Source: a virus
Taxonomy: Duplodnaviria; Caudoviricetes
Reading direction: 5' to 3' (one strand)
DNA length: 64,000 nt
IMG/VR virus record: IMGVR_UViG_3300025018_000091
Shown one piece after another: positions 1 to 64,000 of the stretch (positions are counted from its first letter, which is position 1; the number at the start of each line of letters is the position of its first letter). Below the pieces are notes generated by a model. It searched no databases. It worked only from the letters and a program-made list of their open reading frames with translations, and was not told the origin of the DNA. The position numbers and the translations under genes were made by a program.

Positions 1-641
1 TACACCGAAGTAGTATTAGATCCTAATTGAACTCTATCAAATATATCTACTTGAAGAATATCTACATCTCCAGTATTTGTAGCATTTCTACCTCTAACAA
101 CAGCATCTTCTGTAGCAACATTTGGAATACGAATAATGCCAGATTGCGCAGGATATGTTCCTAATGCCAAATACCCATCAATAGATAATGTTCCAGTAAA
201 AATAGGTAAAGAAGCGCCAATAGTATAACCATCTCCACCAGTATTATATGCAAATTTCCAACCAGAAAGAGTTTCATCCCAAAACATACAAGAATGATCT
301 CTAGGGATAAGACCTGTAGTATATCCTCTAACAGCGGCTAAACCTGTAATTTGTGGCGGAACATCTTGCGTTGTCGCATATGGCGAAGTTGGTGGATGTA
401 TCCAGTCATAACTATTTAAATGGAAAAAATAACCATCACTAGAATTAAGTGGTTTTAAAAAATTATCTATTTTAGATTGAACTATTCTATTAACTATTAT
501 ATTTTCAAGATTAATAGAACTATAGCCGTCAGGACAATATATTGCATTTGAATCTGGTTGATCGTTAACAATCCAATCAACGTAACCAACAGCACCTGGC
601 GCTGCTGTATTATAAGCTCTCATGTAATATTGTATTGGCAT
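1..641 (-). CDS. Virion fibre/structural protein, partial (runs off the left edge; not in the supplied ORF track)
   Basis: Manual translation from ATG at 641 with upstream GGGAGAG: MPIQYYMRAYNTAAPGAVGYVDW...GTYPAQSGIIRIPN...RGRNATNTGDVDILQVD; open for 213 codons to the window edge; contains 4 DGY motifs. Confidence 0.75.
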   Translation of the reverse strand, partial: MPIQYYMRAYNTAAPGAVGYVDWIVNDQPDSNAIYCPDGYSSINLENIIVNRIVQSKIDNFLKPLNSSDGYFFHLNSYDWIHPPTSPYATTQDVPPQITGLAAVRGYTTGLIPRDHSCMFWDETLSGWKFAYNTGGDGYTIGASLPIFTGTLSIDGYLALGTYPAQSGIIRIPNVATEDAVVRGRNATNTGDVDILQVDIFDRVQLGSNTTSV

Positions 642-658
642 TATCTCTCCCTATCCAA

Positions 659-674
659 GATATCTATTTATTAC
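659..674 (-). promoter_or_regulatory. Candidate late-promoter motif GTAAT-N6-ATAT
   Basis: Coding strand GTAATAAATAGATATC, 18 nt upstream of ATG 641; matches a motif seen in several other intergenic gaps. Confidence 0.4.
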
Positions 675-698
675 TAAATACAGATATAACATCAATAT

Positions 699-1391
699 TT
701 AGATAGCGATTACATGAATTGTTACAACTGCTGTTCTAACTTCAGCATTATCGTATGTTACAGTTACAGTTAAATCATATGATCCACCATTTAAACTAAC
801 AAAACCATCACCTTCCCAAGTATCACCAGTTTGTGTATATAATTGAGAATCTCCACCATCTAAATTACCAGAAAATAACACAACATGTTCACCACTTTCA
901 ATAGTTCCATAAGCATAAAAAGGAGCGGTTGGATTATACGATGGAGATTCGTCTGTGGGATCAGTTATTGTAATTCCCATCAAATATGTAAACCCAGTAT
1001 TCTCTACTTGGTAAATTGTACTAAATGTTGAAAGCCTAAATGTATCTGTGCTCGTTTGATTCGCCACAAATACAACATCATATCCATCAGTCGATATGCT
1101 AATTGTCATTTCCGTCAATATACCAGAAGCGTTATAAATAGAACCATACCCGTCCAAACCAAGTCCACCAGCAATATAAGCATTTCCAATTTCTCTTACA
1201 ACTAAAGCGTCCAACCAATAAGAATATCCATCAGAAGCTGTTGATTGATTTTGAATAAAACATAACGTATTAATTCTTGTATCTGTATTTGCCGGAACAG
1301 TAAACCTACAGACTTCAACACCATGTGTCGAGGTCACAACCGTTCCTGTAATTAATCTTCCATTTTGTATTGCATATCCATCATTAGGCAT
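699..1391 (-). CDS. Fibre-associated protein: shared N-terminal module plus C-terminal Ig-like domain
   Basis: N-terminus (GTVVTSTHGVEVCRFTVPANTDTRI) aligns by eye with those of 1404..3872 and 3884..4960; C-terminal beta-sandwich pattern (GSYDLTVTVTYD...VVTIHV); 4 DGY. Confidence 0.65.
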   Translation of the reverse strand: MPNDGYAIQNGRLITGTVVTSTHGVEVCRFTVPANTDTRINTLCFIQNQSTASDGYSYWLDALVVREIGNAYIAGGLGLDGYGSIYNASGILTEMTISISTDGYDVVFVANQTSTDTFRLSTFSTIYQVENTGFTYLMGITITDPTDESPSYNPTAPFYAYGTIESGEHVVLFSGNLDGGDSQLYTQTGDTWEGDGFVSLNGGSYDLTVTVTYDNAEVRTAVVTIHVIAI

Positions 1392-1403
1392 AATATCCTC
1401 TTA

Positions 1404-3872
1404 TCAGGGTGGAGTGTCTTTTATAATATCAGCTTCTTCCATATTTGTCATTGTTCCGTTGAAGCCAACCCCATCTCCCATCTTCCAATATCCTACAAGG
1501 TTTGCTGAACTCGTTAAGTCTGTTGGTATTCCTGCGTTGTATATTGCTTCAACTTCTGATAAGGAAAGAACTTTATCCCAAATTGATATGTCTTTTAAAT
1601 TTCCAATCCAATAATTTTGATTATCAGGTCTTCTTCCAATATTAAAATTAGCCGCATTGGATATTGATAATGTTAAAGTATCGTGTCCTACGGTTGCTGG
1701 AACTAAAACTCCATTCATATAGAATATAACACCAGCTCCTGTTTTGCTTCCATCATAAGTAACAACACCATGTCTCCAAACACTATCTCTGTAACTTCCA
1801 AATCCTGTTGTTGTATTTGTAAAAATATAATTGTTTCCCGCCCCAGCGTCATTTATTAAGTATACTTGAATTCTATGTAAAGAATCAATAAATATAAAAT
1901 ACCCAGTGTATGTAGTACTACCTAAATTTTTTGCTATAATATTAGTATTTGTTCCACCTGTACATTTGAACCAAAAGGACCAAGAACGAGTTTCCGTTCC
2001 GTTTAAATCATGAACATCTCCCATGTCAATAAATTCGTCGGAGCCATCAAATACCATAGAGTTTCCAATATATGTTCTTGACTCAACGTCAGTGATTTCC
2101 ATATTGACCTGAGTTCCATGCAGTCCGTTGCCCGAGAAGTCAGGAACTCCATTTGCTGCAAGACTATAATTTTCTCCACACCTCCACCAAGCCGCAAGAT
2201 TAGCTGCGCAAGATGTTGTAGTTAAATCAATCGGAACCTTATTGTTATAAATTTCTGTTACTTCAGTTGGAGAAAGCTCTTTATCCCATACCGATACGTC
2301 AGAAAGAGAACCTTTATACCATAAATCATTATGATTTCTTGCCCCTAACCTAAAATCACTGGCATTTGCTGCTGTTGCCGATAACGTATCATAATTTGTA
2401 GTTGTTGCAACTGGAGCATTATCTATATAAAAAACAACACCTGCTGCTTTTCCTGTAGAATCTTTTGTTATCATACAATAATGCCAATTATTATCATTGT
2501 ATGAATTATTAGTTTGTATTTCAAGAGTATTTGTAAAATATGTATTTATTTGAAAAAAAGCTATTTTATTAGTATTCGTACAAAGTATTTGATATCCGGG
2601 GGCGCCAGCCGCTACACTAATTTTTGATACAAAAATCCCAGTATGTGTGATTGACCATTTAAACCAAAAACTAATAGAAAAAGCATCGTTATAATCAAAA
2701 TCTAATATATCTCCCATATTTACATATTCGTTTGTTCCACCAAACACTAAAGCTTGACTTCCAGGACTCGCAAACTGAATATCAGAAACTTCCATGTTAG
2801 TTGCTGTTCCATCATATCCATTTGTTGATTCATCAGGAATTACAGGAAACTGATAATCTGAACTATGATCTAAAATAGTTGGATATGTATCTCCATCTCC
2901 ACATCTCCAATAAGCTACCATATTAGAGGCTGATGAAAGGTTCTTTATGTTAGTTGGAATCCCTGAATTATAAATAGCTTCAACTTCAGAAAGAGAAAGC
3001 TCTTTATTATATATAGATGCTTCATCTATGTTACCAATCATATAATCAAGAGTTCCATTCATAGAACCAATGGTGCAAGGCATCGTATCTTGAATAGTTG
3101 ATGTTAAATTATTAATATTTGTAACAGGAGCTTCATATCCCCCGTCAACATAAAAAGCCGTTCCAGAAACATTACTACTTCCATCATAAGTAGCAACAAT
3201 ATGATGCCAATTTCCATCATTCAAAATAGAAGATGTGCTTACTGATAACTGACTTGTATTTGCTACGCTTACAATATCAAATCTAATTGATCCAATAACT
3301 CCCCCAAGTCCTTCTTTTTTCAAACCCCATCCTCTATAATTTCCAGCTGGACCTTCCTTACCAATAAAAAAATTCCAAGGGTTTACATCCGATGTTTTAA
3401 ACCAACAACTAATACTAAAAGCATCAGTCCTCTCAAAACTTAACACATTTCCCATTGTTACAAATTCATTAGTTCCACCAAACAACAAAGAATATCCATC
3501 AATAAATTGTTCAACAGAATAAATTTCCATCGAACATGCTACTCTATATATATTCCCATCCGCCGAAGCTGTTGTGGCATAAATATTATCATTCGTAACA
3601 GCTAAAATTACTTCAAAACCTGATGTTGTTCCTTCTTCATTATACTTAGATACATCTCCAACAATCGTTGCATATCCATCTTGATTATATACATTTGCTG
3701 CTAATTTATAAGAACTGCTTATTTGTCCGTTTACTTTTTGAAATAAACATGTTGCTTCTACCCTTGCAAAAGTTTCCAGTGGAACCGCCCAAGAGCATAC
3801 ATTTACTCCATTAGCTGCCGTTGCAACTGTTCCGGTAGTTTTAATTCCTTGTATTAATTGTCCATCAGCCAT
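1404..3872 (-). CDS. Receptor-binding/fibre protein with three LamG (concanavalin A-like) domains
   Basis: Three repeats of FSISxWFK...WHHxxxTYDG...FYxDG...IG...G.IDExSIYNKELS..EV..IYN; shared N-terminal module. Confidence 0.85.
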   Translation of the reverse strand: MADGQLIQGIKTTGTVATAANGVNVCSWAVPLETFARVEATCLFQKVNGQISSSYKLAANVYNQDGYATIVGDVSKYNEEGTTSGFEVILAVTNDNIYATTASADGNIYRVACSMEIYSVEQFIDGYSLLFGGTNEFVTMGNVLSFERTDAFSISCWFKTSDVNPWNFFIGKEGPAGNYRGWGLKKEGLGGVIGSIRFDIVSVANTSQLSVSTSSILNDGNWHHIVATYDGSSNVSGTAFYVDGGYEAPVTNINNLTSTIQDTMPCTIGSMNGTLDYMIGNIDEASIYNKELSLSEVEAIYNSGIPTNIKNLSSASNMVAYWRCGDGDTYPTILDHSSDYQFPVIPDESTNGYDGTATNMEVSDIQFASPGSQALVFGGTNEYVNMGDILDFDYNDAFSISFWFKWSITHTGIFVSKISVAAGAPGYQILCTNTNKIAFFQINTYFTNTLEIQTNNSYNDNNWHYCMITKDSTGKAAGVVFYIDNAPVATTTNYDTLSATAANASDFRLGARNHNDLWYKGSLSDVSVWDKELSPTEVTEIYNNKVPIDLTTTSCAANLAAWWRCGENYSLAANGVPDFSGNGLHGTQVNMEITDVESRTYIGNSMVFDGSDEFIDMGDVHDLNGTETRSWSFWFKCTGGTNTNIIAKNLGSTTYTGYFIFIDSLHRIQVYLINDAGAGNNYIFTNTTTGFGSYRDSVWRHGVVTYDGSKTGAGVIFYMNGVLVPATVGHDTLTLSISNAANFNIGRRPDNQNYWIGNLKDISIWDKVLSLSEVEAIYNAGIPTDLTSSANLVGYWKMGDGVGFNGTMTNMEEADIIKDTPP

Positions 3873-3883
3873 ATTAATCCTTA

Positions 3884-4960
3884 TTACGGAGGTGCATCAG
3901 CAATTATATCTCCAGATTCCATATTAGTCATTGTTCCATTGAAACCAGAATCACTATGATCTAAAATAGTTGGATAAGTGTCTCCATCTCCACATCTCCA
4001 ATAAGCTACCATATTTGAAGCAGATGAAAGATTTTTTAGATTAGTTGGAATCCCTGAATTATAAATCGCTTCAACCTCAGGAAGAGAAAGTTCTTTATTG
4101 TATACTGATGTTTCGTCTATGTTGCCTTCAAATGCATAACCAGTGCCATCCCATTGACCAATTCTAAATGGAGCAGTTGTAATAATAGAGCCTGTTAAAG
4201 TATTTTTCCATATTGTAAGGTCAACAATTTCACCATCAATATAAATATGCATGCCAGATACAAGTGATGATCCATCATAGGTACATATACAATGATGCCA
4301 ATTACCATTATTTATTGTTGCTGTAGTTGTAAAAACCTGAAACTCATTAGTTGATGATGTATTTGATAATAAGAAAGTAATAGCTCCAGTATAAGTACCA
4401 CCATTGAGATATACAGCATAGCCTGCATATGGTGCCGTGCCAGAATTTTTAGCAATAAGAAACTTATCATTTGTAGTTGTTTTACACCACAAACTTATAG
4501 AAAAAGCATCAGTTCTCTCAAAATTCAACACATTTCCCATATTCACATATTCGTTCGTTCCTCCAAACAGCAAAGAATAATAGTTCCCAAATTGTTCAAC
4601 AACATAAATTTCCATAAAACATGTAACTCTATATTCTTCTCCATCTGTTGTTGCCGTTATAACTGATAACGTAGATCCACTTGCAAATAATGTTACAGTC
4701 ATTGCAACAGAACTCTCTTCCGTATTTACAACAGTCGGTCCTGAAACAATTGAAACATCCGCATCGTCTCTTCTAACAGTCGCTATTAATTTATATGAAC
4801 TTTTAGCCGTATTATCGTAAACTTGTTGAACAGTACAATGAACTTCAACCCTTGCAGTAGTATTTATTGGAATACTCCATACACAAACCTCAACACCATT
4901 TGAAGATGTTTGTATACTTCCTGCTGTTTTTCTTCCTAAAATTATATCTCCATCAGCCAT
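3884..4960 (-). CDS. Receptor-binding/fibre protein with one LamG domain (paralog of 1404..3872)
   Basis: FSISLWCKT...WHHCICTYDGS...IDETSVYNKELS; near-identical DNA to part of 1404..3872. Confidence 0.85.
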   Translation of the reverse strand: MADGDIILGRKTAGSIQTSSNGVEVCVWSIPINTTARVEVHCTVQQVYDNTAKSSYKLIATVRRDDADVSIVSGPTVVNTEESSVAMTVTLFASGSTLSVITATTDGEEYRVTCFMEIYVVEQFGNYYSLLFGGTNEYVNMGNVLNFERTDAFSISLWCKTTTNDKFLIAKNSGTAPYAGYAVYLNGGTYTGAITFLLSNTSSTNEFQVFTTTATINNGNWHHCICTYDGSSLVSGMHIYIDGEIVDLTIWKNTLTGSIITTAPFRIGQWDGTGYAFEGNIDETSVYNKELSLPEVEAIYNSGIPTNLKNLSSASNMVAYWRCGDGDTYPTILDHSDSGFNGTMTNMESGDIIADAPP

Positions 4961-4974
4961 GATTAATTACCTTA

Positions 4975-6063
4975 TTATGCTGGCGCAATGTCAGTTACTG
5001 TTCCACTACTTCCTTTAAATTTTAATGCACCACCCTCAACAAATAAATAACCGCCAGAAGTCGCACTGCCTGTTGGAACTGCATCTACATCTTTAATAAA
5101 AATCGCTCCCTGAGCACCTTGCATATTTGTTCCATTAGCACCATTTATAATTAAGTTACCCATATTGGAATTGCCTGCTTTAAGATAAATATTACCAGCA
5201 GTAAGTCCGTCACCACTCCAAATCAAAATATCACCACCAGCATAAGTATTGGTATAGTCTGATTGTCCAAAAACAATTAATCTTATTCCATTATGAGAAG
5301 ATGAAGGAGCAATTCCAAATACTGGAAGAGGAAAATCTGATTCAATTAATAAATATCCGTCACATATTACAGATGAACCTCCAAATGGTGTTGGAGATGC
5401 ACTAGTAAAAAATATCGGTGCAGTAGCTAAATATAATGTTGTTGGATAAGTATCCCCAGGACCAGCAGGACCTGTAGCTCCTGTAACACCAGCTACTCCT
5501 GTAGGACCAGCTGTTCCTGTAGCTCCTTGAGGTCCCGTTGCGCCTTGAGGTCCAGTAGCTCCAGCTACCCCAGTAGGACCGGCTGTTCCTGTAGCTCCTT
5601 GTGGTCCTGTAACTCCAGCAGGACCAGTAGCTCCAGCAGGACCAGTAGCTCCTGTAGCACCATCAACTCCAGCAGGACCAGTAGCTCCTGTAGCACCATC
5701 AACTCCAGCAGGACCAGTAGCTCCTGTAACTCCAGCAGGACCAGTAGGACCACCATAAGGACCTGTAGCACCTTGTGGTCCAGTAACTCCATCTATTCCA
5801 GCAGAACCGGCAGGTCCAGTAGGACCAGCAGGACCTGTCATTCCAATTCCAGCCGGTCCAGTTGGACCAGCAGCACCAGTAGGTCCAGCAATACCGGCAG
5901 GACCAGCAGGACCAGTTGCTCCAGCGGGACCAGGAGAACCAGTTGGTCCAAAAGATGGACTGCGAGGATCCCAACGTTCTGCAGCTGCATTATAAGCTAA
6001 GATGTATCCATCAGCAGGAACTTCAAAGGAGCCAATAATTGTTTTGTTTTTAGTATTAGCCAT
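4975..6063 (-). CDS. Collagen-like tail/capsid fibre protein
   Basis: About 160 aa of Gly-X-Y triplets ([12 protein letters not shown]); C-terminal GAIFIKD...[21 protein letters not shown] fibre-tip-like motif. Confidence 0.85.
5631..5728. repeat. Exact 36-bp tandem repeat (2.7 copies) in the collagen region
   Basis: ctccagcaggaccagtagctcctgtagcaccatcaa at 5631 and 5667, partial copy at 5703; encodes [12 protein letters not shown]. Confidence 0.9.
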
Positions 6064-6067
6064 TTAT

Positions 6068-7870
6068 TTATAACCTCGAAAGCTCTCTCCACTCAATAGT
6101 AGCTGAAGCCCTTCTATCATCTGTACCATATGAGTCTACTTGAATTATTAATTCGGAACCAGATGTATCAACAGTAACCGACCAATTGGTTCCGTTATCA
6201 TCTATTAAGTCATCATTAAGAATATCTATTACTAATACTCCACTCTCCTGATGTGCTAAAGCATTATACTTAAATCTTGCACAAGTTGATGCTCCAGTAG
6301 TATTTACAACAATTATTCTAATGTTAATGTCATAAGATTTTCCATCTTCCATTTCTATATTATTTAGTGTGCCAGGTATTGTCAAGTTAAATTGACCACC
6401 ATTTACTTGGTAACCATCTAATAATATTCTTGAGAATTGAGAATCTCCTGGATTTGTAAAGTAATTTACAGCATGAGATTTTTGTCCTATAATTCTTGCA
6501 TCAGCAGCATAACCAAAAACTGCACAATGTATTGCAGAAGTTGTATTGCCATATCCTTCAGCACGAGAATAATTACCAGTAACAATATTAGAATCACCAT
6601 TAATAAATACACCATTAGAATTTGATGTATTATTTTGACCAGCAATTAAAGAGTGCTGAGAACTAATAATATTGCTAGATCCTAATAATACAAGACTATT
6701 AGTTCCAGTTATGCTATTTAACATTCCATTAATAACAGTAGAATAATTTCCTGATACTGTATTTGATAATCCATTTAATATAGTAGATTCGTTTCCAGTA
6801 GCTTGGTTTCCGTAACCATCAGCAACAAAGGAAGAATCTCCTTGGGCTCTATTTCCAGAACCACCTAAAATTACAGACAAATACCCATCAGCTAAATTGG
6901 TATTACCACCAAGAACTGATGAATAATATCCGTCAGCAGTATTACTTAACCCGCCACCAATCATTGTATATTGTTGTGTAGCAGAGTTTGAGCTACCACC
7001 TAAAATTGATGAATATATAGCAGAGGCAGTATTGTCTAAGCCGCCACCTATAATAGAATAATTTGCGGTTACTTGATTTCTGTATCCACCAACTGAGGTA
7101 GAATAATCGCCAGTTACACCAATTGATAAATTACTACTTGCTAAATTAACAATACCAACTTTAGTATTATCTATTGTTGATTGATTAATTGGTCTATTGG
7201 CTACAATATTTTGCGACTCATAAATAGGGTCAAAAACAACCGGTAATCTTGTAGGATACCAAGTTCCAGACCTATATAATAAGGCATATCCATCTATTGG
7301 AGTTGATGAAGATATTGGAACTCCTTGAATTCCTATAACTGTTTGATTTATCTTTGTACCAGATAGATCTCCAGAGGCATAGAAACCAATTTGAGATTCC
7401 CAATAACCATCTGTATCATTCCAAGTAAGATGATATCCATCTAAGGGCATTGTCGATACTAATGGTCTATCTTGTAAACCAATTACAGTCTGGCTGTAAT
7501 ATCCTCCTGACAGATCTCCCCCTGCTAACCAAAGATCGGTAGGTATAAGTTGCCATGCACCATCTCTTCTTTCATATAGACCTTCATAGACATATCCGTC
7601 ACGTCTTAGGTAAAGAGAGCCATCAACTCTATCTTCTGTTGGATATCCATCACCAACACTAATAGAAACACCGCCATATCCATCAACATAAAATGGATTG
7701 GTTACGTTAGGAGCTGGTGCATTAGGGTTATTTATTCTTGCCTCAAGAATATCCAAACGTACCCTAACATCAGCATAAACTCCATATGGAGTAATACCAA
7801 GAGCCCTCTCTATCGCTTCTACTGCATCAGTTAATGCACTAATTGCTGCTGCTTTATCATCAATAACCAT
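6068..7870 (-). CDS. Tail fibre protein with beta-helix (YadA-head-like GGxxNxA) repeats
   Basis: N-terminal helical attachment motif (DAVEAIERALG..P.GVY..VR.RLD.LE), two AGGDLSG..QTVIG.Q modules, about 12 GGxxNxAxxxYSxIxGG-type repeats, C-terminal beta-sandwich; 10 DGY. Confidence 0.8.
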   Translation of the reverse strand: MVIDDKAAAISALTDAVEAIERALGITPYGVYADVRVRLDILEARINNPNAPAPNVTNPFYVDGYGGVSISVGDGYPTEDRVDGSLYLRRDGYVYEGLYERRDGAWQLIPTDLWLAGGDLSGGYYSQTVIGLQDRPLVSTMPLDGYHLTWNDTDGYWESQIGFYASGDLSGTKINQTVIGIQGVPISSSTPIDGYALLYRSGTWYPTRLPVVFDPIYESQNIVANRPINQSTIDNTKVGIVNLASSNLSIGVTGDYSTSVGGYRNQVTANYSIIGGGLDNTASAIYSSILGGSSNSATQQYTMIGGGLSNTADGYYSSVLGGNTNLADGYLSVILGGSGNRAQGDSSFVADGYGNQATGNESTILNGLSNTVSGNYSTVINGMLNSITGTNSLVLLGSSNIISSQHSLIAGQNNTSNSNGVFINGDSNIVTGNYSRAEGYGNTTSAIHCAVFGYAADARIIGQKSHAVNYFTNPGDSQFSRILLDGYQVNGGQFNLTIPGTLNNIEMEDGKSYDINIRIIVVNTTGASTCARFKYNALAHQESGVLVIDILNDDLIDDNGTNWSVTVDTSGSELIIQVDSYGTDDRRASATIEWRELSRL

Positions 7871-7885
7871 GGATTACCGTTCCAA

Positions 7886-7929
7886 ACTAAAATTTACGCT
7901 GCTGTCTCACTATATACGTAAATTTTAGT
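7886..7929. repeat. Perfect 13-bp inverted repeat with 18-nt loop (operator or hairpin)
   Basis: actaaaatttacg (7886-7898) and cgtaaattttagt (7917-7929), in the gap upstream of the fibre gene 6068..7870. Confidence 0.7.
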
Positions 7930-7956
7930 ATACCACGATAATTCAATAAAATGAAA

Positions 7957-8511
7957 TTAAAATACTAAATATACTCCTAAAGATGTTGATGATAAAACTT
8001 TAACAGTGGCAGCATAATTAGTAGTAAGTAATCCATCTCCAGAAATTTGAATTTCTACTAATCCAGACCCTAAATGACTAATACTAAATGTATATGGGCT
8101 TATAGATGTACTAGGATATGATGTAATAACATTAGAATAAAAATTTCCAGAATAATAAGTAGCAGTAAATACCATTTGAAAAGCAAATCTTTCATCAAAA
8201 CTATTTTGAATTGCAGTAACAGTTATTGAGTTGGTAGTATTTGCATCTAATTGAATTTGTATTGCTGGAGAGAATGATATTGGATAAGTATCAACTCCAG
8301 TTTCATATGAAGCATAATATACTGTCTCTTCATAAGGCGCTCCAGCGGGACCTGTGGCTCCTGTATCTCCAGCGGGACCTGTGGCTCCTACGGAACCTGT
8401 AGCACCAACCGCACCAGTAGGTCCAGTGGCTCCAGTTTCCACTTCAATTACCGGAACAAGAACATATTTTATTCCATCCCATTTAAGATAGCCAGGCTCA
8501 GGTAAACTCAT
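7957..8511 (-). CDS. Short collagen-containing fibre protein
   Basis: About 11 G-X-Y triplets after PGYLKWDG; C-terminal beta-sandwich; SD-like GAGG upstream. Confidence 0.75.
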   Translation of the reverse strand: MSLPEPGYLKWDGIKYVLVPVIEVETGATGPTGAVGATGSVGATGPAGDTGATGPAGAPYEETVYYASYETGVDTYPISFSPAIQIQLDANTTNSITVTAIQNSFDERFAFQMVFTATYYSGNFYSNVITSYPSTSISPYTFSISHLGSGLVEIQISGDGLLTTNYAATVKVLSSTSLGVYLVF

Positions 8512-8537
8512 ATTATCCTCACAACAAAGTACAATAT

Positions 8538-8553
8538 GATGTCATAAAAATAG
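8538..8553 (-). promoter_or_regulatory. Candidate late-promoter motif CTATT-N6-ACAT
   Basis: Coding strand CTATTTTTATGACATC, 27 nt upstream of ATG 8511. Confidence 0.35.
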
Positions 8554-8558
8554 TATGA

Positions 8559-8930
8559 TCAAAGGAATGCTTTTAATTTTGACATTTTACGGATTCGTCT
8601 GGCAGATTCTTTTAGATTTCTTCTTGAAAATATAATTATGCAATAAGATTTATTCTTACGACTAGTATTTACACATCTTATATACTCAAAATCATTACCA
8701 GTTTTATCGTTAACTATAGATGCAAAAGTTAAAGCATCAGAAACATAATTTCTAGACATATCAATATCAGGAATCCAAGTGAAATCACCTTTAATCATTT
8801 TACATAATTCTTGATCAGTCCATCTGTCTTTATCAATTATCTTTTGAAGAAAAGCTGCTTTTTTAAAAGTAACACGCTTTTTACATTTCTTTCTAATTGT
8901 TCGTCGTAATTCATTAAAATCATATATCAA
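8559..8930 (-). CDS. Hypothetical basic protein with C-terminal KLKAFL tag
   Basis: TTG start; third-position AT bias supports this frame; ends ...KESARRIRKMSKLKAFL-stop. Confidence 0.65.
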   Translation of the reverse strand: MIYDFNELRRTIRKKCKKRVTFKKAAFLQKIIDKDRWTDQELCKMIKGDFTWIPDIDMSRNYVSDALTFASIVNDKTGNDFEYIRCVNTSRKNKSYCIIIFSRRNLKESARRIRKMSKLKAFL

Positions 8931-9087
8931 ATAATAACTCTTTAAATTCTTCAGGAGATAATTCTACTGCATTTGTAATTTTCTTGAGTGGATTTTCATG
9001 ATCTTTAGCTTGAATTATTATTAAGATTTTTCCACCCTCTATCTTTTTTGCTTCTATAAAAGATTTATCTGTAAATTGAATTTTCAT
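8920..9087 (-). CDS. Small hypothetical protein (55 aa; below the ORF-track cutoff)
   Basis: MKIQFTDKSFIEAKKIEGGKILIIIQAKDHENPLKKITNAVELSPEEFKELLFDI; ATGA overlap with the map stop codon. Confidence 0.7.
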   Translation of the reverse strand: MKIQFTDKSFIEAKKIEGGKILIIIQAKDHENPLKKITNAVELSPEEFKELLFDI

Positions 9088-9884
9088 ATAGAACTCCTAT
9101 CTGTAATAATTTCTACACGATCTTTATGAACATATACAGAATGTTCTGCATGAGCACAAATCCCATCTGCTTTAACTGTCCATCCGTCAGACAATACTCG
9201 TGTATGAGTGGAGCCCATAACTAACATAGGTTCTATAGCAATTACTAATCCTGGTTGGATTCTAATTCCACTATCCAATTCAGATTTATTATCTACAAAT
9301 GGTGGAGTATGAGGTGCATTCCATGATAAACCATGACCTCCGTATTTGGTTATTACAGTAAATCCATTACCTTTAGCAGATTTATGAATAGCATCACCGA
9401 TTACACCTAAGTGTTTATCAATTTCAATAGCGGCAATTCCTTTAGCCAAAGCCTCTTCTGTTGCCTCTATAATCTTTTTGTGCCATTCATATTTTGGTTG
9501 ACCATAGATACAAGTAATTGCAGTATCTGCAATTGCTTTCTCATAAGTTACACCAACATCAAATGTAATAACATCACCATCTTGTAAATAATAATCTTTA
9601 GGAATGCCATGAACCAGTTGTTCATTAACAGAAACACATAAAGCTGATGGAAAGCCTTTATATCCTTTGAATGTAGGGAAGCCGCCCTGATCTATAATCA
9701 GAAGTTCTGCTAGATCATTTAAGGAAGTTAATGATAGTTTAGTTTTATCATTAACTTCCTTTTCTAATCTTTTAAGAACTTTTGCGGCAATAATACCGGC
9801 ACATCTTTGTTTTTGTAACCAATTATTATCCTGCAAAGGAAAAAAGCCGCTTGATTCAAACGACTCTTTTGATATAACTTTCAT
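9084..9884 (-). CDS. map: Type I methionine aminopeptidase
   Basis: GFPSALCVSVNEQLVHGIP, DVITFDVGV, DTAIT, GHGL, IAIEPM, AHAEHSV: D, D, H, E, E metal ligands all present. Confidence 0.95.
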   Translation of the reverse strand: MKVISKESFESSGFFPLQDNNWLQKQRCAGIIAAKVLKRLEKEVNDKTKLSLTSLNDLAELLIIDQGGFPTFKGYKGFPSALCVSVNEQLVHGIPKDYYLQDGDVITFDVGVTYEKAIADTAITCIYGQPKYEWHKKIIEATEEALAKGIAAIEIDKHLGVIGDAIHKSAKGNGFTVITKYGGHGLSWNAPHTPPFVDNKSELDSGIRIQPGLVIAIEPMLVMGSTHTRVLSDGWTVKADGICAHAEHSVYVHKDRVEIITDRSSI

Positions 9885-9900
9885 TTATCTTACCTCTATA

Positions 9901-10161
9901 TTAAGAATTATTTTTCATACCGAATTTTATGTTAGTTGTACGCGCTGCTTCTTCTACAACTTTTCTAACATCTTCATATCCAATATATTCTTTAAATGAC
10001 TCTGTTTTTAATAAACCAACTATTTTTTTGTCAATTAGAATCAAAGTATTATTCATTTCATTGACAGTGGGCTTATCTAATACTGGATTTCCCATTGTAT
10101 TAGATAAATATTGTCTAATTTGTATTAGATCTGTTATTTCTTTTATTTCTACTGGATACAT
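9901..10161 (-). CDS. Hypothetical helical protein
   Basis: 86-aa ORF in operon context. Confidence 0.7.
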   Translation of the reverse strand: MYPVEIKEITDLIQIRQYLSNTMGNPVLDKPTVNEMNNTLILIDKKIVGLLKTESFKEYIGYEDVRKVVEEAARTTNIKFGMKNNS

Positions 10162-10167
10162 ATCAAC

Positions 10168-10437
10168 TCACTTCTGTGATTGATTGGCTGCGCCTCTCAG
10201 AATCTTACCACTTTCATCAATAGCATCAGCTTCAGTCAATCCATACTTCATATATAATTGTAGAACTACATATTTATAGGATATATCTGCTGTATCATTT
10301 TGAGCTAAAGCTTTTTCTGCCTGCGCTAAAGCTAAATGTCTTTTAGACTTAGCTAATTCCAAAGCCATTCTATCTAATTCTTTAAGTTGCTCAACCTGTG
10401 GCACAGGCTTTACTTCCTTAGTTTCTTCATCGCCCAT
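10168..10437 (-). CDS. Hypothetical coiled-coil protein
   Basis: 89 aa with heptad-like helix; GGAG SD upstream. Confidence 0.7.
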   Translation of the reverse strand: MGDEETKEVKPVPQVEQLKELDRMALELAKSKRHLALAQAEKALAQNDTADISYKYVVLQLYMKYGLTEADAIDESGKILRGAANQSQK

Positions 10438-10446
10438 AATAACTCC

Positions 10447-11757
10447 TTACAATATCTCTGCTGCTAATGTTGCTAATTTACTACGCTCACCTTGTGTAAA
10501 TGTAATATGACCAGCTAAATCTGACTTCTTAAATTTTTCAATTACATAAGTCAAACCATTACTGGTTGCATCTAACACAGAGTTGTCAATTTGCTCTATA
10601 TCACCTGTAAGAATAATTTTGGTTCCTTCTCCAGCACGAGTTAATACGGTTTTGACATCTTCTTTAGAAAGATTTTGACATTCATCAAGCAAAATTATAG
10701 AATTAGGAATGCTTCTACCACGAACATATGTAATGGCTTCCATTTCAACTCTACCCTTTTTCTGATACATCTCTAGCTCACGTTTCCAGTCGCCACCATT
10801 CTTACTATGAAATAAAGTTTCAAAATTATCCATGATGGCTTGGAACCAAGGTGCTAGTTTTTCTTCCATAGTACCAGGTAAGAATCCAATATCACTTCCA
10901 ACTGGTTGAATTGGACGATAGATAATGAATTTTTCATATTCTTTTCTATTGATAACTAGTTCTAATGCTGCAGCTAAAACAATTAAACTTTTACCAGTTC
11001 CAGCTCTTCCAATTAATGTAACTAGATCAATTTTCTTATCCATAATCATATCGACTGCAAAAGACTGTTCCTTATTTCTACAAGCAATATTCCATGGATA
11101 TGTTTTCTTAATTAGTTTTAATTTGTTAGGTTCAACTTTACGAGCCAGAGCTATTCCGCCGCCAGATGTATCTTCAAAAAACGCGCACTCATTAGGATTT
11201 AGCTCTATTCCATACAATTCAGGATCAATGAATCCCTTCTTTTGTAAATCTAAACCAGCATCTTCATCAACAATAACTTGGCTACCAGCATATAGATCAC
11301 TCAAAGAGCATTTTGGAGCTTCATGAGCTATAGCATTAATGCCTCTTGCCTTAGCTTTAATGCGTAAATTTACGTCATTACTTACTAATGTTACGTCATC
11401 ATTAACATTTACGCAATGAGCGTTATAGGCAGCAACCAATATATGAGTATCTGGATAATATGGATCTCCAAATCCTTTATATGTATCTGATTTTAAATCA
11501 TAATATGTAGCATCTACTCTTAATAGAATATCACTATCTAATAAAACTCCGGTACTAATATCTCCAAGGTCGCTGGCTTTATCTAGAAGTCTGCAACAAA
11601 CTCTAGCATTTCTTCCTGCTTCTCCTATAGATAACTTCTTTTTATCTAATTCATTAACTACTATAATTGGAATTATTACATCACTATTAGTGAAATGTTT
11701 GTAGGCACTAGGATCATCAATCAAAACTGAAGTGTCTAATATGTATATTTTTCTCAT
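10447..11757 (-). CDS. phoH: PIN-PhoH (PhoH2/YlaK-like) ATPase-RNase
   Basis: N-terminal PIN domain (ILDTSVL, VVNELD, DTHIL, SNDVNLR); GRAGTGKS Walker A; GFLPG; YVRGRSI; LDECQN; LTRAGEG; GDIEQID. Confidence 0.92.
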   Translation of the reverse strand: MRKIYILDTSVLIDDPSAYKHFTNSDVIIPIIVVNELDKKKLSIGEAGRNARVCCRLLDKASDLGDISTGVLLDSDILLRVDATYYDLKSDTYKGFGDPYYPDTHILVAAYNAHCVNVNDDVTLVSNDVNLRIKAKARGINAIAHEAPKCSLSDLYAGSQVIVDEDAGLDLQKKGFIDPELYGIELNPNECAFFEDTSGGGIALARKVEPNKLKLIKKTYPWNIACRNKEQSFAVDMIMDKKIDLVTLIGRAGTGKSLIVLAAALELVINRKEYEKFIIYRPIQPVGSDIGFLPGTMEEKLAPWFQAIMDNFETLFHSKNGGDWKRELEMYQKKGRVEMEAITYVRGRSIPNSIILLDECQNLSKEDVKTVLTRAGEGTKIILTGDIEQIDNSVLDATSNGLTYVIEKFKKSDLAGHITFTQGERSKLATLAAEIL

Positions 11758-12125
11758 TATTGCTCTTGTTCTTCAAAGATTGTCCAAAAATTAATTGTCA
11801 TTTCCATGTATAATTGTTTTTTAGGATCAAGCTCACGTAAATCGCGTTTTAGCTTGTATGTACTTTTGAACCATTCTCCTACTAATTCTCGTTCAACATA
11901 AACTTGCATGTGTCCATCTAAATCGTCTATAACTTGAATACCATAAGTTGCCAAGATAGTTCTTAATTTAACTCTCTGGTCAATAGACAAACTGGTGCCC
12001 GTCGTCCAGAAATCATCGACTGTGACACCCATTTGTTCCAACAAATTTCTAAGAAAACTAAGTTTCTCTTCTTCCTCAATTTGTTTTACATTCTCATTAT
12101 AGTTGAGAAGAATTGTTCCTTGCAT
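11757..12125 (-). CDS. Hypothetical protein
   Basis: 122-aa ORF coupled to phoH. Confidence 0.7.
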   Translation of the reverse strand: MQGTILLNYNENVKQIEEEEKLSFLRNLLEQMGVTVDDFWTTGTSLSIDQRVKLRTILATYGIQVIDDLDGHMQVYVERELVGEWFKSTYKLKRDLRELDPKKQLYMEMTINFWTIFEEQEQ

Positions 12126-12167
12126 TTGCTATAATACCAATTAATTCGTAGTGTTATATTTATTTCG

Positions 12168-14684
12168 TTATCCACACTTACTATTTTTACAGGCAGTACA
12201 TAATACACAGCCTTCTTGATATACTAATGTCCCTTGTGCGCCACATGCAAGACATTTCTTCTCTGCAGTGAACGTACTTCCATCTTTAATATAAGTTTTT
12301 AGAACCCTAGCTATAACTCTAGAAAATGAAGTCATCTCAGAAAACTTATCTTTTGTTAATTGTTCAACAACAAATTGAATTGGAGTTCCATGACGCATTG
12401 CTAATGAAATTGTTCTTGTAAATGCTCCATAATTCTTATTTTCAAAGATGTTCGCAATATCTTTTAATATCATCTGATCGTCATCCTCACCTACGACTAA
12501 ATTATAAGCAGTAATTCCATCAGAATTTTTACCATTTTTAACAATTTTTCCAGTTTTATATTTATTGGGTATGTCAATATACTTAGATAATCCGCCAAAG
12601 ACTTCATATGGTTTGCCATTAATTAACCCAATAAAGATAGTCCAAGCTTCTCCATCAACCTTAGACTTCTTAATATGACATGGTAGTTCTAATGGTCTTT
12701 TTGGAGCAGTATTATATCCAATTTCATCGGGTCTATCAGATAATGATTTGTTTTTCTGAGAAGATTCTTCTTTAATCAATACTCCTGCACGACAACCATC
12801 ACGATATACTGTAAATCCTTTACATCCTAATTCCCAAGCTTTCATATAAACTTCAGATACTAATTCTTTTGTTGCATCAGCTGGAAGGTTACATGTTTTA
12901 CTAATAGAATGATCTACAGATTTTTGTGCAGCAGCTTGTACTTCAACAGAGGCTAACCAATCAATTTCTGTAGCTGTTGCGCCCCAATAGGGAGACTCTT
13001 CAATGTTAGTGTTACCAGTTATCTCCATCCATTTCTTAACACCAGGATGGTATATTGTAAATTCTTGCCATCTATCTCCCATTGCATCTATAAAATCAAC
13101 TCTGGCATTTTTGTCAGACGGATTTATCTTCTTACGACGAACATACGTTAACATATATGCAGGCTCAATTCCAGATGTTGTTTGAGTTAAAGTAGATACA
13201 GAACCGGTTGGTGCAGTAGTAGTTAAAGCAATATTACGACGACCAGTATTTTTCCACATAGCTTTAACTGTTCTTCCAGCATCCTTCATAATACTATTTA
13301 AATAATTATGATTCTTTTCTTTCTTAAAATTAAAGATAGGGAAAGCACCACGTTCTTTAGCAAGAATACAAGAGGATGTATGGGCAGCAACAGCTAATGC
13401 TCTATAAATATCATAAGTTAATTTTACAGATTCTGGAGAGCCATATCTAACACCCATCATAGCCATAGTATCACCGAGAGCGGTTGGTCCTAGACCAGTT
13501 CTACGTCCACCCATGATAGCTTTTCTAATCTTTTCCCATAGATTAAGCTCAACAATTTTTGCCTCCATAGGTTCAGGATCTGCTTTAACTTTAGCTATAA
13601 TTCTATCAATACATTCAATTTCTAAATCAACGATATCATCCATTAATCTTTGAGCAATGATAGCATGTTTATGAAACAATTTATAATCGAAAGAGGCTTT
13701 AGGAGTAAATGGATTTTTCACATAAGATGAAATATTCAAGACTAATAATCTACAGGCATCATAAGCTGATAGAACAATTTCTCCACATGGATTTGTAGAA
13801 ATTGATCCATAGCCTTCTTCTTCATAGATATCTGAAGGTGTATTATCTTTTACATGGTCCCAAAATAATAAACCAGGTTCTGCATTATTCCAGGCAGAAT
13901 CAACTATTTGATCCCATATATCTTTGGCTTTGATTTGTTTTATAATTCGTGCATCTTTTGCATTTTTATCAACTGGCCAACGGAGAGTATAGTCTTCATT
14001 ATCTTTTACTGCATTCATAAATTCATTGTATAAACGAATAGATATGTTTGCGCCAGTTACTCTCTTGCGATCACGTTTGATATTGATAAAAGTTTCAATC
14101 TCCGGATGTTTTCCAGAGATTGTAAGCATTTCGGCACCTCTTCGTCCATTTTGAGCGACCTCTCTACATGTATTAGAGAAGCGATCCATGAATACTCCAA
14201 GACCATCTGTAGTTTTTGCTGCGTTATTTGTTATAGCATCTTTTGGTCTTATTCCAGAAATATCTGCTCCACATCCACCACGACGTTTCATGATTTGTGC
14301 CAGCTCTTGATCAGCCAGCATAATACCACCATATGAATCTAATTTATCTGTATACACACCCTGAATTACAAAACAATTAGAAAGGCTTTGTAATTGATAT
14401 TTATTTCCAATAGCAGACATTGGACTTCCTTGCGGAACAATATATTTAAAACGTTCTAATAGACTAAAAATTTCCTCTTCTGTTAATGGATTTGGATATT
14501 TAGATTCTATTCTAGCAAATTCTTTTGCCAAACGATGGTGCATATCTTCTGGAGTTAATTCCAAATAAATGCCTTCTTGATTTTGTAAAGCATATTTATC
14601 AACAAAAACTTTGGCGGCGAACTCATCTCCGTTAAAATAATCTAGAGTCGCATCAAAAACCTGAGAGTATACGTATCCTGTCAT
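12168..14684 (-). CDS. nrdJ: Class II (B12-dependent) ribonucleotide reductase with C-terminal TSCPD-like/Zn-ribbon domain
   Basis: SLSNCFV, RRGAEM, TNPCGE, RRTGLG, APTGSVS, TSGIEP, DHSISKTCNLP, GCKGFTVYRDGCR; terminal CLACG...EGCVLCTACKNSKC; no beta-subunit gene nearby; no intein. Confidence 0.92.
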   Translation of the reverse strand: MTGYVYSQVFDATLDYFNGDEFAAKVFVDKYALQNQEGIYLELTPEDMHHRLAKEFARIESKYPNPLTEEEIFSLLERFKYIVPQGSPMSAIGNKYQLQSLSNCFVIQGVYTDKLDSYGGIMLADQELAQIMKRRGGCGADISGIRPKDAITNNAAKTTDGLGVFMDRFSNTCREVAQNGRRGAEMLTISGKHPEIETFINIKRDRKRVTGANISIRLYNEFMNAVKDNEDYTLRWPVDKNAKDARIIKQIKAKDIWDQIVDSAWNNAEPGLLFWDHVKDNTPSDIYEEEGYGSISTNPCGEIVLSAYDACRLLVLNISSYVKNPFTPKASFDYKLFHKHAIIAQRLMDDIVDLEIECIDRIIAKVKADPEPMEAKIVELNLWEKIRKAIMGGRRTGLGPTALGDTMAMMGVRYGSPESVKLTYDIYRALAVAAHTSSCILAKERGAFPIFNFKKEKNHNYLNSIMKDAGRTVKAMWKNTGRRNIALTTTAPTGSVSTLTQTTSGIEPAYMLTYVRRKKINPSDKNARVDFIDAMGDRWQEFTIYHPGVKKWMEITGNTNIEESPYWGATATEIDWLASVEVQAAAQKSVDHSISKTCNLPADATKELVSEVYMKAWELGCKGFTVYRDGCRAGVLIKEESSQKNKSLSDRPDEIGYNTAPKRPLELPCHIKKSKVDGEAWTIFIGLINGKPYEVFGGLSKYIDIPNKYKTGKIVKNGKNSDGITAYNLVVGEDDDQMILKDIANIFENKNYGAFTRTISLAMRHGTPIQFVVEQLTKDKFSEMTSFSRVIARVLKTYIKDGSTFTAEKKCLACGAQGTLVYQEGCVLCTACKNSKCG

Positions 14685-14728
14685 AATTCATCCTTGATAA
14701 GAATTAAGTTCAAACAAACAACATTACT

Positions 14729-15358
14729 TTATATTCTAATATGCTCTTTCATTATTGACAGAGAAGAATTAATCAATTTAATACAACTTATTCTAGAGAT
14801 ATTAAGTTTCTTGCAAATTTTATTGATAGACATTGGCTTGTCTCCATCAAACCCATAAGCAAGGCTAATAATTTCTTTTTGGTCATTATTTAAGAAAGAT
14901 AGTGCTCCTTGAATAGCACGATTCACTTGAATTTCTTCCAATTCTTTATCTGGACAATATTTTTCTTCAATCAAAGTTGGCATTAATGCTTCTTTATGAG
15001 GAGTATTATTTTTAGCAACTTTTAATGGAAATCTAATTGTAGTATGTAGATTAGCGCTTCTAGAAATTCTAGTATCAATATATTTGTGTGCCCACCAGAA
15101 AAAAGATCCTTTATTCTTATCGTAGTTATTCATAGACTTAATCAAGGCTTCAAAACCTTCTTGATTAAGATCATCATAATTGCTAAACGCCTTATAACGT
15201 CCCGTTTTCATTGTAACTAAATACTTGAATTTTGACATGCAAATACGTTCATGCTTTGTTAGCTGCTTTTTTATAGAGGGATCATCAGAGTTTTTGCTCT
15301 TTTCTCTGAGATCAATTAACGTAGTCATCAGGTCTTGGGCTTCTTGTTCTGTCAACAT
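14729..15358 (-). CDS. Phage sigma70-family sigma factor (regions 2 and 4)
   Basis: DDLNQEGFEALIKSMNNYDKNKGSFFWWAHKYI (region 2); C-terminal HTH PMSINKICKKLNISRISC. Confidence 0.88.
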   Translation of the reverse strand: MLTEQEAQDLMTTLIDLREKSKNSDDPSIKKQLTKHERICMSKFKYLVTMKTGRYKAFSNYDDLNQEGFEALIKSMNNYDKNKGSFFWWAHKYIDTRISRSANLHTTIRFPLKVAKNNTPHKEALMPTLIEEKYCPDKELEEIQVNRAIQGALSFLNNDQKEIISLAYGFDGDKPMSINKICKKLNISRISCIKLINSSLSIMKEHIRI

Positions 15359-15439
15359 TCTTATCTCTCTCTCGAATAAAGTACTGATATACTTAATTAT
15401 TGATACTAGTATAATATTACTAATTACTAATGAATTTCA

Positions 15440-15598
15440 CTAATTTCTTTTAGAAATCTCTTCTTCTAATAATTCAATAACCGATTCAATAGATGATTTT
15501 ATAATCTCATCATCATCTAACTCTAATACAAATTTTAATAGATCTGCAATATGTTGCAAACGTTGTTTTGAATTTCTATTAGAAGGTGTTTTGGGCAT
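15440..15598 (-). CDS. Small hypothetical protein (52 aa)
   Basis: Manual translation MPKTPSNRNSKQRLQHIADLLKFVLELDDDEIIKSSIESVIELLEEEISKRN; starts 3 nt after the upstream stop. Confidence 0.65.
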   Translation of the reverse strand: MPKTPSNRNSKQRLQHIADLLKFVLELDDDEIIKSSIESVIELLEEEISKRN

Positions 15599-15601
15599 AA
15601 G

Positions 15602-15802
15602 TTAACTATAGCCATTGCTAGCCCAGCCGGAACCTCCGCGTTTTAATACGAAAATTCCGCCTGATGCGATTAATCTGGTTACCTTGTTGGGAGGATCAAT
15701 ATTTTCTTCCTTACACAATGGACATTCTGTAAGTTCCTCTTTTATAGAATGAGACTCCTCGAATTCTCCATGAATTTCACACTTGTATAAATACGTTGGC
15801 AT
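15602..15802 (-). CDS. FmdB-family zinc-ribbon protein
   Basis: MPTYLYKC..HGEFE....I......CP.C...RLI....FVLK..G.GW. Confidence 0.85.
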   Translation of the reverse strand: MPTYLYKCEIHGEFEESHSIKEELTECPLCKEENIDPPNKVTRLIASGGIFVLKRGGSGWASNGYS

Positions 15803-15813
15803 ATTATCCCTAT

Positions 15814-15841
15814 AATCTAATTATGATATTTTTATTGTCAA
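15814..15841 (-). promoter_or_regulatory. Sigma70-type promoter TTGACA-N16-TAGATT
   Basis: Read directly in the 15802-15857 gap; same spacing as the sites at 20809 and 33253. Confidence 0.55.
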
Positions 15842-15856
15842 TCCCGACATTTTTTA

Positions 15857-16162
15857 TTATCTTTTTCTACGGTCCATTTTTGTCTGTAATTCATGATACT
15901 TAGATTCACCAAGCATATTTGCATATACATTAGTGTTATTAGCCATCTCTTTTTTAAGTTGCTTGGCGTCATTTTTACATTTATCAATTAAATCTTGACC
16001 GGTTAATTCGACAACCCCTTTACCACCAAGAGATATCATTCTTTTAGCTGTTTCTTGTAAACATTTTGGACATTGTGTTGGAGGATCCTGTTTAATTGAA
16101 TATTCATCTTCCCATTCGTGTTTACACTCAGGGTTTTGACACTGATGCTCGTAAATAGCCAT
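15857..16162 (-). CDS. FmdB-family zinc-ribbon protein with C-terminal helical extension
   Basis: MAIYEHQC...C.HEWE...SI...P...CPKC.....KRMIS. Confidence 0.85.
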   Translation of the reverse strand: MAIYEHQCQNPECKHEWEDEYSIKQDPPTQCPKCLQETAKRMISLGGKGVVELTGQDLIDKCKNDAKQLKKEMANNTNVYANMLGESKYHELQTKMDRRKR

Positions 16163-16350
16163 TATCTTTCCTTTGTTTCATTGACCAATAATCGATCTAT
16201 TAGTCTATATTCTATATCATTAACCCAATTAGACTTTATAAAATTCTTGTGCTTTTCATTCTTAATTTCAAAAACTATAAATAGCTTTCCTGTTGTTTCT
16301 TCATATTCTAATCTAACAGCTTCACCAATGATTTCTTCATAATTTTTCAT
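16162..16350 (-). CDS. Small hypothetical protein
   Basis: 62-aa ORF with GAGG SD, coupled to the downstream gene. Confidence 0.65.
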   Translation of the reverse strand: MKNYEEIIGEAVRLEYEETTGKLFIVFEIKNEKHKNFIKSNWVNDIEYRLIDRLLVNETKER

Positions 16351-16376
16351 GATTACCTCATTAGTTAAATGCCTTA

Positions 16377-17786
16377 TTATATGTCTAATAGTTCAATTTT
16401 TTCAGATATATCATCTGGGTCTCTCATGATAAATTCTGTAGTATCTTCATCAATCTTGTCATCCAATAATGTGCCATTAGCCAAATTTTTAATAATACGA
16501 CCTTTACCTAATTCACCATCTCTATTCTTTATTAAATGATACAACATGTCAGGATATTGTTTTTCATTTGGTCTAGTTTCGATTTGTACAGCAATATTTG
16601 CGTTTTGTAAAATTAATGCTGAACGTCCGACTCTATGAAGACCAATCTTTTCTTCTGCATCTTTAGATGGTTTTGCTCTATTAAGTTGAACTGCACTCAA
16701 TACTATACAATTATGAACTCTAGCAAATTCATGGATTTTTTCAGCAATCTTACCTAGCTTTAACCAATCTTCCATGTCTGCGCCTTCATACGCCATTAAA
16801 CCCAGATAGTCAATTACAATAATTTTTGGATCGTAATTAGCTCGAACATCCTCGTAAATAAGTTCAAGACTTTCCATCGTTGCACCACGAGGAATGTCTA
16901 TAATCTCAAACTCATAAGGATAGTTTTTAATAAAACGCAAAACCTTTTTAAGCTTTATTGCCTCATCAGGGTTTAAAGAGGCATTTCTAATTTTCTTTGA
17001 AGGGTTTCCGGACATACGCGATAATACACGGTTTAAACATGGTTTAAATGGCATCTCCAAAGAGAAATATAAAACATTATTTCCTGATTTCCAGTCACCA
17101 GTCATGTCTATATTATTTTCTTGTAGCCACATCTGTACTGCTATGTTCATCAATAACATTGATTTACCAGCACCAGATTCAGCCCCAATCAATAAAAGCT
17201 CTCCATCACGCAAACCATCCGTAGCATAATCTAAATATGAATATCCCGTCTTTATCCCCCTATCAAAATTGGGATCGGTCATTTTTGCATTATATTCATC
17301 TCTAAAAATTGGAATCGCTTCTTTTAAAGTCTTTCTTTCATATGCTTTAACTTCGCTCAAGCTTTTTATTGATTGCAAGGTTTTTTGCATATCTAAAACG
17401 GCTCTGCCTACATCCATGCTTCCTGGTTGTAATTTTACAAACTTATCCTTCATCGAAGAAAGCTCTCGTTCAGCATATCTGTTCTTAAACTTCTCAAGAT
17501 CATGCTTAAACTCTGAGTCGACAATGTTTACCTTATCTAATTGCTCCCAAATTCCCTTAATATAAGCAATAAGTTTGTCGTTATTTCCTTTTTCAAGCTT
17601 TTCAGTTATTACTCTTAATGTTGGAATATCTTTATAAGTTTTGGTATAGCCAACTATTAAATTGGCTGCATTCCAGGCTTCTGCTGAAAATAATTTGGTA
17701 TCACATTCATTTGCAAAATCTAATGCATGCTTCTTATTTGTGATAAGGTTTTTAAGAATAGTTAAATCTAACTCTGGTAAACTCAT
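16377..17786 (-). CDS. dnaB: Replicative DNA helicase, DnaB-like
   Basis: GIKTGYSYLD, GAESGAGKS, YFSLEM, IVIDYL, SAVQLNR, KNRDG; no intein. Confidence 0.93.
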   Translation of the reverse strand: MSLPELDLTILKNLITNKKHALDFANECDTKLFSAEAWNAANLIVGYTKTYKDIPTLRVITEKLEKGNNDKLIAYIKGIWEQLDKVNIVDSEFKHDLEKFKNRYAERELSSMKDKFVKLQPGSMDVGRAVLDMQKTLQSIKSLSEVKAYERKTLKEAIPIFRDEYNAKMTDPNFDRGIKTGYSYLDYATDGLRDGELLLIGAESGAGKSMLLMNIAVQMWLQENNIDMTGDWKSGNNVLYFSLEMPFKPCLNRVLSRMSGNPSKKIRNASLNPDEAIKLKKVLRFIKNYPYEFEIIDIPRGATMESLELIYEDVRANYDPKIIVIDYLGLMAYEGADMEDWLKLGKIAEKIHEFARVHNCIVLSAVQLNRAKPSKDAEEKIGLHRVGRSALILQNANIAVQIETRPNEKQYPDMLYHLIKNRDGELGKGRIIKNLANGTLLDDKIDEDTTEFIMRDPDDISEKIELLDI

Positions 17787-18487
17787 TATTTCTTCTTTCT
17801 AAAATCTTCACCAAAAACAGGAAATGTTTTTAGATAACCATGCATTAAACTATCAATGCTTTGTTTTAATGGACCATTAAAACTCTCAACTATATTGGGA
17901 CTATTTGTACACATAAGCGTTGGTAATTTATTTTGACTACGACTTCTAAATACTCCCTCTAAACTGCGCGCATATAAATCAGCAGCATTTTCAGATGGCA
18001 TAAATCTAGAATCAAACTCATCAATTACTAAAAAATCAACTAAAGCAAGTTCTCTCTTAGCTAAAAACTTATCTTCGCCTATTCCTTGAGTTACAACATT
18101 AACAATGTCACTCAGCGTAGAATACAAACAAGAAAATCCCTTTTGACTAGCTTTCTTTAATATACATGTAACAGTCATTGTTTTACCCAAACCATGACCT
18201 CCAGCAAAACATATTGAATTACCATTAATATATGATGATTTTAAATCTGCTGTATATTCATCGTATTTAACCAATAATCTTGGGTCGCCATGAAAATCTC
18301 TTTCCATCTTAAGAGTCCAATATTCTATTGGGATATTACTTTCGGCATATCGATTAACCGCAATCATTTTTATTATTTTATCTTTAGGTTCGTCACTCCC
18401 ATGTTCAATAACTGATAGAAGTTCTAATAGTTTTTTTCTAGGAATACTATTAAGAGATTTACTCCTTACAAAATCTAATGAATCCAT
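17786..18487 (-). CDS. DnaC/IstB-like AAA+ helicase loader
   Basis: Walker A GGHGLGKT; Walker B FLVIDEF; PTLMCTN; directly upstream of dnaB with TAATG overlap. Confidence 0.85.
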   Translation of the reverse strand: MDSLDFVRSKSLNSIPRKKLLELLSVIEHGSDEPKDKIIKMIAVNRYAESNIPIEYWTLKMERDFHGDPRLLVKYDEYTADLKSSYINGNSICFAGGHGLGKTMTVTCILKKASQKGFSCLYSTLSDIVNVVTQGIGEDKFLAKRELALVDFLVIDEFDSRFMPSENAADLYARSLEGVFRSRSQNKLPTLMCTNSPNIVESFNGPLKQSIDSLMHGYLKTFPVFGEDFRKKK

Positions 18488-18933
18488 TATTTATTACCTT
18501 TTTTATTCAGTATATTTGGATAACCATATTGAACTGGTTTGACTTCAGTGATTTTATGATTATTCAGTCTAGCTGCAATTATTTTTTTTTCTTCTTCTAT
18601 TGCGGCTAAGTGTAATTCTGATATTTTTTTAGCACGTAATGATATAGGATTTATTTCTGAAAAATCTGGATCTTCATTCTCATCTTTTTGTGTGGGAATA
18701 AATGGTTTAGGTCTATTTTCTCGATCTTCATATACACTTTCAGCTTTCGGGTTTTCCTCTTTCATAACCTTAACAAGCATTATATCTTGCTCAGGATTTT
18801 GTATAATTAGATAGCTTTTACTATCTTCAGATCGTAAAATGAAATCTTCATCCCAAATATCTACAATTCCTTCAACACTCGTTCCATTTCGAAATAATAT
18901 CTTAACTAATTGACCTGGTACTAATTTTTTCAT
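18487..18933 (-). CDS. Hypothetical protein with an N-terminal Sm/LSm-like pattern
   Basis: VKILFRNGTSVEGIVDIWDEDFILRS resembles the Sm1 motif (V.I.L.NG..L.G.I..FD.F.ILL). Confidence 0.5.
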   Translation of the reverse strand: MKKLVPGQLVKILFRNGTSVEGIVDIWDEDFILRSEDSKSYLIIQNPEQDIMLVKVMKEENPKAESVYEDRENRPKPFIPTQKDENEDPDFSEINPISLRAKKISELHLAAIEEEKKIIAARLNNHKITEVKPVQYGYPNILNKKGNK

Positions 18934-19250
18934 AAAAATGCCTTTAACTTTTTTGTTTTCTTAAATAAACGAATTAATTCAGACTCTTTTGCATGAAGAA
19001 TAGCGCACCGTGCCATAGAATCATTTAAAGTGATGTCATAGATATAATAAATAACTGTTATATCATCTGAGGACCAATCATAATCATTATTTTCTAATTC
19101 TGATAAACATATTTCTGCTATATCTTCTCTATCAATATTAACATGTATTGTAGCAAATCCAATATTATATATGTTAATTACATCTACAATAAATTTGGAA
19201 CTACAAACACCAACTTTAGAAAAAAAATCTATACAATTAAGTATCTTCAT
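18930..19250 (-). CDS. Hypothetical protein with C-terminal KLKAFL tag
   Basis: Ends ...KESELIRLFKKTKKLKAFL-stop; ATGA-coupled on both sides. Confidence 0.7.
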   Translation of the reverse strand: MKILNCIDFFSKVGVCSSKFIVDVINIYNIGFATIHVNIDREDIAEICLSELENNDYDWSSDDITVIYYIYDITLNDSMARCAILHAKESELIRLFKKTKKLKAFL

Positions 19251-19849
19251 ACAACTCTATCTAATATAGACATATCTAAACCTAAACCTTCTACACTAAC
19301 AAATGCATAATCTAGATCTGCTGGTTTATCTGTCATTTGTTTTAGAAATGCTAAATCACCATATGTAGAAATATTAAACCCAAAGGAACTGAAAATATCT
19401 TTATATTTATCGGGAAGCGGAGTTGAGCGATCAATAGAATTATTACTTAATTTACTATTCAATAACACATTAAATTTGTATTCATTCATTATGCCTTCAA
19501 CAGTCATAAAAGATATAGAGGTAAGCCTACGCTTAGCTTTAGTTACCTTATTTAAATAAACCCAATCAATATATTCTTTTAGAAGAACGGGGTCAGAGGT
19601 TAGGTTTGATGCCAACTTTTTAACTTGAAAAACCTCAAAAGATTTTGATGGCGCGGGGCTATTGAATTTGAATTTGTACTTCACTTTATATGTGTCATAA
19701 TACTTTTTGCAAAAATAACCTAAAATATGCGGGACTTTCCATTTAGAAGTATCTAAAGAATCAATCTCTTCAAATTTCTCAAAAAGCCGTTTATATTTCT
19801 CATTGGGAACATCATTTAAGTTATAATAAGAATCATTTAGTGAGTTCAT
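19247..19849 (-). CDS. Hypothetical protein, candidate replication initiator/organiser
   Basis: Helical basic protein upstream of the DnaC-like/DnaB pair; function inferred from position only. Confidence 0.45.
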   Translation of the reverse strand: MNSLNDSYYNLNDVPNEKYKRLFEKFEEIDSLDTSKWKVPHILGYFCKKYYDTYKVKYKFKFNSPAPSKSFEVFQVKKLASNLTSDPVLLKEYIDWVYLNKVTKAKRRLTSISFMTVEGIMNEYKFNVLLNSKLSNNSIDRSTPLPDKYKDIFSSFGFNISTYGDLAFLKQMTDKPADLDYAFVSVEGLGLDMSILDRVV

Positions 19850-20652
19850 TGTATATTTCCTGAGTGTCTAGATCTTGTTACGCCGTCTAGAACATTTTGT
19901 TTTGAAGGATATGGTCTAAGATTTGTAAGACACCAACATTTATTGAAATTATCATCTGCCATAGACATATATGGCAAATCAGATTGTGGAATAATATGGT
20001 CTATATTCCATGTCCATGTAGATTGATCATTGTCATTCCAAGTTTTTGAATCATATTTACCATAATTGCTCCAGTTCATCCAAGGCTCAAAGTGTTGTTC
20101 AAGATGTTGTTTTAGTTCCATTATTGTATAGGGCAAATACTGTAATATAGATTTCCCTGATTTTGATCTATTATTGGCAGCTAAAGATATCCAAATACTT
20201 GTAGACAATCTGGATCTTAATTTAAAAGCAGGATCTATAGATTTTCTATTTTTTGAATATGAATTGTTTTTAAGGCGAATTTTATCTATGTTATTTTGAG
20301 CATATTGTTTTTGGTATTCTGCTATTTCTTGTTTATGATCTAAAATATATTGTTTGTGATATTCTTCAATCTTCTCTTTATTGTCTTTTGCATATTTTTT
20401 ATTTCTAGATAATTCGCGTTCTTTATTGGTGATATAGAAATTTTTCCTGTAGACACTTCGCTCTTTTTGATGCTTAAGATAATATTCTTTATTATTTTTT
20501 GATATAGTCATCTTATTTTTTAATTTATATTCTTGCACTCTTTTATTATAGCACTCTTTACAACATTTTCTATACGCTTTAGAGTCGGCTCTAAAATGGA
20601 AACTATCTAATTCCTTGTCTTTACCACACATGTTGCACTTTATTGTATCCAT
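19846..20652 (-). CDS. Free-standing HNH-type (endonuclease VII-like) homing endonuclease, paralog 1
   Basis: N-terminal CxxC...CxxC, low-complexity basic helix, C-terminal WMNW.NYG...WNIDHIIP...CW.L.NLRP...N. Confidence 0.8.
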   Translation of the reverse strand: MDTIKCNMCGKDKELDSFHFRADSKAYRKCCKECYNKRVQEYKLKNKMTISKNNKEYYLKHQKERSVYRKNFYITNKERELSRNKKYAKDNKEKIEEYHKQYILDHKQEIAEYQKQYAQNNIDKIRLKNNSYSKNRKSIDPAFKLRSRLSTSIWISLAANNRSKSGKSILQYLPYTIMELKQHLEQHFEPWMNWSNYGKYDSKTWNDNDQSTWTWNIDHIIPQSDLPYMSMADDNFNKCWCLTNLRPYPSKQNVLDGVTRSRHSGNIQ

Positions 20653-20655
20653 GTT

Positions 20656-20763
20656 TTACCTCTGATTGCATACAATAATATGTACGGGTTTCCAATATAA
20701 TTTGCGATAGTTTTCGTTCGGCGCGTCTGTCAACGAGCCGCCCGTGGTATCTTTTTCTTTCAT
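20656..20763 (-). CDS. Small ORF (35 aa)
   Basis: MKEKDTTGGSLTDAPNENYRKLYWKPVHIIVCNQR; strong GGAG SD; first ORF after the promoter at 20782-20809. Confidence 0.45.
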   Translation of the reverse strand: MKEKDTTGGSLTDAPNENYRKLYWKPVHIIVCNQR

Positions 20764-20781
20764 TATTAATCTCCAAATTAC

Positions 20782-20809
20782 AATGTAATTACGAATGTTT
20801 ACGCGTCAA
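20782..20809 (-). promoter_or_regulatory. Sigma70-type promoter TTGACG-N16-TACATT overlapped by the palindrome AATTACA-N-TGTAATT (20776-20790)
   Basis: Read directly; the -35 overlaps the helicase stop codon. Confidence 0.55.
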
Positions 20810-22275
20810 CCACTCTTCATTTCTTTGCATTTGATGACTCTGAAGCCTTTTTCTGAAGAATAAATTTCGGATCTAATTACCGAATGTTTTTTGAGAAATT
20901 TTATCTGATCGTAAAAATCAACAATAGCTGCAAACTTTTTACCAGGAAAATATCTAATAACTCTACCTATTCTTTGTAACGCTCTTATACTGCTCTTACC
21001 ACCACCACATAACACTAAAGCATTTAACATAGGAATATCAACACCAAGATCAAAAATGGTACTGGCAAGAATAGCTTGAATTTCACCAGCAACTAACATT
21101 TCTTTTACTTCTGTACGCCTTTTAATAGAATCATTACCATACAGCATTTCACATTTAATACCAGCGTCAGTCATCATATCAAATAATAATTGACCATGTT
21201 TAATATGTTTAAACAAAATAAGTGGAGTATATTTTTTATCTAAAAGTTCTTTAGTTTGATCTATAATAATTATATTTCTTATATCATTTTCAGTTATATA
21301 GCTTTTATATACTGTTTGATATTGTGCTAACGGCATACTCATATGTGGTACTGCAATAAACTTAATGATAGGCTGAGCTAAGATTTTCTTTTCTATTAAT
21401 TCAGATGCAGATACATCTACAATTTGTTCACCAAGAATACCATTAATTAATAAATCAGTGTTATCATCTCTATATGGAGTTCCACTAAAACCATATATGT
21501 GTTCTGGATCAATGTTTTTATGTATTGATTGAATAGTATCACAAGTAACAACATGACACTCATCAAATATATGTACTTTAGTTTGTTTTAATAACTTTAT
21601 AATCTTCTCTTTTTGAGTTAAATCTACTTTTTCTTCACAAGAAATTTCGTCATCAGTACAAATGTTTTTCTTATTAATATTTAAAGCACTTCCAATTGTC
21701 CAAATACTAGCAATATTAATTCTCTCTATATTGCAAACACCATCACCAATATACCCTATTTTTTCCTTAAATAGAGTTGTAAATAAATCATGAGTTTGTT
21801 TTAATAAGTCTAAACCTATTACATATATAATGGTGGGTTTATTTAATCTGGCAGCTATCATAGCTGTGCAAAGTGTTTTGCCAGATCCAGTACAAGCTCT
21901 TACAATACCGTTACGAGAATTACAAGTAGCATCAACTATTCTATCTTGATAATCTCTGGGGACCATCTTAATCTTTTTCAATACTTTAGATAGATCTATT
22001 GGTTTATTTACTTTTAATGGCGGTCTTAAATCTTCAATAATATAAGTTTCATGATGATCTTTTAGAAACTCTTCAACTACAGAAAGTAGTCCATAGAAAA
22101 AATTTCCTTTCTTACCTATTAGATAGGTTACGCCATTCCATCCATTTTTATATGCCTCGGTGTATTCAACACCATTCATCTTATAGGATAATTTTGAGCG
22201 TAATACTCTGAATAGACTGGCATCTTCTGTCACAAATTGACATGCCTTGTTGTCATGAATTATTATTTTATGCAT
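20806..22275 (-). CDS. SF2 DEXH helicase, UvsW-like
   Basis: PRDYQ, ACTGSGKT, IFDECH, GFSGTPYRDD, STIFDLGVDIP, QRIGRVIR. Confidence 0.9.
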   Translation of the reverse strand: MHKIIIHDNKACQFVTEDASLFRVLRSKLSYKMNGVEYTEAYKNGWNGVTYLIGKKGNFFYGLLSVVEEFLKDHHETYIIEDLRPPLKVNKPIDLSKVLKKIKMVPRDYQDRIVDATCNSRNGIVRACTGSGKTLCTAMIAARLNKPTIIYVIGLDLLKQTHDLFTTLFKEKIGYIGDGVCNIERINIASIWTIGSALNINKKNICTDDEISCEEKVDLTQKEKIIKLLKQTKVHIFDECHVVTCDTIQSIHKNIDPEHIYGFSGTPYRDDNTDLLINGILGEQIVDVSASELIEKKILAQPIIKFIAVPHMSMPLAQYQTVYKSYITENDIRNIIIIDQTKELLDKKYTPLILFKHIKHGQLLFDMMTDAGIKCEMLYGNDSIKRRTEVKEMLVAGEIQAILASTIFDLGVDIPMLNALVLCGGGKSSIRALQRIGRVIRYFPGKKFAAIVDFYDQIKFLKKHSVIRSEIYSSEKGFRVIKCKEMKSG

Positions 22276-22278
22276 ATC

Positions 22279-23127
22279 TTACTTAATGCCAAATATCTTA
22301 TGAAAAAATTCTACAAATTTATTTTTTGGAACTGTAAGCATCTCCATTGGGGTCTCTATAACGTCATGGTCAGAGATTAAATCTAAATCAATTGGCAATG
22401 GCGGCGTAATTGTTATTCTTTCCGACTCTTTATGATGTAAGCTTTCGGCAAATGCTTTAAATTCTTCGACAGTCCCCTTATACTGATTCCTATCCACAAC
22501 AACATTGATACCAGGAACACGCAGAACTGTATCACCTTTTGCGCATTGATCTCCAGATCTTTGCCAAATAGTCCAGCCTTTTGTTTTCCATATATAAGGA
22601 ACATATATATCTGGAGTTTTAGTATAAGCAGCTAACCATAAAGGATAGCGATTTAGCTTTTTAACTAATTCATCGCCAGGATACCACTCACCTTTATCGT
22701 TTTCTTTTCCACCATACTTATCAAAATATGGTCCACCAGTATAAACAATTGGCATTACATTTGTTTCTCTCTCCACGGTCTCTAAAAATGTAATTACCCA
22801 ATTAATAAATTGTTGTTTTGATAATTTATTTCGGTCATCTTCTATATCAAGAACAAGCATATCGCCTTTATCTAAAGGACCTACTGTTTTAATAAAGTTC
22901 TTTACTTCTTTCACAGGATCATTTATAGTTCGGGCAAAATGATAGGCACCTCTAATTAGCCCAGCGTCTTTTATTCCCTTCCAATTATAAGAGAATCTTT
23001 TAGTAACATACGTTTCGCCCTCAGTGGCTTTACAGAAAGCATATTCAATACCGCTAGCTTTTACTTTATCCCATTTAGGAAATCCTTGAACATCAGAGAC
23101 ATCAATACCTTCTAACATATTACCCAT
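22279..23127 (-). CDS. GH25 muramidase (endolysin)
   Basis: GIDVS, FCKATEG, GAYHFA, LVLDIE, PIVYTG, PLWLAAY, WTIWQ; start adjusted to ATG 23127 (or 23118). Confidence 0.92.
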   Translation of the reverse strand: MGNMLEGIDVSDVQGFPKWDKVKASGIEYAFCKATEGETYVTKRFSYNWKGIKDAGLIRGAYHFARTINDPVKEVKNFIKTVGPLDKGDMLVLDIEDDRNKLSKQQFINWVITFLETVERETNVMPIVYTGGPYFDKYGGKENDKGEWYPGDELVKKLNRYPLWLAAYTKTPDIYVPYIWKTKGWTIWQRSGDQCAKGDTVLRVPGINVVVDRNQYKGTVEEFKAFAESLHHKESERITITPPLPIDLDLISDHDVIETPMEMLTVPKNKFVEFFHKIFGIK

Positions 23128-23314
23128 ATTTTTTCCCCTCAATTCCTAAAACTCTAGCAACAAAGCCATCTGCCAGCGTTAACTCGCCAGCAGATAGCTT
23201 TTTAATTACAGGATATAGTTCTGCCCCACACGAACATTCATCAGATTTTGAATTTTTACTCAATATCCATATTCTTCCACAATGCACGCAATGTGCAACG
23301 CTATATCTTCTCAT
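23120..23314 (-). CDS. Small zinc-finger protein
   Basis: MRRYSVAHCVHCGRIW...ECSCGAELYP; start adjusted to the ATG just after the tubulin stop. Confidence 0.65.
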   Translation of the reverse strand: MRRYSVAHCVHCGRIWILSKNSKSDECSCGAELYPVIKKLSAGELTLADGFVARVLGIEGKKYG

Positions 23315-23318
23315 GAAA

Positions 23319-24674
23319 TTACTTTCTGCGGTCAACAACCCCACCAACTAATTTTCCAAATGCTGATTGTTTCTGAGAAATCTTATCTTTTATTTTTTGA
23401 GCAGCAGATACATTTTCTTCTGTTCCAGTATCTAATTGTAAACTAAGATTTCTACTATCATCTTTGCCCTTAACAATCTTCATATGATCCTGAGCATCTT
23501 TCTTCAATTGAGTTACTCTGGATTCTGGCAATCCCAATCCTGTAAATATAGAGTATATCTTTACAACTGGTTCAGGAATATCTATAGTATAAATACCCTT
23601 GTATACTCCCTTTGGAGATCCACATTGATCATTTACAATAGCCATTGCATAGTTAACACTAGAACTTGGAATTTGCGCCCAAACTTCTTTGTTTGCAGCA
23701 ATAATTACACCAACATATTTTGATTGCTTTAAATCAAAACCACCAGCAAGTAAGTTTCCATTCAAATTATTGATGACAGCCTCTGCAATAGCAGTATCTT
23801 CAGCATAATTTTCAACAGTCAACTCACCATAAATGGTTAAGCCTTCGCCGTCTGTAAATAACTTTCCCCACTCCATCGGATCAAGTCCCTTAACAGAAGA
23901 TGCCATAGATGATAGAGTATTAAACATATCAATTGGTTCAACAATAGCCTTGTTAGCTGTTGGATAGAAATCAACTTGGCTTATATGTTGATAAATAGAT
24001 TCAATCTTAGCATTATCAACAACAATAAGGTTATTGACTCTCTTTGTTTGAGTGAACTTTGCTAATTTAGAAAGCGTCTCTAATGCGTTTGATTTGGTTT
24101 GCGCATCTTCTGTTTCCATTGGCAATGCAGCGATAACAACTAATGGCTTGCCACTATCTGCTAATAGATCTACTAAGGTTTCACATGAACCTGCGCCTGA
24201 ACCGCCGCCTAAACTTAAGCATAAAACATTTACTAATGCATTTGCAAGCTTATCATTAATTAGTTGTAACATCTCACCACGATGTGACTCAGCAGCAGCT
24301 TTACCAATTTCTATTTCTTTAGCTGCGCCACCAAGTCCATACTCTAACAAAAGCTTATTAGAATCTGGAATATCAATATACTTTAAATCTTGCATAGCCG
24401 TATTAATAGCAATAGCGTCATAACCCAATTTATAAAATGATTCAGCTATTCTGGAGCCAGCTTGCCCGGTTCCTATAATACCTAATACTAAACTTCTTTC
24501 TTTCTTTGCAACAATTTTTGCTGCCATGGGAGTCTCCTGTTTTGCTTGACTTTTTGCTTTAAGGGCTGCTAATTTATCCATATCAACCGAATCTTCAGAT
24601 GGTTTTGTTTCTTGAGAAACGTCATCTATTAGTTCTTCTGGTTTTGTTTCATCTGTAATCGAAGTTGCCGACAT
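23319..24674 (-). CDS. Tubulin/FtsZ-family GTPase (PhuZ/TubZ-like)
   Basis: GIIGTGQAGSRIAE, AINTA, SLGGGSGAGS (tubulin signature), VVDN, T7-loop-like KGLDPMEW; AGGAG SD supports the long acidic N-terminus. Confidence 0.9.
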   Translation of the reverse strand: MSATSITDETKPEELIDDVSQETKPSEDSVDMDKLAALKAKSQAKQETPMAAKIVAKKERSLVLGIIGTGQAGSRIAESFYKLGYDAIAINTAMQDLKYIDIPDSNKLLLEYGLGGAAKEIEIGKAAAESHRGEMLQLINDKLANALVNVLCLSLGGGSGAGSCETLVDLLADSGKPLVVIAALPMETEDAQTKSNALETLSKLAKFTQTKRVNNLIVVDNAKIESIYQHISQVDFYPTANKAIVEPIDMFNTLSSMASSVKGLDPMEWGKLFTDGEGLTIYGELTVENYAEDTAIAEAVINNLNGNLLAGGFDLKQSKYVGVIIAANKEVWAQIPSSSVNYAMAIVNDQCGSPKGVYKGIYTIDIPEPVVKIYSIFTGLGLPESRVTQLKKDAQDHMKIVKGKDDSRNLSLQLDTGTEENVSAAQKIKDKISQKQSAFGKLVGGVVDRRK

Positions 24675-24689
24675 TAAAATTCTCCTAAT

Positions 24690-24887
24690 TTATTCAGTTA
24701 AACTTTGGCTAGTAGCTAATAATACAGAGTTATCTGCACTCTGCCTTAAAACAACAAAGTCTTTTTCCATGCGTATTACGTTGATCGCCTCATCATTTGC
24801 AGATACCGTATAAAAAGAATACATCAATTCAACATTTGCTTCCGGATCTTGACTAGATAATTGGCTTATTAGGTCTTTCACTTTCAT
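24690..24887 (-). CDS. Small hypothetical phage protein
   Basis: MKVKDLISQL...DPEANV type N-terminus, common in phage small ORFs. Confidence 0.7.
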   Translation of the reverse strand: MKVKDLISQLSSQDPEANVELMYSFYTVSANDEAINVIRMEKDFVVLRQSADNSVLLATSQSLTE

Positions 24888-24902
24888 GTAATTTCCCTTA
24901 TT

Positions 24903-24918
24903 TATGCAATAATATTGC
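24903..24918 (-). promoter_or_regulatory. Candidate late-promoter motif GCAAT-N6-GCAT (also a palindrome GCAAT-ATT-ATTGC)
   Basis: 16 nt upstream of ATG 24887. Confidence 0.35.
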
Positions 24919-24922
24919 TTAC

Positions 24923-25051
24923 TTATCTCAAATTATTTAACAACTCCGACCACTCTCTTCTAGTTAAAGGTACTTGTAAATTTTCTTTAAAGTTTTGGAT
25001 ATTTACTGGAAAATCATCAAATCTTTTATTTACTTGTTTTATATCATTCAT
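24923..25051 (-). CDS. Small hypothetical protein (42 aa)
   Basis: MNDIKQVNKRFDDFPVNIQNFKENLQVPLTRREWSELLNNLR; overlaps the GIY-YIG stop. Confidence 0.5.
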   Translation of the reverse strand: MNDIKQVNKRFDDFPVNIQNFKENLQVPLTRREWSELLNNLR

Positions 25052-25748
25052 TTGTATTCCATGTTTTTCCAGAGATAATATTTCCTATTGTGACAGCCGA
25101 AACTCTATACTCTTTAGATAAAGCAACTTTAGTATAATTTCCTGTCTTCCATTTCTCACGAATCTCTTTCACTTTCTGTATTGTAAGTTTTGAATGAGCA
25201 TTATTTTCGCCAGCACACCTACCTTTTGATGAATCTCCAATTTTCTTTTTTGACCATTCTGAGTGTGTTCGTCCAAAAAATGGATTACCATCTCCAGAGA
25301 ACATAATACTCATTTTCCGTAATGTTTCTAGAGATTTTTTCTTACCAAACATGGGATTTCCTTCTCCACTCATTTTCAATGACATTCTTCGTTTATGATC
25401 ATTGGACAAACTTATTGAGTCAAAAACCTGACCTTTTTCGTTATATCCGTATCCATCATCTTCTGAGTTATAAAACTTAATATAGTATAGTTCCCTGTCA
25501 CAACTATCACCAAAACTATTACATTTCTCAAAAACTTCAAAAATAAAATGTTCTGACCCTACAGAACTAATTTCTCTATGTATTTTTTGATGTGTTAAGT
25601 TGTTATCTAATATATGTTCAGCATAATAGTTATGTTGTCTATACCTATATCTGGGATTTTTTGTCCTACCAATATAAACCTTATTATTAAGTAAGTTTGT
25701 TATTTTGTATAAATAGTAAACATCATTAAAGGGACATATATATCTCAT
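25044..25748 (-). CDS. GIY-YIG homing endonuclease with NUMOD3 repeats and C-terminal HTH
   Basis: YLYKITNLLNNKVYIGRT...R...H; NPMFGK and NPFFGRTHSEWSKKKI; GENN..SKLT...YRVS..TI..I..GKTW; start adjusted to the ATGA overlap with the rmlB stop. Confidence 0.9.
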   Translation of the reverse strand: MRYICPFNDVYYLYKITNLLNNKVYIGRTKNPRYRYRQHNYYAEHILDNNLTHQKIHREISSVGSEHFIFEVFEKCNSFGDSCDRELYYIKFYNSEDDGYGYNEKGQVFDSISLSNDHKRRMSLKMSGEGNPMFGKKKSLETLRKMSIMFSGDGNPFFGRTHSEWSKKKIGDSSKGRCAGENNAHSKLTIQKVKEIREKWKTGNYTKVALSKEYRVSAVTIGNIISGKTWNTNE

Positions 25749-26701
25749 TTCAAAAACCACTGGTTTGCAAGATACCATTGCACTGTTTGCTGTATACCAT
25801 TAGGAAAAGTGTACTCTGGCATCCAACCTAAAGCTCGAATTTTAGACGAATCAACACTATATCTAAAATCATGCCCAGGTCTATCCTTTGTAAAGGATAT
25901 GAGTTTATGCCCGTCCTTCATAACATTACAGACTTTTTGCACAACTTCTATATTACTTAACTCTTGATTAGCTGAGATATTATAAGTTTCATTTGGTTCA
26001 CCTTTAGCAAGAATAGTTAACAAAGCTGAACAATTGTCAAAGACATGAAGCCAATCTCTCATTTGTAATCCTTGACCATAGATAGGTATCGGATTACCTT
26101 CCAATATGTTTTTTATTACTTTAGGTAAGAGCTTTTCCGGTGTCTGCCTATGTCCATAGTTATTGGAAGATCTTGTAATGTTGTAAATTAAACCATGAGA
26201 TTCATGAGCGGCTTTTACCATTAGCTCTCCAGACGCTTTAGATGCTGAATAAGGGTTTCTGGGATTTAACGGCGCATCTTCAGTCCAAGAAGGCTCTGCT
26301 TCGCTTTTTAAATGACCATATACCTCATCAGTAGATATATAAATCAATTTTTGTACACCATACTTAATGCAAGCATTTGTTATTACTTGAGTTCCCAATA
26401 CATTGGAAGTTACAAATGAATTGGGATCACTTAAAGAATAATCAACAAACGTCTCTGCTGCACCATGTATAACAATATCTGGCTTTTCAAACTGGAAAAT
26501 TGTATCAATAACGTGTTGGTCTCGAATATCAGCTATATGAAAAGTATGATTCTTATTCCAATACATTGAGTTAATTGCATTTGAATTAACTCTATCTATA
26601 CTTACGAAAGTATATGGATGTTTTTCATAAATAGCTTTACGTATAAAATTACCAAATATGAATCCGCAGGATCCAGTAATTAAAACTTTTGGTTTACTCA
26701 T
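25745..26701 (-). CDS. rmlB: dTDP-glucose 4,6-dehydratase-like extended SDR
   Basis: HGAAETFVD.S, ISTDEVYG, PYSASKAS (YxxxK), RSSNNYG, RDWLHV, DRPGHD.RY; Rossmann motif variant TGSCGFIFG. Confidence 0.88.
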   Translation of the reverse strand: MSKPKVLITGSCGFIFGNFIRKAIYEKHPYTFVSIDRVNSNAINSMYWNKNHTFHIADIRDQHVIDTIFQFEKPDIVIHGAAETFVDYSLSDPNSFVTSNVLGTQVITNACIKYGVQKLIYISTDEVYGHLKSEAEPSWTEDAPLNPRNPYSASKASGELMVKAAHESHGLIYNITRSSNNYGHRQTPEKLLPKVIKNILEGNPIPIYGQGLQMRDWLHVFDNCSALLTILAKGEPNETYNISANQELSNIEVVQKVCNVMKDGHKLISFTKDRPGHDFRYSVDSSKIRALGWMPEYTFPNGIQQTVQWYLANQWFLK

Positions 26702-26704
26702 AAC

Positions 26705-27532
26705 TTACCTGTTGTAAAGATTAAACTTTCTATCTTTTTCGTATATATCTTGGTCTAAGCAATAATGCTTTTCCCACTTATTTTTTAAATAGATTAGGTT
26801 GTGATTCAAAAACAATCTATTTGTTGGCACTTTTTTAAGAGAGCTACTGTCTTCATGATAGATATTGGTGCCACCACAGTACACAATCTTTTTTTCCATA
26901 TTATACTTAATAGCTAAACATAAATCAACATCATCAAATCCCCAATGATATTTTTCATCCATACCATTATTACCTGATTTTTGATTGTGATGTGCTGCCT
27001 TAAAGTATTTAGCTTTAGTTAAAAGAACTGCCCCCGTAACTACCTGAAATAAACGGTTTTTTTCAGCATCATTATCAGATTCATCATTTAATCTAAAATG
27101 TGCTGGTGCTTTATGATTATTATTGAAAACAACACCTGCATGCTGTAATTTATTAGTATCTGTAAATAATAATCTAGCCCCAACTACACCAATATGAGAA
27201 TCTTCTTCCATTAATTTAATCATTTTATTGATTGATGTAGTGTCATTAAATATAACATCATTATTTAACAATAACACATAATCATTATCATTTGGGGCAG
27301 CCTCATTAAAACACATATTGGTGCCTTGTGAAAAATTCTGCAAATTATTGTGATATGGTATTAATTTTATATTACCTTCCCAGTCAGACACAACATCTAT
27401 TGTCCCGTCTGTTGATGCATTGTCTTTGATAAACCAAGTATAATCAATATCAGATAAAGAATGCAGCAGCGATTCTTTTAATTTAGTTAGTTTATCTATT
27501 CCGTTCCAAGTTAGTGTTAATATATGTAACAT
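26705..27532 (-). CDS. GT2 glycosyltransferase (WbbL/RfbF-like)
   Basis: LTWNG, DNASTDGT, NFSQGTN, LLNNDV (DxD-equivalent), LQHAG, VTGAVLL, DVDLC. Confidence 0.9.
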   Translation of the reverse strand: MLHILTLTWNGIDKLTKLKESLLHSLSDIDYTWFIKDNASTDGTIDVVSDWEGNIKLIPYHNNLQNFSQGTNMCFNEAAPNDNDYVLLLNNDVIFNDTTSINKMIKLMEEDSHIGVVGARLLFTDTNKLQHAGVVFNNNHKAPAHFRLNDESDNDAEKNRLFQVVTGAVLLTKAKYFKAAHHNQKSGNNGMDEKYHWGFDDVDLCLAIKYNMEKKIVYCGGTNIYHEDSSSLKKVPTNRLFLNHNLIYLKNKWEKHYCLDQDIYEKDRKFNLYNR

Positions 27533-27541
27533 ATTCTACCT

Positions 27542-28549
27542 TTATAAAGCGGTTCTTAATCCACCCATAACCGCTATATCTCCGTTTGTTCCAAAATATA
27601 ATGATGGACCCACGTATGTATTATTCATAAGAGGAATGTGTTTTCCTACATTATACGCAAACGGCGTAACTACTCCTTGCAGTTTGCCGCTAACTATTCC
27701 ATAACCAAATCCAAGTTGTAAGAATGAAAAATCAGGCTGATTTTTATATCTTCCATATGACATAAACCCTATATCCAGGTTAGGCGCAAATTCAGCATTC
27801 ATTTGTGACAAATTTAAACCAGTATCAACCCCCATAAATAACCTGGGGTTCCAAAAACTAAAACCAGCTTCAGGATACTCCTGCTTAGAAACTGCTTTAT
27901 CAATTCTTAAATCATATGATCTGCCATCTACAACTACAGTGAATTTATTATAAATGTATTCTCTTTGATTTTCATCAACTCCAGTAACCGTGGTTACTCT
28001 ATATTGTCTCGGTAATACATTTATATACCATGGATCTTTTTTCCATGCAGAAAATCCAACCTGACCAAATGGCACAGATGTATTTCCAAATTGTTCTGAT
28101 AAATCTAAATCTTTACGTGCCGCCATATATCCAAAAGGATCTGCATTAGGACACGGAACTTGGGTTCCATTACAATCTACTGTTGGTGTTTGTGGATTAG
28201 GATTAGTAGGACCCGTATTGGTACTTGGTACATTATCCTTTTTTGTTCCATTACTTACAACCGTAACAACATTTATGGATTTAATCTCTGCATGCAACTT
28301 ATCCATATCATTTCGAATTGCATCTAATGCTACACCATTATTTTTAGCAAATACTTCAATATCTTTTCTTGTGGCATATTCGCCCATACTACGAGTTATT
28401 CCGTCAGTTAATTCTTTTTGTTTAATAACTTCAGTTTCTATAGCTTTCTGTCTTTCTGAAATTTCAAATTGCTTATATATTATTAATGAAGTTGCACACA
28501 AAGCAACAATAACGCCAACTGTAATTAATATTTTTGTTAGTAATGACAT
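27542..28549 (-). CDS. Membrane-anchored protein with coiled coil and C-terminal amphipathic beta-strands (spanin-like candidate)
   Basis: N-terminal hydrophobic stretch ILITVGVIVALCATSLIIY, heptad region, then strands RLFMGVDTGL / FSFLQLGFGY / YVGPSLYF / IAVMGGLRTAL. Confidence 0.55.
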   Translation of the reverse strand: MSLLTKILITVGVIVALCATSLIIYKQFEISERQKAIETEVIKQKELTDGITRSMGEYATRKDIEVFAKNNGVALDAIRNDMDKLHAEIKSINVVTVVSNGTKKDNVPSTNTGPTNPNPQTPTVDCNGTQVPCPNADPFGYMAARKDLDLSEQFGNTSVPFGQVGFSAWKKDPWYINVLPRQYRVTTVTGVDENQREYIYNKFTVVVDGRSYDLRIDKAVSKQEYPEAGFSFWNPRLFMGVDTGLNLSQMNAEFAPNLDIGFMSYGRYKNQPDFSFLQLGFGYGIVSGKLQGVVTPFAYNVGKHIPLMNNTYVGPSLYFGTNGDIAVMGGLRTAL

Positions 28550-28637
28550 GATAACCTTAGAGGTATATAATTCCTGTACACCTCCACCTATACCAAATCA
28601 TTTCATCCATTTATTTACAAAAATATCTCTGGCTGAT

Positions 28638-29597
28638 TTATACAATTGGTAACTTTTTTCTATTTCCAGCACAATCGGGGCACCAATGTCCCCTTTCTAT
28701 AGAATATCCAATAGCTGTCCATATATGTCCATTTTTACATTTCCAAATTAATTTTGTATTATAATTAATATATATATTACTCAAACACTCGCCATCCCTA
28801 TTTTTTGCCAACTCTTTATATTTTTGGATTTTATCAGAGTATAATTTGGTTAAATCCAAAAAAATATCTCTAGGTATAAATCCATATTCTATTAAAATAT
28901 TATTAATTATATCAGTAATTGATTTTAAATTAACATGATTATTGAAATATGGAATTAAAATCAATAAAACATTATTTTCTGAACATAATTTTTGTTTAAG
29001 TAAATCATCTTCTTTTCTTTTATCTAATTGTTTTTGAGTTTTAATAAAAAAACCATCTATTTCATAATGTTGAATTCCTTGATATTCAAAAGCAATTTTT
29101 AATTCAGAATTAAATCCATCTAATTCTAATAATGATCCTGATTTTTTTCTTAACCATTTTGGTTTAGCCTTAGAAAACGGTTTTTTAAAAAATTGTTCAA
29201 AAAATAATCTACATATATTCTCTCCAACATGAGTATTGCAAATAGGGCACCAAGAATTTTTTGATTTCACATTATTAAAATTTGCCTTCCATATATGTCC
29301 AAATTTGCACTCCCATTTTAATGCTGTGGCAGAATTTACATATTTTGTAGATCTACAATAACCATCTTTGGATTTAGCAAAATATATACAGTCTTGTAAT
29401 GTTAATTTTTTATTTTGAGAACAAACTGGACACCATTTACCACATTTAATATTTGCTGGAGATGCCCGCCAAATATGACCAAACTCACATTCCCATAATA
29501 ATTTAGAATGAATAGATACATACTCTTTAGATAAACATTTTCCGCCTTTATCTACTGCATATTTATTGCAAATAGATAAAAAATCATATTTGGTCAT
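28638..29597 (-). CDS. Zinc-ribbon-repeat PD-(D/E)XK-type endonuclease (free-standing)
   Basis: Three GxCLSxxY...LxWxCxxGHxW...WCPxC repeats flanking LELDGF...IAFEYQGIQHY; start adjusted to the ATGA overlap. Confidence 0.8.
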   Translation of the reverse strand: MTKYDFLSICNKYAVDKGGKCLSKEYVSIHSKLLWECEFGHIWRASPANIKCGKWCPVCSQNKKLTLQDCIYFAKSKDGYCRSTKYVNSATALKWECKFGHIWKANFNNVKSKNSWCPICNTHVGENICRLFFEQFFKKPFSKAKPKWLRKKSGSLLELDGFNSELKIAFEYQGIQHYEIDGFFIKTQKQLDKRKEDDLLKQKLCSENNVLLILIPYFNNHVNLKSITDIINNILIEYGFIPRDIFLDLTKLYSDKIQKYKELAKNRDGECLSNIYINYNTKLIWKCKNGHIWTAIGYSIERGHWCPDCAGNRKKLPIV

Positions 29598-30280
29598 TTT
29601 ATTATATGTTTTTCCCATTTTTTTATGAAAATACTTCTTGCATTTTTATATAGTTTATAAGTATTTAACTGCTTACTACTGATTTTACCAAAATGAACAA
29701 CCGGAATATCTACGACACTTAATTGTATTCCCTTTTCTCGTGCTCTAAAAGATAAATCGGTATCTTCAAAGTAACAAAAGAACTCTTCACTAAATATCTC
29801 TTTATTACCAGAAATATCTAATTTTTGCCATATTTCTTTTGAACTAGCAATACACCAACCAGATAGATATGACCTTTTAGTTGGAAGTTGCCCATCTGCT
29901 TCCATTACAAATTCTAATTTATCATTCAATAATCCCATTGTTGGTCCACATAAAGCATCTGAACACTTATCAATAAGCGGCTTTGTCCAATCAGAATAAT
30001 TAGATTTAACTCTGATATCATTGTTTAAAAACAAAACATTAGGGGCGCTGGAATATAAATAACCATAATTACACCCACTTGCAAATCCTGAATTATGACC
30101 CATTTCTTTATACACAATTTCTTTTGAATTTTTTAATTGAGATTTTGTTTCATCTGTACTACCATTATCTATGATAATTATCTCATGATCATTTGATAGT
30201 TGAGATAAGTCTTTTAAACATGATTTTGTAAAGTTATATTTATTAAATACAGGAATAACTATACTTAATATCTTATTCAT
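29594..30280 (-). CDS. GT2 glycosyltransferase
   Basis: SIVIPVFN, IIDNGSTD, NSGFASGCN, FLNNDI, LSGWCI, YFEDTDLS.R. Confidence 0.9.
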   Translation of the reverse strand: MNKILSIVIPVFNKYNFTKSCLKDLSQLSNDHEIIIIDNGSTDETKSQLKNSKEIVYKEMGHNSGFASGCNYGYLYSSAPNVLFLNNDIRVKSNYSDWTKPLIDKCSDALCGPTMGLLNDKLEFVMEADGQLPTKRSYLSGWCIASSKEIWQKLDISGNKEIFSEEFFCYFEDTDLSFRAREKGIQLSVVDIPVVHFGKISSKQLNTYKLYKNARSIFIKKWEKHIIK

Positions 30281-30683
30281 TAAGATTCTCCATTTTACTT
30301 AACTTAGTTATTGCTTCAGGATTTACTAAACTCATACTAATTGTTTCATGTACAGCCCATCCAAGTAATAAATGTCTATTAGATTTAATTATTCTTTTTC
30401 TTGGATCAATAATTATAGTATTATGATCAAATGGTTCTAATTTTGGAATATCTGGTCCTAAAACTTCAATATCCATTCTAACAGAAACTTCCTCAAGTAA
30501 TTTTAAATCTTCAAGTTCTATAATTTCTCCGGGAAAACATAGCTTATTTTCTTTAAGATACAAATTAGATTTAGGAAGATATGTAATACTATCTTCATTT
30601 ACAGAGGTTAATAATTTTTTGTGTAACTTTTCCCCAAGTATATTCAGTAACCAGTTCTTGCATTTTAGGAGAGAATTTTGCAT
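30273..30683 (-). CDS. Hypothetical protein overlapping the 3' end of the GT4 gene
   Basis: Perfect GGAGG SD 5 nt before ATG 30683 (MQNSLL...), 89 nt inside the GT4 CDS. Confidence 0.55.
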   Translation of the reverse strand: MQNSLLKCKNWLLNILGEKLHKKLLTSVNEDSITYLPKSNLYLKENKLCFPGEIIELEDLKLLEEVSVRMDIEVLGPDIPKLEPFDHNTIIIDPRKRIIKSNRHLLLGWAVHETISMSLVNPEAITKLSKMENLNE

Positions 30684-31722
30684 GGTAGCCTCCATAATTA
30701 TTCACAACATCTTTTAACGCCTGAGCCGCTTTATCAACATCAGGTTCAAATACTTTTGCATATGGCGATGGTTCCCAATATTGCATTCTTTTATCTGCTC
30801 TAATTTCTTTTCCATCTATTAGAACGGAATTATCATCGTTCATAAAATCTAATTGACCACCATAACGAGGCGCAACAACAATTTTATTAGCTCCAAATCC
30901 TTCTAAACCTGGCATCCAAAAACATTCAGCATGAGACATTGAAAATACAATATCACAAGCATTGTATAATGATTCAATATCTGTAATAAAATGATCAATT
31001 ATCTCTACTTCACCACGCTTTTTATATTCCATACAAAAATCTCTATAAATATCATTGAATGGTATACTGCTCGTATGAGTATGTGATTGTGGGCTGGTTC
31101 TTGATACCTTCAAAACCAAACAAACATCATCACTTTTAGTAAAAGCTTTACCATATGCTTTCAAAACATTTGGAATATTCTTTCTAAGATGTGGTTGAGC
31201 TATATTAACTAATATTTTATATTTCTTTTTAGTTTTTAGTGGATATTTATCTGCCGATTTAAACTTATCTAAATGTATACCATGTGGAATAACAACTTGA
31301 TGATCTGATGGCATGCCATTATCTGTAAATATCTTTTTAGAAAAATTAGATGACGGTAATACTTTATCTACAGATTTATAATATTTTGCAAAAGCAGGTG
31401 GTAAAACTGTTGTCTCGTAATTCCAAATTCCAAATCTATTTTTATCGCCTCTTACAAAATAATAAGGAAAATTCTTAAGTGCAGTATAGGATAGTTGACA
31501 TTCGTATAATTTATCTGGCTCTCTACCGAAAATATGTTGAGGTTCATTTTCATTTATGAATCCAACTAAATTATTTTTAAGATCATTTGGGAAATATGTA
31601 TTTCCATTTGTTGAAAATATATGTACTTCATTATTTTGTTTAATCAACTCTCTACATATATTTTGAGCTACAATTGACCAAGAAAAGTTTTTGGCAGCAA
31701 AACCATACCATAAAATCTTCAT
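30595..31722 (-). CDS. GT4 (GT-B fold) glycosyltransferase
   Basis: IWNYETT.LP, VIPHG, RKNIP.VLKAY...F, AECFWMPGLE (EX7E), PRYGGQLDF, YTW.KV. Confidence 0.9.
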   Translation of the reverse strand: MKILWYGFAAKNFSWSIVAQNICRELIKQNNEVHIFSTNGNTYFPNDLKNNLVGFINENEPQHIFGREPDKLYECQLSYTALKNFPYYFVRGDKNRFGIWNYETTVLPPAFAKYYKSVDKVLPSSNFSKKIFTDNGMPSDHQVVIPHGIHLDKFKSADKYPLKTKKKYKILVNIAQPHLRKNIPNVLKAYGKAFTKSDDVCLVLKVSRTSPQSHTHTSSIPFNDIYRDFCMEYKKRGEVEIIDHFITDIESLYNACDIVFSMSHAECFWMPGLEGFGANKIVVAPRYGGQLDFMNDDNSVLIDGKEIRADKRMQYWEPSPYAKVFEPDVDKAAQALKDVVNNYGGYHAKFSPKMQELVTEYTWGKVTQKIINLCK

Positions 31723-32423
31723 CTTCTATTCCCGTTTTTAATATTTTCTTTAGCAGAATAAGGTCTCAAATTTTCCAATGACCAACATTTCTTAAAATTT
31801 TCATCATTCATCGATGTATATGGTAATTTACTTTGTGGAATTATATGATCTATATTCCATTTCCAAGTATTTTTATCTTGATCATTCCAATTACTTAGAT
31901 CATATTTACCATGATTGTCCCAATTCATCCATGGCTCAAATAAAGATTCTAGATAACTTTTTAACTCATCAATAGTATAATCTAGATAATTTATACAAGA
32001 AGAATTCTTTATACTATTATTATTTTTTAATGCAGACCCTATATATATTGAAATATACTGCCTTAACTTAAATTCAATATCTGTTTTTCTTCTATCAATC
32101 ATTTTATGATTTCTTTGATTTTTATAAGAGTTTTGATATTTTCTAATACAATCTTTACATCTTCCAACAAAATATAATCCTTTGATGCCTTTTCTTTGAT
32201 GGAAATTATCAGAATTAGCTTCTTTTTCTATTTTACACGAAGAGCATATTTTGGTTACACAATTATATAATGATTTGTTTTTTGTATATAATCGCTCACA
32301 ATAATACTTACTTGTACACTTTTTACATTTTGTACGATAATATTGTTTTCCATTTCTGCCTTTAGTAATAGGGAAATTTTTAATATTTTGCAATATACCA
32401 CAATTAGAACATACCTTCTTCAT
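31719..32423 (-). CDS. Free-standing HNH-type homing endonuclease, paralog 2
   Basis: Two CxxC...CxxC repeats, WMNWDNHG...WNIDHIIP...CWSLENLRP...N; start at ATG 32423 or 32429. Confidence 0.8.
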   Translation of the reverse strand: MKKVCSNCGILQNIKNFPITKGRNGKQYYRTKCKKCTSKYYCERLYTKNKSLYNCVTKICSSCKIEKEANSDNFHQRKGIKGLYFVGRCKDCIRKYQNSYKNQRNHKMIDRRKTDIEFKLRQYISIYIGSALKNNNSIKNSSCINYLDYTIDELKSYLESLFEPWMNWDNHGKYDLSNWNDQDKNTWKWNIDHIIPQSKLPYTSMNDENFKKCWSLENLRPYSAKENIKNGNRR

Positions 32424-32428
32424 ACCCA

Positions 32429-32444
32429 TATATCACAGTATTAG
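32429..32444 (-). promoter_or_regulatory. Candidate late-promoter motif CTAAT-N6-ATAT
   Basis: Coding strand CTAATACTGTGATATA, directly before the HNH gene. Confidence 0.4.
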
Positions 32445-32462
32445 TATTTTGCAAAACTTTAT

Positions 32463-33209
32463 TTAACTCCACAAATTGCGCCTAATTTTCATCAATCTCG
32501 CAATCATTTCATCTGTCTTACGCTCAAACTCTTCTTCCATAGCTCTCATTTTTTTCCATAAATATTCAGTATTATTTGCTTTTTCTTTTCTCGATATAGA
32601 CCATTGATGTCGCATATTCTCATATGCTTTATATTCAATTTTTCTATCATAAGTCCACCACTTATGAATGGCTAATATTTCAAAATATATTTCCCTTTGA
32701 GATATTAGAGATTTCTGAGACCACTTTAGAAGGTCATTTTCAGCATTTTTAATTTCTTCTTCTGTAGGACAATATAAATTTGGAAGTTCATATTTAACAA
32801 ATTCATCTAATAGATTAAACATAGCAAATAGCATTCTTTCAGGAGTATCTCTCCAACCATATTTATATTCATCTACATCATAACCATCTTTAGACTTGGG
32901 CTGTCTTAAATCTAACATATGATATCTACGACTTGGTATACTATGAGACACAAACCAATATTTTAACTCTTTAATTGGTTTATATACAGGGTATACTAGT
33001 TTATATTTCACAAAATCTGATGCTGTTTCTGCAAAGAAATATCTAATAGGATACTTTTCTTTTACATCAGCATGCCAGTCTTCCCAAGTATACCCTTCAC
33101 AATCAGGAGTAAATTGTCTGGACTGCAAGGCATCACAGTCGCTTTTACCTAACTCTTTTGCACCAGGTAGCTTAAATAATTTTCTAAAAAACAACATAAA
33201 AATTTCCAC
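32463..33209 (-). CDS. Hypothetical protein (Trp-rich, helical)
   Basis: 248-aa ORF; GTG 33209 or ATG 33197 start; preceded by a sigma70-type promoter. Confidence 0.75.
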   Translation of the reverse strand: MEIFMLFFRKLFKLPGAKELGKSDCDALQSRQFTPDCEGYTWEDWHADVKEKYPIRYFFAETASDFVKYKLVYPVYKPIKELKYWFVSHSIPSRRYHMLDLRQPKSKDGYDVDEYKYGWRDTPERMLFAMFNLLDEFVKYELPNLYCPTEEEIKNAENDLLKWSQKSLISQREIYFEILAIHKWWTYDRKIEYKAYENMRHQWSISRKEKANNTEYLWKKMRAMEEEFERKTDEMIARLMKIRRNLWS

Positions 33210-33225
33210 GCAAGTGATTTCTCAC

Positions 33226-33253
33226 AATGTAAATCATTTTTATTTTATATCAA
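33226..33253 (-). promoter_or_regulatory. Sigma70-type promoter TTGATA-N16-TACATT
   Basis: Read directly; -10 identical to the 20782 site (shared TTACATTGT). Confidence 0.55.
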
Positions 33254-33264
33254 CCGTCACTAAA

Positions 33265-36200
33265 TTAAAGAGATAATGGAGGCATATTTGGCGTAAAATT
33301 GTAACTATGAGCCACAGTGTCGCTTGTACTGCCATCACCAGAGGTATTGTAAGGATTATTATATGTCATTACCAAACGAGCCATCTTACATATAGCAGCC
33401 TCCGTCGCGCTGCCTGGCGACAAGCTCAAATGTATTTCATATACAAAATCAGATGCCCCCTCAGATAATAACGTAGCAATATTGTTTGATGCAAGATACG
33501 TAGCTTCAGTATTTGTAGTTGTCATACCAGTTAAAGCAATATATGTATGCGTAGACACATTATATAGTTGTATCTCTGCAGTATTAGCTACATTTGTAGT
33601 TTCCAATATAACTTCAAGCTTAATTTCCTTTAGTGCTTGACCAATATATTGATCAAATCTAAATGGGAAAGCGCCAATTACTGTTGGAGAAACACTGTCA
33701 TTAGAGAATACACCAGCAGTACCATAAACATAAACTGGATTCTTATAATAAAAGCTAGGATCTAATAATCCATAACCATCTGTCTTGGGAACCCTATTAG
33801 CATCAATAGCACCACGAGAGAAAGCAATAACACCTTCAAGATCATAGATAAACTGATAACTTAAAGCTCCACCAGAACTCATTAATACAGTTCCATAAGG
33901 ACCAGTATCATTAAGTCCAGTACCACCATGCACTATTGGTAATACTCCAGTTACCTCTGTCTCTAAATCTATTAATGTTGTAGGTCCAGCATCTCCAGGT
34001 CCATTAAACACACTAATTAATGATAATATATTTCTAACCTTAGTAGAATCCACATATAATGGTAGATTGTTAAAACCACTCTTCTTTAAATAAACACTAA
34101 TTTGAATCTTAGTACGTAATGTTAGATAGACTGCATCTTCATATAAATTAGTAAAATTAAGAGTTAATAAACCATTTTCATAATCTACAGATACTCCAAT
34201 TTTTCCATCTACGACTACACCAGAATATCCGTCAGAATCTACACCATCTGTATTTGGAGAGAATGACTGAACTGCAACAGAGAATCTAACCTGATCATTA
34301 GTTAATGCATTGCTTTCTACAAAAGAACAATCAGCGAATCTCATTGCAGGGAATCCAAGCGAAGTGACACCTGTTGGTAAATTCGTAGTTCCATCTAATG
34401 TTGTTGCAATAAAATCTTGCAATATATTTAGAGTCTTTTCAGATGTATATAATCCATTAGGTATTTCTAATACTATTGTTCCAACTTCAAAATCTACCTT
34501 ATAGAAAGATCCATCGAGATTCTTTAAGTCTCCCTCTCCTATAATAATGTTATTTGGTGCAAAGATATCTACGATACCAGGATCAAAAGTAGGTTGTTCT
34601 CCATATGTATTACACAATATACCATCTAAAGAACAAGGATGTCTTCCAGAACCAGTTTGTGAAGTAAATACTGTTGGAACTAATTTTGTTTTACTATTAC
34701 TAACGATTAAACTCTCGTTCCATGTTAATTGCTTTTGAACATTAAATGTAACAGGGATAGTGTAGAAATCATGACTTGCAAAATAATCATTATCAGTAAA
34801 TACATCTTGTGGCGGATGAATTTCAGTAGATCTACCAGTTGAAACAGACGAATAGTCATCTGTTCTGTCAATGAATTTTTCAACTTTTAGTCTAAGAACA
34901 TTAAACTTATTTCCAATTTTTGTATATGGATCGGTCGTTGGAGCAGGATATGTTGAATATGGCGATAAAACATAAGGAATACGATCTATATAATTTTGTA
35001 ATAAATATCCATCACTTAAAGTAATTGCAAAATCTCCATCAATATCTGCTCTAAGTATTTGAGCAAGCGTATCACCAGTTAATATTACTTTTCTAATTGT
35101 AATAACGTCAGTGATTCCATCAATAGCAGTTATACTAAATCCGCCCGAATTAGTTAAAGTAGTTGATAATACAACTAATGTATAATCTGATAGTCCAACA
35201 ATAGTTCCAAAGGATATTGAAGAAGATGTAAATTTAGCCAATCTATCATCATTAGGATTTGCTATCAATACACCATCTGTTGCACTAGCAACAACAGTAC
35301 CATATCCATCCACTAATTGAAATTCTATTCCATACTCATCAGAAAATGCTTCTGTGTATGCACTATATCCATTTGTGAAAGTAGTAGTGCTACCGTCTGT
35401 TGTAATAACTGAGTCTTCTGGTAACCCTGTATTTAGATTATAATCTAAATATGACATTAGAAGAGTTAAATCATCTAAATCAACAATACCATCTCCATTT
35501 ACATCTCCCAATATCATTGAACAAAGTTTTGCTTCAGATACACGATAATAAATATCTGGTTTATCTGCATCTAGAGTAAATTTTGCATCAATAAAATCAC
35601 CATTTAAAATATTATATTCTAAATCAGTAACAGATGTATCGTACCTTCCAGTATCTGTTTGGTCGGTAACAATTCTTATCAAAATTTCATCTTTTACAAG
35701 CGTTGCTGAATGTAATTTAGAAGTAAACAAGGCGGTTGCTGGATCAAAAGATTTCTTGTTCTTATCTGATATTGCACCAATTAAAAATGGTTCAGATGCG
35801 GCTTCTAAATTAGCAATATCAATAGAATTTAATAATCTAATTTCTGGAACATATTGCTGACGAGAGTTAACGGACTGTCCAGTTCTTTGATCTGGTATTT
35901 GTGTACTTTCTTGAGTCGTTGCGGATACTACACCCTTATATACATCATTACCTGTAAATTGAAGTCCCTTCATGGAATAATCTATTGTTGCCAAAGATTC
36001 AGAATCAATAGTAGTCTTTGGTACAATGATGCCATGACCAGTATCATATCCTTGTCCATCTGTGATCTTTGCTGCTGAATGACAAATTCTAAACCACAAA
36101 TCTTCTTCTGGAGTATCTACCCACAATGATCCTGTAAAAGTAGTAATTCTTGAATTAGGAACTCTATCAGCACCATTATCAATTAAAATATCGCACTTAT

Positions 36201-37311
36201 TTGCAGAACCAGAACGTTTTAATGAAAAAGCATAATAATTACCTGGTACAAGGATATTACCAGATGCAATTGGACTATTACTAAAAACAAAATCGACTGG
36301 TTGAGGAACAGAATTTCCATAACCATCATCTAATACAATTCCTTGCGCTTTAAGAGTATCATAATTTATACTAATTTGAGCCAATGGAATATTATTAGGA
36401 GCAAAATCAATTGCTAAATTAGGCACAACATCTGATGGACACTCAATACTCGTTTGTAATGGATAAATACTAAGAACTAAATCACCTGTCCATGCCAAAT
36501 CTGTTTCAGCACCTAGTTCTAAGTTACGAACAGATAATAATAAAGATATCTTCTGAATATTATTGGTAGTAGCAATAAACTTTTGTCCAATTTGAGTAGT
36601 AACATCACCATTTAATAATATTTTTTGATCCTTATTTCCCGTATAGATGCCAAGGGTGTCAACGTTATAATATGGTAATGCTTCTTGCAAAGCGACAGAC
36701 AATGAAGTTGATCCATTGAAAAACAAATCTCTAAAAAATAAGTTTGGCTCTATGTCTTGTGCCAACATTATTGGATTTCTTGACAATGTAAGTGGTTTTG
36801 CCTCTCTTATTATTAGTCTACCGCCTAGATTCATAGATAAAGAGGGATCCCCAATAAAATCATTAAATAATAAAACTAAAATATTGGTAAAATGTTTATG
36901 ACTAATTTGAATTTCATTTGTTCTGAATACAAAAGTTTCAAATTGCAAGTTGCTCTCAAAATCCAAACCAATAATAGCGACCTTAATTGTCTTTTTACCA
37001 GCTGCCTTTGAGCCAGTTAGTTCTAACTCTAACTGATTTCCAAAATTACTATCTGCTGGTTGAGAGATATAATAATCTGTATCTGAAGCAGGAATAGCGT
37101 CTCCATCTAAAAATCCAGTTACTAATGAAGAATCAAAAAGAATATTTTGAACTAAAACTTCTGATAGAACACCTGTTCCAATATGATTATTTATTATACC
37201 TGATTGAATGGTATCATTATAGCCCTGTTCTAAAGTTAGATCAGAGTCATCTACTTGTTCGGCATCGAACCAGATATTTTGAATGGCGGATACGGGATTT
37301 CTTTTTGTCAT
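33265..37311 (-). CDS. Peripheral baseplate wedge/fibre-attachment protein with a split dockerin-like EF-hand pair
   Basis: Last gene of the baseplate operon; GDVNGDGIVDLDDL and ADIDGDFAITLSD loops; fibre-like GVLPIVHGGTG near the C-terminus; 5 DGY. Confidence 0.7.
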   Translation of the reverse strand: MTKRNPVSAIQNIWFDAEQVDDSDLTLEQGYNDTIQSGIINNHIGTGVLSEVLVQNILFDSSLVTGFLDGDAIPASDTDYYISQPADSNFGNQLELELTGSKAAGKKTIKVAIIGLDFESNLQFETFVFRTNEIQISHKHFTNILVLLFNDFIGDPSLSMNLGGRLIIREAKPLTLSRNPIMLAQDIEPNLFFRDLFFNGSTSLSVALQEALPYYNVDTLGIYTGNKDQKILLNGDVTTQIGQKFIATTNNIQKISLLLSVRNLELGAETDLAWTGDLVLSIYPLQTSIECPSDVVPNLAIDFAPNNIPLAQISINYDTLKAQGIVLDDGYGNSVPQPVDFVFSNSPIASGNILVPGNYYAFSLKRSGSANKCDILIDNGADRVPNSRITTFTGSLWVDTPEEDLWFRICHSAAKITDGQGYDTGHGIIVPKTTIDSESLATIDYSMKGLQFTGNDVYKGVVSATTQESTQIPDQRTGQSVNSRQQYVPEIRLLNSIDIANLEAASEPFLIGAISDKNKKSFDPATALFTSKLHSATLVKDEILIRIVTDQTDTGRYDTSVTDLEYNILNGDFIDAKFTLDADKPDIYYRVSEAKLCSMILGDVNGDGIVDLDDLTLLMSYLDYNLNTGLPEDSVITTDGSTTTFTNGYSAYTEAFSDEYGIEFQLVDGYGTVVASATDGVLIANPNDDRLAKFTSSSISFGTIVGLSDYTLVVLSTTLTNSGGFSITAIDGITDVITIRKVILTGDTLAQILRADIDGDFAITLSDGYLLQNYIDRIPYVLSPYSTYPAPTTDPYTKIGNKFNVLRLKVEKFIDRTDDYSSVSTGRSTEIHPPQDVFTDNDYFASHDFYTIPVTFNVQKQLTWNESLIVSNSKTKLVPTVFTSQTGSGRHPCSLDGILCNTYGEQPTFDPGIVDIFAPNNIIIGEGDLKNLDGSFYKVDFEVGTIVLEIPNGLYTSEKTLNILQDFIATTLDGTTNLPTGVTSLGFPAMRFADCSFVESNALTNDQVRFSVAVQSFSPNTDGVDSDGYSGVVVDGKIGVSVDYENGLLTLNFTNLYEDAVYLTLRTKIQISVYLKKSGFNNLPLYVDSTKVRNILSLISVFNGPGDAGPTTLIDLETEVTGVLPIVHGGTGLNDTGPYGTVLMSSGGALSYQFIYDLEGVIAFSRGAIDANRVPKTDGYGLLDPSFYYKNPVYVYGTAGVFSNDSVSPTVIGAFPFRFDQYIGQALKEIKLEVILETTNVANTAEIQLYNVSTHTYIALTGMTTTNTEATYLASNNIATLLSEGASDFVYEIHLSLSPGSATEAAICKMARLVMTYNNPYNTSGDGSTSDTVAHSYNFTPNMPPLSL

Positions 37312-37326
37312 GTTGATCTCATATAA

Positions 37327-37342
37327 TATGTATTAAGATTAG
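37327..37342 (-). promoter_or_regulatory. Candidate late-promoter motif CTAAT-N6-ACAT
   Basis: Coding strand CTAATCTTAATACATA, 16 nt upstream of ATG 37311. Confidence 0.45.
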
Positions 37343-37358
37343 TTACATACGCCATCTT

Positions 37359-40300
37359 TTATCGGGTATATTGTATGTAGACCTTGCTATTGGCTGGTTT
37401 AAGTATTCTTATAAGCTTTTCCAAAACCTTTTGAACTTTTATACTATCATTTACTATACCAAAAGAATCTATTATGTTGATGGAGAAGTCAAACGATCCT
37501 GTATTTCTGTTAATTATTGTTGTGAAATCTTCATTTTTTATATTTGTGACGTCACTGTCTTGTAAGAAAGTAGTATATAAATCTGCAGTTACTGGATAAA
37601 CAACATTTAAATTACTGTTATAGTTAACATCTAATGGTTCATTAAATGGAGAATATACTGGTCTAGATATATTGCTTATTCTTAAATTGTTCAACAAACC
37701 AAATAGTTTATTAGCTCCAGTATATTGTGAACCTATATGTAATGTATTTATTGGATCTTTAAATCTAATATTTCCAACAATACTAGCTCCATGACCTACT
37801 CTTACGGATCCCATAACAGCTGGTGAGCCTCCAAAAAGAAGACCCGATCCAAACAATATACTAGAATCATTTCCATATTGATATCCATCTAAGAATAGAC
37901 TGATCTCATCTCTACCTTGACCACCATTAAGCTTATAACTTACTTTGATTCTATGCCAGGTGTTTCTTACCCAACGTGTTGGAGCGCGTACAACATAATC
38001 AGTTCCTGATGCTGATATTCCGAAATTAATGTATCCAAATTCATCTTTATATAGAGCTATACGATCTCCCTGAACTCCCTTTGGTAGATATTTAACAATA
38101 ACATGTGATTTTTGAGCTGGTAATTTTTTATTCAATCTAATTACTTGGGTATTTAATGTAACATTATTATTTTGAGTAGTTTGATAAGTTACCGAAACTA
38201 CAGTATTACTAGAAGGTAGGGCTTTATTTAGATATATGGTTTTGTTATCAGTACCAATAGTTCCCTCATTAAAATAATCAACATTAGAATAATCACCAGG
38301 TATTGTAACAGATATCACTTGTAATATTGGTAAATTAACTTGAACTGTAGTAGTGCTTGAACTTGTATATGTTTCTCTTACTGCACGTTGTGTATCTATT
38401 TCAACTTTACCGCCTGCGAAATAATCTATATTAGGATCTCCAGATTTAAGAGTTACACTTAAAACTCTATTTATTGAATTAGATAATTTAACAGACACAA
38501 GATCTGTACTCACAGCTTCCTCAATAATCGCACTGGTAGCATCAAAATAAAATCTTGTAATAGGATCGTTAGCGGTATCATATAGTGGACTAGTCCAGAA
38601 TTCTATAGATCCTTGCTTTCTCGTATCTAAAATACCATCATTAGATAATATCATTGGTTCATGAATTATAGCAAGACTATCATCAAAATTCTCATTTACC
38701 TTAGCAGATGAGTGAAAATGCTGCTTATCTGCGTATGTATTAATATAAAAATCTGCACTATTTGTAAATGGATACTCATCAAAGTTAATTAACATTAAAG
38801 TATCACTATCTTTCTTTAATGGTTTTAATGAGTTAAAATCCTGTGTTACAGATTTTTGATTACTAGTAACTTGTTCACCAACTCTAGTATCTGTTAACAT
38901 GCTCGAATATATCTTAACTTGGTCTATTATAGAGTTTACCTGATTGCTACCAAACATATCTGAGCCTAGATATACATTATCACGGGGCATATCCAATTTA
39001 ATTCTTGCATATGTATGATATTCAACCTCATAAAATCCATGAGATAACAAATAAGGAATGCTGGGCAAAACATTTACTTCTAAAGTAATAAATCCATTTT
39101 GTAAACCACTTCTATAATCATTTACATTAAGTATTTGATAAACACCATCAGTAAATGTAGGTATTGGTGATGGCGGATATGGTCCAACACTAGTTGTTTC
39201 AACAGTAAGTGTAGTTTTATCATCTGAAACTGCTAAAATCTTATAGAAACCGGCAGCAACTAATGGAGATTGAATTACTAAATAATTATCAACACAATGA
39301 TCGTTAAAAGTATAATAACCATCCGTAACAGTATTATCTCCAGAACTATATAATGTAGTTCCTGTTCCAATTTGATAACTATATCTAATAACTGGTACAA
39401 GTCCGCTTGCTTCACTACGAGTAATTGGATATTTTTCTCTTACATCTATTACTAAAGCATTTTTAGAAGAATTAATTGGACGAGCAACTACATTGATATG
39501 ATTTATAGATATGTATAAATTAGAAAAATCCATGGTTCCATAATCAGTAAAATACAATGTTTCACTAACTGTATAATAACTAACGCCACCATTAATAGTA
39601 ACTTCTACTGGTGTTGAAAAATCAGTATTATTTCCAGAAATAGTAACACTTATCGTTCTTCCCTGCTGACTATTAGACGGGTGTGTACATGGGAAATTAA
39701 TAGAATGAAATTCTCCAGCAATAAGTGTAGAATTAGCAGGACCAATTGCTGATGTATAACCATCATTCAATATAAGTTTTGTAATATTGAGTTCATCCAA
39801 AGAAATTGGAGGTGGCATTCTGGTCATTAAGATATTCTCTACCTCATCACTCCAAACATAATATTGTTTTTTAACTTTTCTATGATTTAAACCAAGTGTT
39901 CTAATTAATACTAAATCATCAGCAAAAACAGAATTTGATATTGTTAGAATGTTATTATAATAGCCATCTTTAGATACAGAATATGATGGTCTTGTAGCTC
40001 TCATTCCTGGAATTTCTGTTTCATCATTTGAGTAAATATTAAATGATGCACCAGATAATCCTACTGGTAAATTATCAGTTATTGTAAGAGAATTTCCTGA
40101 GACCTGAGTAATTACATAAGTAACTGGAAGTGAAGAATCATCTATTCTAATAGAATATCCTGCCAATACATCTTCTGTTGTAAAATTTGTTATAGCAGAT
40201 GTAACTATGTTAGTTCCAATTGTTCCTGACAAATCAGAACCGGATAACATTGAACTAATAGTAGTTACCTGAATATTAGGAGCAATATCGATATTAGAAT

Positions 40301-43300
40301 CGACGGTATATTCTGTACGATTTACAGAGAACCTGCCATTTGTTAGTAAATATGGCATTGGTTGTAAGAGCGTTAATGTTTGTCCATATACAGTATCAAT
40401 TGTATATCCAGAAGTATCAAAACCAATTTCATCTATAAAAATTAGATCGCCACTATAGATATTGTAGGCGCTAAAGTTTATACTTGATGTAACAGTATAT
40501 CCATCTAAAATAGTCACTAAATCTGTTCCCGATATAATGTCTCTATTAGATAGACCTAAAATCTCCTCAGGATCTACTGTTCTAAATTTTTCATGTAGAT
40601 ATGGTTGTAGTTTTTGACTAAACTTAATAATATTGGGGACCTCAAAACCATCAACAAATAGATGCATTTCATCTCTACTATTGATTGTATTAAGTTTCCA
40701 TGATACGGCTACATGGTGTTTATCTTGTGCTTTCCATGAAGAAATATCTGTGCTAACTATATAAGGAATCTTATCTTTATCTATTACTCTAAAGTTCAGA
40801 TATCCACCAGAATCTTTAAATATAGATACTCTATTACGTAATGCGCTTTCTCCAAAATCTAATAGATAATGAGGAAAATCAGAAAGGAAAGTAATTCCAC
40901 TATCTAAAGATGAACCTCCAGTAATATTAATTGTAATACTATTGGTACCAGTAAACATACTTAAATTTGATGGTTTAGGAGATACTATGGATTTAGCATC
41001 ATAGACAGTGCCGGGTGTTGTAAGTTTGATTTTATATGTAGAACTTGGAGAAGATACATAACCATCTATTACCTGAATATACCATCTATAAAAATCTCCA
41101 GATGTATCCTTATCATAGTAAATAAATACTCCATCCTTATTTCTATTTGGATAACCATCAAGAATTGTATTCTTATTTATAGTAAATAGCCCATTATTTA
41201 TTACTGGATGTATTTCGGACGTTCCAATAAATATCTCTGAAGAATCTATAGTGCTACCATTTTTCAAGATATTAAATGTTAATTCTGCATCATTATCTAA
41301 ACCATTCCATTGAGGAACAACCCAGGTTTCGAATGATCCTTCTTCTAATTTGATATTAGAATTAATTGGGAAAGTTATTGTTTGATCTGATGAATTAACC
41401 AATACACCATTATTAAATTTAGCTGGTAATAATTGGAATGCTCCAGTAGTTGAAATTCCTTGTGGAGTTAGCAAACTATTACCAAGTGACCATCCAAGAA
41501 ATACTGATTCAGTAATTTCAGGAGTAATATGAGATATAGTCTTTCCAATATTTTTCATAGCAGGAATGGTTGGTCCCTGAATAAATGAAGATAGCGCTGC
41601 CATTAATGCTTCACGATATCTCTCTCTATCAAAATCAATATTAAAAGTAGTTAATTCGGGTATGTCTACTAAATTACCAAAATTCCTATATAAAGCATCT
41701 CTTAAAGCTCCAGCCTTATATGATACATAGTATTCAGTATTTTCTGAAACACTATTGGTTGAGCGAAAATCAAGAACATTGTCCCCATATTCATAACTTA
41801 AAATTATTTCATCAGCTAAATAAGTATAATCAACAAAATAATCACCTTTATTGTAATCTACCATTATAGTAGATAGGTTTTTAATTGTGAATGAATAAGT
41901 AATACTTACAGAGTCTCCTAAAACTGGAGAGCCATAACCAGATAAAATTAGTTTTAATGGATTTCCTGGCACTACAGTTCCAGATGAATCCCATAGTTCT
42001 TGAGAATCAGAAACTCTAATAACACTGAACGTATAAGTAATATTAGAAGAAATATATGGAATATTTTCGTTAATATTGACATAAAAATTAGTTCCATCAA
42101 ATAAAACATTATCAAATATTTGTGAAGACAATGTATCAACAGAGATATTATAATCTGAGCTTATACTACTACTTGCAAAGTTTATTGGTTTTGTACTACT
42201 CTTTAAATCATTCATTTCATAAATAGCGCGAACAAATTTAACTTGATTCGTAACGCCAGAAACAAATGATGAATCAATAAATACTCCTATATCTCCACCA
42301 TATAGATAATATGGAGCAGTTGTGGTACCATTTAGATATAATTCATCGCCATAGTCTAATGTGCTAGGAACTATAGAGCCGTCTTCAAATAATAAATAGC
42401 TAAATGTTTTACTTTTAGCATTTAATGCGCCTATACGATAATAAATATCATCTACCGAAATAAGATGGGGATATGTAGGAGAGATATGATTTGTTTTATA
42501 AGTGATATATCCAACAACATTATCCTGAGATGTAGATACTGCACAATATACAACGCCGTTAACATAATCTATTAAATATTCCCCTATATTTTGCAATATA
42601 TCTAAATTAACCGAAACGGTTTGTCTTCTATCAAACCATCTTTCAGTTACAAATATATTAGATTTTGAAAATACTATTCCAGAATTAAATGCATAACCAA
42701 TTCCGTCCTCTGTCGCAGATACCAGCATGTTGTTGTTTAAAGGAATTTTAAATATTCTTTGAGAGCCGCTGTTTGTCAGAGTGTCCGTGACAAACATCAT
42801 TTCATTAACTTCATCCTTGAAGGTTGCTCGCTCTCCCTCTTGAGCATTTATTCTTGGAGGATTCTGGTATTTGTAATAAATCTTATTATCATTCCATCTG
42901 GTGATATTATAAATTTCACCAGAAGTTTCGTTATAAACTCTAAAAACATTAGTAATTGGATAATTTTCAGTTTTAACTACATTTAAAGCAACTAATCTAT
43001 TATCTGTACGTTCAGACATTGCTTCTTGATGTAGTGCAGATTGGTAATCTACGCCAGGAATAAAAACTTCCTCATATGAGAATTTAACTGTTCCTGAAAA
43101 ATCAACTAAACTTCCATTTGGTAAAGCAACTAACTCTAAAGAATCATAATCATAAACATAATCAATTTCAGATTGATATGTATATCTATACTTATAAGTT
43201 GCTAATGGAGGAAATGCACCAGTACCGTCATTATTTATGTCTGCACCATATACATATACAGTTCCAGTTTCATAATCAATAGAATATTGTCCAATAGATG

Positions 43301-44522
43301 ATGGTAATGCATTCAGCCTAAATGGTATTTCGGATACGAAAGCTGGATGTTTTGTACCAACTTGATTATTATTAGGATCAGTAAATATTACGCCACCTAA
43401 TTTTGGTATTGTATTGTCGATATATATAATTGGCGCGTGTTGTAGATTGAAAACATTAATAATAGGAGGTAATGTCTCGCGAGTAGAATCAAGACTGGTA
43501 GATACTTCAACACTGGTTTCGTCTATAACTCTACCCAAATTCTTATATTCATATGTTACAACAACCTTGAGTATATTTTCTACATCAAAATCAGGATCTT
43601 CAAGTATCGAAGTATTTAATTTTACTTGATTATTACTTAATTGATAATAAGTAGATGAATAATCTTGATCATATCGAGAATCAAAAATTTGATAACCTAA
43701 AGTAGTGATATCATAAGTATAAATAGGATTAGCGCATTGTATTGTAAAAACTATACTACTAACCCTAGTAACAGGATTACTTGATAAATTAAGTACAAAA
43801 GTATTGATATTGAATTTGCCGTCTTCACCTGTGGAATCAGCATATAAAGTTTCTGTTATGCTTTGTTTTTGTAGAGTTATTGGATAACTTGGAAATGTAG
43901 TATATGGAAATGATAATTTGGCATTAGTTCCTGTTGGAGTTCTTGCAACACGAATTAATTTATATGCGCCTTCTTCGTTTAATCTATCGAATGGACCAGC
44001 ACCACGAGTTTTTATCTCATCTTCAACATCAATAGATAAATAATTTTCATTCTTTACTAATCCAATATCATACAATGCTTTGGATAAATTGACAGATAAC
44101 GATTGTATATATTTATTTATTACAGTATTAGTGTCGTCTATACTATAGATATTTTCTCGCAAATAATTTAGTAAATATTCTTTAAAAATATTATCTGTTG
44201 GTAATGGTCCAAGTATTATATATTGATTAGATACACCATCTTCAAGAATTCTAGCATCACCATTTAGTGAAATAAATGGATATATTGGAGTGGATACAAA
44301 TTTCAAATAATAATAGCCATATGGAGTTAAAGGCTGACAAACTATGCTTAATATTTGACCACTTATCTTAATTTCTAATACTTCAGATGTGGCGCTTGTA
44401 TCTGTTTCTGACGTAATTAACACATTATACGTTGATAGTTGAGGGGTTAACTCATGAGTAAATTTCACTTCAATATGAGTGCTATCAACTATTTCAACTG
44501 ATACGATTCTAAGGTTTTGCAT
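37359..44522 (-). CDS. Giant baseplate wedge protein (gp7/P2 gpI-like segment) with Ig-like and LamG-like domains
   Basis: Follows baseplate J; YREALMAALSSFIQGPT (tail protein I-like); GSFETWV..HHVAVSW..LFVDG and GSIEFW..WHRIKVSY..LFLDG LamG patterns; 7 DGY. Confidence 0.75.
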   Translation of the reverse strand: MQNLRIVSVEIVDSTHIEVKFTHELTPQLSTYNVLITSETDTSATSEVLEIKISGQILSIVCQPLTPYGYYYLKFVSTPIYPFISLNGDARILEDGVSNQYIILGPLPTDNIFKEYLLNYLRENIYSIDDTNTVINKYIQSLSVNLSKALYDIGLVKNENYLSIDVEDEIKTRGAGPFDRLNEEGAYKLIRVARTPTGTNAKLSFPYTTFPSYPITLQKQSITETLYADSTGEDGKFNINTFVLNLSSNPVTRVSSIVFTIQCANPIYTYDITTLGYQIFDSRYDQDYSSTYYQLSNNQVKLNTSILEDPDFDVENILKVVVTYEYKNLGRVIDETSVEVSTSLDSTRETLPPIINVFNLQHAPIIYIDNTIPKLGGVIFTDPNNNQVGTKHPAFVSEIPFRLNALPSSIGQYSIDYETGTVYVYGADINNDGTGAFPPLATYKYRYTYQSEIDYVYDYDSLELVALPNGSLVDFSGTVKFSYEEVFIPGVDYQSALHQEAMSERTDNRLVALNVVKTENYPITNVFRVYNETSGEIYNITRWNDNKIYYKYQNPPRINAQEGERATFKDEVNEMMFVTDTLTNSGSQRIFKIPLNNNMLVSATEDGIGYAFNSGIVFSKSNIFVTERWFDRRQTVSVNLDILQNIGEYLIDYVNGVVYCAVSTSQDNVVGYITYKTNHISPTYPHLISVDDIYYRIGALNAKSKTFSYLLFEDGSIVPSTLDYGDELYLNGTTTAPYYLYGGDIGVFIDSSFVSGVTNQVKFVRAIYEMNDLKSSTKPINFASSSISSDYNISVDTLSSQIFDNVLFDGTNFYVNINENIPYISSNITYTFSVIRVSDSQELWDSSGTVVPGNPLKLILSGYGSPVLGDSVSITYSFTIKNLSTIMVDYNKGDYFVDYTYLADEIILSYEYGDNVLDFRSTNSVSENTEYYVSYKAGALRDALYRNFGNLVDIPELTTFNIDFDRERYREALMAALSSFIQGPTIPAMKNIGKTISHITPEITESVFLGWSLGNSLLTPQGISTTGAFQLLPAKFNNGVLVNSSDQTITFPINSNIKLEEGSFETWVVPQWNGLDNDAELTFNILKNGSTIDSSEIFIGTSEIHPVINNGLFTINKNTILDGYPNRNKDGVFIYYDKDTSGDFYRWYIQVIDGYVSSPSSTYKIKLTTPGTVYDAKSIVSPKPSNLSMFTGTNSITINITGGSSLDSGITFLSDFPHYLLDFGESALRNRVSIFKDSGGYLNFRVIDKDKIPYIVSTDISSWKAQDKHHVAVSWKLNTINSRDEMHLFVDGFEVPNIIKFSQKLQPYLHEKFRTVDPEEILGLSNRDIISGTDLVTILDGYTVTSSINFSAYNIYSGDLIFIDEIGFDTSGYTIDTVYGQTLTLLQPMPYLLTNGRFSVNRTEYTVDSNIDIAPNIQVTTISSMLSGSDLSGTIGTNIVTSAITNFTTEDVLAGYSIRIDDSSLPVTYVITQVSGNSLTITDNLPVGLSGASFNIYSNDETEIPGMRATRPSYSVSKDGYYNNILTISNSVFADDLVLIRTLGLNHRKVKKQYYVWSDEVENILMTRMPPPISLDELNITKLILNDGYTSAIGPANSTLIAGEFHSINFPCTHPSNSQQGRTISVTISGNNTDFSTPVEVTINGGVSYYTVSETLYFTDYGTMDFSNLYISINHINVVARPINSSKNALVIDVREKYPITRSEASGLVPVIRYSYQIGTGTTLYSSGDNTVTDGYYTFNDHCVDNYLVIQSPLVAAGFYKILAVSDDKTTLTVETTSVGPYPPSPIPTFTDGVYQILNVNDYRSGLQNGFITLEVNVLPSIPYLLSHGFYEVEYHTYARIKLDMPRDNVYLGSDMFGSNQVNSIIDQVKIYSSMLTDTRVGEQVTSNQKSVTQDFNSLKPLKKDSDTLMLINFDEYPFTNSADFYINTYADKQHFHSSAKVNENFDDSLAIIHEPMILSNDGILDTRKQGSIEFWTSPLYDTANDPITRFYFDATSAIIEEAVSTDLVSVKLSNSINRVLSVTLKSGDPNIDYFAGGKVEIDTQRAVRETYTSSSTTTVQVNLPILQVISVTIPGDYSNVDYFNEGTIGTDNKTIYLNKALPSSNTVVSVTYQTTQNNNVTLNTQVIRLNKKLPAQKSHVIVKYLPKGVQGDRIALYKDEFGYINFGISASGTDYVVRAPTRWVRNTWHRIKVSYKLNGGQGRDEISLFLDGYQYGNDSSILFGSGLLFGGSPAVMGSVRVGHGASIVGNIRFKDPINTLHIGSQYTGANKLFGLLNNLRISNISRPVYSPFNEPLDVNYNSNLNVVYPVTADLYTTFLQDSDVTNIKNEDFTTIINRNTGSFDFSINIIDSFGIVNDSIKVQKVLEKLIRILKPANSKVYIQYTR

Positions 44523-47500
44523 TATCTGGTCTCAGTATTAATGAGTATTGTGTCTGGAGAAAAATACTCGTCTTTTTGTGCTTGTATTATTAGTAATTGC
44601 CCGACATTACCTGCTTTATTAAAATGTAATATTCTTGCTCTAGCTATTCCAGGTACGGCTTGTGCCACATTGATTAATGTTGGAGCATCTACTACCGTTC
44701 CAAGTGATAAAGATGTAAGTGTCGATGTTAATTGGCTGCGTAAATCTTGCAATACAGTATCTTCAGAACTAGTATAATCAGAAGAAATAACAACATTCAT
44801 AGTTAAATCTACCAATACGATTTTAGCCGCCCTAACTAATACGTCCGCATTTATTGGTCTTGTATTTTCGATATTAAACGTAGTGTCGGCAATTAGCTGA
44901 TTATAGTTATATCGAATAGATATTCTTTCATTTTGCTTTGGTGCTAAATAATCATAAAAGATTTTATATCTAGATCCTAAAGCTGGCTGAGTAAATGATG
45001 ACGCAGTAAACCTAGTTGATTGCGACGTTCTAAATCCACTAGAGATATAGATCTTATTAATCAACGCAAACTTCTTATTAGTATATAACGTTCCATTTCT
45101 AGTATAAGATATATTTTCTATATCATTATCTGTTACATAATAAAAAGTTGCTCTTAATTTATCACCAATCATTGGTAAGTTTCTTGTAGATAAATTCATT
45201 GTGTTATTCTGTGTTGATGGTAAAATAAACTCAGAGTTCTGCAATGATGAATCTGCCAATGTATCTAATAAGTATAATAAATTATTTTGTATTGTTGTGT
45301 TTATAACATCATACGTTGATAATGCTGATAATACTTCACTACTATTTGCACTAACAGTTGATACTCTTTCTAATTTGATTAGCTTTGCTAATCTTACATT
45401 AGATGGTACAGATGTAGAAGAACTAATATCTAAAGCTTTACGTAAAGCTTCTGACAAATTTAATTGTAATCCATTAGCGGTTGCAGTAAAGATAATATCA
45501 GTAGCCTTTGTGATAGATGTTCCACTTACAGACATAACTCCAGTGCTAACTACTTGATCAATAGTTGTACAATTCAATCTGGTTTGTGCCCTACGTAAGT
45601 TGTTAAAATTATAGAACATAACAAAAACACCATCATTATTATTAGCGCTAATACTGCTAGGTAACAACAATCTATTATTAGAAATTTGTATTGTTCCTGA
45701 ATAATTCCATATTTCTTTTCCGTCTAAAACTCTAATAATTGAGATTTGATCGTATGTTATATGATCTAATTCATTAGATATCGTTATTTTATTATTTGTT
45801 GAGTTATACGATAAGATATCATATAATCCGTTATTATTTGGATCTGTTGCACCAGAAATTATTAGCTTCTTAGATGTTAAATCTGCTTGTGAAGCAAAAC
45901 TTATGGTAGAACTACTTACAATACCTGTACCAGTTCCTACAGTTAAATATCCATCAGTTACTGAAAATAGCTCTATATCTGTATTAGGTTCTATTATAGT
46001 GAATGTTAAACCAGATGCTTGAGCCACAAATTTATTTATAGATACCATAAATCTACTGGTAAGAGGCTCAATAGATAATGTATCTACTCTATTTTTAATT
46101 ATTATATTACTAAAACTATATGGCTGATATCTTCTTAAATCTGTAGCATAATATACAACTAAACATTTATCATTAAGCGCGGGAATGTTGTATCCAGTAA
46201 AAATAAGCTGATAATTACCCGGTGTACTTGTTGCAATAGTTCCTGGATTTTCAGAGTTCCATAACTCTAGATTATCTGATAACCTAATAACAGAAATTAT
46301 TTGACCAGTAGATAATGAAAATTCTGTACTGTTAATAGCTAATTCTACATAAAATTGACTGCTTAGGTTTTGCTGTACTGTAGCATTTTCTCTTCTAGAT
46401 ATATTTGTAATACTAAAGTTATTAAATCCCGTATTATTTGATAATGTAAACCCATTTCCAGTTCTACTACATGGTAATGATGTTGTGGCTGAAGAAAACA
46501 GATCAGTTACTGCAGCTACATATGTTACTTTTAATAAAATAGATGTGGCTAATGTATCAATTAATGATGCAGGTATAGTTATCTGTGTTCCGCTAATACT
46601 TCCATTAGTTGTGTCAGAATAAAATACATCGATGCTATTCATATAAACAGTTACAATGTCTCCAACTTCTACTACACAATCAGTTGGTAAGATAATAGTA
46701 ATATTATATAGAACTTGAATTCCAACGACAGTTGTTTCATTAATAATAGTTCCATTCCCCTCAGAAGTATTATATAGTTCTATATTGCTATTTTTAATAG
46801 TTATAGAATCTATAGTCTCTGCTGATACTGAATGATTTCTTACTATTACCGCTAGTCTATTAACATATACGCCTGATGTAATAGTTTCTACATACGTATC
46901 TGCACTAACAAATGTTTTTGCGGATACAATTGAGCTTATACTGTGTGTAGATGTTCCTACAAAAAAGTTATTACTAACATTTTTCTCAAACCAAATATTT
47001 TCATCTGTAATCATTGAGGAATATCCCCAATCAACGCTGTCAGTAACTGATCGAGGATTAGATGTATATTCTAAGCCATCATAGTCAGAATATTGATCAT
47101 AAGTTATTATCCAATTATAATCAACCTGTAATACATCGCTTGGAGATGGTAATGTATTTCCTGATATTTTTATTCTACCAGTTGTATTATATGTTCCTGT
47201 AGCATCTAGATTTTGATTTGTGATAATATACCTTTCACCAGTATTAACATTAAATACTCTAGTAACATTTGTTGCAGGATAATGTAATAATTGTATTACT
47301 GACCTATCATAAGTAATTGTACTATTCTCATTATTTATTGAAATAAACTGTTGAGCTTTAGGTATACTTGAAACATCTGGAAAAGATACATTATCTTGAC
47401 CATTAAATTGAGATTTTACCCTATCTTCTTGATATAAAGATACACGATCTGAAATCCAATGAAAAGTATCAAATCCCCAAGGACCACCACTATAAGCCCC

Positions 47501-48619
47501 AGTATCTTTAAGGAGTTCATAATTACCAGAAATACGACCATAGGAATCTACTGTTTTCTCTTTAAAATTTGAACCACTAATTGAGCCTGTAACTTGTAGC
47601 AAATTTTCTACTGGCTGTTTTGGTAAAACTCCATTTGCAATATTATCAAGTCTTTTTCTATTAATAGTTTTATTTTTATCTCCCGTAATCTGTCCTAATA
47701 CAATATTATTTTTAGAACTAGACTGGTCATTATTGTTGCTTTTATCAACATAAATAATACTATCTGTGTTTTCAACTAAAGTAGATCCTAAGACGACAAC
47801 ATCAACTTTTCCACCAGAACCTTCTGACACTACTGTTCTAGAGCCGTCTGCATTAACAGTTACGGTTGTTCCGTCACGAGTCATTAATGAATCACCGGGC
47901 TCAATAACTACAGCATCAGATACTCCTGTTGTGCTTAGCGCTGTATTTAAATATCCTAATGCAGTTCCAACACTAGATCCGCTAAACGCCGCCAATACTC
48001 TGTTTCTAAAAGAAACATCATCTTCTTGGTCTGCGCCGCCGTTAAATGCACTAATATTTGTAACATTACTAACACCAGGAATAGATGTTCTATTCAAATA
48101 ATAACTACCTATATTACCAATTGAACCCGCAGAAGATGCAGCAACAGTAACTTCAACAGCATATTCATCAGAAATTCCTAAAAGATCTAATTGTGTTCTA
48201 TATTTTGTAGCTACAGATCTATAGTAATTAGAAGCTAAAGGAGTAACAGATAAGCCATTTGATACTGAGAAAGAAAATCCATTAGATGCGATTATGACAT
48301 CACCAGAATTAATGTTAACGGGTGCATTTAAGCTAGAAAATGTTAGTAAAGCGATTCCGGATGATGATGTTGATCTTTTTCTTACAATTCCAAAATTTTT
48401 AGCTAATTGGTTAAGTTCATTACCAATAACTAACCTAAAAGATTGTTTATTAGAAATCCCAGATAATTCATCATATAATAAAGATAGCTGCGTTGCCGGT
48501 GCTTCTACAAATAAATCTCTAGCAACAGAACCAGGTGTAATATCTAAATCTGGTTGAGCAATTCTATAAAAATCGATTAAACTTAATATAATCTCATTAA
48601 CGCTACGGATCGTTACCAT
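44522..48619 (-). CDS. Baseplate J-like wedge protein (T4 gp6/Mu gp47-like), greatly extended
   Basis: D..PGSVARDLF, NGGADQEDD..FR.R.L, TALSTTGVSDA, C-terminal LG......LI...Q.VPG; about 800 aa of inserted beta-domains. Confidence 0.88.
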   Translation of the reverse strand: MVTIRSVNEIILSLIDFYRIAQPDLDITPGSVARDLFVEAPATQLSLLYDELSGISNKQSFRLVIGNELNQLAKNFGIVRKRSTSSSGIALLTFSSLNAPVNINSGDVIIASNGFSFSVSNGLSVTPLASNYYRSVATKYRTQLDLLGISDEYAVEVTVAASSAGSIGNIGSYYLNRTSIPGVSNVTNISAFNGGADQEDDVSFRNRVLAAFSGSSVGTALGYLNTALSTTGVSDAVVIEPGDSLMTRDGTTVTVNADGSRTVVSEGSGGKVDVVVLGSTLVENTDSIIYVDKSNNNDQSSSKNNIVLGQITGDKNKTINRKRLDNIANGVLPKQPVENLLQVTGSISGSNFKEKTVDSYGRISGNYELLKDTGAYSGGPWGFDTFHWISDRVSLYQEDRVKSQFNGQDNVSFPDVSSIPKAQQFISINNENSTITYDRSVIQLLHYPATNVTRVFNVNTGERYIITNQNLDATGTYNTTGRIKISGNTLPSPSDVLQVDYNWIITYDQYSDYDGLEYTSNPRSVTDSVDWGYSSMITDENIWFEKNVSNNFFVGTSTHSISSIVSAKTFVSADTYVETITSGVYVNRLAVIVRNHSVSAETIDSITIKNSNIELYNTSEGNGTIINETTVVGIQVLYNITIILPTDCVVEVGDIVTVYMNSIDVFYSDTTNGSISGTQITIPASLIDTLATSILLKVTYVAAVTDLFSSATTSLPCSRTGNGFTLSNNTGFNNFSITNISRRENATVQQNLSSQFYVELAINSTEFSLSTGQIISVIRLSDNLELWNSENPGTIATSTPGNYQLIFTGYNIPALNDKCLVVYYATDLRRYQPYSFSNIIIKNRVDTLSIEPLTSRFMVSINKFVAQASGLTFTIIEPNTDIELFSVTDGYLTVGTGTGIVSSSTISFASQADLTSKKLIISGATDPNNNGLYDILSYNSTNNKITISNELDHITYDQISIIRVLDGKEIWNYSGTIQISNNRLLLPSSISANNNDGVFVMFYNFNNLRRAQTRLNCTTIDQVVSTGVMSVSGTSITKATDIIFTATANGLQLNLSEALRKALDISSSTSVPSNVRLAKLIKLERVSTVSANSSEVLSALSTYDVINTTIQNNLLYLLDTLADSSLQNSEFILPSTQNNTMNLSTRNLPMIGDKLRATFYYVTDNDIENISYTRNGTLYTNKKFALINKIYISSGFRTSQSTRFTASSFTQPALGSRYKIFYDYLAPKQNERISIRYNYNQLIADTTFNIENTRPINADVLVRAAKIVLVDLTMNVVISSDYTSSEDTVLQDLRSQLTSTLTSLSLGTVVDAPTLINVAQAVPGIARARILHFNKAGNVGQLLIIQAQKDEYFSPDTILINTETR

Positions 48620-48621
48620 AA

Positions 48622-49389
48622 TTATCCTCTATTCAAGTGCCTATTTCTATATGTACCATCTATCCAATTTTGTTTTGAAGATAGCGGTCTTAAATTACTT
48701 AAACTCCAACAACTTTTAAACTTTTCATCTTCCATAGTCGTATATTGAAATTCACTATGAGGAATTATATGATCAATTTGCCAAGTCCAGGTTGTCTGAT
48801 CATTATCGTTCCATGTTAATGCATTATATTTGCCCCAATTATTCCAAGTCATCCAGTTCTCAAATTGTACCTCTAAATGTAGCTTCAATTCATCTATAGA
48901 ATAAGGTAATTTAGCGAGAATAGATAAACCATTCTTGCATTTACCATTCTTTTTAATCATAGAATATACCATATTTGAAACTCGTCTTCTTAGTTTAAAA
49001 ATCGGATTAGATCTTTCTCGATTTTTTTGATATCCTAATTTTCTTTTATTTATTATATCTTTATTTTTTCTATAAAACTCTTTCTTTTTTTCAGATATTT
49101 TTTCATTATTATCGAAATAATATTCTTTATACTTTTTGAGGATTTGTTCTTTGTTGATATTATAGTACTCTTTCTTTTTAGACTTTATTATACTATCATT
49201 ATCTATTCTATACTTATTTACTTTAGATCTTATTGCAGCGGCATGCTGTTCATAATATATTTTTTTAGACTCTTTCTGACACATTTTACACATAGAACGA
49301 TAATATATAGTTCCAATTTTAGTTTTTCTAATATTAAACTCAGACAAACATTTATCTAAACCGCATTTTTTACATATTTTAGTATTCAT
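48622..49389 (-). CDS. Free-standing HNH-type homing endonuclease, paralog 3
   Basis: KICKKC...EF...CKMC, WMTWNNWG...WQIDHIIP...CWSLSNLRP...N; inserted between the gp25-like gene and baseplate J. Confidence 0.8.
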   Translation of the reverse strand: MNTKICKKCGLDKCLSEFNIRKTKIGTIYYRSMCKMCQKESKKIYYEQHAAAIRSKVNKYRIDNDSIIKSKKKEYYNINKEQILKKYKEYYFDNNEKISEKKKEFYRKNKDIINKRKLGYQKNRERSNPIFKLRRRVSNMVYSMIKKNGKCKNGLSILAKLPYSIDELKLHLEVQFENWMTWNNWGKYNALTWNDNDQTTWTWQIDHIIPHSEFQYTTMEDEKFKSCWSLSNLRPLSSKQNWIDGTYRNRHLNRG

Positions 49390-49817
49390 ATTGTTGATAC
49401 CCTGAAATTAGTAGTAATAGGTTTAGACCCTTTTGTTAAAGCTTTAATTCTTACATCAAACAATCTTGGATCTATTTGATTTCTAACTATAGATATATCC
49501 AAAATAGCACCAAGTTGTTCATCAGCACTTACTCTTTGAAAAGATTTTACTTGTAAATCTTGTATTGTCTTTAAATTATTTAATGCTTTATTTAATTGAG
49601 CTTTAGACATTTGGACTAATACTGAATTTTGATTTGGATTACCAACAATAGTTCTGGATAGAAATGATCCATACCACGGATGCTGAGGATTTGACCCAGC
49701 AGTGGTTAAACACATTTTTAGGATACCTTGAATTAATTTTTCAGAATCAATTACAGTTTGTAATTTACCCTGATTAATAACTAAATCTCCCTTATTTACC
49801 TTTAGATCAAAAGACAT
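49386..49817 (-). CDS. Baseplate wedge subunit, gp25/Mu gp46-like
   Basis: DL....GDLVI..G.L..V...EKL.Q....L.T..GS...HP.YGS.L; sits upstream of baseplate J. Confidence 0.85.
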   Translation of the reverse strand: MSFDLKVNKGDLVINQGKLQTVIDSEKLIQGILKMCLTTAGSNPQHPWYGSFLSRTIVGNPNQNSVLVQMSKAQLNKALNNLKTIQDLQVKSFQRVSADEQLGAILDISIVRNQIDPRLFDVRIKALTKGSKPITTNFRVSTI

Positions 49818-49839
49818 TCGACGTTCTCCTACCTTTCCT

Positions 49840-49855
49840 AATGCGGAAATATTAG
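49840..49855 (-). promoter_or_regulatory. Candidate late-promoter motif CTAAT-N6-GCAT
   Basis: Coding strand CTAATATTTCCGCATT, 23 nt upstream of ATG 49817, followed by an AGGAG SD. Confidence 0.45.
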
Positions 49856-49880
49856 ATAAATCTACCAGTTAGAAGCGGAG

Positions 49881-51563
49881 TTATATCGAACTATTATTTT
49901 GACGTTTATCTAAATAGAGTTTATCCATCAGGTTAAAAAAGTCTTTTACTGTATTCGTTAAAGTTCCCATACATTGAGATAAATTATCTGTTCTTACAGC
50001 ATCAGGCTTATTTAACAGGGTTTTCATTCTTTCAAAAGCATCTTTATCTAAAAATCCTAACAAATCTTCTATTGGCATGATATACAAAGATGCAATAATT
50101 GCTAAAATATCACATAAACCAAGACCGCTAAATTCTCCCATTATCATTTCAATAATTTGTAGAGCATCACAAGCTTTTTTCATAGTATTATTGCGTGCGA
50201 ATGTTAATGATTTAACAGTATCATCATTAATATCTCCACAAGAAGCGTTCACTTCAGGATTAAATATCATTGCATTACTTGGAAATATGGGTTTTCTCGT
50301 AATTGATTCATATCCTACGCTTGCAGCTGTTTGACCTATAAATTTTTCTATAGAAGCTCTAATAAGATCTGCATCATAACTTGTAATAAATTTTGGATTA
50401 TTAGCTAATTCTTTAGTTATAATAATAGGTCTAACAGAAGACCCTCCTTCTGGACCAGTCGTTGATGGTATTGGTATCCAATAATAGAACTTTTGAGCCT
50501 CTTCTATAGTATTTTGAGCTTGCACTAATTTATTAATCATAGCTCGCATAATATTTAAATATTGAATAAATCTTTGTTGCTCAGTTAATTTATAATCTTT
50601 AGTTATTCTTTCAATAAGACTTTCATCAGCAATAGACGGTACATTTTCTATATAATCTTTTATATTTTGTAATTCACCAGTAATATTAGATGTATCATCA
50701 GTGACACGATTATAAATTATCGTTTCTAACATTGGTATTTCAACTGTAACAGTTTCCGATGCAATTAGATTTTTAGTATCTAAAACAAATGGGACTGCCA
50801 ACATTTTATCTATATTTACACTTTCAGAATATCTTGGATCAACTAAAAATGGATATAAAATATGAGTTCTATCAAAAGCAGTCTTAGGTAATGTTGGCGT
50901 AACCCCATCATCTCCAATATATTCTGTTAAACTTGGTTTATTATTACCAACATGCCCATTTTTATCTATTGTATATGTTTGTTTTAATGAATCTAAATCA
51001 GCAGAAAAAACTTCTGGAGTTGTTACTTTATCTAATGGATCTATAAAATCTCTTTTATTCATACTCGATAAAGCTAGAACTGAAGCATTTATAGATGTAT
51101 TAATATTGAAAATATTAGCAAAGGTTTGATATGTCGATTCTCTAGTATCAAATAACTTAATTAATGATGAAGTATATAATACCGTTGATGCAATTTTGAT
51201 TTTATCTATTTTTTTGATTTTTTTTGTTTCATCAAAAATAGAATCATAACCAGGATTATAGAAATCTGTACCATCATATACTGGAAACCCAATCATTCTA
51301 TAAAATGCGTGACATCTACTCTCTTGATATGTATTTTCTGCTTTTAATGAATTTCGTAATGAATTATCTTTTATAGCCTTTACTATATTTGTAGGGGTTA
51401 TACCATTAATACTCTTTTTACTCCTATAATTATCAATTCCATTTTGTTTAACTTTACTCGGTTTATTAGGGTTAACAAAACTATAGAACGCATCTTTAAC
51501 ATTAAAATCGAATCTTTGACGATTTTTATAGTTATTTTGATTTGTTTTATTTGAATCAACCAT
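49881..51563 (-). CDS. Hypothetical baseplate-region protein
   Basis: 560-aa ORF within the tail operon; TAATG-coupled. Confidence 0.75.
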   Translation of the reverse strand: MVDSNKTNQNNYKNRQRFDFNVKDAFYSFVNPNKPSKVKQNGIDNYRSKKSINGITPTNIVKAIKDNSLRNSLKAENTYQESRCHAFYRMIGFPVYDGTDFYNPGYDSIFDETKKIKKIDKIKIASTVLYTSSLIKLFDTRESTYQTFANIFNINTSINASVLALSSMNKRDFIDPLDKVTTPEVFSADLDSLKQTYTIDKNGHVGNNKPSLTEYIGDDGVTPTLPKTAFDRTHILYPFLVDPRYSESVNIDKMLAVPFVLDTKNLIASETVTVEIPMLETIIYNRVTDDTSNITGELQNIKDYIENVPSIADESLIERITKDYKLTEQQRFIQYLNIMRAMINKLVQAQNTIEEAQKFYYWIPIPSTTGPEGGSSVRPIIITKELANNPKFITSYDADLIRASIEKFIGQTAASVGYESITRKPIFPSNAMIFNPEVNASCGDINDDTVKSLTFARNNTMKKACDALQIIEMIMGEFSGLGLCDILAIIASLYIMPIEDLLGFLDKDAFERMKTLLNKPDAVRTDNLSQCMGTLTNTVKDFFNLMDKLYLDKRQNNSSI

Positions 51564-53779
51564 TAGCTACCATCCCTACCATTACCGCCATCTCTCGATG
51601 CATCCCCCTCATCTCTTCTTGGTTGACCAGTTTCATCACCAACAGAAACAGATCCAAGTCCAGCTGAAGCATAGATAAATTGATAATCTAGCTCTTGTAA
51701 TGTATGCGTTGGTGGTAAGTTAATATCACTCGGAATATCATTGGTACAGAAGATATTATCGTCAAAAGAAATCATTAACTTACCTTTACCAGGTGTTTTG
51801 CTTGTAATGTCAGCAGTAAATACTTGATAGCCATCATAATTAAAACTAGTAATCTTACCAAAAGTAGAATGTGGTTTTATCTTTAAAGCAATATCAGATG
51901 CAACTTCTGGCGTTAATCCAGAAGTTATTGGATATCCATTTCTTTCATTAAGATTTACTGTAACCTTAATTGGCTTTGTTGTAAACTGTTTTTGTGGTTC
52001 CAAAGTAAAATTACTTTGGCAAGGATCAAACCCTAATCCAACCATAGTTCCAAGAGTTTTGTTTGTATCATCTTTTAATTTTTGAAGACATGTTAAACTC
52101 GTTGCTTGGAATTCTGCAACACCAAGAACTGTAAAGTTACTTCTTAATGCAGATACCGCCGTTAATAAACATTCTTGAGCTTTATTTGGATTAGGAAATC
52201 CATTTTCTTCTTTCAATGCATCATTTAATATCGCTAATTTAAGCCCAGCATCACCAGCAATAACATTAGATATAAATTCTCTATCTACTGCTAATTCAGG
52301 CAAACAACCAAGGGTTACTAAATCCTTAGCAATTAATACAGATCTATTTGGTTTAAATGTATATTCAACATTAGAGTATAGATAACCGTCTGTTGGCTGT
52401 GGGTTAGGAGAAATTAATGTAAGCTCTTGAGGCATATGTAAGAAATTACCTAGTGTAGCTTGAATTGTTCCAGGTGTTATTCCATCAGGAAGATATACTT
52501 TCAAAATGGTATTACCATCATCTTCATATCCCTCACCTCTAACTAATTTCATTACACCATTTGTAATTGTAGAACTATCATTTTTATAATCTAATAGATT
52601 TCTAGTTGGAGCCATAACAACAATACAGTCTTTAAATCTAATGTAACGAGCAGCTCCTGCGCTCTCTCCATAACGTCCCCAATTTGCAGGTTCATAAAAT
52701 AATCTTAAGTCTACTGTATAGGCAGCTTGTTTAGGAGATGTTGTATCATTATATGATGAGTCTGTTGGGAAAAACACTGGTTTAGGAGTATTAATAACCT
52801 TACCATCAGAGTTTACTGTTGGAATATCATAACCATCTACTATATTAATAAACGCCTGAGCAATAGATTGATCTGGATCATATATTTGCCAGCTTTCTGT
52901 TCTATAATCAACGGTAAAGAATGGGTTTGGACCAGGTAATGCCAAAGATGTTTGTATACTTAATTGATTATAATATTGTAATTTACCAGTAATTCTAGTA
53001 TAATCATTCTTAACAATGACTGGACATACATCTGGAGTACAACAACCATCTTCATCTGTTGAATCAGTATCATCACAAGGAGGAATTGCAAAAACAAGAC
53101 TTAGCATATCTCTAAAAATATCGATTATAATATTAAATATAGCTAATAGAACAAACAGGTTTTGGAAGATACAAAGTAATGCTCCAAGTTTTTTAGCAAT
53201 CGCCAATATAGAATTCTCATCCACTCTAGTAGCAGCTTTATATAAAGCTTTAAGATTTCTCAAAATCATCTTAATAAGCTTTATAATCTGTTGAATAATA
53301 TACTCAATCAAAGCTAAAAGCAATAACAATAACGATATGATCATAATAATTAAAGCAAATAACGGAAATAGATTTAGGAAATCTGGAAGACAATTTCTAA
53401 ATAATCTTTTTAATGCTCTAGTCAATTTAAAAGGATTCTTAATTGCACATAACACTTCAATAATACATAAAAGTAATTTCAATATTGGTAAGAAAAACTT
53501 ATACATCATTAAATAAGGCATAAATTGATCTAGCAATTTCATTATGGCATCAAAGATATCTTTACCAAAATTTGGATTCAATGATGGTTTAAGAGCACCT
53601 GGTGGAATAAGCATTTGAAGCTTATTTAATAAATCCAACAAATCTTCTGGAAATCCTTCAGGAAAAGGATTAATATTGGGAAGTTTTAAAGAAAAGGGTG
53701 TCCCAAAACCAGGAATGGACGGACCGCTAGGACCATCTGGGATATCAAAAGATACATCGTTTGGAGAACAAGGACTCAT
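51563..53779 (-). CDS. Baseplate-region protein with long hydrophobic helices and a C-terminal Ig-like domain
   Basis: LFPLFALIIMIISLLLLLLALIEYII and LLCIFQNLFVLLAIFNIII; Cys-rich; 3 DGY. Confidence 0.7.
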   Translation of the reverse strand: MSPCSPNDVSFDIPDGPSGPSIPGFGTPFSLKLPNINPFPEGFPEDLLDLLNKLQMLIPPGALKPSLNPNFGKDIFDAIMKLLDQFMPYLMMYKFFLPILKLLLCIIEVLCAIKNPFKLTRALKRLFRNCLPDFLNLFPLFALIIMIISLLLLLLALIEYIIQQIIKLIKMILRNLKALYKAATRVDENSILAIAKKLGALLCIFQNLFVLLAIFNIIIDIFRDMLSLVFAIPPCDDTDSTDEDGCCTPDVCPVIVKNDYTRITGKLQYYNQLSIQTSLALPGPNPFFTVDYRTESWQIYDPDQSIAQAFINIVDGYDIPTVNSDGKVINTPKPVFFPTDSSYNDTTSPKQAAYTVDLRLFYEPANWGRYGESAGAARYIRFKDCIVVMAPTRNLLDYKNDSSTITNGVMKLVRGEGYEDDGNTILKVYLPDGITPGTIQATLGNFLHMPQELTLISPNPQPTDGYLYSNVEYTFKPNRSVLIAKDLVTLGCLPELAVDREFISNVIAGDAGLKLAILNDALKEENGFPNPNKAQECLLTAVSALRSNFTVLGVAEFQATSLTCLQKLKDDTNKTLGTMVGLGFDPCQSNFTLEPQKQFTTKPIKVTVNLNERNGYPITSGLTPEVASDIALKIKPHSTFGKITSFNYDGYQVFTADITSKTPGKGKLMISFDDNIFCTNDIPSDINLPPTHTLQELDYQFIYASAGLGSVSVGDETGQPRRDEGDASRDGGNGRDGS

Positions 53780-53800
53780 ATTAACCTATTATATATCAGA

Positions 53801-54160
53801 TCATTCAGTTTCGCCAGGAAGCTTAGGTTCTAAGGGACCTTTTACCACCTCACCAACTTCTAAAGTATTTTCAATTTCATCAATTGTTTTAGTCATCCAT
53901 GATGCTACAGCTGTATCAACCTTTAAAGCATCAACACTATCTAAACCATAGAAACCTATCAATTTTGTAGCTATTTTCCATAAATCTCTATGGATATCTT
54001 CTTGAAGACTGGAATAAGTTTGTCCCTCTTGTTTATTATTTGACATTGAGCCAATAGCTTCAGTAATAGCATCTGCTAATTTAACCATTCCTTGATCTCT
54101 TGCTTCTTCGGCTTGAAGAAGCAATTTGTTATAAATAATTGGATCTAATTTGCTCATCAT
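53801..54160 (-). CDS. Hypothetical helical protein downstream of the spike
   Basis: 119-aa ORF with AAGGAG SD. Confidence 0.7.
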   Translation of the reverse strand: MMSKLDPIIYNKLLLQAEEARDQGMVKLADAITEAIGSMSNNKQEGQTYSSLQEDIHRDLWKIATKLIGFYGLDSVDALKVDTAVASWMTKTIDEIENTLEVGEVVKGPLEPKLPGETE

Positions 54161-54166
54161 GTCTCC

Positions 54167-56257
54167 TTATATTGATCCGCCAGTTTCCTTTTGAACGAGT
54201 CTATTTTGAAGAAACAAACTCTCTGCTTCAATTGAAATATCAGCATCACTTGATAATCTCATGCCTTGTGATGCATGCATTCTAATAAATGCTGGTGTTA
54301 AAATTTGTACACCAGTTTTATCTATTCTAATCATTGTGGCTTGTAATCCATCATGCAACACTCTAATATCTATTACTGCGCCTCTGTAACTATTTGTAGG
54401 TGAATTTGGACCATTAAATCTACTGTCTGAAGATACTCCAATACCACCAATTTGAACATAAACATCACCATCCATATTCATAGCTAAACTTCTGTTTTTA
54501 AGGTCTCTACCTACATTAGCAACTATACCTCCAGCAGTATCAAGCCATAATGATTGCCTATCTATAGTATTTGCTCCAATATTAAATTCTAAAGAACCAT
54601 CCAGGTTTATTGAACCACTACGACCACCAGCGTTTGCATCATCTCCACTAATTTTAATAGTATCACTAACAATATGATTCAAGTCAGGTCCAGTTTCTAA
54701 ATTATTTTGAAAAGTAATATCGGCAGTATCAATTGTACTTAATGGTAAATCATCATTTTGATATTGAAGAAAACCTACTTCTGAAAGAGAATAACAAGTA
54801 TTTAAAATATCATGATATGCTGTTCCATGTTTTACTGGCTTTTCTGTTATACGATCTGTTGGTGTTGCAATTGCGTCTCCATTCATTATTGTAATAGACC
54901 CTCTATTTTTACTATCTAAAGGAATAGGGTCTTTAGAAGACCTCCATGACATAATTGATTGTTGAGCTGCAAATGAATCTAAAAAGATATCTAAATTATC
55001 TTCCCTATATTCTAATGCGTCTGGATTATCAGTGCCAAATGTAGAATAGTTCTCATATCTTGTCAGTAATGGTATGTTTCCCTTTTCACTTGATGCAGGA
55101 ACATTAATCTTAAACTGACCTTCTTTATCAATATCTATAAAAAAACGACTTCTATTTCTTGCATAATCAGCATTGGAGTTAATATCTAATAAAGCTAATA
55201 TTCCCGTATTTGCATCATTTATATTTCCAGAAAGATCCTTACGTGCATTTAATTCAAAATGATATGCGATGCTTTTTCTTTCAAGCTCTCTAATATTTAA
55301 AAATGACTGAACCTTATCCGTACTTTGCTTAGTATTTATAGTATTTTGTTCTTTACCAATAGGTAATGGAACTCTATTTAAATCTAAGATATTGCCAAAA
55401 ATATCAACAACAGTTCCCTTTACAGTTTCTATTAAATAGTTTGGAGAAGCAAGAGTTAAACTTAATGTATCTGAACGAGAGGTTCTACGATTAATAAAAT
55501 TATGAGATGTTGGAGACGGATCTTTATCACTATATAAAGATGATTCATATAAGTCATCTGCTATATCTGAATAATATTGAAATTCATAAATCATCTCTCG
55601 ATGTTCTACAAAAGGAGGATTTTTTGCAGAACCAGATGAAATATTAGGTGATGTAGACGGATCCATTCCAATCACAAATAATTGAGAATGATAAAGATCA
55701 TCTTCTAATTTTAATGATTGTGAGACTATATCATTTATTTGCATATCACGTCTAACTAAACCATTAATTTGCCTTGTAGCTTGCGTAAAATGATATTCGT
55801 CTTGAAAATTAACACTATATAAGCTATTATCAGTATTTAAATGTATTCTGCTTTTATCTGATCCAATAACAATATTTTCTTTGTTATCTAACGTTATTTT
55901 GGTAACACCATAATTACTTGTGATTAATAATTTACCCCAATCTAAATCAGGAACATATCTATCAACATTTTCTGCTAAAAATGATACGAAATACCATTTA
56001 TTACCACTTCCCTGAGCAATAATTACTGGTGTTTCTGGATCTGGAAATGTACCCATAAACAAACCATTATTATAGAACATACTATGAGGGCATTGTACAG
56101 ATACAGTAGGATTATTACTCATAGCTGGAGAAATATGTAATTCAACCTCCATATCTCCAGTTTTTTCATTATATCCTTTAATAGTTCCTCTTTTTAATAA
56201 GCCCACTGACTCATCAAATAAGTTTGTACTATTATCATCTCTATACATTGTTGGCAT
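54167..56257 (-). CDS. Baseplate central spike (gp5/gpV-like)
   Basis: N-terminal OB-fold-like segment (RGTI..YN...G...V...P...V.IAQG....YFVSFL); C-terminal short beta-helix (IRIDKTGVQI...ISIEAESL); located after the hub. Confidence 0.7.
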   Translation of the reverse strand: MPTMYRDDNSTNLFDESVGLLKRGTIKGYNEKTGDMEVELHISPAMSNNPTVSVQCPHSMFYNNGLFMGTFPDPETPVIIAQGSGNKWYFVSFLAENVDRYVPDLDWGKLLITSNYGVTKITLDNKENIVIGSDKSRIHLNTDNSLYSVNFQDEYHFTQATRQINGLVRRDMQINDIVSQSLKLEDDLYHSQLFVIGMDPSTSPNISSGSAKNPPFVEHREMIYEFQYYSDIADDLYESSLYSDKDPSPTSHNFINRRTSRSDTLSLTLASPNYLIETVKGTVVDIFGNILDLNRVPLPIGKEQNTINTKQSTDKVQSFLNIRELERKSIAYHFELNARKDLSGNINDANTGILALLDINSNADYARNRSRFFIDIDKEGQFKINVPASSEKGNIPLLTRYENYSTFGTDNPDALEYREDNLDIFLDSFAAQQSIMSWRSSKDPIPLDSKNRGSITIMNGDAIATPTDRITEKPVKHGTAYHDILNTCYSLSEVGFLQYQNDDLPLSTIDTADITFQNNLETGPDLNHIVSDTIKISGDDANAGGRSGSINLDGSLEFNIGANTIDRQSLWLDTAGGIVANVGRDLKNRSLAMNMDGDVYVQIGGIGVSSDSRFNGPNSPTNSYRGAVIDIRVLHDGLQATMIRIDKTGVQILTPAFIRMHASQGMRLSSDADISIEAESLFLQNRLVQKETGGSI

Positions 56258-56258
56258 A

Positions 56259-59200
56259 TTAGGATCCAGTCTGCGGTACGTCTTCGTATACTAACCAGCA
56301 ATCTACTATGGTGGTAAAAAGAGCAACTCTTAATTGATCCTTTTTTTGCTTATTAGTGCTTTGATTTGCCGATGGAGGTAGATGTGAAAGATATTCTTGA
56401 TGATCAGGAGAGCTTTGTGTTGCCACAATATCTCGTGCAGCATTTATTGCTGCTTGAGATGGTGAGTGCGGATCATCTTCATTACTCATATCTATGATTT
56501 TATATGTCAAAGCGTTTGGGTTTTTTATCCAAGGAACTGTGGCATTTACATTTTCATTATTTCCATAGGATATTTTAGGTCCCCAATCATTCTCTCCTCT
56601 TAAAGTTTTCATGATTGTATCTATAAACATAGCTAAATTAGCATCAAAAAAGTGATCTTTGTCACAATACATACGAAGTTCAACTCTAGTTATTTTCTTC
56701 TCTGTACTAGAATCATTTTTATTTACAAATTGTTGAACAGAATACAATATATTGTTAATTGTTCGTAAATTTTGCTCATCATATTTAGTAGATGTAGCTT
56801 CGGATGTAGAACCCTCATTATTTATAGCTAATCTACTATTTTGATCAAGCATAACAATTCCCAATGGAGTTTCATTTAATGAGCTGGTTTGCCTATTGAT
56901 TATAATATTTGCCAAGTCTCTATTATTATAAAGCATTTTACCCATCATATCAAGAGTAGTTGGAATATATTCGCCTGGAGCGTGTCCATATGTAAGCTCT
57001 AAAGATGTAGTAAATGAACTTCCAAAAGTAAAATTATGTCTAACAGATTGAACATAATATAATAAGCCTCTATCTTCAATAAATACAACTTCTCCAGGTT
57101 GCATATATTCATTTCCAGATATAGTGACGTTCCCTCGTAAAATTTCTTTACGAGCACGACTCAAAATCATACTTGCAAAAGGAGCGCATTGACGATTAGG
57201 ATCTTGTAAAAATGGCACGTTAATAGGAGATTGATTTCTAAAACCATAATTACGCCATGTATCATAATCAACTGCTTGAGCAGTTGTCATAGCATTACCT
57301 CCACTAGGAAAACTATTTAATCCTTGTGGTAAACCATTAGGAGCATATGGGTTTAATGTTCCTTGAACCTCTACAATTGTATAGGGTGGTGGAGTTTCCG
57401 TAAAAGATGAACTCTGTATCTGACTTCTTTTAATAACATATCTTTTACCCGAACCAGGTCCTAAATCATCATAAGATTCATCTTCAATCATATGTTCAAA
57501 AATCTCTGGTATATTTGAGTTATTAAAATTACCAGCAGTAAATAACCTATTACTGGTACTATTATTACCATCATCTAAAGAGCGGGATTCACCATAATTT
57601 TTGATTAATGAATAAAATAATTTAACTGCCTTTTGTCTTTCTGCAATTCTTTCAGATAAATCATTAAATATCTTAAAGGTATCTATTGTATAAGCTTCAG
57701 ATTGTACCACACCAGATATTACAACAGGTCTAGTATCAATATAATCTGTTAATTTAATTTTCATTCCAGATTTATCAGATATTCTTTCGGCTAAATCTTG
57801 TGCAACAGTGTTCTCTAATACTTTATCAGTTTCATTGATACTGTATCCTGCTGCTGCTAATTTTTTACCAGACAATACTTCTAATAAAGCTTTTGTTCTA
57901 CCAGCAGTATTAAAAACATTTCTCTGTAAAGCTGCTTGAGAAGTAATGTTATTATATACTTCTAATGTACCATCTGCTCCAATTAAATCAGGATTAGCGT
58001 TTTTTACAATTTCATCTATATCTACAATAACTCCATCATCATTAGATATGAATGTAAAAAATCCATTATTACCTTTTTTAGAATCTACAGAATAATTACC
58101 AATAAACATATAAATATCAAAATCTGTATTATAACCCAATACAGCACAATTAAGTCTAATATAGTCTTCGATAATCTCAATTTGTAATTTAAGAGTTTCT
58201 AATTGATTTTTAAATAAATCATTTAGGAAGTCTGGGAACACCTGTATGCCCATAGTGTCCTTCATGTACATCATTCTATAAAATACCGAGCTGGGCACCC
58301 TATTATATTGCGGAGACCTTATTCTAACATGTCCTTGTGTATCACAAAATACTTCTAAATTTAATAAAGATGCAGTAGACCTAATATTTTCTTTAACACT
58401 AACATATGAGTTGCTAAACAATTTAATGTTATTTAACTCTTTATTATAAGCCATTATATCATAATCTTTATCATACTGATCATCAACTATAAATAGATTC
58501 TTATCATCATTAGCTCTAACATTATATGACATTCTTCTAGTTAAGTGATTTAGTTGTCTACGCAACTTTTTTCTATACATATTTTTTGTAGCAACCTGTT
58601 TAGAATCATCAGAAAAATCAGGGTTATCTGGCATATCAAATTCAACATAGTTTCCCTGAATTGAATATTCCTTTTCAGTCTTTTTAATTTGTTCTTTAAC
58701 AAGCGTATTAATTTCTTTTTCTATTTTTTGTGCTTCTGATTTCAATGACTTATATGTACTGGAATCTACTTTAATCATAATTTCAGCAGTTCCTTCTTTA
58801 AGAATATCAGCAACACCATATATCTTCAATCTATCATAGATTTCTTGTAACTTCTTTAGTTTGTCATTTATTTGATTATTTTGATTTTCAATATCAAATT
58901 GACCTTGTAGTTTTTTAGCATATTCTGATTCATTAACAGATAAACTTTTAAATGGAATAAAGTTACCCCATAGTAAGTTATTCTTAGATAATGAGGTTCT
59001 TATAGATTCATAAAATGTAGATGCTGCATTTTTATTGGCATTAGGATCCCCAGTATAATTAGGTGCTCCAATAGCTTTCCAATAAGTAGCGAAATTATAT
59101 GGTACGCCAGTAATTAATAATGAAATAACATTCATTATATCTTGTCCAGCAAATGGATCCTTAGAGATATTAGGCGCCCCAACCTTATTAGGACCGTTTA

Positions 59201-61229
59201 ATTCAGAAGAACTACCATATTGTACTTGAACACCAATACCTTCTTTCCATCTATAAACAAGACCATCTGTAGCATAAAATGTTCTGGTTAATAATCCAGA
59301 AAGAGGATCTACACTTTTATCCTGTATAACAGATTTTTCAGTTATCGGCAATCCTACACTTGGTCCACTTTTATGCTTTGCTATAGGAGATCCTTTATCT
59401 GTAGGATCTCCAGATAGAAGCCACTTATTTTCTTCTAATAACTCTGGATTTTCACTTTTAGCATTTGATGTAATTGTATCAAAATTAGTTTTAAATGGTG
59501 TAAGTGGATCAAAAATCGCTCCATTAAATACATCAACACCAGGATTAAAATTAACTTTTCCTAAATCAAAATATTTAGAATTATCGCTGCAATTAACATC
59601 TATAGTATATTGACCTTCTTGCCAATTATCAGTAGCATTATCTATAATACCAGCAAATATGTGAACGCCTTCTTTTTCATTTATAAATTGAGAACGAACC
59701 ATATTCCATAACCAAGTTGGAAATTCTCTTCCTACATATATTGATTTTTCTATTTGGCTGTCTATACTACCACCCTGATCACTAAACATAGATCCAACAT
59801 CTGCAAATGCGTTTTGTAAATCTGTAAATGATTGAGCTACTTTTTGCAAAACACCGCCACCATTAAACATATTTGTTAAACCACCCAATAAATGATTATC
59901 AAATTTACTTTTAGATGACACATAAACATGCGCAATATCCATGGGTTGAATTAATAGCTTTCCTAAAAAGTTAAAACGTAATTTTCTTCTTGTATAATTA
60001 GTTTTCTCATTCGTAGTTTGAAAAGCGTTATCAGAATTTGCTATTAATGTTAATCTATCGAATATAGTTTTAATTAATCTACCAAATATAGTCAATTCAG
60101 ATTCAGGAACAGCCATTCTAATTCCATTTTCTGATTTTTCTTTTTGTTCATTTAATCCATCTACGCCAGCTATAGTAAATACTGACCCAGAACCATTATA
60201 TATGTATTCCTGCGGCACTTCTACACCAGAATTACCTTTAAGCCCAAAACTCAACAAGGATCCAATAGAATCATATGTAAATGGAATTTCAATCCCTTGT
60301 CTATCTATAATTGCTCTAACACGCTTACTTAACAATGTGTCTGGATTAATTTTAAATGTTATTGGACTAGCACCTCTAATAGATCTTAAATTATTAAGCC
60401 TTGTTTGTAATTCACCAATTAAAATTGATGTACTTTCTTTTCCTAATTGATAAGTTTTGCTATTATAAAATACATTTGTCGCATCAGCAATTGCTTTTTC
60501 AATATCATATTCGGTAATAAGCATAGCTTCATAAGGATCCATTATAGTAAATCTACATGAACCTGGACTAGACATATCTGTTGATACACTACTGCTAATA
60601 TTAGTAAAATTTGTAATTTCTAATACTCCAGTTCCTTCAGCATATTGTGATTTTAATAAGTTAGTGCTATCAACAATCCAGTTAGTATATGGACTGGTAA
60701 TATTGTATCCATATATTCTTTTTAATCTATCTGATACTTTAATCAGACTATCTGTTTCGCCAGTTGAATTAAATTCATTACCTTCATAATCATCTTTTAA
60801 TGATTCTGCAACGCTAAGAATTAATGGAATCATATAGTTATCAACTTGACCAACTATAGAAGTAATCTTTTGTATTTTTGCTAGAGTTTCCAGTTTAGCA
60901 ATTTGATTACATTTATTTTGAAATAATACCTTTATCGTACGATAATATAATTTTTCATCAGCATCCATAAAATCAGGTCTGAAATTTTCTGCTATTGATG
61001 AAAACATTCTTTTTTTAATTAGAACGGTTGCATCTGGTTGCTGTGTTAAAATCTCAAACTGTTTTGGAGTAGTATTATAAGGGTCCTTACGTAGATAGCC
61101 CTCTTCTACATATCTGCGCTCAGCAGATTGATCATATTTAAAATCACCCAAATCTAATGTACGGTTAGTATTTTCTCCCAATGAAAATTGGGAGTTCAAC
61201 TGATCTGTTAATGCGCCTAAAAATCCCAT
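56259..61229 (-). CDS. Baseplate hub (gp27/Mu gp44/VgrG-N-like), large
   Basis: GSCRFTI.DP, IFAGIID, EVFCDTQGHVRIR.P, GNVTISGNEYMQPGEVVFI...YYVQSVRHNF.FG..FTT.L.L. Confidence 0.8.
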   Translation of the reverse strand: MGFLGALTDQLNSQFSLGENTNRTLDLGDFKYDQSAERRYVEEGYLRKDPYNTTPKQFEILTQQPDATVLIKKRMFSSIAENFRPDFMDADEKLYYRTIKVLFQNKCNQIAKLETLAKIQKITSIVGQVDNYMIPLILSVAESLKDDYEGNEFNSTGETDSLIKVSDRLKRIYGYNITSPYTNWIVDSTNLLKSQYAEGTGVLEITNFTNISSSVSTDMSSPGSCRFTIMDPYEAMLITEYDIEKAIADATNVFYNSKTYQLGKESTSILIGELQTRLNNLRSIRGASPITFKINPDTLLSKRVRAIIDRQGIEIPFTYDSIGSLLSFGLKGNSGVEVPQEYIYNGSGSVFTIAGVDGLNEQKEKSENGIRMAVPESELTIFGRLIKTIFDRLTLIANSDNAFQTTNEKTNYTRRKLRFNFLGKLLIQPMDIAHVYVSSKSKFDNHLLGGLTNMFNGGGVLQKVAQSFTDLQNAFADVGSMFSDQGGSIDSQIEKSIYVGREFPTWLWNMVRSQFINEKEGVHIFAGIIDNATDNWQEGQYTIDVNCSDNSKYFDLGKVNFNPGVDVFNGAIFDPLTPFKTNFDTITSNAKSENPELLEENKWLLSGDPTDKGSPIAKHKSGPSVGLPITEKSVIQDKSVDPLSGLLTRTFYATDGLVYRWKEGIGVQVQYGSSSELNGPNKVGAPNISKDPFAGQDIMNVISLLITGVPYNFATYWKAIGAPNYTGDPNANKNAASTFYESIRTSLSKNNLLWGNFIPFKSLSVNESEYAKKLQGQFDIENQNNQINDKLKKLQEIYDRLKIYGVADILKEGTAEIMIKVDSSTYKSLKSEAQKIEKEINTLVKEQIKKTEKEYSIQGNYVEFDMPDNPDFSDDSKQVATKNMYRKKLRRQLNHLTRRMSYNVRANDDKNLFIVDDQYDKDYDIMAYNKELNNIKLFSNSYVSVKENIRSTASLLNLEVFCDTQGHVRIRSPQYNRVPSSVFYRMMYMKDTMGIQVFPDFLNDLFKNQLETLKLQIEIIEDYIRLNCAVLGYNTDFDIYMFIGNYSVDSKKGNNGFFTFISNDDGVIVDIDEIVKNANPDLIGADGTLEVYNNITSQAALQRNVFNTAGRTKALLEVLSGKKLAAAGYSINETDKVLENTVAQDLAERISDKSGMKIKLTDYIDTRPVVISGVVQSEAYTIDTFKIFNDLSERIAERQKAVKLFYSLIKNYGESRSLDDGNNSTSNRLFTAGNFNNSNIPEIFEHMIEDESYDDLGPGSGKRYVIKRSQIQSSSFTETPPPYTIVEVQGTLNPYAPNGLPQGLNSFPSGGNAMTTAQAVDYDTWRNYGFRNQSPINVPFLQDPNRQCAPFASMILSRARKEILRGNVTISGNEYMQPGEVVFIEDRGLLYYVQSVRHNFTFGSSFTTSLELTYGHAPGEYIPTTLDMMGKMLYNNRDLANIIINRQTSSLNETPLGIVMLDQNSRLAINNEGSTSEATSTKYDEQNLRTINNILYSVQQFVNKNDSSTEKKITRVELRMYCDKDHFFDANLAMFIDTIMKTLRGENDWGPKISYGNNENVNATVPWIKNPNALTYKIIDMSNEDDPHSPSQAAINAARDIVATQSSPDHQEYLSHLPPSANQSTNKQKKDQLRVALFTTIVDCWLVYEDVPQTGS

Positions 61230-61230
61230 T

Positions 61231-62121
61231 TTATCCTACAGTAGATATTTTGTTTCCATCATTTGAAAATGGACTATTATACTGGCTAGGTCCATCTTTA
61301 GCACTTCTTGTCCATGGAAAGTAATTCTGTCTATAACCACGTCTTTGAACTGCATTAAATACTAATGTATAATCCAGTAAGAAATTTTCAGCTCGTTCAT
61401 TTATTGACATACTTTCAAAATAACCTTTATACACCCATCCATTATAATACATCTCAACAGAACATGCCAATTCTCCGAGTGAAACGATGTTTTTAGAAGA
61501 CATTGCATTTGCATTTGGAGAATCTGCGCCTAATATTCCACCCAGTAAACCACCGCCTAATGCACTACCAGTTGCTGCACCAGAACTACCAAATAAACCA
61601 CCAACAACCCCACCAACAACCCCACCAACATAATCAACACCAGCCGCTGCTGCATCAGCAGCAGCATTACTTGCTGCTAATGATAATCCAACAGAATCAA
61701 AAGCATATTGTTCGCCACGATAAATTTCATATAACATATTCATACCTTCAATTCCAGAACTTCCTGTTGTTCCTTGAAGATTAATTGTAGTTATATCTTC
61801 TCCCCAATATTGAATCGTGAATCCACCCTTTGTTCTTGATTTATTAATTAATTTCTTATGTTGATAAGTAATCAATTGAGGATTAATATACATTCTTACT
61901 AAACCAAATTCAGGAACAAACCAAGTAATTATATTTCTTTTTATTTGTGTTGGTTTTCCGCTTGGAACTTTTGTATAAGGAAGACCATTTCCATCAGAAG
62001 AAAATGATGATGGGATCATAAATCCATCGCTCTTAAATTGACTTCGTTGTTCCTCTGTAAGAGGATTATTTTCATTTAAGAAGTCTTGAACTGAGTTGGC
62101 GGCATCTCCAAAAAATCCCAT
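61231..62121 (-). CDS. Tail-tube initiator/baseplate core protein (P2 gpU/Afp7-like)
   Basis: MYINPQ.I.Y...K......TKGG...QYWGE....I.L.G.TG; YKGYF.S.S..E; lies between the tape measure and the hub. Confidence 0.7.
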   Translation of the reverse strand: MGFFGDAANSVQDFLNENNPLTEEQRSQFKSDGFMIPSSFSSDGNGLPYTKVPSGKPTQIKRNIITWFVPEFGLVRMYINPQLITYQHKKLINKSRTKGGFTIQYWGEDITTINLQGTTGSSGIEGMNMLYEIYRGEQYAFDSVGLSLAASNAAADAAAAGVDYVGGVVGGVVGGLFGSSGAATGSALGGGLLGGILGADSPNANAMSSKNIVSLGELACSVEMYYNGWVYKGYFESMSINERAENFLLDYTLVFNAVQRRGYRQNYFPWTRSAKDGPSQYNSPFSNDGNKISTVG

Positions 62122-62130
62122 AACATTTCC

Positions 62131-64000
62131 TTATTGCTTAGGTACTGGTAGTCTTGCAGTATCTTGATGTGATGATCTAATCTTTGTTCCACAATTTACA
62201 CAAGCTGTTTCAATATGAAGATTAATATCAATAGGTTCAACTGCTTCTGTTGTAGTTGTTTCCATTGCTTTCCTTTCACTTGCTTCTGCCGCAGCTACTT
62301 CGGCAGATCTAACATTAGATGTATTTTGAACGGCTGTCTTAACTGTAGATGCAGAGGTTGTACCTTCGGCAAATTCTCTAGTATTTTCACCAGCCTTTTT
62401 AATTCTATCCATTTCTTGCTGATATCCTTTTACACCAGTAAGAACAGTTTCAAATCTATTTGCTCTATCATGTAAAGCTTGTTTTTCTTGTTCTGTTTCT
62501 GCTCTAGCTTCTTCTTCTCTTATCCTTGCTAAATTATCTTGAAGTTCTTGCATTTTTTCTGCAGATTTACCCTTATCTCCAGAATCTATTAATGACTTGA
62601 TTCTGCCTACTGGAGCAGTTAATGCCGCAGGTAATCCTTCAAAAAATTCTGACCAACTCTTCATAGCTTCACTAGTTACCTTACCTAATGAACCTATTCC
62701 ACTTTGATTAGCTAAATCTTTTCCAGTAACTCCAATTTCAAGACCTCTTTGTCCACTAAGATTTCTACCTCTCTCCATAGAACGTTTTGTGTTAGCTCTC
62801 ATTTCCTCTTCAGCAGGAATAGACGTCCCTACAAAATCTCGCGTTCCAACTCTTGCCGCCATCGTCTGTTGTAAAAGTCCCAAAGAACCTTGGTTAGCTG
62901 CGCCGCGCGTAGATTCTGCTATACCACGTAATACACCTAAATGTGTTGCAGATAATTCTTGAAATTTTAAACCTTTATCCATTGTTTCTTGAACAATAGT
63001 ATCAGATAATTCTTTTTCAGATATTTTTCCTTCGCTTCTTGCAGAAAATGCTTCTAAAATTCTAGCAGCATCTTGCTCTGATTTAGCAAATGCTCCAAGT
63101 GGTCCTTGTTGCAACATCTGTCTTTGCATAATTGCACGAGATGCAGCAGATTCACTTTTAGCCGCCTCTTCTCCAGTAACAATCTTACCAAATTGTTGTT
63201 GCATTGTACTTTGTACTTTTCTCATAACCTCATCAATATTACCTGACTTAATCATATTTTCAATTTGGAATGCCCCTCTTAAGCCGCCTGCACCACCACT
63301 TCGTTGAGATAAAAATGCCCTTTGTGCAACATCAAGATTAGCTATCTTATTTGTCATGTCTTGTACAATACCAATAGCGGAGGCGCCACTAATACCTGTA
63401 GATTTTAATGCTTTTGTATAATCATTCATCATTCTGGCAGCACCTTGAATAATATCTCCATTCTTCATTCCTTCGCCACCAAACTTTTTTAAATCTTCTG
63501 TTGCTGCTTTTAATGATTGACGAACTACTGATAATTCAACACCAAACTTATTGGAGATCTCACCCATTCTTGCAGTAAACTTTAAAGCATTCTCTCCCTC
63601 TAGACCCATATTTGTATAAGCTAACTTTAAATCATCAATTACTTCAGAATAATCTCTACCACTACCAATAGCATAACTCATTGTAGCGCTTAACATACTA
63701 ACCTTTGCACCACCCTTTTCTGCCATATCTACAGTGCTTTCTAGTGCGCCAGGAACCTGTCCTAATTTCATATAATACTGTTCAGCAACATCTGCTGATA
63801 CTTGCATACTTTCAGCCGTACTTCTAATCATAGCATCATGAATTCCAGACAGTTCATTCATTCTTTCAAATTCAGTTCCAGCAGCATCAGTAACTTTAGT
63901 TAAAGAACCAGTAACTGCTGACATTTGAAATAAACCTGCTTGTAATCTAAGGGCATTATCGGCACTTTTAGCCATTTCTAAAGCAAATGTTTTAACAGCG
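62131..64000 (-). CDS. Tape measure protein, C-terminal part (frame open to the window edge)
   Basis: Ala/Gly/Met-rich helical sequence upstream of the baseplate genes; no stop between 63975 and 64000 in this frame, so the true start lies outside the window. Confidence 0.8.
   Translation of the reverse strand, partial: AVKTFALEMAKSADNALRLQAGLFQMSAVTGSLTKVTDAAGTEFERMNELSGIHDAMIRSTAESMQVSADVAEQYYMKLGQVPGALESTVDMAEKGGAKVSMLSATMSYAIGSGRDYSEVIDDLKLAYTNMGLEGENALKFTARMGEISNKFGVELSVVRQSLKAATEDLKKFGGEGMKNGDIIQGAARMMNDYTKALKSTGISGASAIGIVQDMTNKIANLDVAQRAFLSQRSGGAGGLRGAFQIENMIKSGNIDEVMRKVQSTMQQQFGKIVTGEEAAKSESAASRAIMQRQMLQQGPLGAFAKSEQDAARILEAFSARSEGKISEKELSDTIVQETMDKGLKFQELSATHLGVLRGIAESTRGAANQGSLGLLQQTMAARVGTRDFVGTSIPAEEEMRANTKRSMERGRNLSGQRGLEIGVTGKDLANQSGIGSLGKVTSEAMKSWSEFFEGLPAALTAPVGRIKSLIDSGDKGKSAEKMQELQDNLARIREEEARAETEQEKQALHDRANRFETVLTGVKGYQQEMDRIKKAGENTREFAEGTTSASTVKTAVQNTSNVRSAEVAAAEASERKAMETTTTEAVEPIDINLHIETACVNCGTKIRSSHQDTARLPVPKQ

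Follow-up and report, generated by a model that had tools for sequence, protein, structure and literature searches.

Among bacterial sequons are N-X-S/T, used by the cytoplasmic HMW1C/NGT enzymes, and D/E-X-N-X-S/T, used by PglB. Glycogenin and Photorhabdus PaTox are cytoplasmic glycosyltransferases that act on Tyr, and we know of no Tyr-directed glycosyltransferase with a tripeptide sequon. Bacteroidetes have a general O-glycosylation motif, D-(S/T)-(A/I/L/V/M/T) (PMC8698959), and Tyr O-glycosylation is described in S-layer proteins of Paenibacillus alvei and Thermoanaerobacter (PMC2943079); together with glycogenin and PaTox, the latter establish that glycans can be attached to the Tyr hydroxyl both in bacteria and in the cytoplasm. 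Phage glycosyltransferases often target DNA or host glycans (PMC12619734), and in mycobacteriophages phage-encoded glycosyltransferases glycosylate the virion (Freeman 2023, as reported in PMC12619734).

Here we explore the tripeptide Asp-Gly-Tyr (DGY) in virion proteins encoded by a stretch of 64,000 nucleotides, hereafter the window. As in the mycobacteriophage O-glycosylation outlined in that source, where cytoplasmically synthesised proteins of the virion surface are modified, the phage has its own glycosyltransferase genes near its structural genes. The mycobacteriophage glycans reported there occupy C-terminal stretches of capsid and tail-tube subunits, not a scattered tripeptide, and their modification has been demonstrated in small siphoviruses of Actinobacteria, whereas the DGY mark is a proposed one and is spread over the fibres, the baseplate, the neck and the surface of the sheath. 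DGY has in common with bacterial sequons that it is a short linear motif (three to five residues), often acidic, on surface proteins, with turnover of sites while the load is kept. It differs in that the acceptor would be Tyr instead of Asn, Ser or Thr, that D-G-Y matches no known sequon, and that no oligosaccharyltransferase is evident here. S-layer glycans, unlike what is proposed below, are transferred en bloc outside the membrane to few sites with no known DGY consensus. The classical tail-fibre hairpin repeat (...P-x-x-[GN]-Q-V-L-x-W...), present in the relative G009, has the same fibre domain, position and spacing as DGY; in this phage and most of its clade the N/G-Q turn is replaced by D-G-Y, as can be seen from PTLNQVLGWDGLAW in a relative and MPLDGYHLTWNDTDGYW in this phage, a replacement already suspected in the initial annotation.

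Enrichment and order specificity of DGY

Recounting over the whole window gave 38 DGY in nine virion ORFs of together 8,065 aa (Table 1), which reproduces exactly, ORF by ORF, the earlier hand count. In these ORFs DGY accounts for 38 of 92 DGx (41%) and for 38 of 65 xGY (58%), as against three NGY and two DGF. The nine remaining ORFs of the virion module (4,697 aa) have no DGY in 21 DG (Fisher p = 7e-5 against the nine DGY-bearing ORFs) and the ORFs outside the virion module (7,655 aa) have 3 in 31 DG (Fisher p = 9e-4). DGY is the most over-represented tripeptide of the proteome (Markov-1 expectation 9.4, Poisson p = 2e-12). Within-protein shuffling, repeated 5,000 times, gave 2.2 copies on average and never more than 10, the average being close to the roughly two that had been estimated from composition, and the excess also holds in a binomial test conditioned on DG (p = 6e-25). 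D before Gly is coupled to Y after Gly with an odds ratio of 13. Outward tail, baseplate and fibre proteins of this phage and of its whole clade carry DGY at about 17 times chance level and inner tail proteins are nearly without it.

Table 1. Features of the window: ORFs with DGY, ORFs without DGY, and the sugar cassette.
Feature	Coordinates	Strand	DGY content and remarks
Fibre-like protein, N-terminal 213 aa of 815 aa	3..641	-	4/4 DG in window part, 10/13 in full protein
230-aa protein, no known family	699..1391	-	4/6 DG
822-aa protein, three LamG (Laminin_G_3) domains	1404..3872	-	2/12 DG, both ahead of first LamG domain
362-aa collagen-like tail fibre	4975..6063	-	2/6 DG; PADGYIL at classical fibre-motif position
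600-aa tailspike-like fibre with beta-helix	6068..7870	-	10/13 DG
1,348-aa baseplate-distal protein	33265..37311	-	5/18 DG
2,387-aa giant virion protein, C-terminal LamG-like stretch	37359..44522	-	7/17 DG
1,365-aa Baseplate_J-like wedge protein, long extension	44522..48619	-	single DGY, residue 889, outside J core
738-aa baseplate-region protein	51563..53779	-	3/10 DG
LamG protein, peripheral type	3884..4960		0/6 DG
Short collagen-like fibre, peripheral type	7957..8511		0/2 DG
Inner tail and baseplate contrast set	49386..64000	-	0 DGY in 14 DG; interrupted by the DGY-bearing 738-aa gene
Contrast set: gp25-like	49386..49817	-
Contrast set: tube-initiator-like	61231..62121	-
Contrast set, others: 560 aa, 119 aa, 696 aa, 1,656 aa, Gly-rich 769-aa protein		-
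Sugar cassette inside tail module (candidate reader)	25745..31722	-
Cassette: NDP-sugar 4,6-dehydratase/epimerase	25745..26701	-
Cassette: first GT2	26705..27532	-
Cassette: conserved 335-aa protein, function unassigned	27542..28549	-
Cassette: DUF4379 zinc-finger protein	28638..29618	-
Cassette: second GT2	29594..30280	-
Cassette: GT4/GT1	30595..31722	-

The signal extends over a contig of 139 kb, part of a phage genome of about 444 kb. On this contig DGY occurs 89 times and each of its permutations 5 to 12 times, while the near-variants EGY, NGY, DGF and DGW number 7, 7, 8 and 3. The corresponding nucleotide word GAYGGNTAY is in frame in 89 of 93 cases and the D, G and Y codons at DGY sites vary with the usage of the genome background, in support of the earlier view that selection acts on the peptide; a DNA-level repeat or diversity-generating mutagenesis was rejected on the same grounds. 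The sequences that flank DGY are diverse. Some sites do occur in paralogues, such as KYYTL.GGLTDGYWTE in two small ORFs, as would be predicted if the signal arose artefactually, through composition, repeats in the DNA or paralogy. That explanation has a negligible probability, being refuted by the shuffles, the Markov-1 and DG-conditioned tests, the permutation controls, the frame and codon analysis and the diverse flanks.

Placement, turnover and the behaviour of Tyr

Among relatives, outer families have DGY at 285 of 923 DG and inner tail families at 4 of 513. The sheath family repeats this division within one protein: all 86 DGY lie in insertion domains (86 of 273 DG) and none in the conserved core (0 of 48). 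The claim that the motif is restricted to peripheral virion proteins stands insofar as only outward-facing proteins and domains carry it, and is slightly too strong in that two ORFs of peripheral type, the LamG protein and the short collagen-like fibre of Table 1, have none. One ORF initially counted as virion (48622..49389) is an endonuclease VII-like gene. The motif is indeed superimposed on unrelated folds, namely fibre hairpins, beta-helix rungs, LamG, sheath insertion domains and collagen-like fibres, whereas the LSDGYLL that had been assigned to a dockerin-like loop is at residue 767, and the dockerin match, which is below the Pfam cut-off, covers residues 601-627.

Sites turn over at maintained density: in a protein of 1,963 aa, 25 of 30 DGY columns are occupied in at most 20% of the sequences, with a mean load of 4.6 per protein. 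Comparison of relatives shows whole-unit swaps, LGT/QGS to DGY and TAT to DGY, hence DGY is acquired and lost as one unit, in line with the acquisition envisaged at the outset. It arises chiefly where a Gly already stood and the commonest aligned alternative is xGx. At DGY Tyr columns F/(Y+F) is 0.019, versus 0.123 at other Tyr columns, and the Tyr is replaced by D, Q, S, N or T and almost never by Phe; therefore the position is probably exposed and the hydroxyl appears to matter. Judged from the placement counts and these polar replacements, DGY occupies apparently surface-accessible positions and is nearly absent from presumed non-targets.

Several DGY sites that lie where a loop passes into a strand are strictly conserved (37/37 in the fibre, 41/45 in the sheath). 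In AF2 models of fibre sites 144, 154 and 193 and sheath site 147, D and G are in the loop and Y is the first residue of the strand. DGY also forms tandem arrays, DGYYADGYYADGYTIDGY, DGYDGY and DGYGDGY, among others in a protein of 122 aa, and hairpin turns cannot account for all of these.

Extent in the clade and the sugar cassette

In about 65 related IMG/VR loci with a GC content of 28-48%, DGY/DG is mostly about 0.2-0.35, and in the family of the 600-aa fibre (120 homologues) it reaches 1,101 of 1,418 (78%). The structural region of T4 has 10 DGY in 69 DG (14%), that of phiKZ 8% and an outgroup sheath lineage 7-8%. The excess is clade-wide in uncultured huge phages of about 350-480 kb. As far as can be read from these sequences, DGY is a short, order-specific surface element which selection keeps dense on the outward virion proteins throughout the clade.

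Two GT2, a GT4 and an NDP-sugar dehydratase are encoded among the tail genes, alongside the DGY targets (Table 1). GT4 homologues turned up in 16 of the 17 related records and in all seven near-complete ones. The GT2 pair was lost once, in the subclade of G004, G009 and G017, which has the lowest DGY load and DGY-poor fibres; its outer orthologues still have DGY at 26% of DG, and the GT2-bearing sisters G008 and G013 have a load about as low. The comparison of motif and enzymes hence comprises a single GT2 loss event, GT4 being a core gene and the outgroup contigs too short to score.

What may read or maintain DGY

DGY is a three-residue mark that an entire clade of phages of 350-480 kb bears on its outer surface, and would therefore belong to a recognition or modification system, hitherto undescribed. 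Our literature search found no publication describing a DGY system, which agrees with the initial annotation, where none was known from phages. We prefer, with a probability of roughly 0.4, a reading in which the conserved glycosyltransferase cassette of the tail module recognises DGY as a sequon-like mark. Its more specific form we put forward only tentatively: DGY may be the sequon of a phage-encoded cytoplasmic tyrosine O-glycosylation that places a deoxyhexose-containing glycan over the whole outer tail, i.e. fibres, baseplate periphery, sheath surface and neck. We infer the existence of a reader, its identity as a glycosyltransferase and the role of Tyr as acceptor. In the infected cell a trans-acting factor would recognise DGY; the most promising candidate is the soluble sugar cassette of the phage itself (NDP-sugar dehydratase/epimerase, GT4 and usually two GT2). 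Its enzymes would link a glycan to the hydroxyl of Tyr, Asp and Gly would provide recognition and an accessible turn, and the outcome would be a sugar coat on the structures named. If so, a tripeptide sequon for Tyr would be new to all organisms, and a glycosylation code that spans the virion new to phages. Prokaryotic glycobiology would gain an acceptor chemistry and an enzyme specificity that it has lacked so far, site-directed protein glycosylation would gain a portable tag, and it would become easier to understand how virions that are very large and diffuse slowly shield or target their appendages. Against glycosylation it must be said that no Tyr-directed glycosyltransferase with such a sequon is known to us, that the glycosyltransferases of phages frequently have DNA or host glycans as substrates, that the conserved loop-to-strand sites also resemble a structural element, that T4, which has no such system, shows a weak excess, and that co-occurrence of motif and enzymes does not discriminate, with GT4 core and GT2 lost once.

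The specificity and turnover of DGY that fit a trans-acting reader would likewise fit a site where some other phage protein docks or acts in processing, be it a decoration protein, a chaperone of fibre assembly or a DGY protease, and most of the ~444-kb genome lies off the contig and could encode such a factor. We consider this very unlikely, as no candidate protein was identified, the roughly 90 sites, distributed over more than 20 different proteins, are many for stoichiometric docking, and cutting at so many sites would fragment the fibres. A serious rival, if somewhat less probable than the sequon, is that the exposed DGY turns work unmodified, as spots of weak binding to host polysaccharide or other ligands, as metal sites along the fibre axis (Tyr-O, Asp-COO) or as inter-subunit H-bond staples. 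On this view no novel enzyme is required, and outer location, turnover and a need for the hydroxyl of Tyr are predicted just as for a sequon; the iron-binding HxH repeats of the T4 gp37 fibre give an earlier example of a short ligand motif repeated along a fibre, and the conserved DGY of the repeated fibre hairpin stands where classical fibres keep NQV/GQV. Left unexplained are the exact D-G-Y order on many unrelated folds, with NGY, EGY and DGW unused, the tandem arrays of the 122-aa protein and the limitation to this clade. Even unmodified, DGY would be a rare case of one tripeptide convergently rewriting many unrelated folds, and in either case it can be used to predict, among the uncharacterised proteins and domains in these uncultured phages, those that face outward.

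A purely structural role, in which DGY is a turn plus strand-start cap spread through beta-rich virion proteins by descent and module recombination, we regard as unlikely. The AF2 placement of its three residues, its origin mainly at pre-existing Gly with xGx as commonest alternative and the weak excess in T4 structural proteins are all as expected for a cap. The physics of turns is the same everywhere, yet the excess is particular to this clade, where it is 3-10 times that of T4 or phiKZ; Phe does not substitute for Tyr, whose place is taken by polar residues; D and Y are acquired jointly and not stepwise; two DGY only 3-5 residues apart cannot each form a hairpin turn; and beta-rich inner proteins are without DGY. 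A generic beta-hairpin DG turn, which would be universal and have interchangeable residues, was rejected on the scarcity of NGY, DGF and DGW, the near-absence of Phe at the Tyr columns and a DGY share of DG of 41-78% here against the T4 and phiKZ values.

DGY counts and their placement on the virion

All 45 ORFs of at least 100 aa in the window were translated. The per-ORF counts of the tripeptide Asp-Gly-Tyr (DGY) in the initial annotation were all reproduced, with 38 copies in the nine named ORFs (8,065 aa), none in the other nine virion-module ORFs (4,697 aa, 21 Asp-Gly dipeptides, DG) and three in the remaining ORFs (7,655 aa, 31 DG). Tyr had been estimated to follow about 40% of DG in the nine ORFs; 41% was counted, and DGY makes up 58% of xGY there, with three NGY and two DGF. 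DGY is the most over-represented tripeptide of the proteome (38 versus 9.4 expected under a first-order Markov model, p = 2e-12). Both backgrounds proposed as a check uphold the enrichment: within-protein residue shuffles give 2.2 ± 1.5 DGY with a maximum of 10 in 5,000 trials, and conditioning on DG results in p = 6e-25. Asp before and Tyr after the same Gly are associated with an odds ratio of 13. An artefact of composition or paralogy is ruled out by the Markov, shuffle, DG-conditioned and permutation controls.

Selection had been suggested to act on the peptide rather than the DNA, and this holds: GAYGGNTAY occurs 93 times on the contig, 89 times in the coding frame as DGY, and the codons at DGY (GAT/GAC, GGA/GGT/GGC/GGG and TAT/TAC) appear in the same proportions as elsewhere. 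Frame and codon analysis rule out a DNA-level motif. Artefact explanations of the DGY excess are excluded. Residue order matters, as the contig contains 89 DGY versus 5-12 copies of each of the five permutations, and words of the closest chemistry do not rise above background (EGY 7, NGY 7, DGF 8, DGW 3). W or G is preferred after the Tyr while K, R, E and M are scarce nearby; no extended motif beyond this was found in the flanks.

Outer and inner proteins were compared using orthologous families built from relatives. The six outer families (Baseplate_J-like, 738-aa, sheath, 281-aa, 1,963-aa and 448-aa proteins) contain 285 DGY in 923 DG (31%), versus 4 in 513 (0.8%) for the twelve inner or core families, which include gp25-like, tube-initiator-like, 1,656-aa, 696-aa and tube-region proteins, among others. 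For the inner proteins, the count is no more than suggestive of DGY falling under the background rate (3 of 230 distinct states, p = 0.08). The AF2 model of the sheath (pLDDT 83.6) matches solved contractile sheaths with Z of about 33 over about 320 aligned residues, the size of the conserved core that makes up minimal sheaths such as R-pyocin. In 45 sheath orthologues, all 86 DGY lie within residues 1-630, which hold extra insertion domains, and none of the 48 DG of the conserved C-terminal core is a DGY. Extra domains of phage sheaths are known to face outward.

Distribution across the clade and site turnover

The whole contig has 89 DGY in 288 DG, and DGY-dense proteins are also found beyond the window (see table). 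About 65 related loci were fetched via Baseplate_J and sheath proteins (sheath identity 49-93%, GC 28-48%). DGY is by far their leading tripeptide, with DGY/DG mostly about 0.2-0.35 versus 3-4.5% Tyr. Among 120 homologues of the 600-aa fibre (33-100% identity), DGY accounts for 1,101 of 1,418 DG and 1,101 of 1,290 GY. Control values are low: 10/69 DG (14%) in the T4 structural region, 5/60 (8%) in a phiKZ region, and 2/30 and 2/24 in a more distant huge-phage sheath lineage. Hence the strong signal is specific to this phage's clade. A general property of phage structural proteins was rejected as its source, T4 and phiKZ displaying only a weak tendency. Tyr is the commonest residue after DG in the T4 region. 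No description of such a weak tendency in myovirus structural proteins (T4) was found, nor anything on a DGY or Asp-Gly-Tyr motif in phages in the searchable literature.

Few DGY sites are fixed, namely one sheath column (41 of 45 sequences) and three fibre columns (35-37 of 37). Sporadic columns, with DGY in at most 20% of sequences, comprise 14 of 17 in the sheath and 25 of 30 in the 1,963-aa protein, and the number of DGY per protein is maintained despite this. Alternatives often differ on both sides at once (LGT, QGS, LGS, TAT or NGQ versus DGY). A hairpin repeat of the fibre reads PTLNQVLGWDGLAW in a related genome versus MPLDGYHLTWNDTDGYW in this phage, and a low-DGY fibre subgroup has VND, ANE, NAQ or NND at otherwise invariant DGY columns. 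In the beta-helix DGY substitutes for the three residues preceding the conserved repeat Tyr, with ADGYYS in some rungs versus TGDYS, SGNYS or SAIYS in sister rungs. The close tandem pairs DGYDGY, DGYxDGY and DGYxxDGY recur in this genome and its relatives.

The 122-aa protein carries the tandem array DGYYADGYYADGYTIDGY and one further DGY. Its orthologues in the related records G004 and G009 (110-111 aa) have one DGY each, which suggests that a pentapeptide recently expanded into the array. Three tandem paralogues (186-205 aa) share a conserved N-terminal stretch; no other block within the fibre genes is on the plus strand. They contain one DGY each, two in the same context GGLTDGYWTE.

Location of the features discussed and their DGY share of DG
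Feature	Location	Strand	DGY/DG
401-aa collagen-like fibre	outside window		7/7
815-aa protein	N-terminus = window 3..641		10/13
1,963-aa protein	outside window		7/13
522-aa protein	outside window		5/9
Sheath	outside window		3/8
122-aa protein	L002:19261-19629; contig 100060..100428	-	5/5
Tandem paralogues	L001:10890-11450, 11466-12083, 12097-12678	+	
600-aa fibre	window 6068..7870		
738-aa protein	window 51563..53779		
Ribonucleotide reductase, class I large subunit	window 12168..14684	-	
Tubulin/FtsZ-family protein	window 23319..24674	-	
GIY-YIG + NUMOD3 homing endonuclease	window 25044..25778	-	
Sugar cassette	window 25745..31722	-	
335-aa cassette protein	window 27542..28549	-	
1,348-aa baseplate-distal protein	window 33265..37311		
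Endonuclease VII-like gene	window 48622..49389	-	
T4 structural region (L071)	AF158101 75000-124999		10/69

The tyrosine, the sugar cassette and the reading of DGY

The AF2 models usually place the D and G in a loop, with the Y as first residue of the following strand (fibre sites 144, 154 and 193; sheath site 147); three DGY sites are located in beta-helix rungs. As a proxy for exposure, substitution behaviour was compared between 17 Tyr-majority columns of DGY sites and 181 further Tyr-majority columns of the same alignments. Phe fills 1.5% of all cells in the former versus 10.9% in the latter (p = 4e-21, without correction for relatedness), corresponding to F/(Y+F) of 0.019 and 0.123. F, W or H constitute 14% versus 62% of the non-Tyr residues, the commonest replacements being D, Q, S, N and T versus F, H, L, N and S. 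This is not how packing tyrosines behave. Since polar residues are tolerated the position is probably exposed, and since an aromatic residue there must be Tyr, the hydroxyl matters. The majority-Tyr column test replaced a count of alternative residues taken once per column, which gave a weak polar bias. The Asp position behaves as an ordinary Asp column and is therefore not informative.

The sugar cassette has the tubulin-like gene on one side and the gene for the 1,348-aa baseplate-distal protein on the other, and encodes an NDP-sugar 4,6-dehydratase/epimerase, a GT2, a 335-aa protein, a DUF4379 zinc-finger protein, a second GT2 and a GT4/GT1. Searches of Pfam, NCBIfam, PDB sequences and named ESM Atlas clusters gave no match for the 335-aa protein. 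It retains 51-53% identity in the genomes that lack GT2 too, and is possibly an unrecognised enzyme of the sugar pathway. A GT4 homologue was identified in 16 of 17 related records, including 7/7 of those rated at least 90% complete, and most records have two GT2 genes within a few kb of it. In G007 and G012, the records of loci L060 and L069, the GT2 domains are N-terminal in open frames of 831 and 703 aa, unlike the usual GT2 of about 250 aa; these are possibly fusion enzymes.

GT2 is missing from G004 (100% complete), G009 and G017, which keep the epimerase, the 335-aa protein and GT4. Among records of their size class, these three score lowest for the DGY word on the main strand. DGY is scarce in their distal fibres (2/15 DG), and their baseplate, sheath and neck orthologues still have 18/68 (26%) versus 39% for the corresponding set of this phage. 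In the sheath tree they form a single subclade, and the sisters G008 and G013, which do carry GT2, have almost as little DGY, so the pattern reflects a single evolutionary event and does not prove that GT2 and DGY are linked. The same caveat applies to the correlation of GT2 hits with DGY count (Spearman rho 0.81, nine near-complete genomes). A search for complete outgroup genomes in which to test the glycosyltransferase link found none: relatives of the DGY-poor sheath lineage P0158 occur only on contigs of 19-28 kb, no loci were retrieved for P0213, and the low-DGY fibre P0036 has only fragmentary relatives.

A universal turn preference cannot account for all of these features at once: the excess is specific to the clade, N, E, F and W are excluded, D and Y are gained jointly, tandem arrays occur, and beta-rich inner proteins lack the motif. 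What remains after the exclusions is an element selected for what it displays at the surface. We tentatively favour, with a probability of roughly 0.4, that DGY is a site read by a trans-acting factor, the sugar cassette being the best candidate. The other live reading, somewhat less likely, is that the motif functions unmodified, in ligand or metal binding or as a staple between subunits. A structural cap particular to this lineage seems improbable, and a docking site a little more so.

Genome setting

The window corresponds to bases 16834-80833 of one virus contig of 138,879 bases, has GC of about 31% and carries every gene on the minus strand. Since the contig is 32% complete (CheckV), the 600-aa fibre is also present on a contig of 444,127 bases and the IMG/VR relatives are contigs of 200-480 kb, it is taken as part of the genome of an uncultured huge phage of myovirus type. 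The phage collection contains no close cultured relative and no match to the fibre; the sole sheath match among cultured phages is an Eggerthella phage, with 29% identity over the core. Recognisable tail genes encode a Baseplate_J-like wedge protein, a gp25-like protein, a tube-initiator-like protein and the contractile sheath, and recognisable fibre genes encode collagen-like, LamG-bearing and beta-helix tailspike-like fibres.

Two homing-endonuclease-like genes are inserted in conserved modules. The GIY-YIG gene adjoins the sugar cassette; the endonuclease VII-like gene lies between genes of the baseplate and had been included with the virion proteins in the initial annotation. The tubulin-like protein has a TubZ-like C-terminal domain (PhuZ/TubZ-type) and is kept at 70-75% identity in G004 and G009. 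The ribonucleotide reductase gene (PHROG 84, E = 5e-100) has the fibre block on one side and replication-type genes on the other.

Follow-up and report, generated by a model that had tools for sequence, protein, structure and literature searches.

The clamp-binding motif or PIP box, the C-terminal tail of SSB and the ClpX-binding (XB) peptide of SspB are flexible tails with known hubs, and poxvirus ankyrin-repeat proteins carry a C-terminal PRANC/F-box-like domain whose partner is Skp1. Among phages, the T-even internal proteins IPI-III and Alt represent diverse accessory and defence proteins whose sole common part is the capsid targeting sequence, CTS (PMC3012670). In Bacillus phage G, zinc-ribbon proteins of unassigned role have undergone a lineage-specific expansion to about 35 members, for which a part in transcription, as factors, or in structural DNA binding was suggested (Iyer et al. 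2021, PMC7824862). The present analysis concerns a short C-terminal ending that is common to two genes, P1 and P2, in a window of 64,000 nucleotides from the record of an uncultured huge phage, IMGVR_UViG_3300025018_000091 (Duplodnaviria; Caudoviricetes), and to many genes of related huge phages. Published descriptions of this ending were sought and none was found.

The huge-phage element resembles the terminal docking peptides in being a short C-terminal motif that would bring many unrelated proteins to one hub, which is the analogy drawn by a first-pass annotation of the window, and differs from them in being a helix joined to the fold. Counted back from the last residue, its L(-5)-x-x-F(-2)-[LW](-1) matches the hydrophobic half of the PIP box, but the complete PIP box or clamp motif (Q-x-x-[LIM]-x-x-[FY]-[FYLW]) is not present, since position -8 is F, M, I or Y and never a conserved Gln. 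With PRANC the likeness lies in a variable target-binding body and a constant C-terminal element linking many paralogues to one host machine; PRANC is a recognisable domain on one repeat family, whereas the huge-phage bodies are heterogeneous and the contact is putative. The CTS is likewise a constant terminal peptide on fast-changing phage accessory proteins from variable loci. However, it is N-terminal, cut by the prohead protease and bound for the scaffolding core, whereas the huge-phage element is a C-terminal folded helix with no sign of cleavage, on genes in non-structural operons; the extreme C-terminal position in all bearers excludes it from the T4-type CTS. The expansion in phage G, compared by description, is similar in that a jumbo phage carries dozens of diverged small zinc-binding copies, as do the zinc-ribbon bearers of the clade studied here, and different in that P1 and P2 are without a zinc ribbon and that no constant ending common to other proteins is given for phage G (PMC7824862).

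The shared ending of P1 and P2

Re-reading of the window bore out the first-pass description of two minus-strand ORFs (Table 1) that both end in KLKAFL (...RKMSKLKAFL in P1 and ...KKTKKLKAFL in P2) and encode it by differing codons (AAA TTA AAA GCA TTC CTT TGA and AAG TTA AAG GCA TTT TTA TGA, respectively). In the 138,879-base record holding the window, P1 and P2 are the only ORFs that end in [LM][KR]AF[LWIM] and, among 123 called genes, the only ones whose penultimate residue is F. For any two of the 123 genes agreeing in their final six residues, column shuffles of the gene ends gave P = 0.00047, and an analytic estimate gave 0.0009. Chance agreement between two lysine-rich ends, in a genome rich in AT, might draw on the 1.8-2.5-fold enrichment of Lys at several of the last six gene-end positions, but its probability is negligible: it is refuted by the P value of about 5e-4 within the record, by dozens of ORF-end bearers in relatives and by four P1 homologues that keep the ending.

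Table 1. Features of the P1 and P2 loci (positions within the window)
Feature	Position	Strand	Remark
P1, accessory gene, 123 aa	8559..8930	-	ends KLKAFL-TGA
P1 C-terminal module common with P2, residues 95-123	8562..8648	-	hhalign to P2 80-106
P1 motif core, last 12 residues	8562-8597	-	
P1 context: MetAP and 55-aa gene	8920..9884	-	
Methionine aminopeptidase (MetAP)	9084-9884	-	
Conserved 55-aa gene	8920-9087	-	
P2, orphan accessory gene, 106 aa	18930..19250	-	
P2 C-terminal module common with P1, residues 80-106	18933..19013	-	hhalign
P2 motif core, last 12 residues	18933-18968	-	
P2 context: replication operon	16377..19849	-	
orf200	19247-19849	-	
orf148	18487-18933	-	
IstB/DnaC-like ATPase	17786-18487	-	
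DnaB helicase	16377-17786	-	

The likeness of the two proteins covers their last 27-29 residues (YCIIIFSRRNLKESARRIRKMSKLKAFL vs RCAILHAKESELIRLFKKTKKLKAFL; hhalign, P = 0.003), and the common part is a strand plus helix formed by the last 27 residues, longer than the six first noted. The net charge of the last 14 residues is +6 in each protein. Outside the ending no homology was detectable by hhalign, HMM or BLASTP clusters, in agreement with the absence of visible similarity reported earlier. Nothing aligned between P1 and P2 minus the last 14 residues (hhalign, E = 0.29 over 5 columns), P2 was not retrieved among the ORFs of the genome by a profile built from four P1 orthologues (E = 5.9), and the BLASTP match between the two (E = 0.005) is mostly owed to the common C-terminal stretch. 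Simple paralogy in the sense of homology beyond the ending was not found, and the sequences may be related by a homology too old to detect. P1 and P2 are without both cysteine pairs (N-terminal and central CxxC) that define the zinc-ribbon family of the clade, and have only the terminal helix motif in common with it.

The two genes do lie in different modules, P1 bordering the tail-fibre genes and P2 inside a replication operon. The start codon of P1 is TTG at 8930, overlapping the 3' end of the upstream 55-aa gene, and the position of the ATG of its orthologues reads ATA. SKLK[AV]FL is retained in four P1 homologues (61-78% overall identity), and a distant relative of 182 aa has QLKAFL as its end. 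MetAP, identified by a homologue called Peptidase_M24 in a relative (L002), is followed by the 55-aa gene and then by P1, which borders the tail-fibre genes. In another relative (G004), MetAP carries a fused body of 120 aa with an NLKAFL end and is followed by three further ORFs bearing the ending (hereafter, tagged); the fusion joined a whole tagged body, not the helix alone.

P2 is translationally coupled within the operon orf200 - P2 - orf148 - DnaC-like ATPase - DnaB, its ATG overlapping the stop of orf200 and its stop the ATG of orf148 (ATGA in both cases). The gene order of this operon is kept in 26 related loci; of 23 relatives, 17 have nothing in the slot of P2 and 5 have tagged genes there. 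A word-based search of 5.8 billion protein clusters returned no homologue of P2 but P2 itself. The P2 module scores 27.9-33.4 bits against tail profiles, as opposed to noise below 12 bits.

Abundance of the ending in related huge phages

The first-pass annotation had left its proposal to stand or fall with further copies elsewhere, and many were found in related huge-phage records of up to 446 kb. The consensus ending consists of an acidic or Ser/Thr helix cap followed by [RK]-h-x-x-[LIM]-x-x-F-x-COOH, with P1 and P2 representing the subtype [RK]-h-x-x-[LM]-K-A-F-[LW]. Each complete genome has 15-17 ORFs with an end of the KAF[LW] subtype. In gene lists produced by a crude longest-ORF caller, 32 of 656 genes in G001 and 44 of 658 in G002 terminate in the general form [RK]-h-x-x-h-x-x-F-x-COOH, and shifted-register controls gave 2 genes or fewer (0.6-0.7 expected). 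The tagged share amounts to 5-7% of the genes, and the distribution among relatives is patchy.

The helix sits exactly at the protein end. In 1683 frames, a sample motif-enriched through the way the loci were fetched, [LIM][KR][AV]F[LWV] occurs 48 times at the terminus (0.4 expected) and 7 times internally. All inspected profile matches (E to about 0.2) end at the last residue of the ORF or one residue before it, leaving at most one codon ahead of the stop. Among gene ends counted without selection, F(-2), R(-9), K(-4), L(-5) and W(-1) are enriched 1.6-3.1 times each, and R or K occupies position -9 in 56 of 59 proteins picked solely by their last four residues. Helix conservation spans 12-18 residues with helical periodicity, while synonymous codons are all in use at R(-9), L(-5), K(-4), A(-3) and F(-2). 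On this comparative evidence, the helix ending is maintained by selection acting on the peptide.

Bodies and predicted structure of the bearers

After removal of the tails, the 59 proteins formed 38 BLASTP clusters, P2 being alone in its own. The body types comprise P1- and P2-like orphans, a beta-rich zinc-ribbon family (23 paralogues in three genomes), MORN-like repeats and the one MetAP fusion, and the ending is also found on proteins of 47-61 aa and on largely helical-looking sequences. When P1, P2 and 56 other bearers were compared with curated families (Pfam-A, PHROGs), the sole significant match was Peptidase_M24 on the MetAP fusion; searches of PDB and the ESM Atlas gave no clear match to the bearer fold. 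Homologues of tagged bodies carry the tag in 50 of 53 matches. The bodies, which are of different kinds, diverge past recognition, yet their homologues keep the ending. Orthologue pairs almost never differ in having the helix, and no case was seen of the helix being gained or lost by itself, a change that would prove it portable.

The ending is a predicted helix of 14-20 residues directly after the last strand, with a hydrophobic strand ahead of it at nearly the same spacing in P1, P2 and most KAF proteins. P1 itself gave a weak AF2 model (pLDDT 63) with strands at 80-88 and 95-102 and a helix at 103-122. Only the zinc-ribbon family was modelled confidently, as a compact fold (pLDDT 88.5, pTM 0.83) with which the terminal helix (pLDDT >= 90) is continuous. 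The portable C-terminal tag first proposed stands as far as its strictly terminal position, peptide-level selection and several kinds of body are concerned; a loose and freely portable tag in the manner of SsrA or the SSB tail is not supported, the helix following directly on the last strand and, in one family, being modelled inside the fold.

Since the zinc-ribbon helix is modelled as fold-integrated, the helix could be purely structural. According to this main rival explanation, which we consider rather unlikely, the bearers go back to one ancestral small protein, or a few, with a fold closed by the C-terminal helix; tandem duplication and fast divergence would have erased the likeness of the bodies, the helix being kept for the fold alone and not for a shared partner. 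The confident zinc-ribbon model, the near-constant spacing of the preceding strand and the rarity of homologues without the helix fit this explanation, as does the adjacency of tagged genes, observed 9 times in G001 and 12 times in G002 (2.0 and 3.6 expected); from such tandem arrays, many bearers would seem to be no more than old paralogues. On the other hand, core helices usually keep a hydrophobic pattern, whereas here a charged residue at -9, Lys at -4 and an exact Phe plus one residue are kept, and the sheet on which the helix would pack shows no conservation. Moreover, the bearers of 47-61 aa are too short to wrap a helix, other bearers are MORN-like or largely helical-looking, and the 38 clusters have no detectable body similarity.

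We tentatively prefer a constant docking helix on variable bodies, with P1 and P2 belonging to a large population of small proteins specific to the huge-phage clade. The hydrophobic stripe of the helix (-12, -8, -5, -1) would pack on the protein's own last strands, while Arg/Lys(-9), Lys(-4), Phe(-2) and the free carboxylate one residue on, presumably unneeded for folding, would form one constant surface. This surface would let many different bodies contact the same putative partner, of host or phage origin. The common partner envisaged in the first-pass annotation is consistent with the ending insofar as the latter fits a shared function; no partner was found, and no test favoured a protease, the replisome, the capsid or a compartment.

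Genomic placement, turnover and candidate functions

Tagged genes form arrays and occupy insertion slots in non-structural operons of replication, nucleotide metabolism and translation factors. The operons with DnaB, MetAP, RF2 and RNase T that house them are probably early or middle genes. Homologues of P1 and P2 are absent from the closest relative (G003), where both slots are empty. Given such rapid turnover, the function of the docking helix would most likely lie in host takeover or counter-defence.

It is improbable that the ending is a procapsid-sorting signal, by which diverse small proteins would be loaded and injected with the DNA, as a C-terminal counterpart of the CTS. As with the CTS, variable accessory proteins from hot-spot loci carry one constant terminal peptide. 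Giant-phage heads contain dozens of internal proteins, and the tagged share of genes agrees with such contents. However, tagged genes avoid a roughly 100-kb structural-looking block in G001 and G002 and lie in the probably early or middle operons named above, no conserved protease site was seen upstream of the helix, and the helix appears fold-integrated.

Little probability is likewise assigned to polyanion binding by a basic amphipathic helix, the target being the inner membrane (in the style of MinD and FtsA), rRNA or DNA instead of a specific protein. The net charge of the last 14 residues is consistent with such binding (median +2 in all tagged proteins vs 0 in untagged ones, in addition to the value for P1 and P2), as are a Trp, Leu or Phe at the very end and the translation neighbours of tagged genes, namely an RF2 gene within a zinc-ribbon array, the MetAP slot and fusion, and an IF-1-like gene. 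With at least 40 tagged genes per genome, however, such neighbours are possible by chance, and the phage peptide deformylase, the likeliest bearer for docking on the ribosome, ends in a Cys-rich SEC-C-like motif instead. The hydrophobic moment is just modestly above that of other gene ends (0.32 in tagged proteins and 0.38 in P1 and P2 vs 0.25). The targeting helices of MinD and FtsA are strongly amphipathic, basic and loosely conserved, with no fixed C-terminal register; the huge-phage tails are also basic, but their invariant Phe in fixed register to the C-terminus is unexpected in such helices and left unexplained by lipid or RNA binding.

The strictly terminal position, the non-polar end and the probably early accessory nature of the bearers would fit a C-terminal degron through which an AAA+ protease of host or phage removes early proteins at a set time. 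Known C-terminal degrons (ssrA LAA, MuA RRKKAI) are short and unstructured, whereas the present ending is conserved over its whole helical span and modelled as folded, and a degron would be odd on a fused housekeeping enzyme such as MetAP; we therefore hold this explanation to be very unlikely.

Extending the docking helix further, one may imagine, with more reserve than for the helix itself, that huge phages have an as yet undescribed system for addressing or docking, in which about 1/16 of the proteins, with several unrelated folds, would be served by a single putative reader. Other clades would then possess tag-reader pairs of their own, and P1 and P2 would be cargo or adaptors.

Huge phages hold hundreds of small orphan genes that lack a handle for study, and an ending found on 5-7% of them offers one: a single bait peptide, a single mutation and a single partner to seek. 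A reader, if one exists, would define a hub through which this widespread group of environmental phages takes over the host or counters its defences; should the helix serve structure alone, dozens of orphans would be united in one very diverged superfamily.

A C-terminal ending common to two dissimilar proteins

Two small proteins encoded in the window, P1 and P2, share their terminal hexapeptide, the C-terminus of P1 being ...RRIRKMSKLKAFL and that of P2 ...LFKKTKKLKAFL. The first-pass annotation had reported this ending, written in different codons in the two genes, and the codons are indeed as quoted there. The record containing the window comprises 138,879 bases, and every gene of the region lies on the minus strand. 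Among all ORFs of this record, only P1 and P2 end in [LM][KR]AF[LWIM], and of its 123 called genes no others have Phe at -2 (counting the last residue as -1). The probability of a terminal hexapeptide common to any two genes was 0.00047 by per-column shuffling of the last six columns and 0.0009 by an analytic estimate; thus, the match is real rather than a product of chance.

The similarity is confined to the end of the proteins. BLASTP of P1 against P2 gave E = 0.005 (as a single comparison), and with hhalign the P1 family and P2 could be aligned over the last 27-29 residues only (P = 0.003), a segment consisting of a hydrophobic strand followed by a basic helix. After the last 14 residues were cut off, no similarity was left between the two bodies (hhalign E = 0.29, five columns), and a profile of four P1 orthologues did not recover P2 among the ORFs of the record (E = 5.9), in agreement with the earlier statement that the rest of the proteins is dissimilar.

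A word-based homologue search with P1 returned P1 itself and three homologues; homologues of P1 are 61-78% identical to it, and all keep SKLK[AV]FL. For P2, the same kind of search in 5.8 billion protein clusters matched P2 alone. Neither P1 nor P2 matched Pfam or PHROGs, and a wider Pfam and PHROGs search of both proteins, their neighbours, and 58 proteins bearing the ending (hereafter, tagged proteins or bearers) assigned a family to no bearer except a methionine aminopeptidase (MetAP) fusion. No deposited phage matched the region by Megablast. The start of P1 differs from that of its orthologues, which read ATG TAT: in P1 the ATG has turned into ATA, which leaves the TTG immediately before it as the sole in-frame start, and P1 overlaps the end of the adjacent 55-aa gene by 11 bases.

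Coordinates of the features discussed in the text
Feature	Location	Strand	Remark
P1	window 8559..8930	-	123 aa
P1 start	window 8924-8930		TTG ATA TAT
Conserved 55-aa gene	window 8920-9087	-	between MetAP and P1
MetAP	window 9084-9884
DnaC-like ATPase	window 17786-18487	-	homologues: L003-L028
P2	window 18930..19250	-	106 aa
Apparent MetAP fusion, G004	L040:400-1563	+	one assembly
MORN-like repeat protein, G011	L026:4222-4761	+	flanks replication genes
MORN-like repeat protein, G011	L026:6756-7256	+	flanks replication genes
Release factor, G001	L088:11160-12242	-	PCRF and RF-1 domains
Phage deformylase	L160:1408-1938	-
Phage deformylase	L161:1501-2049	+
Phage deformylase	L159:1384-1932	-
Tag-free high-G+C block, G001	20-125 kb (L083-L088)		47-59% G+C
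Tag-free high-G+C block, G002	240-300 kb (L135-L137)		38-45% G+C

Tagged genes in related huge phages

The scan of relatives proposed in the first-pass annotation yielded many further ORFs with this ending. In 26 related loci retrieved via the DnaC-like ATPase adjoining P2 (IMG/VR contigs up to 446 kb), ORFs of 64-138 aa end in [LIM][KR][AV]F[LWIAT], all but one of them on the coding strand. Bearers scored 25 bits or more with a profile built from the terminal 32 residues, vs. less than 12 bits for noise. Applied to whole records of related huge phages, the tail profile matched 8 ORFs in G001 (446 kb, complete), 9 in G002 (433 kb), and 9 in G009 (a 55-kb fragment), and none in G003, G010, and G011-G014, which are of various sizes. 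All inspected matches, down to E of about 0.2, end at the last residue of the ORF or one before. Only 8 matches at E <= 0.001, all terminal, were obtained from 1.84 billion representatives, a search in which the 40-residue profile is close to its sensitivity limit, and at least six of them are ORFs already known from the records of this phage clade. When the tail alignment was used for a word search of longer proteins, 10 matches resulted, all unnamed or 'hypothetical', and most of their contigs measure 55-477 kb.

A census of gene ends without selection for the motif was performed for G001, G002, G003, and G013, all taken in full. Phe at -2 is enriched 2.2-2.5-fold and Arg at -9 2.0-2.3-fold in G001 and G002, where Lys(-4), Leu(-5), and Trp(-1) are also enriched; none of these terminal enrichments was found in G003 and G013. 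When all genes with Phe at -2 were listed, the ending proved to belong to a broader motif, [RK]-h-x-x-h-x-x-F-x-COOH, with the subtypes KAF[LW], to which P1 and P2 belong, and K-[IL]-K-T-h-h-x-F-[SL]. This general motif terminates 32 genes in G001, 44 in G002, 10 in G003, none in G013, and 2 in the 138-kb record. In registers shifted by 1-7 residues it occurs at most twice, the expectation from its internal rate being 0.2-0.7. Together, the general motif and the KAF pattern cover 37/656 genes in G001 and 49/658 in G002, fractions that are rough, as genes were called by a simple longest-ORF procedure.

The overwhelming majority of the bearers (56/59) have Arg or Lys at -9, a position outside the last four residues that alone had been used for selection. 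The conserved positions are written in a variety of synonymous codons: AGA, AGG, CGT, CGA, and CGC for Arg(-9), TTG, TTA, CTG, CTA, and CTT for Leu(-5), all four GCN codons for Ala(-3), and both codons for each of Phe and Lys. The constraint therefore acts on the peptide, and a DNA-level signal, such as a promoter or ribosome-binding site of the next gene, was rejected; an ATGA overlap is present at the 3' end of 26 of the 59 tagged genes. Homologues of tagged bodies are also tagged in 50 of 53 matches, and the three exceptions include one looser variant of the ending and one split gene.

Once their 14 terminal residues are removed, BLASTP groups the 59 bearers into 38 clusters. The bodies comprise orphans resembling P1 and P2, a zinc-ribbon family with N-terminal and central CxxC pairs (23 paralogues in three genomes), small MORN-like repeat proteins whose repeats lead directly into ...EEF-x-R-L-I-K-M-K-V-F-W, proteins of 47-61 aa, and an apparent MetAP fusion. 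In this fusion, found in the related record G004, a MetAP 57% identical to that of the window is continued, without a frame change, by a body of 120 aa with the C-terminus NLKAFL; it may be real, or else it may reflect a stop codon lost in one assembly. Three tagged ORFs (82, 115, and 110 aa) follow, and a 58-aa homologue of the 55-aa gene interrupts the run.

Several other proteins have related or partly similar stretches. Two MORN-like repeat proteins of G011, both with weak matches to DUF6745, end in ...EEF-x-R-L-I-K-M-I-[AP]-I-W, which, judged by sequence, looks like a diverged version of the shared ending without the Phe. The 55-aa gene ends in S-P-E-E-F-K-E-L-L-F-D-I; its terminal helix has the Ser-Pro-Glu-Glu-Phe cap seen in many tagged proteins, and is without their basic half and F-x end. 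The DnaC-like ATPase of three related loci resembles the tag at an internal stretch, G-Y-[LM]-K-[VA]-F, within about 17 residues of the C-terminus (G-Y-L-K-T-F in the window), probably by coincidence.

Genomic placement and turnover

Tagged genes concentrate in small-gene regions and in replication, nucleotide-metabolism, and translation operons. In both G001 and G002 they avoid one GC-richer block of approximately 100 kb, which contains many long ORFs. This block is homologous between the two records, both labeled 'provirus' in IMG/VR; G+C content elsewhere is 29-37%. Tagged genes tend to adjoin each other, with 9 neighbouring pairs in G001 and 12 in G002 (2.0 and 3.6 expected). A release factor, of RF2 type as judged from its SPF and GGQ motifs, is located inside a tagged zinc-ribbon array of G001, and the same order is repeated in G003 and in locus L080.

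Of 23 relatives, 17 have nothing in the slot between orf200 and orf148 that P2 occupies, five have one or two KAF genes there, and one has an untagged gene. The closest relative, G003, has the genes flanking both the P1 and P2 slots and lacks homologues of P1 and P2. Hence, P1 and P2 are accessory genes at insertion hot spots.

Candidate partners, structural models, and possible roles

No phage-encoded reader of the ending emerged from comparing genes present in G001 and G002 and absent from G003 and G013. The comparison left 343 candidates, shadow ORFs included, and was too noisy; G003, moreover, has 10 general-motif bearers of its own. MetAP was rejected as a reader or co-varying gene, since the tag-free G013 has it as well. 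Peptide deformylase has a C-terminal helix, which suggested ribosome docking by analogy; this was rejected, as phage deformylases lack the motif. Where bacterial deformylases have that helix, three phage deformylases have a Cys- and Lys-rich ending, C-x-C-G-S-G-K-K-[YF]-K-K-C-C, which appears to resemble the C-terminal zinc-binding (SEC-C) motif of SecA. An association of the ending with translation termination, or with the release factor of the phage, was likewise rejected, the factor being of RF2 type and stop-codon use unremarkable, with no clear difference between tagged and other small genes. Helical periodicity and the folded model disfavour an arrest peptide. L-K-A-F-L resembles the C-terminal peptide of FtsZ, I-P-A-F-L, a lead that was dropped: the Pro is missing, the FtsZ sequence does not stand at the very end of its protein, and variants other than KAF depart from the pattern. 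A previously proposed shared N-terminal motif does not hold generally among the relatives.

The AlphaFold2 model of P1, built from five sequences, predicts strands at 80-88 and 95-102 followed by a helix at 103-122, with a pLDDT of only 63, and for this reason was left out of the fold search. The ESM Atlas model of P2 is poor. The model of the zinc-ribbon family is confident (pLDDT 88.5, pTM 0.83) and mainly beta. Its terminal helix (192-205) has pLDDT >= 90, and this high confidence suggests that the helix packs on the fold rather than dangling from it. The model matched nothing in the PDB at E <= 0.001 (Foldseek), and gave no clear match in a VIA-wide fold search (best Z 5.3) or in the ESM Atlas (TM-scores under 0.5).

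These results divide the first-pass proposal of a portable tag that binds a common partner: the ending is strictly terminal, sits on varied bodies, and is constrained as a peptide, whereas the idea of a loose tag fared poorly against the packing suggested by the zinc-ribbon model. The main rival is a purely structural role, in which the helix would close the common fold of a single superfamily that has diverged strongly. It draws on the zinc-ribbon model, the constant strand-helix spacing, the arrangement of tagged genes in arrays, and the fact that no orthologues were seen of which some have the helix and others do not; we consider it somewhat less likely. Against closure of a fold, a charged residue at -9, Lys(-4), and exactly Phe plus one residue are kept on bodies that are not conserved, and the ending occurs on different body types and on proteins that are not large enough to fold around a helix; for these reasons a docking surface is tentatively favoured. 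Each of three further roles has specific evidence against it: a signal for packaging into heads is improbable, binding of polyanions or membranes has a similarly low probability, and a degron is very unlikely.

Literature searches for such a tag or helix found no description, and as far as they reached this helix is undescribed. Of the published systems, the capsid targeting sequence of T-even phages comes nearest: their internal proteins, defence proteins that are very diverse in other respects, have it in common as a conserved terminal peptide (PMC3012670). The targeting sequence differs in being N-terminal and cleaved and in having a known destination, whereas the helix considered here is C-terminal. 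In Bacillus phage G, Iyer et al. describe about 35 zinc-ribbon paralogues and no shared ending (PMC7824862). The observations fit a design with a variable body and a constant ending, in which, as we tentatively favour, the helix would serve as a constant docking surface on variable bodies.
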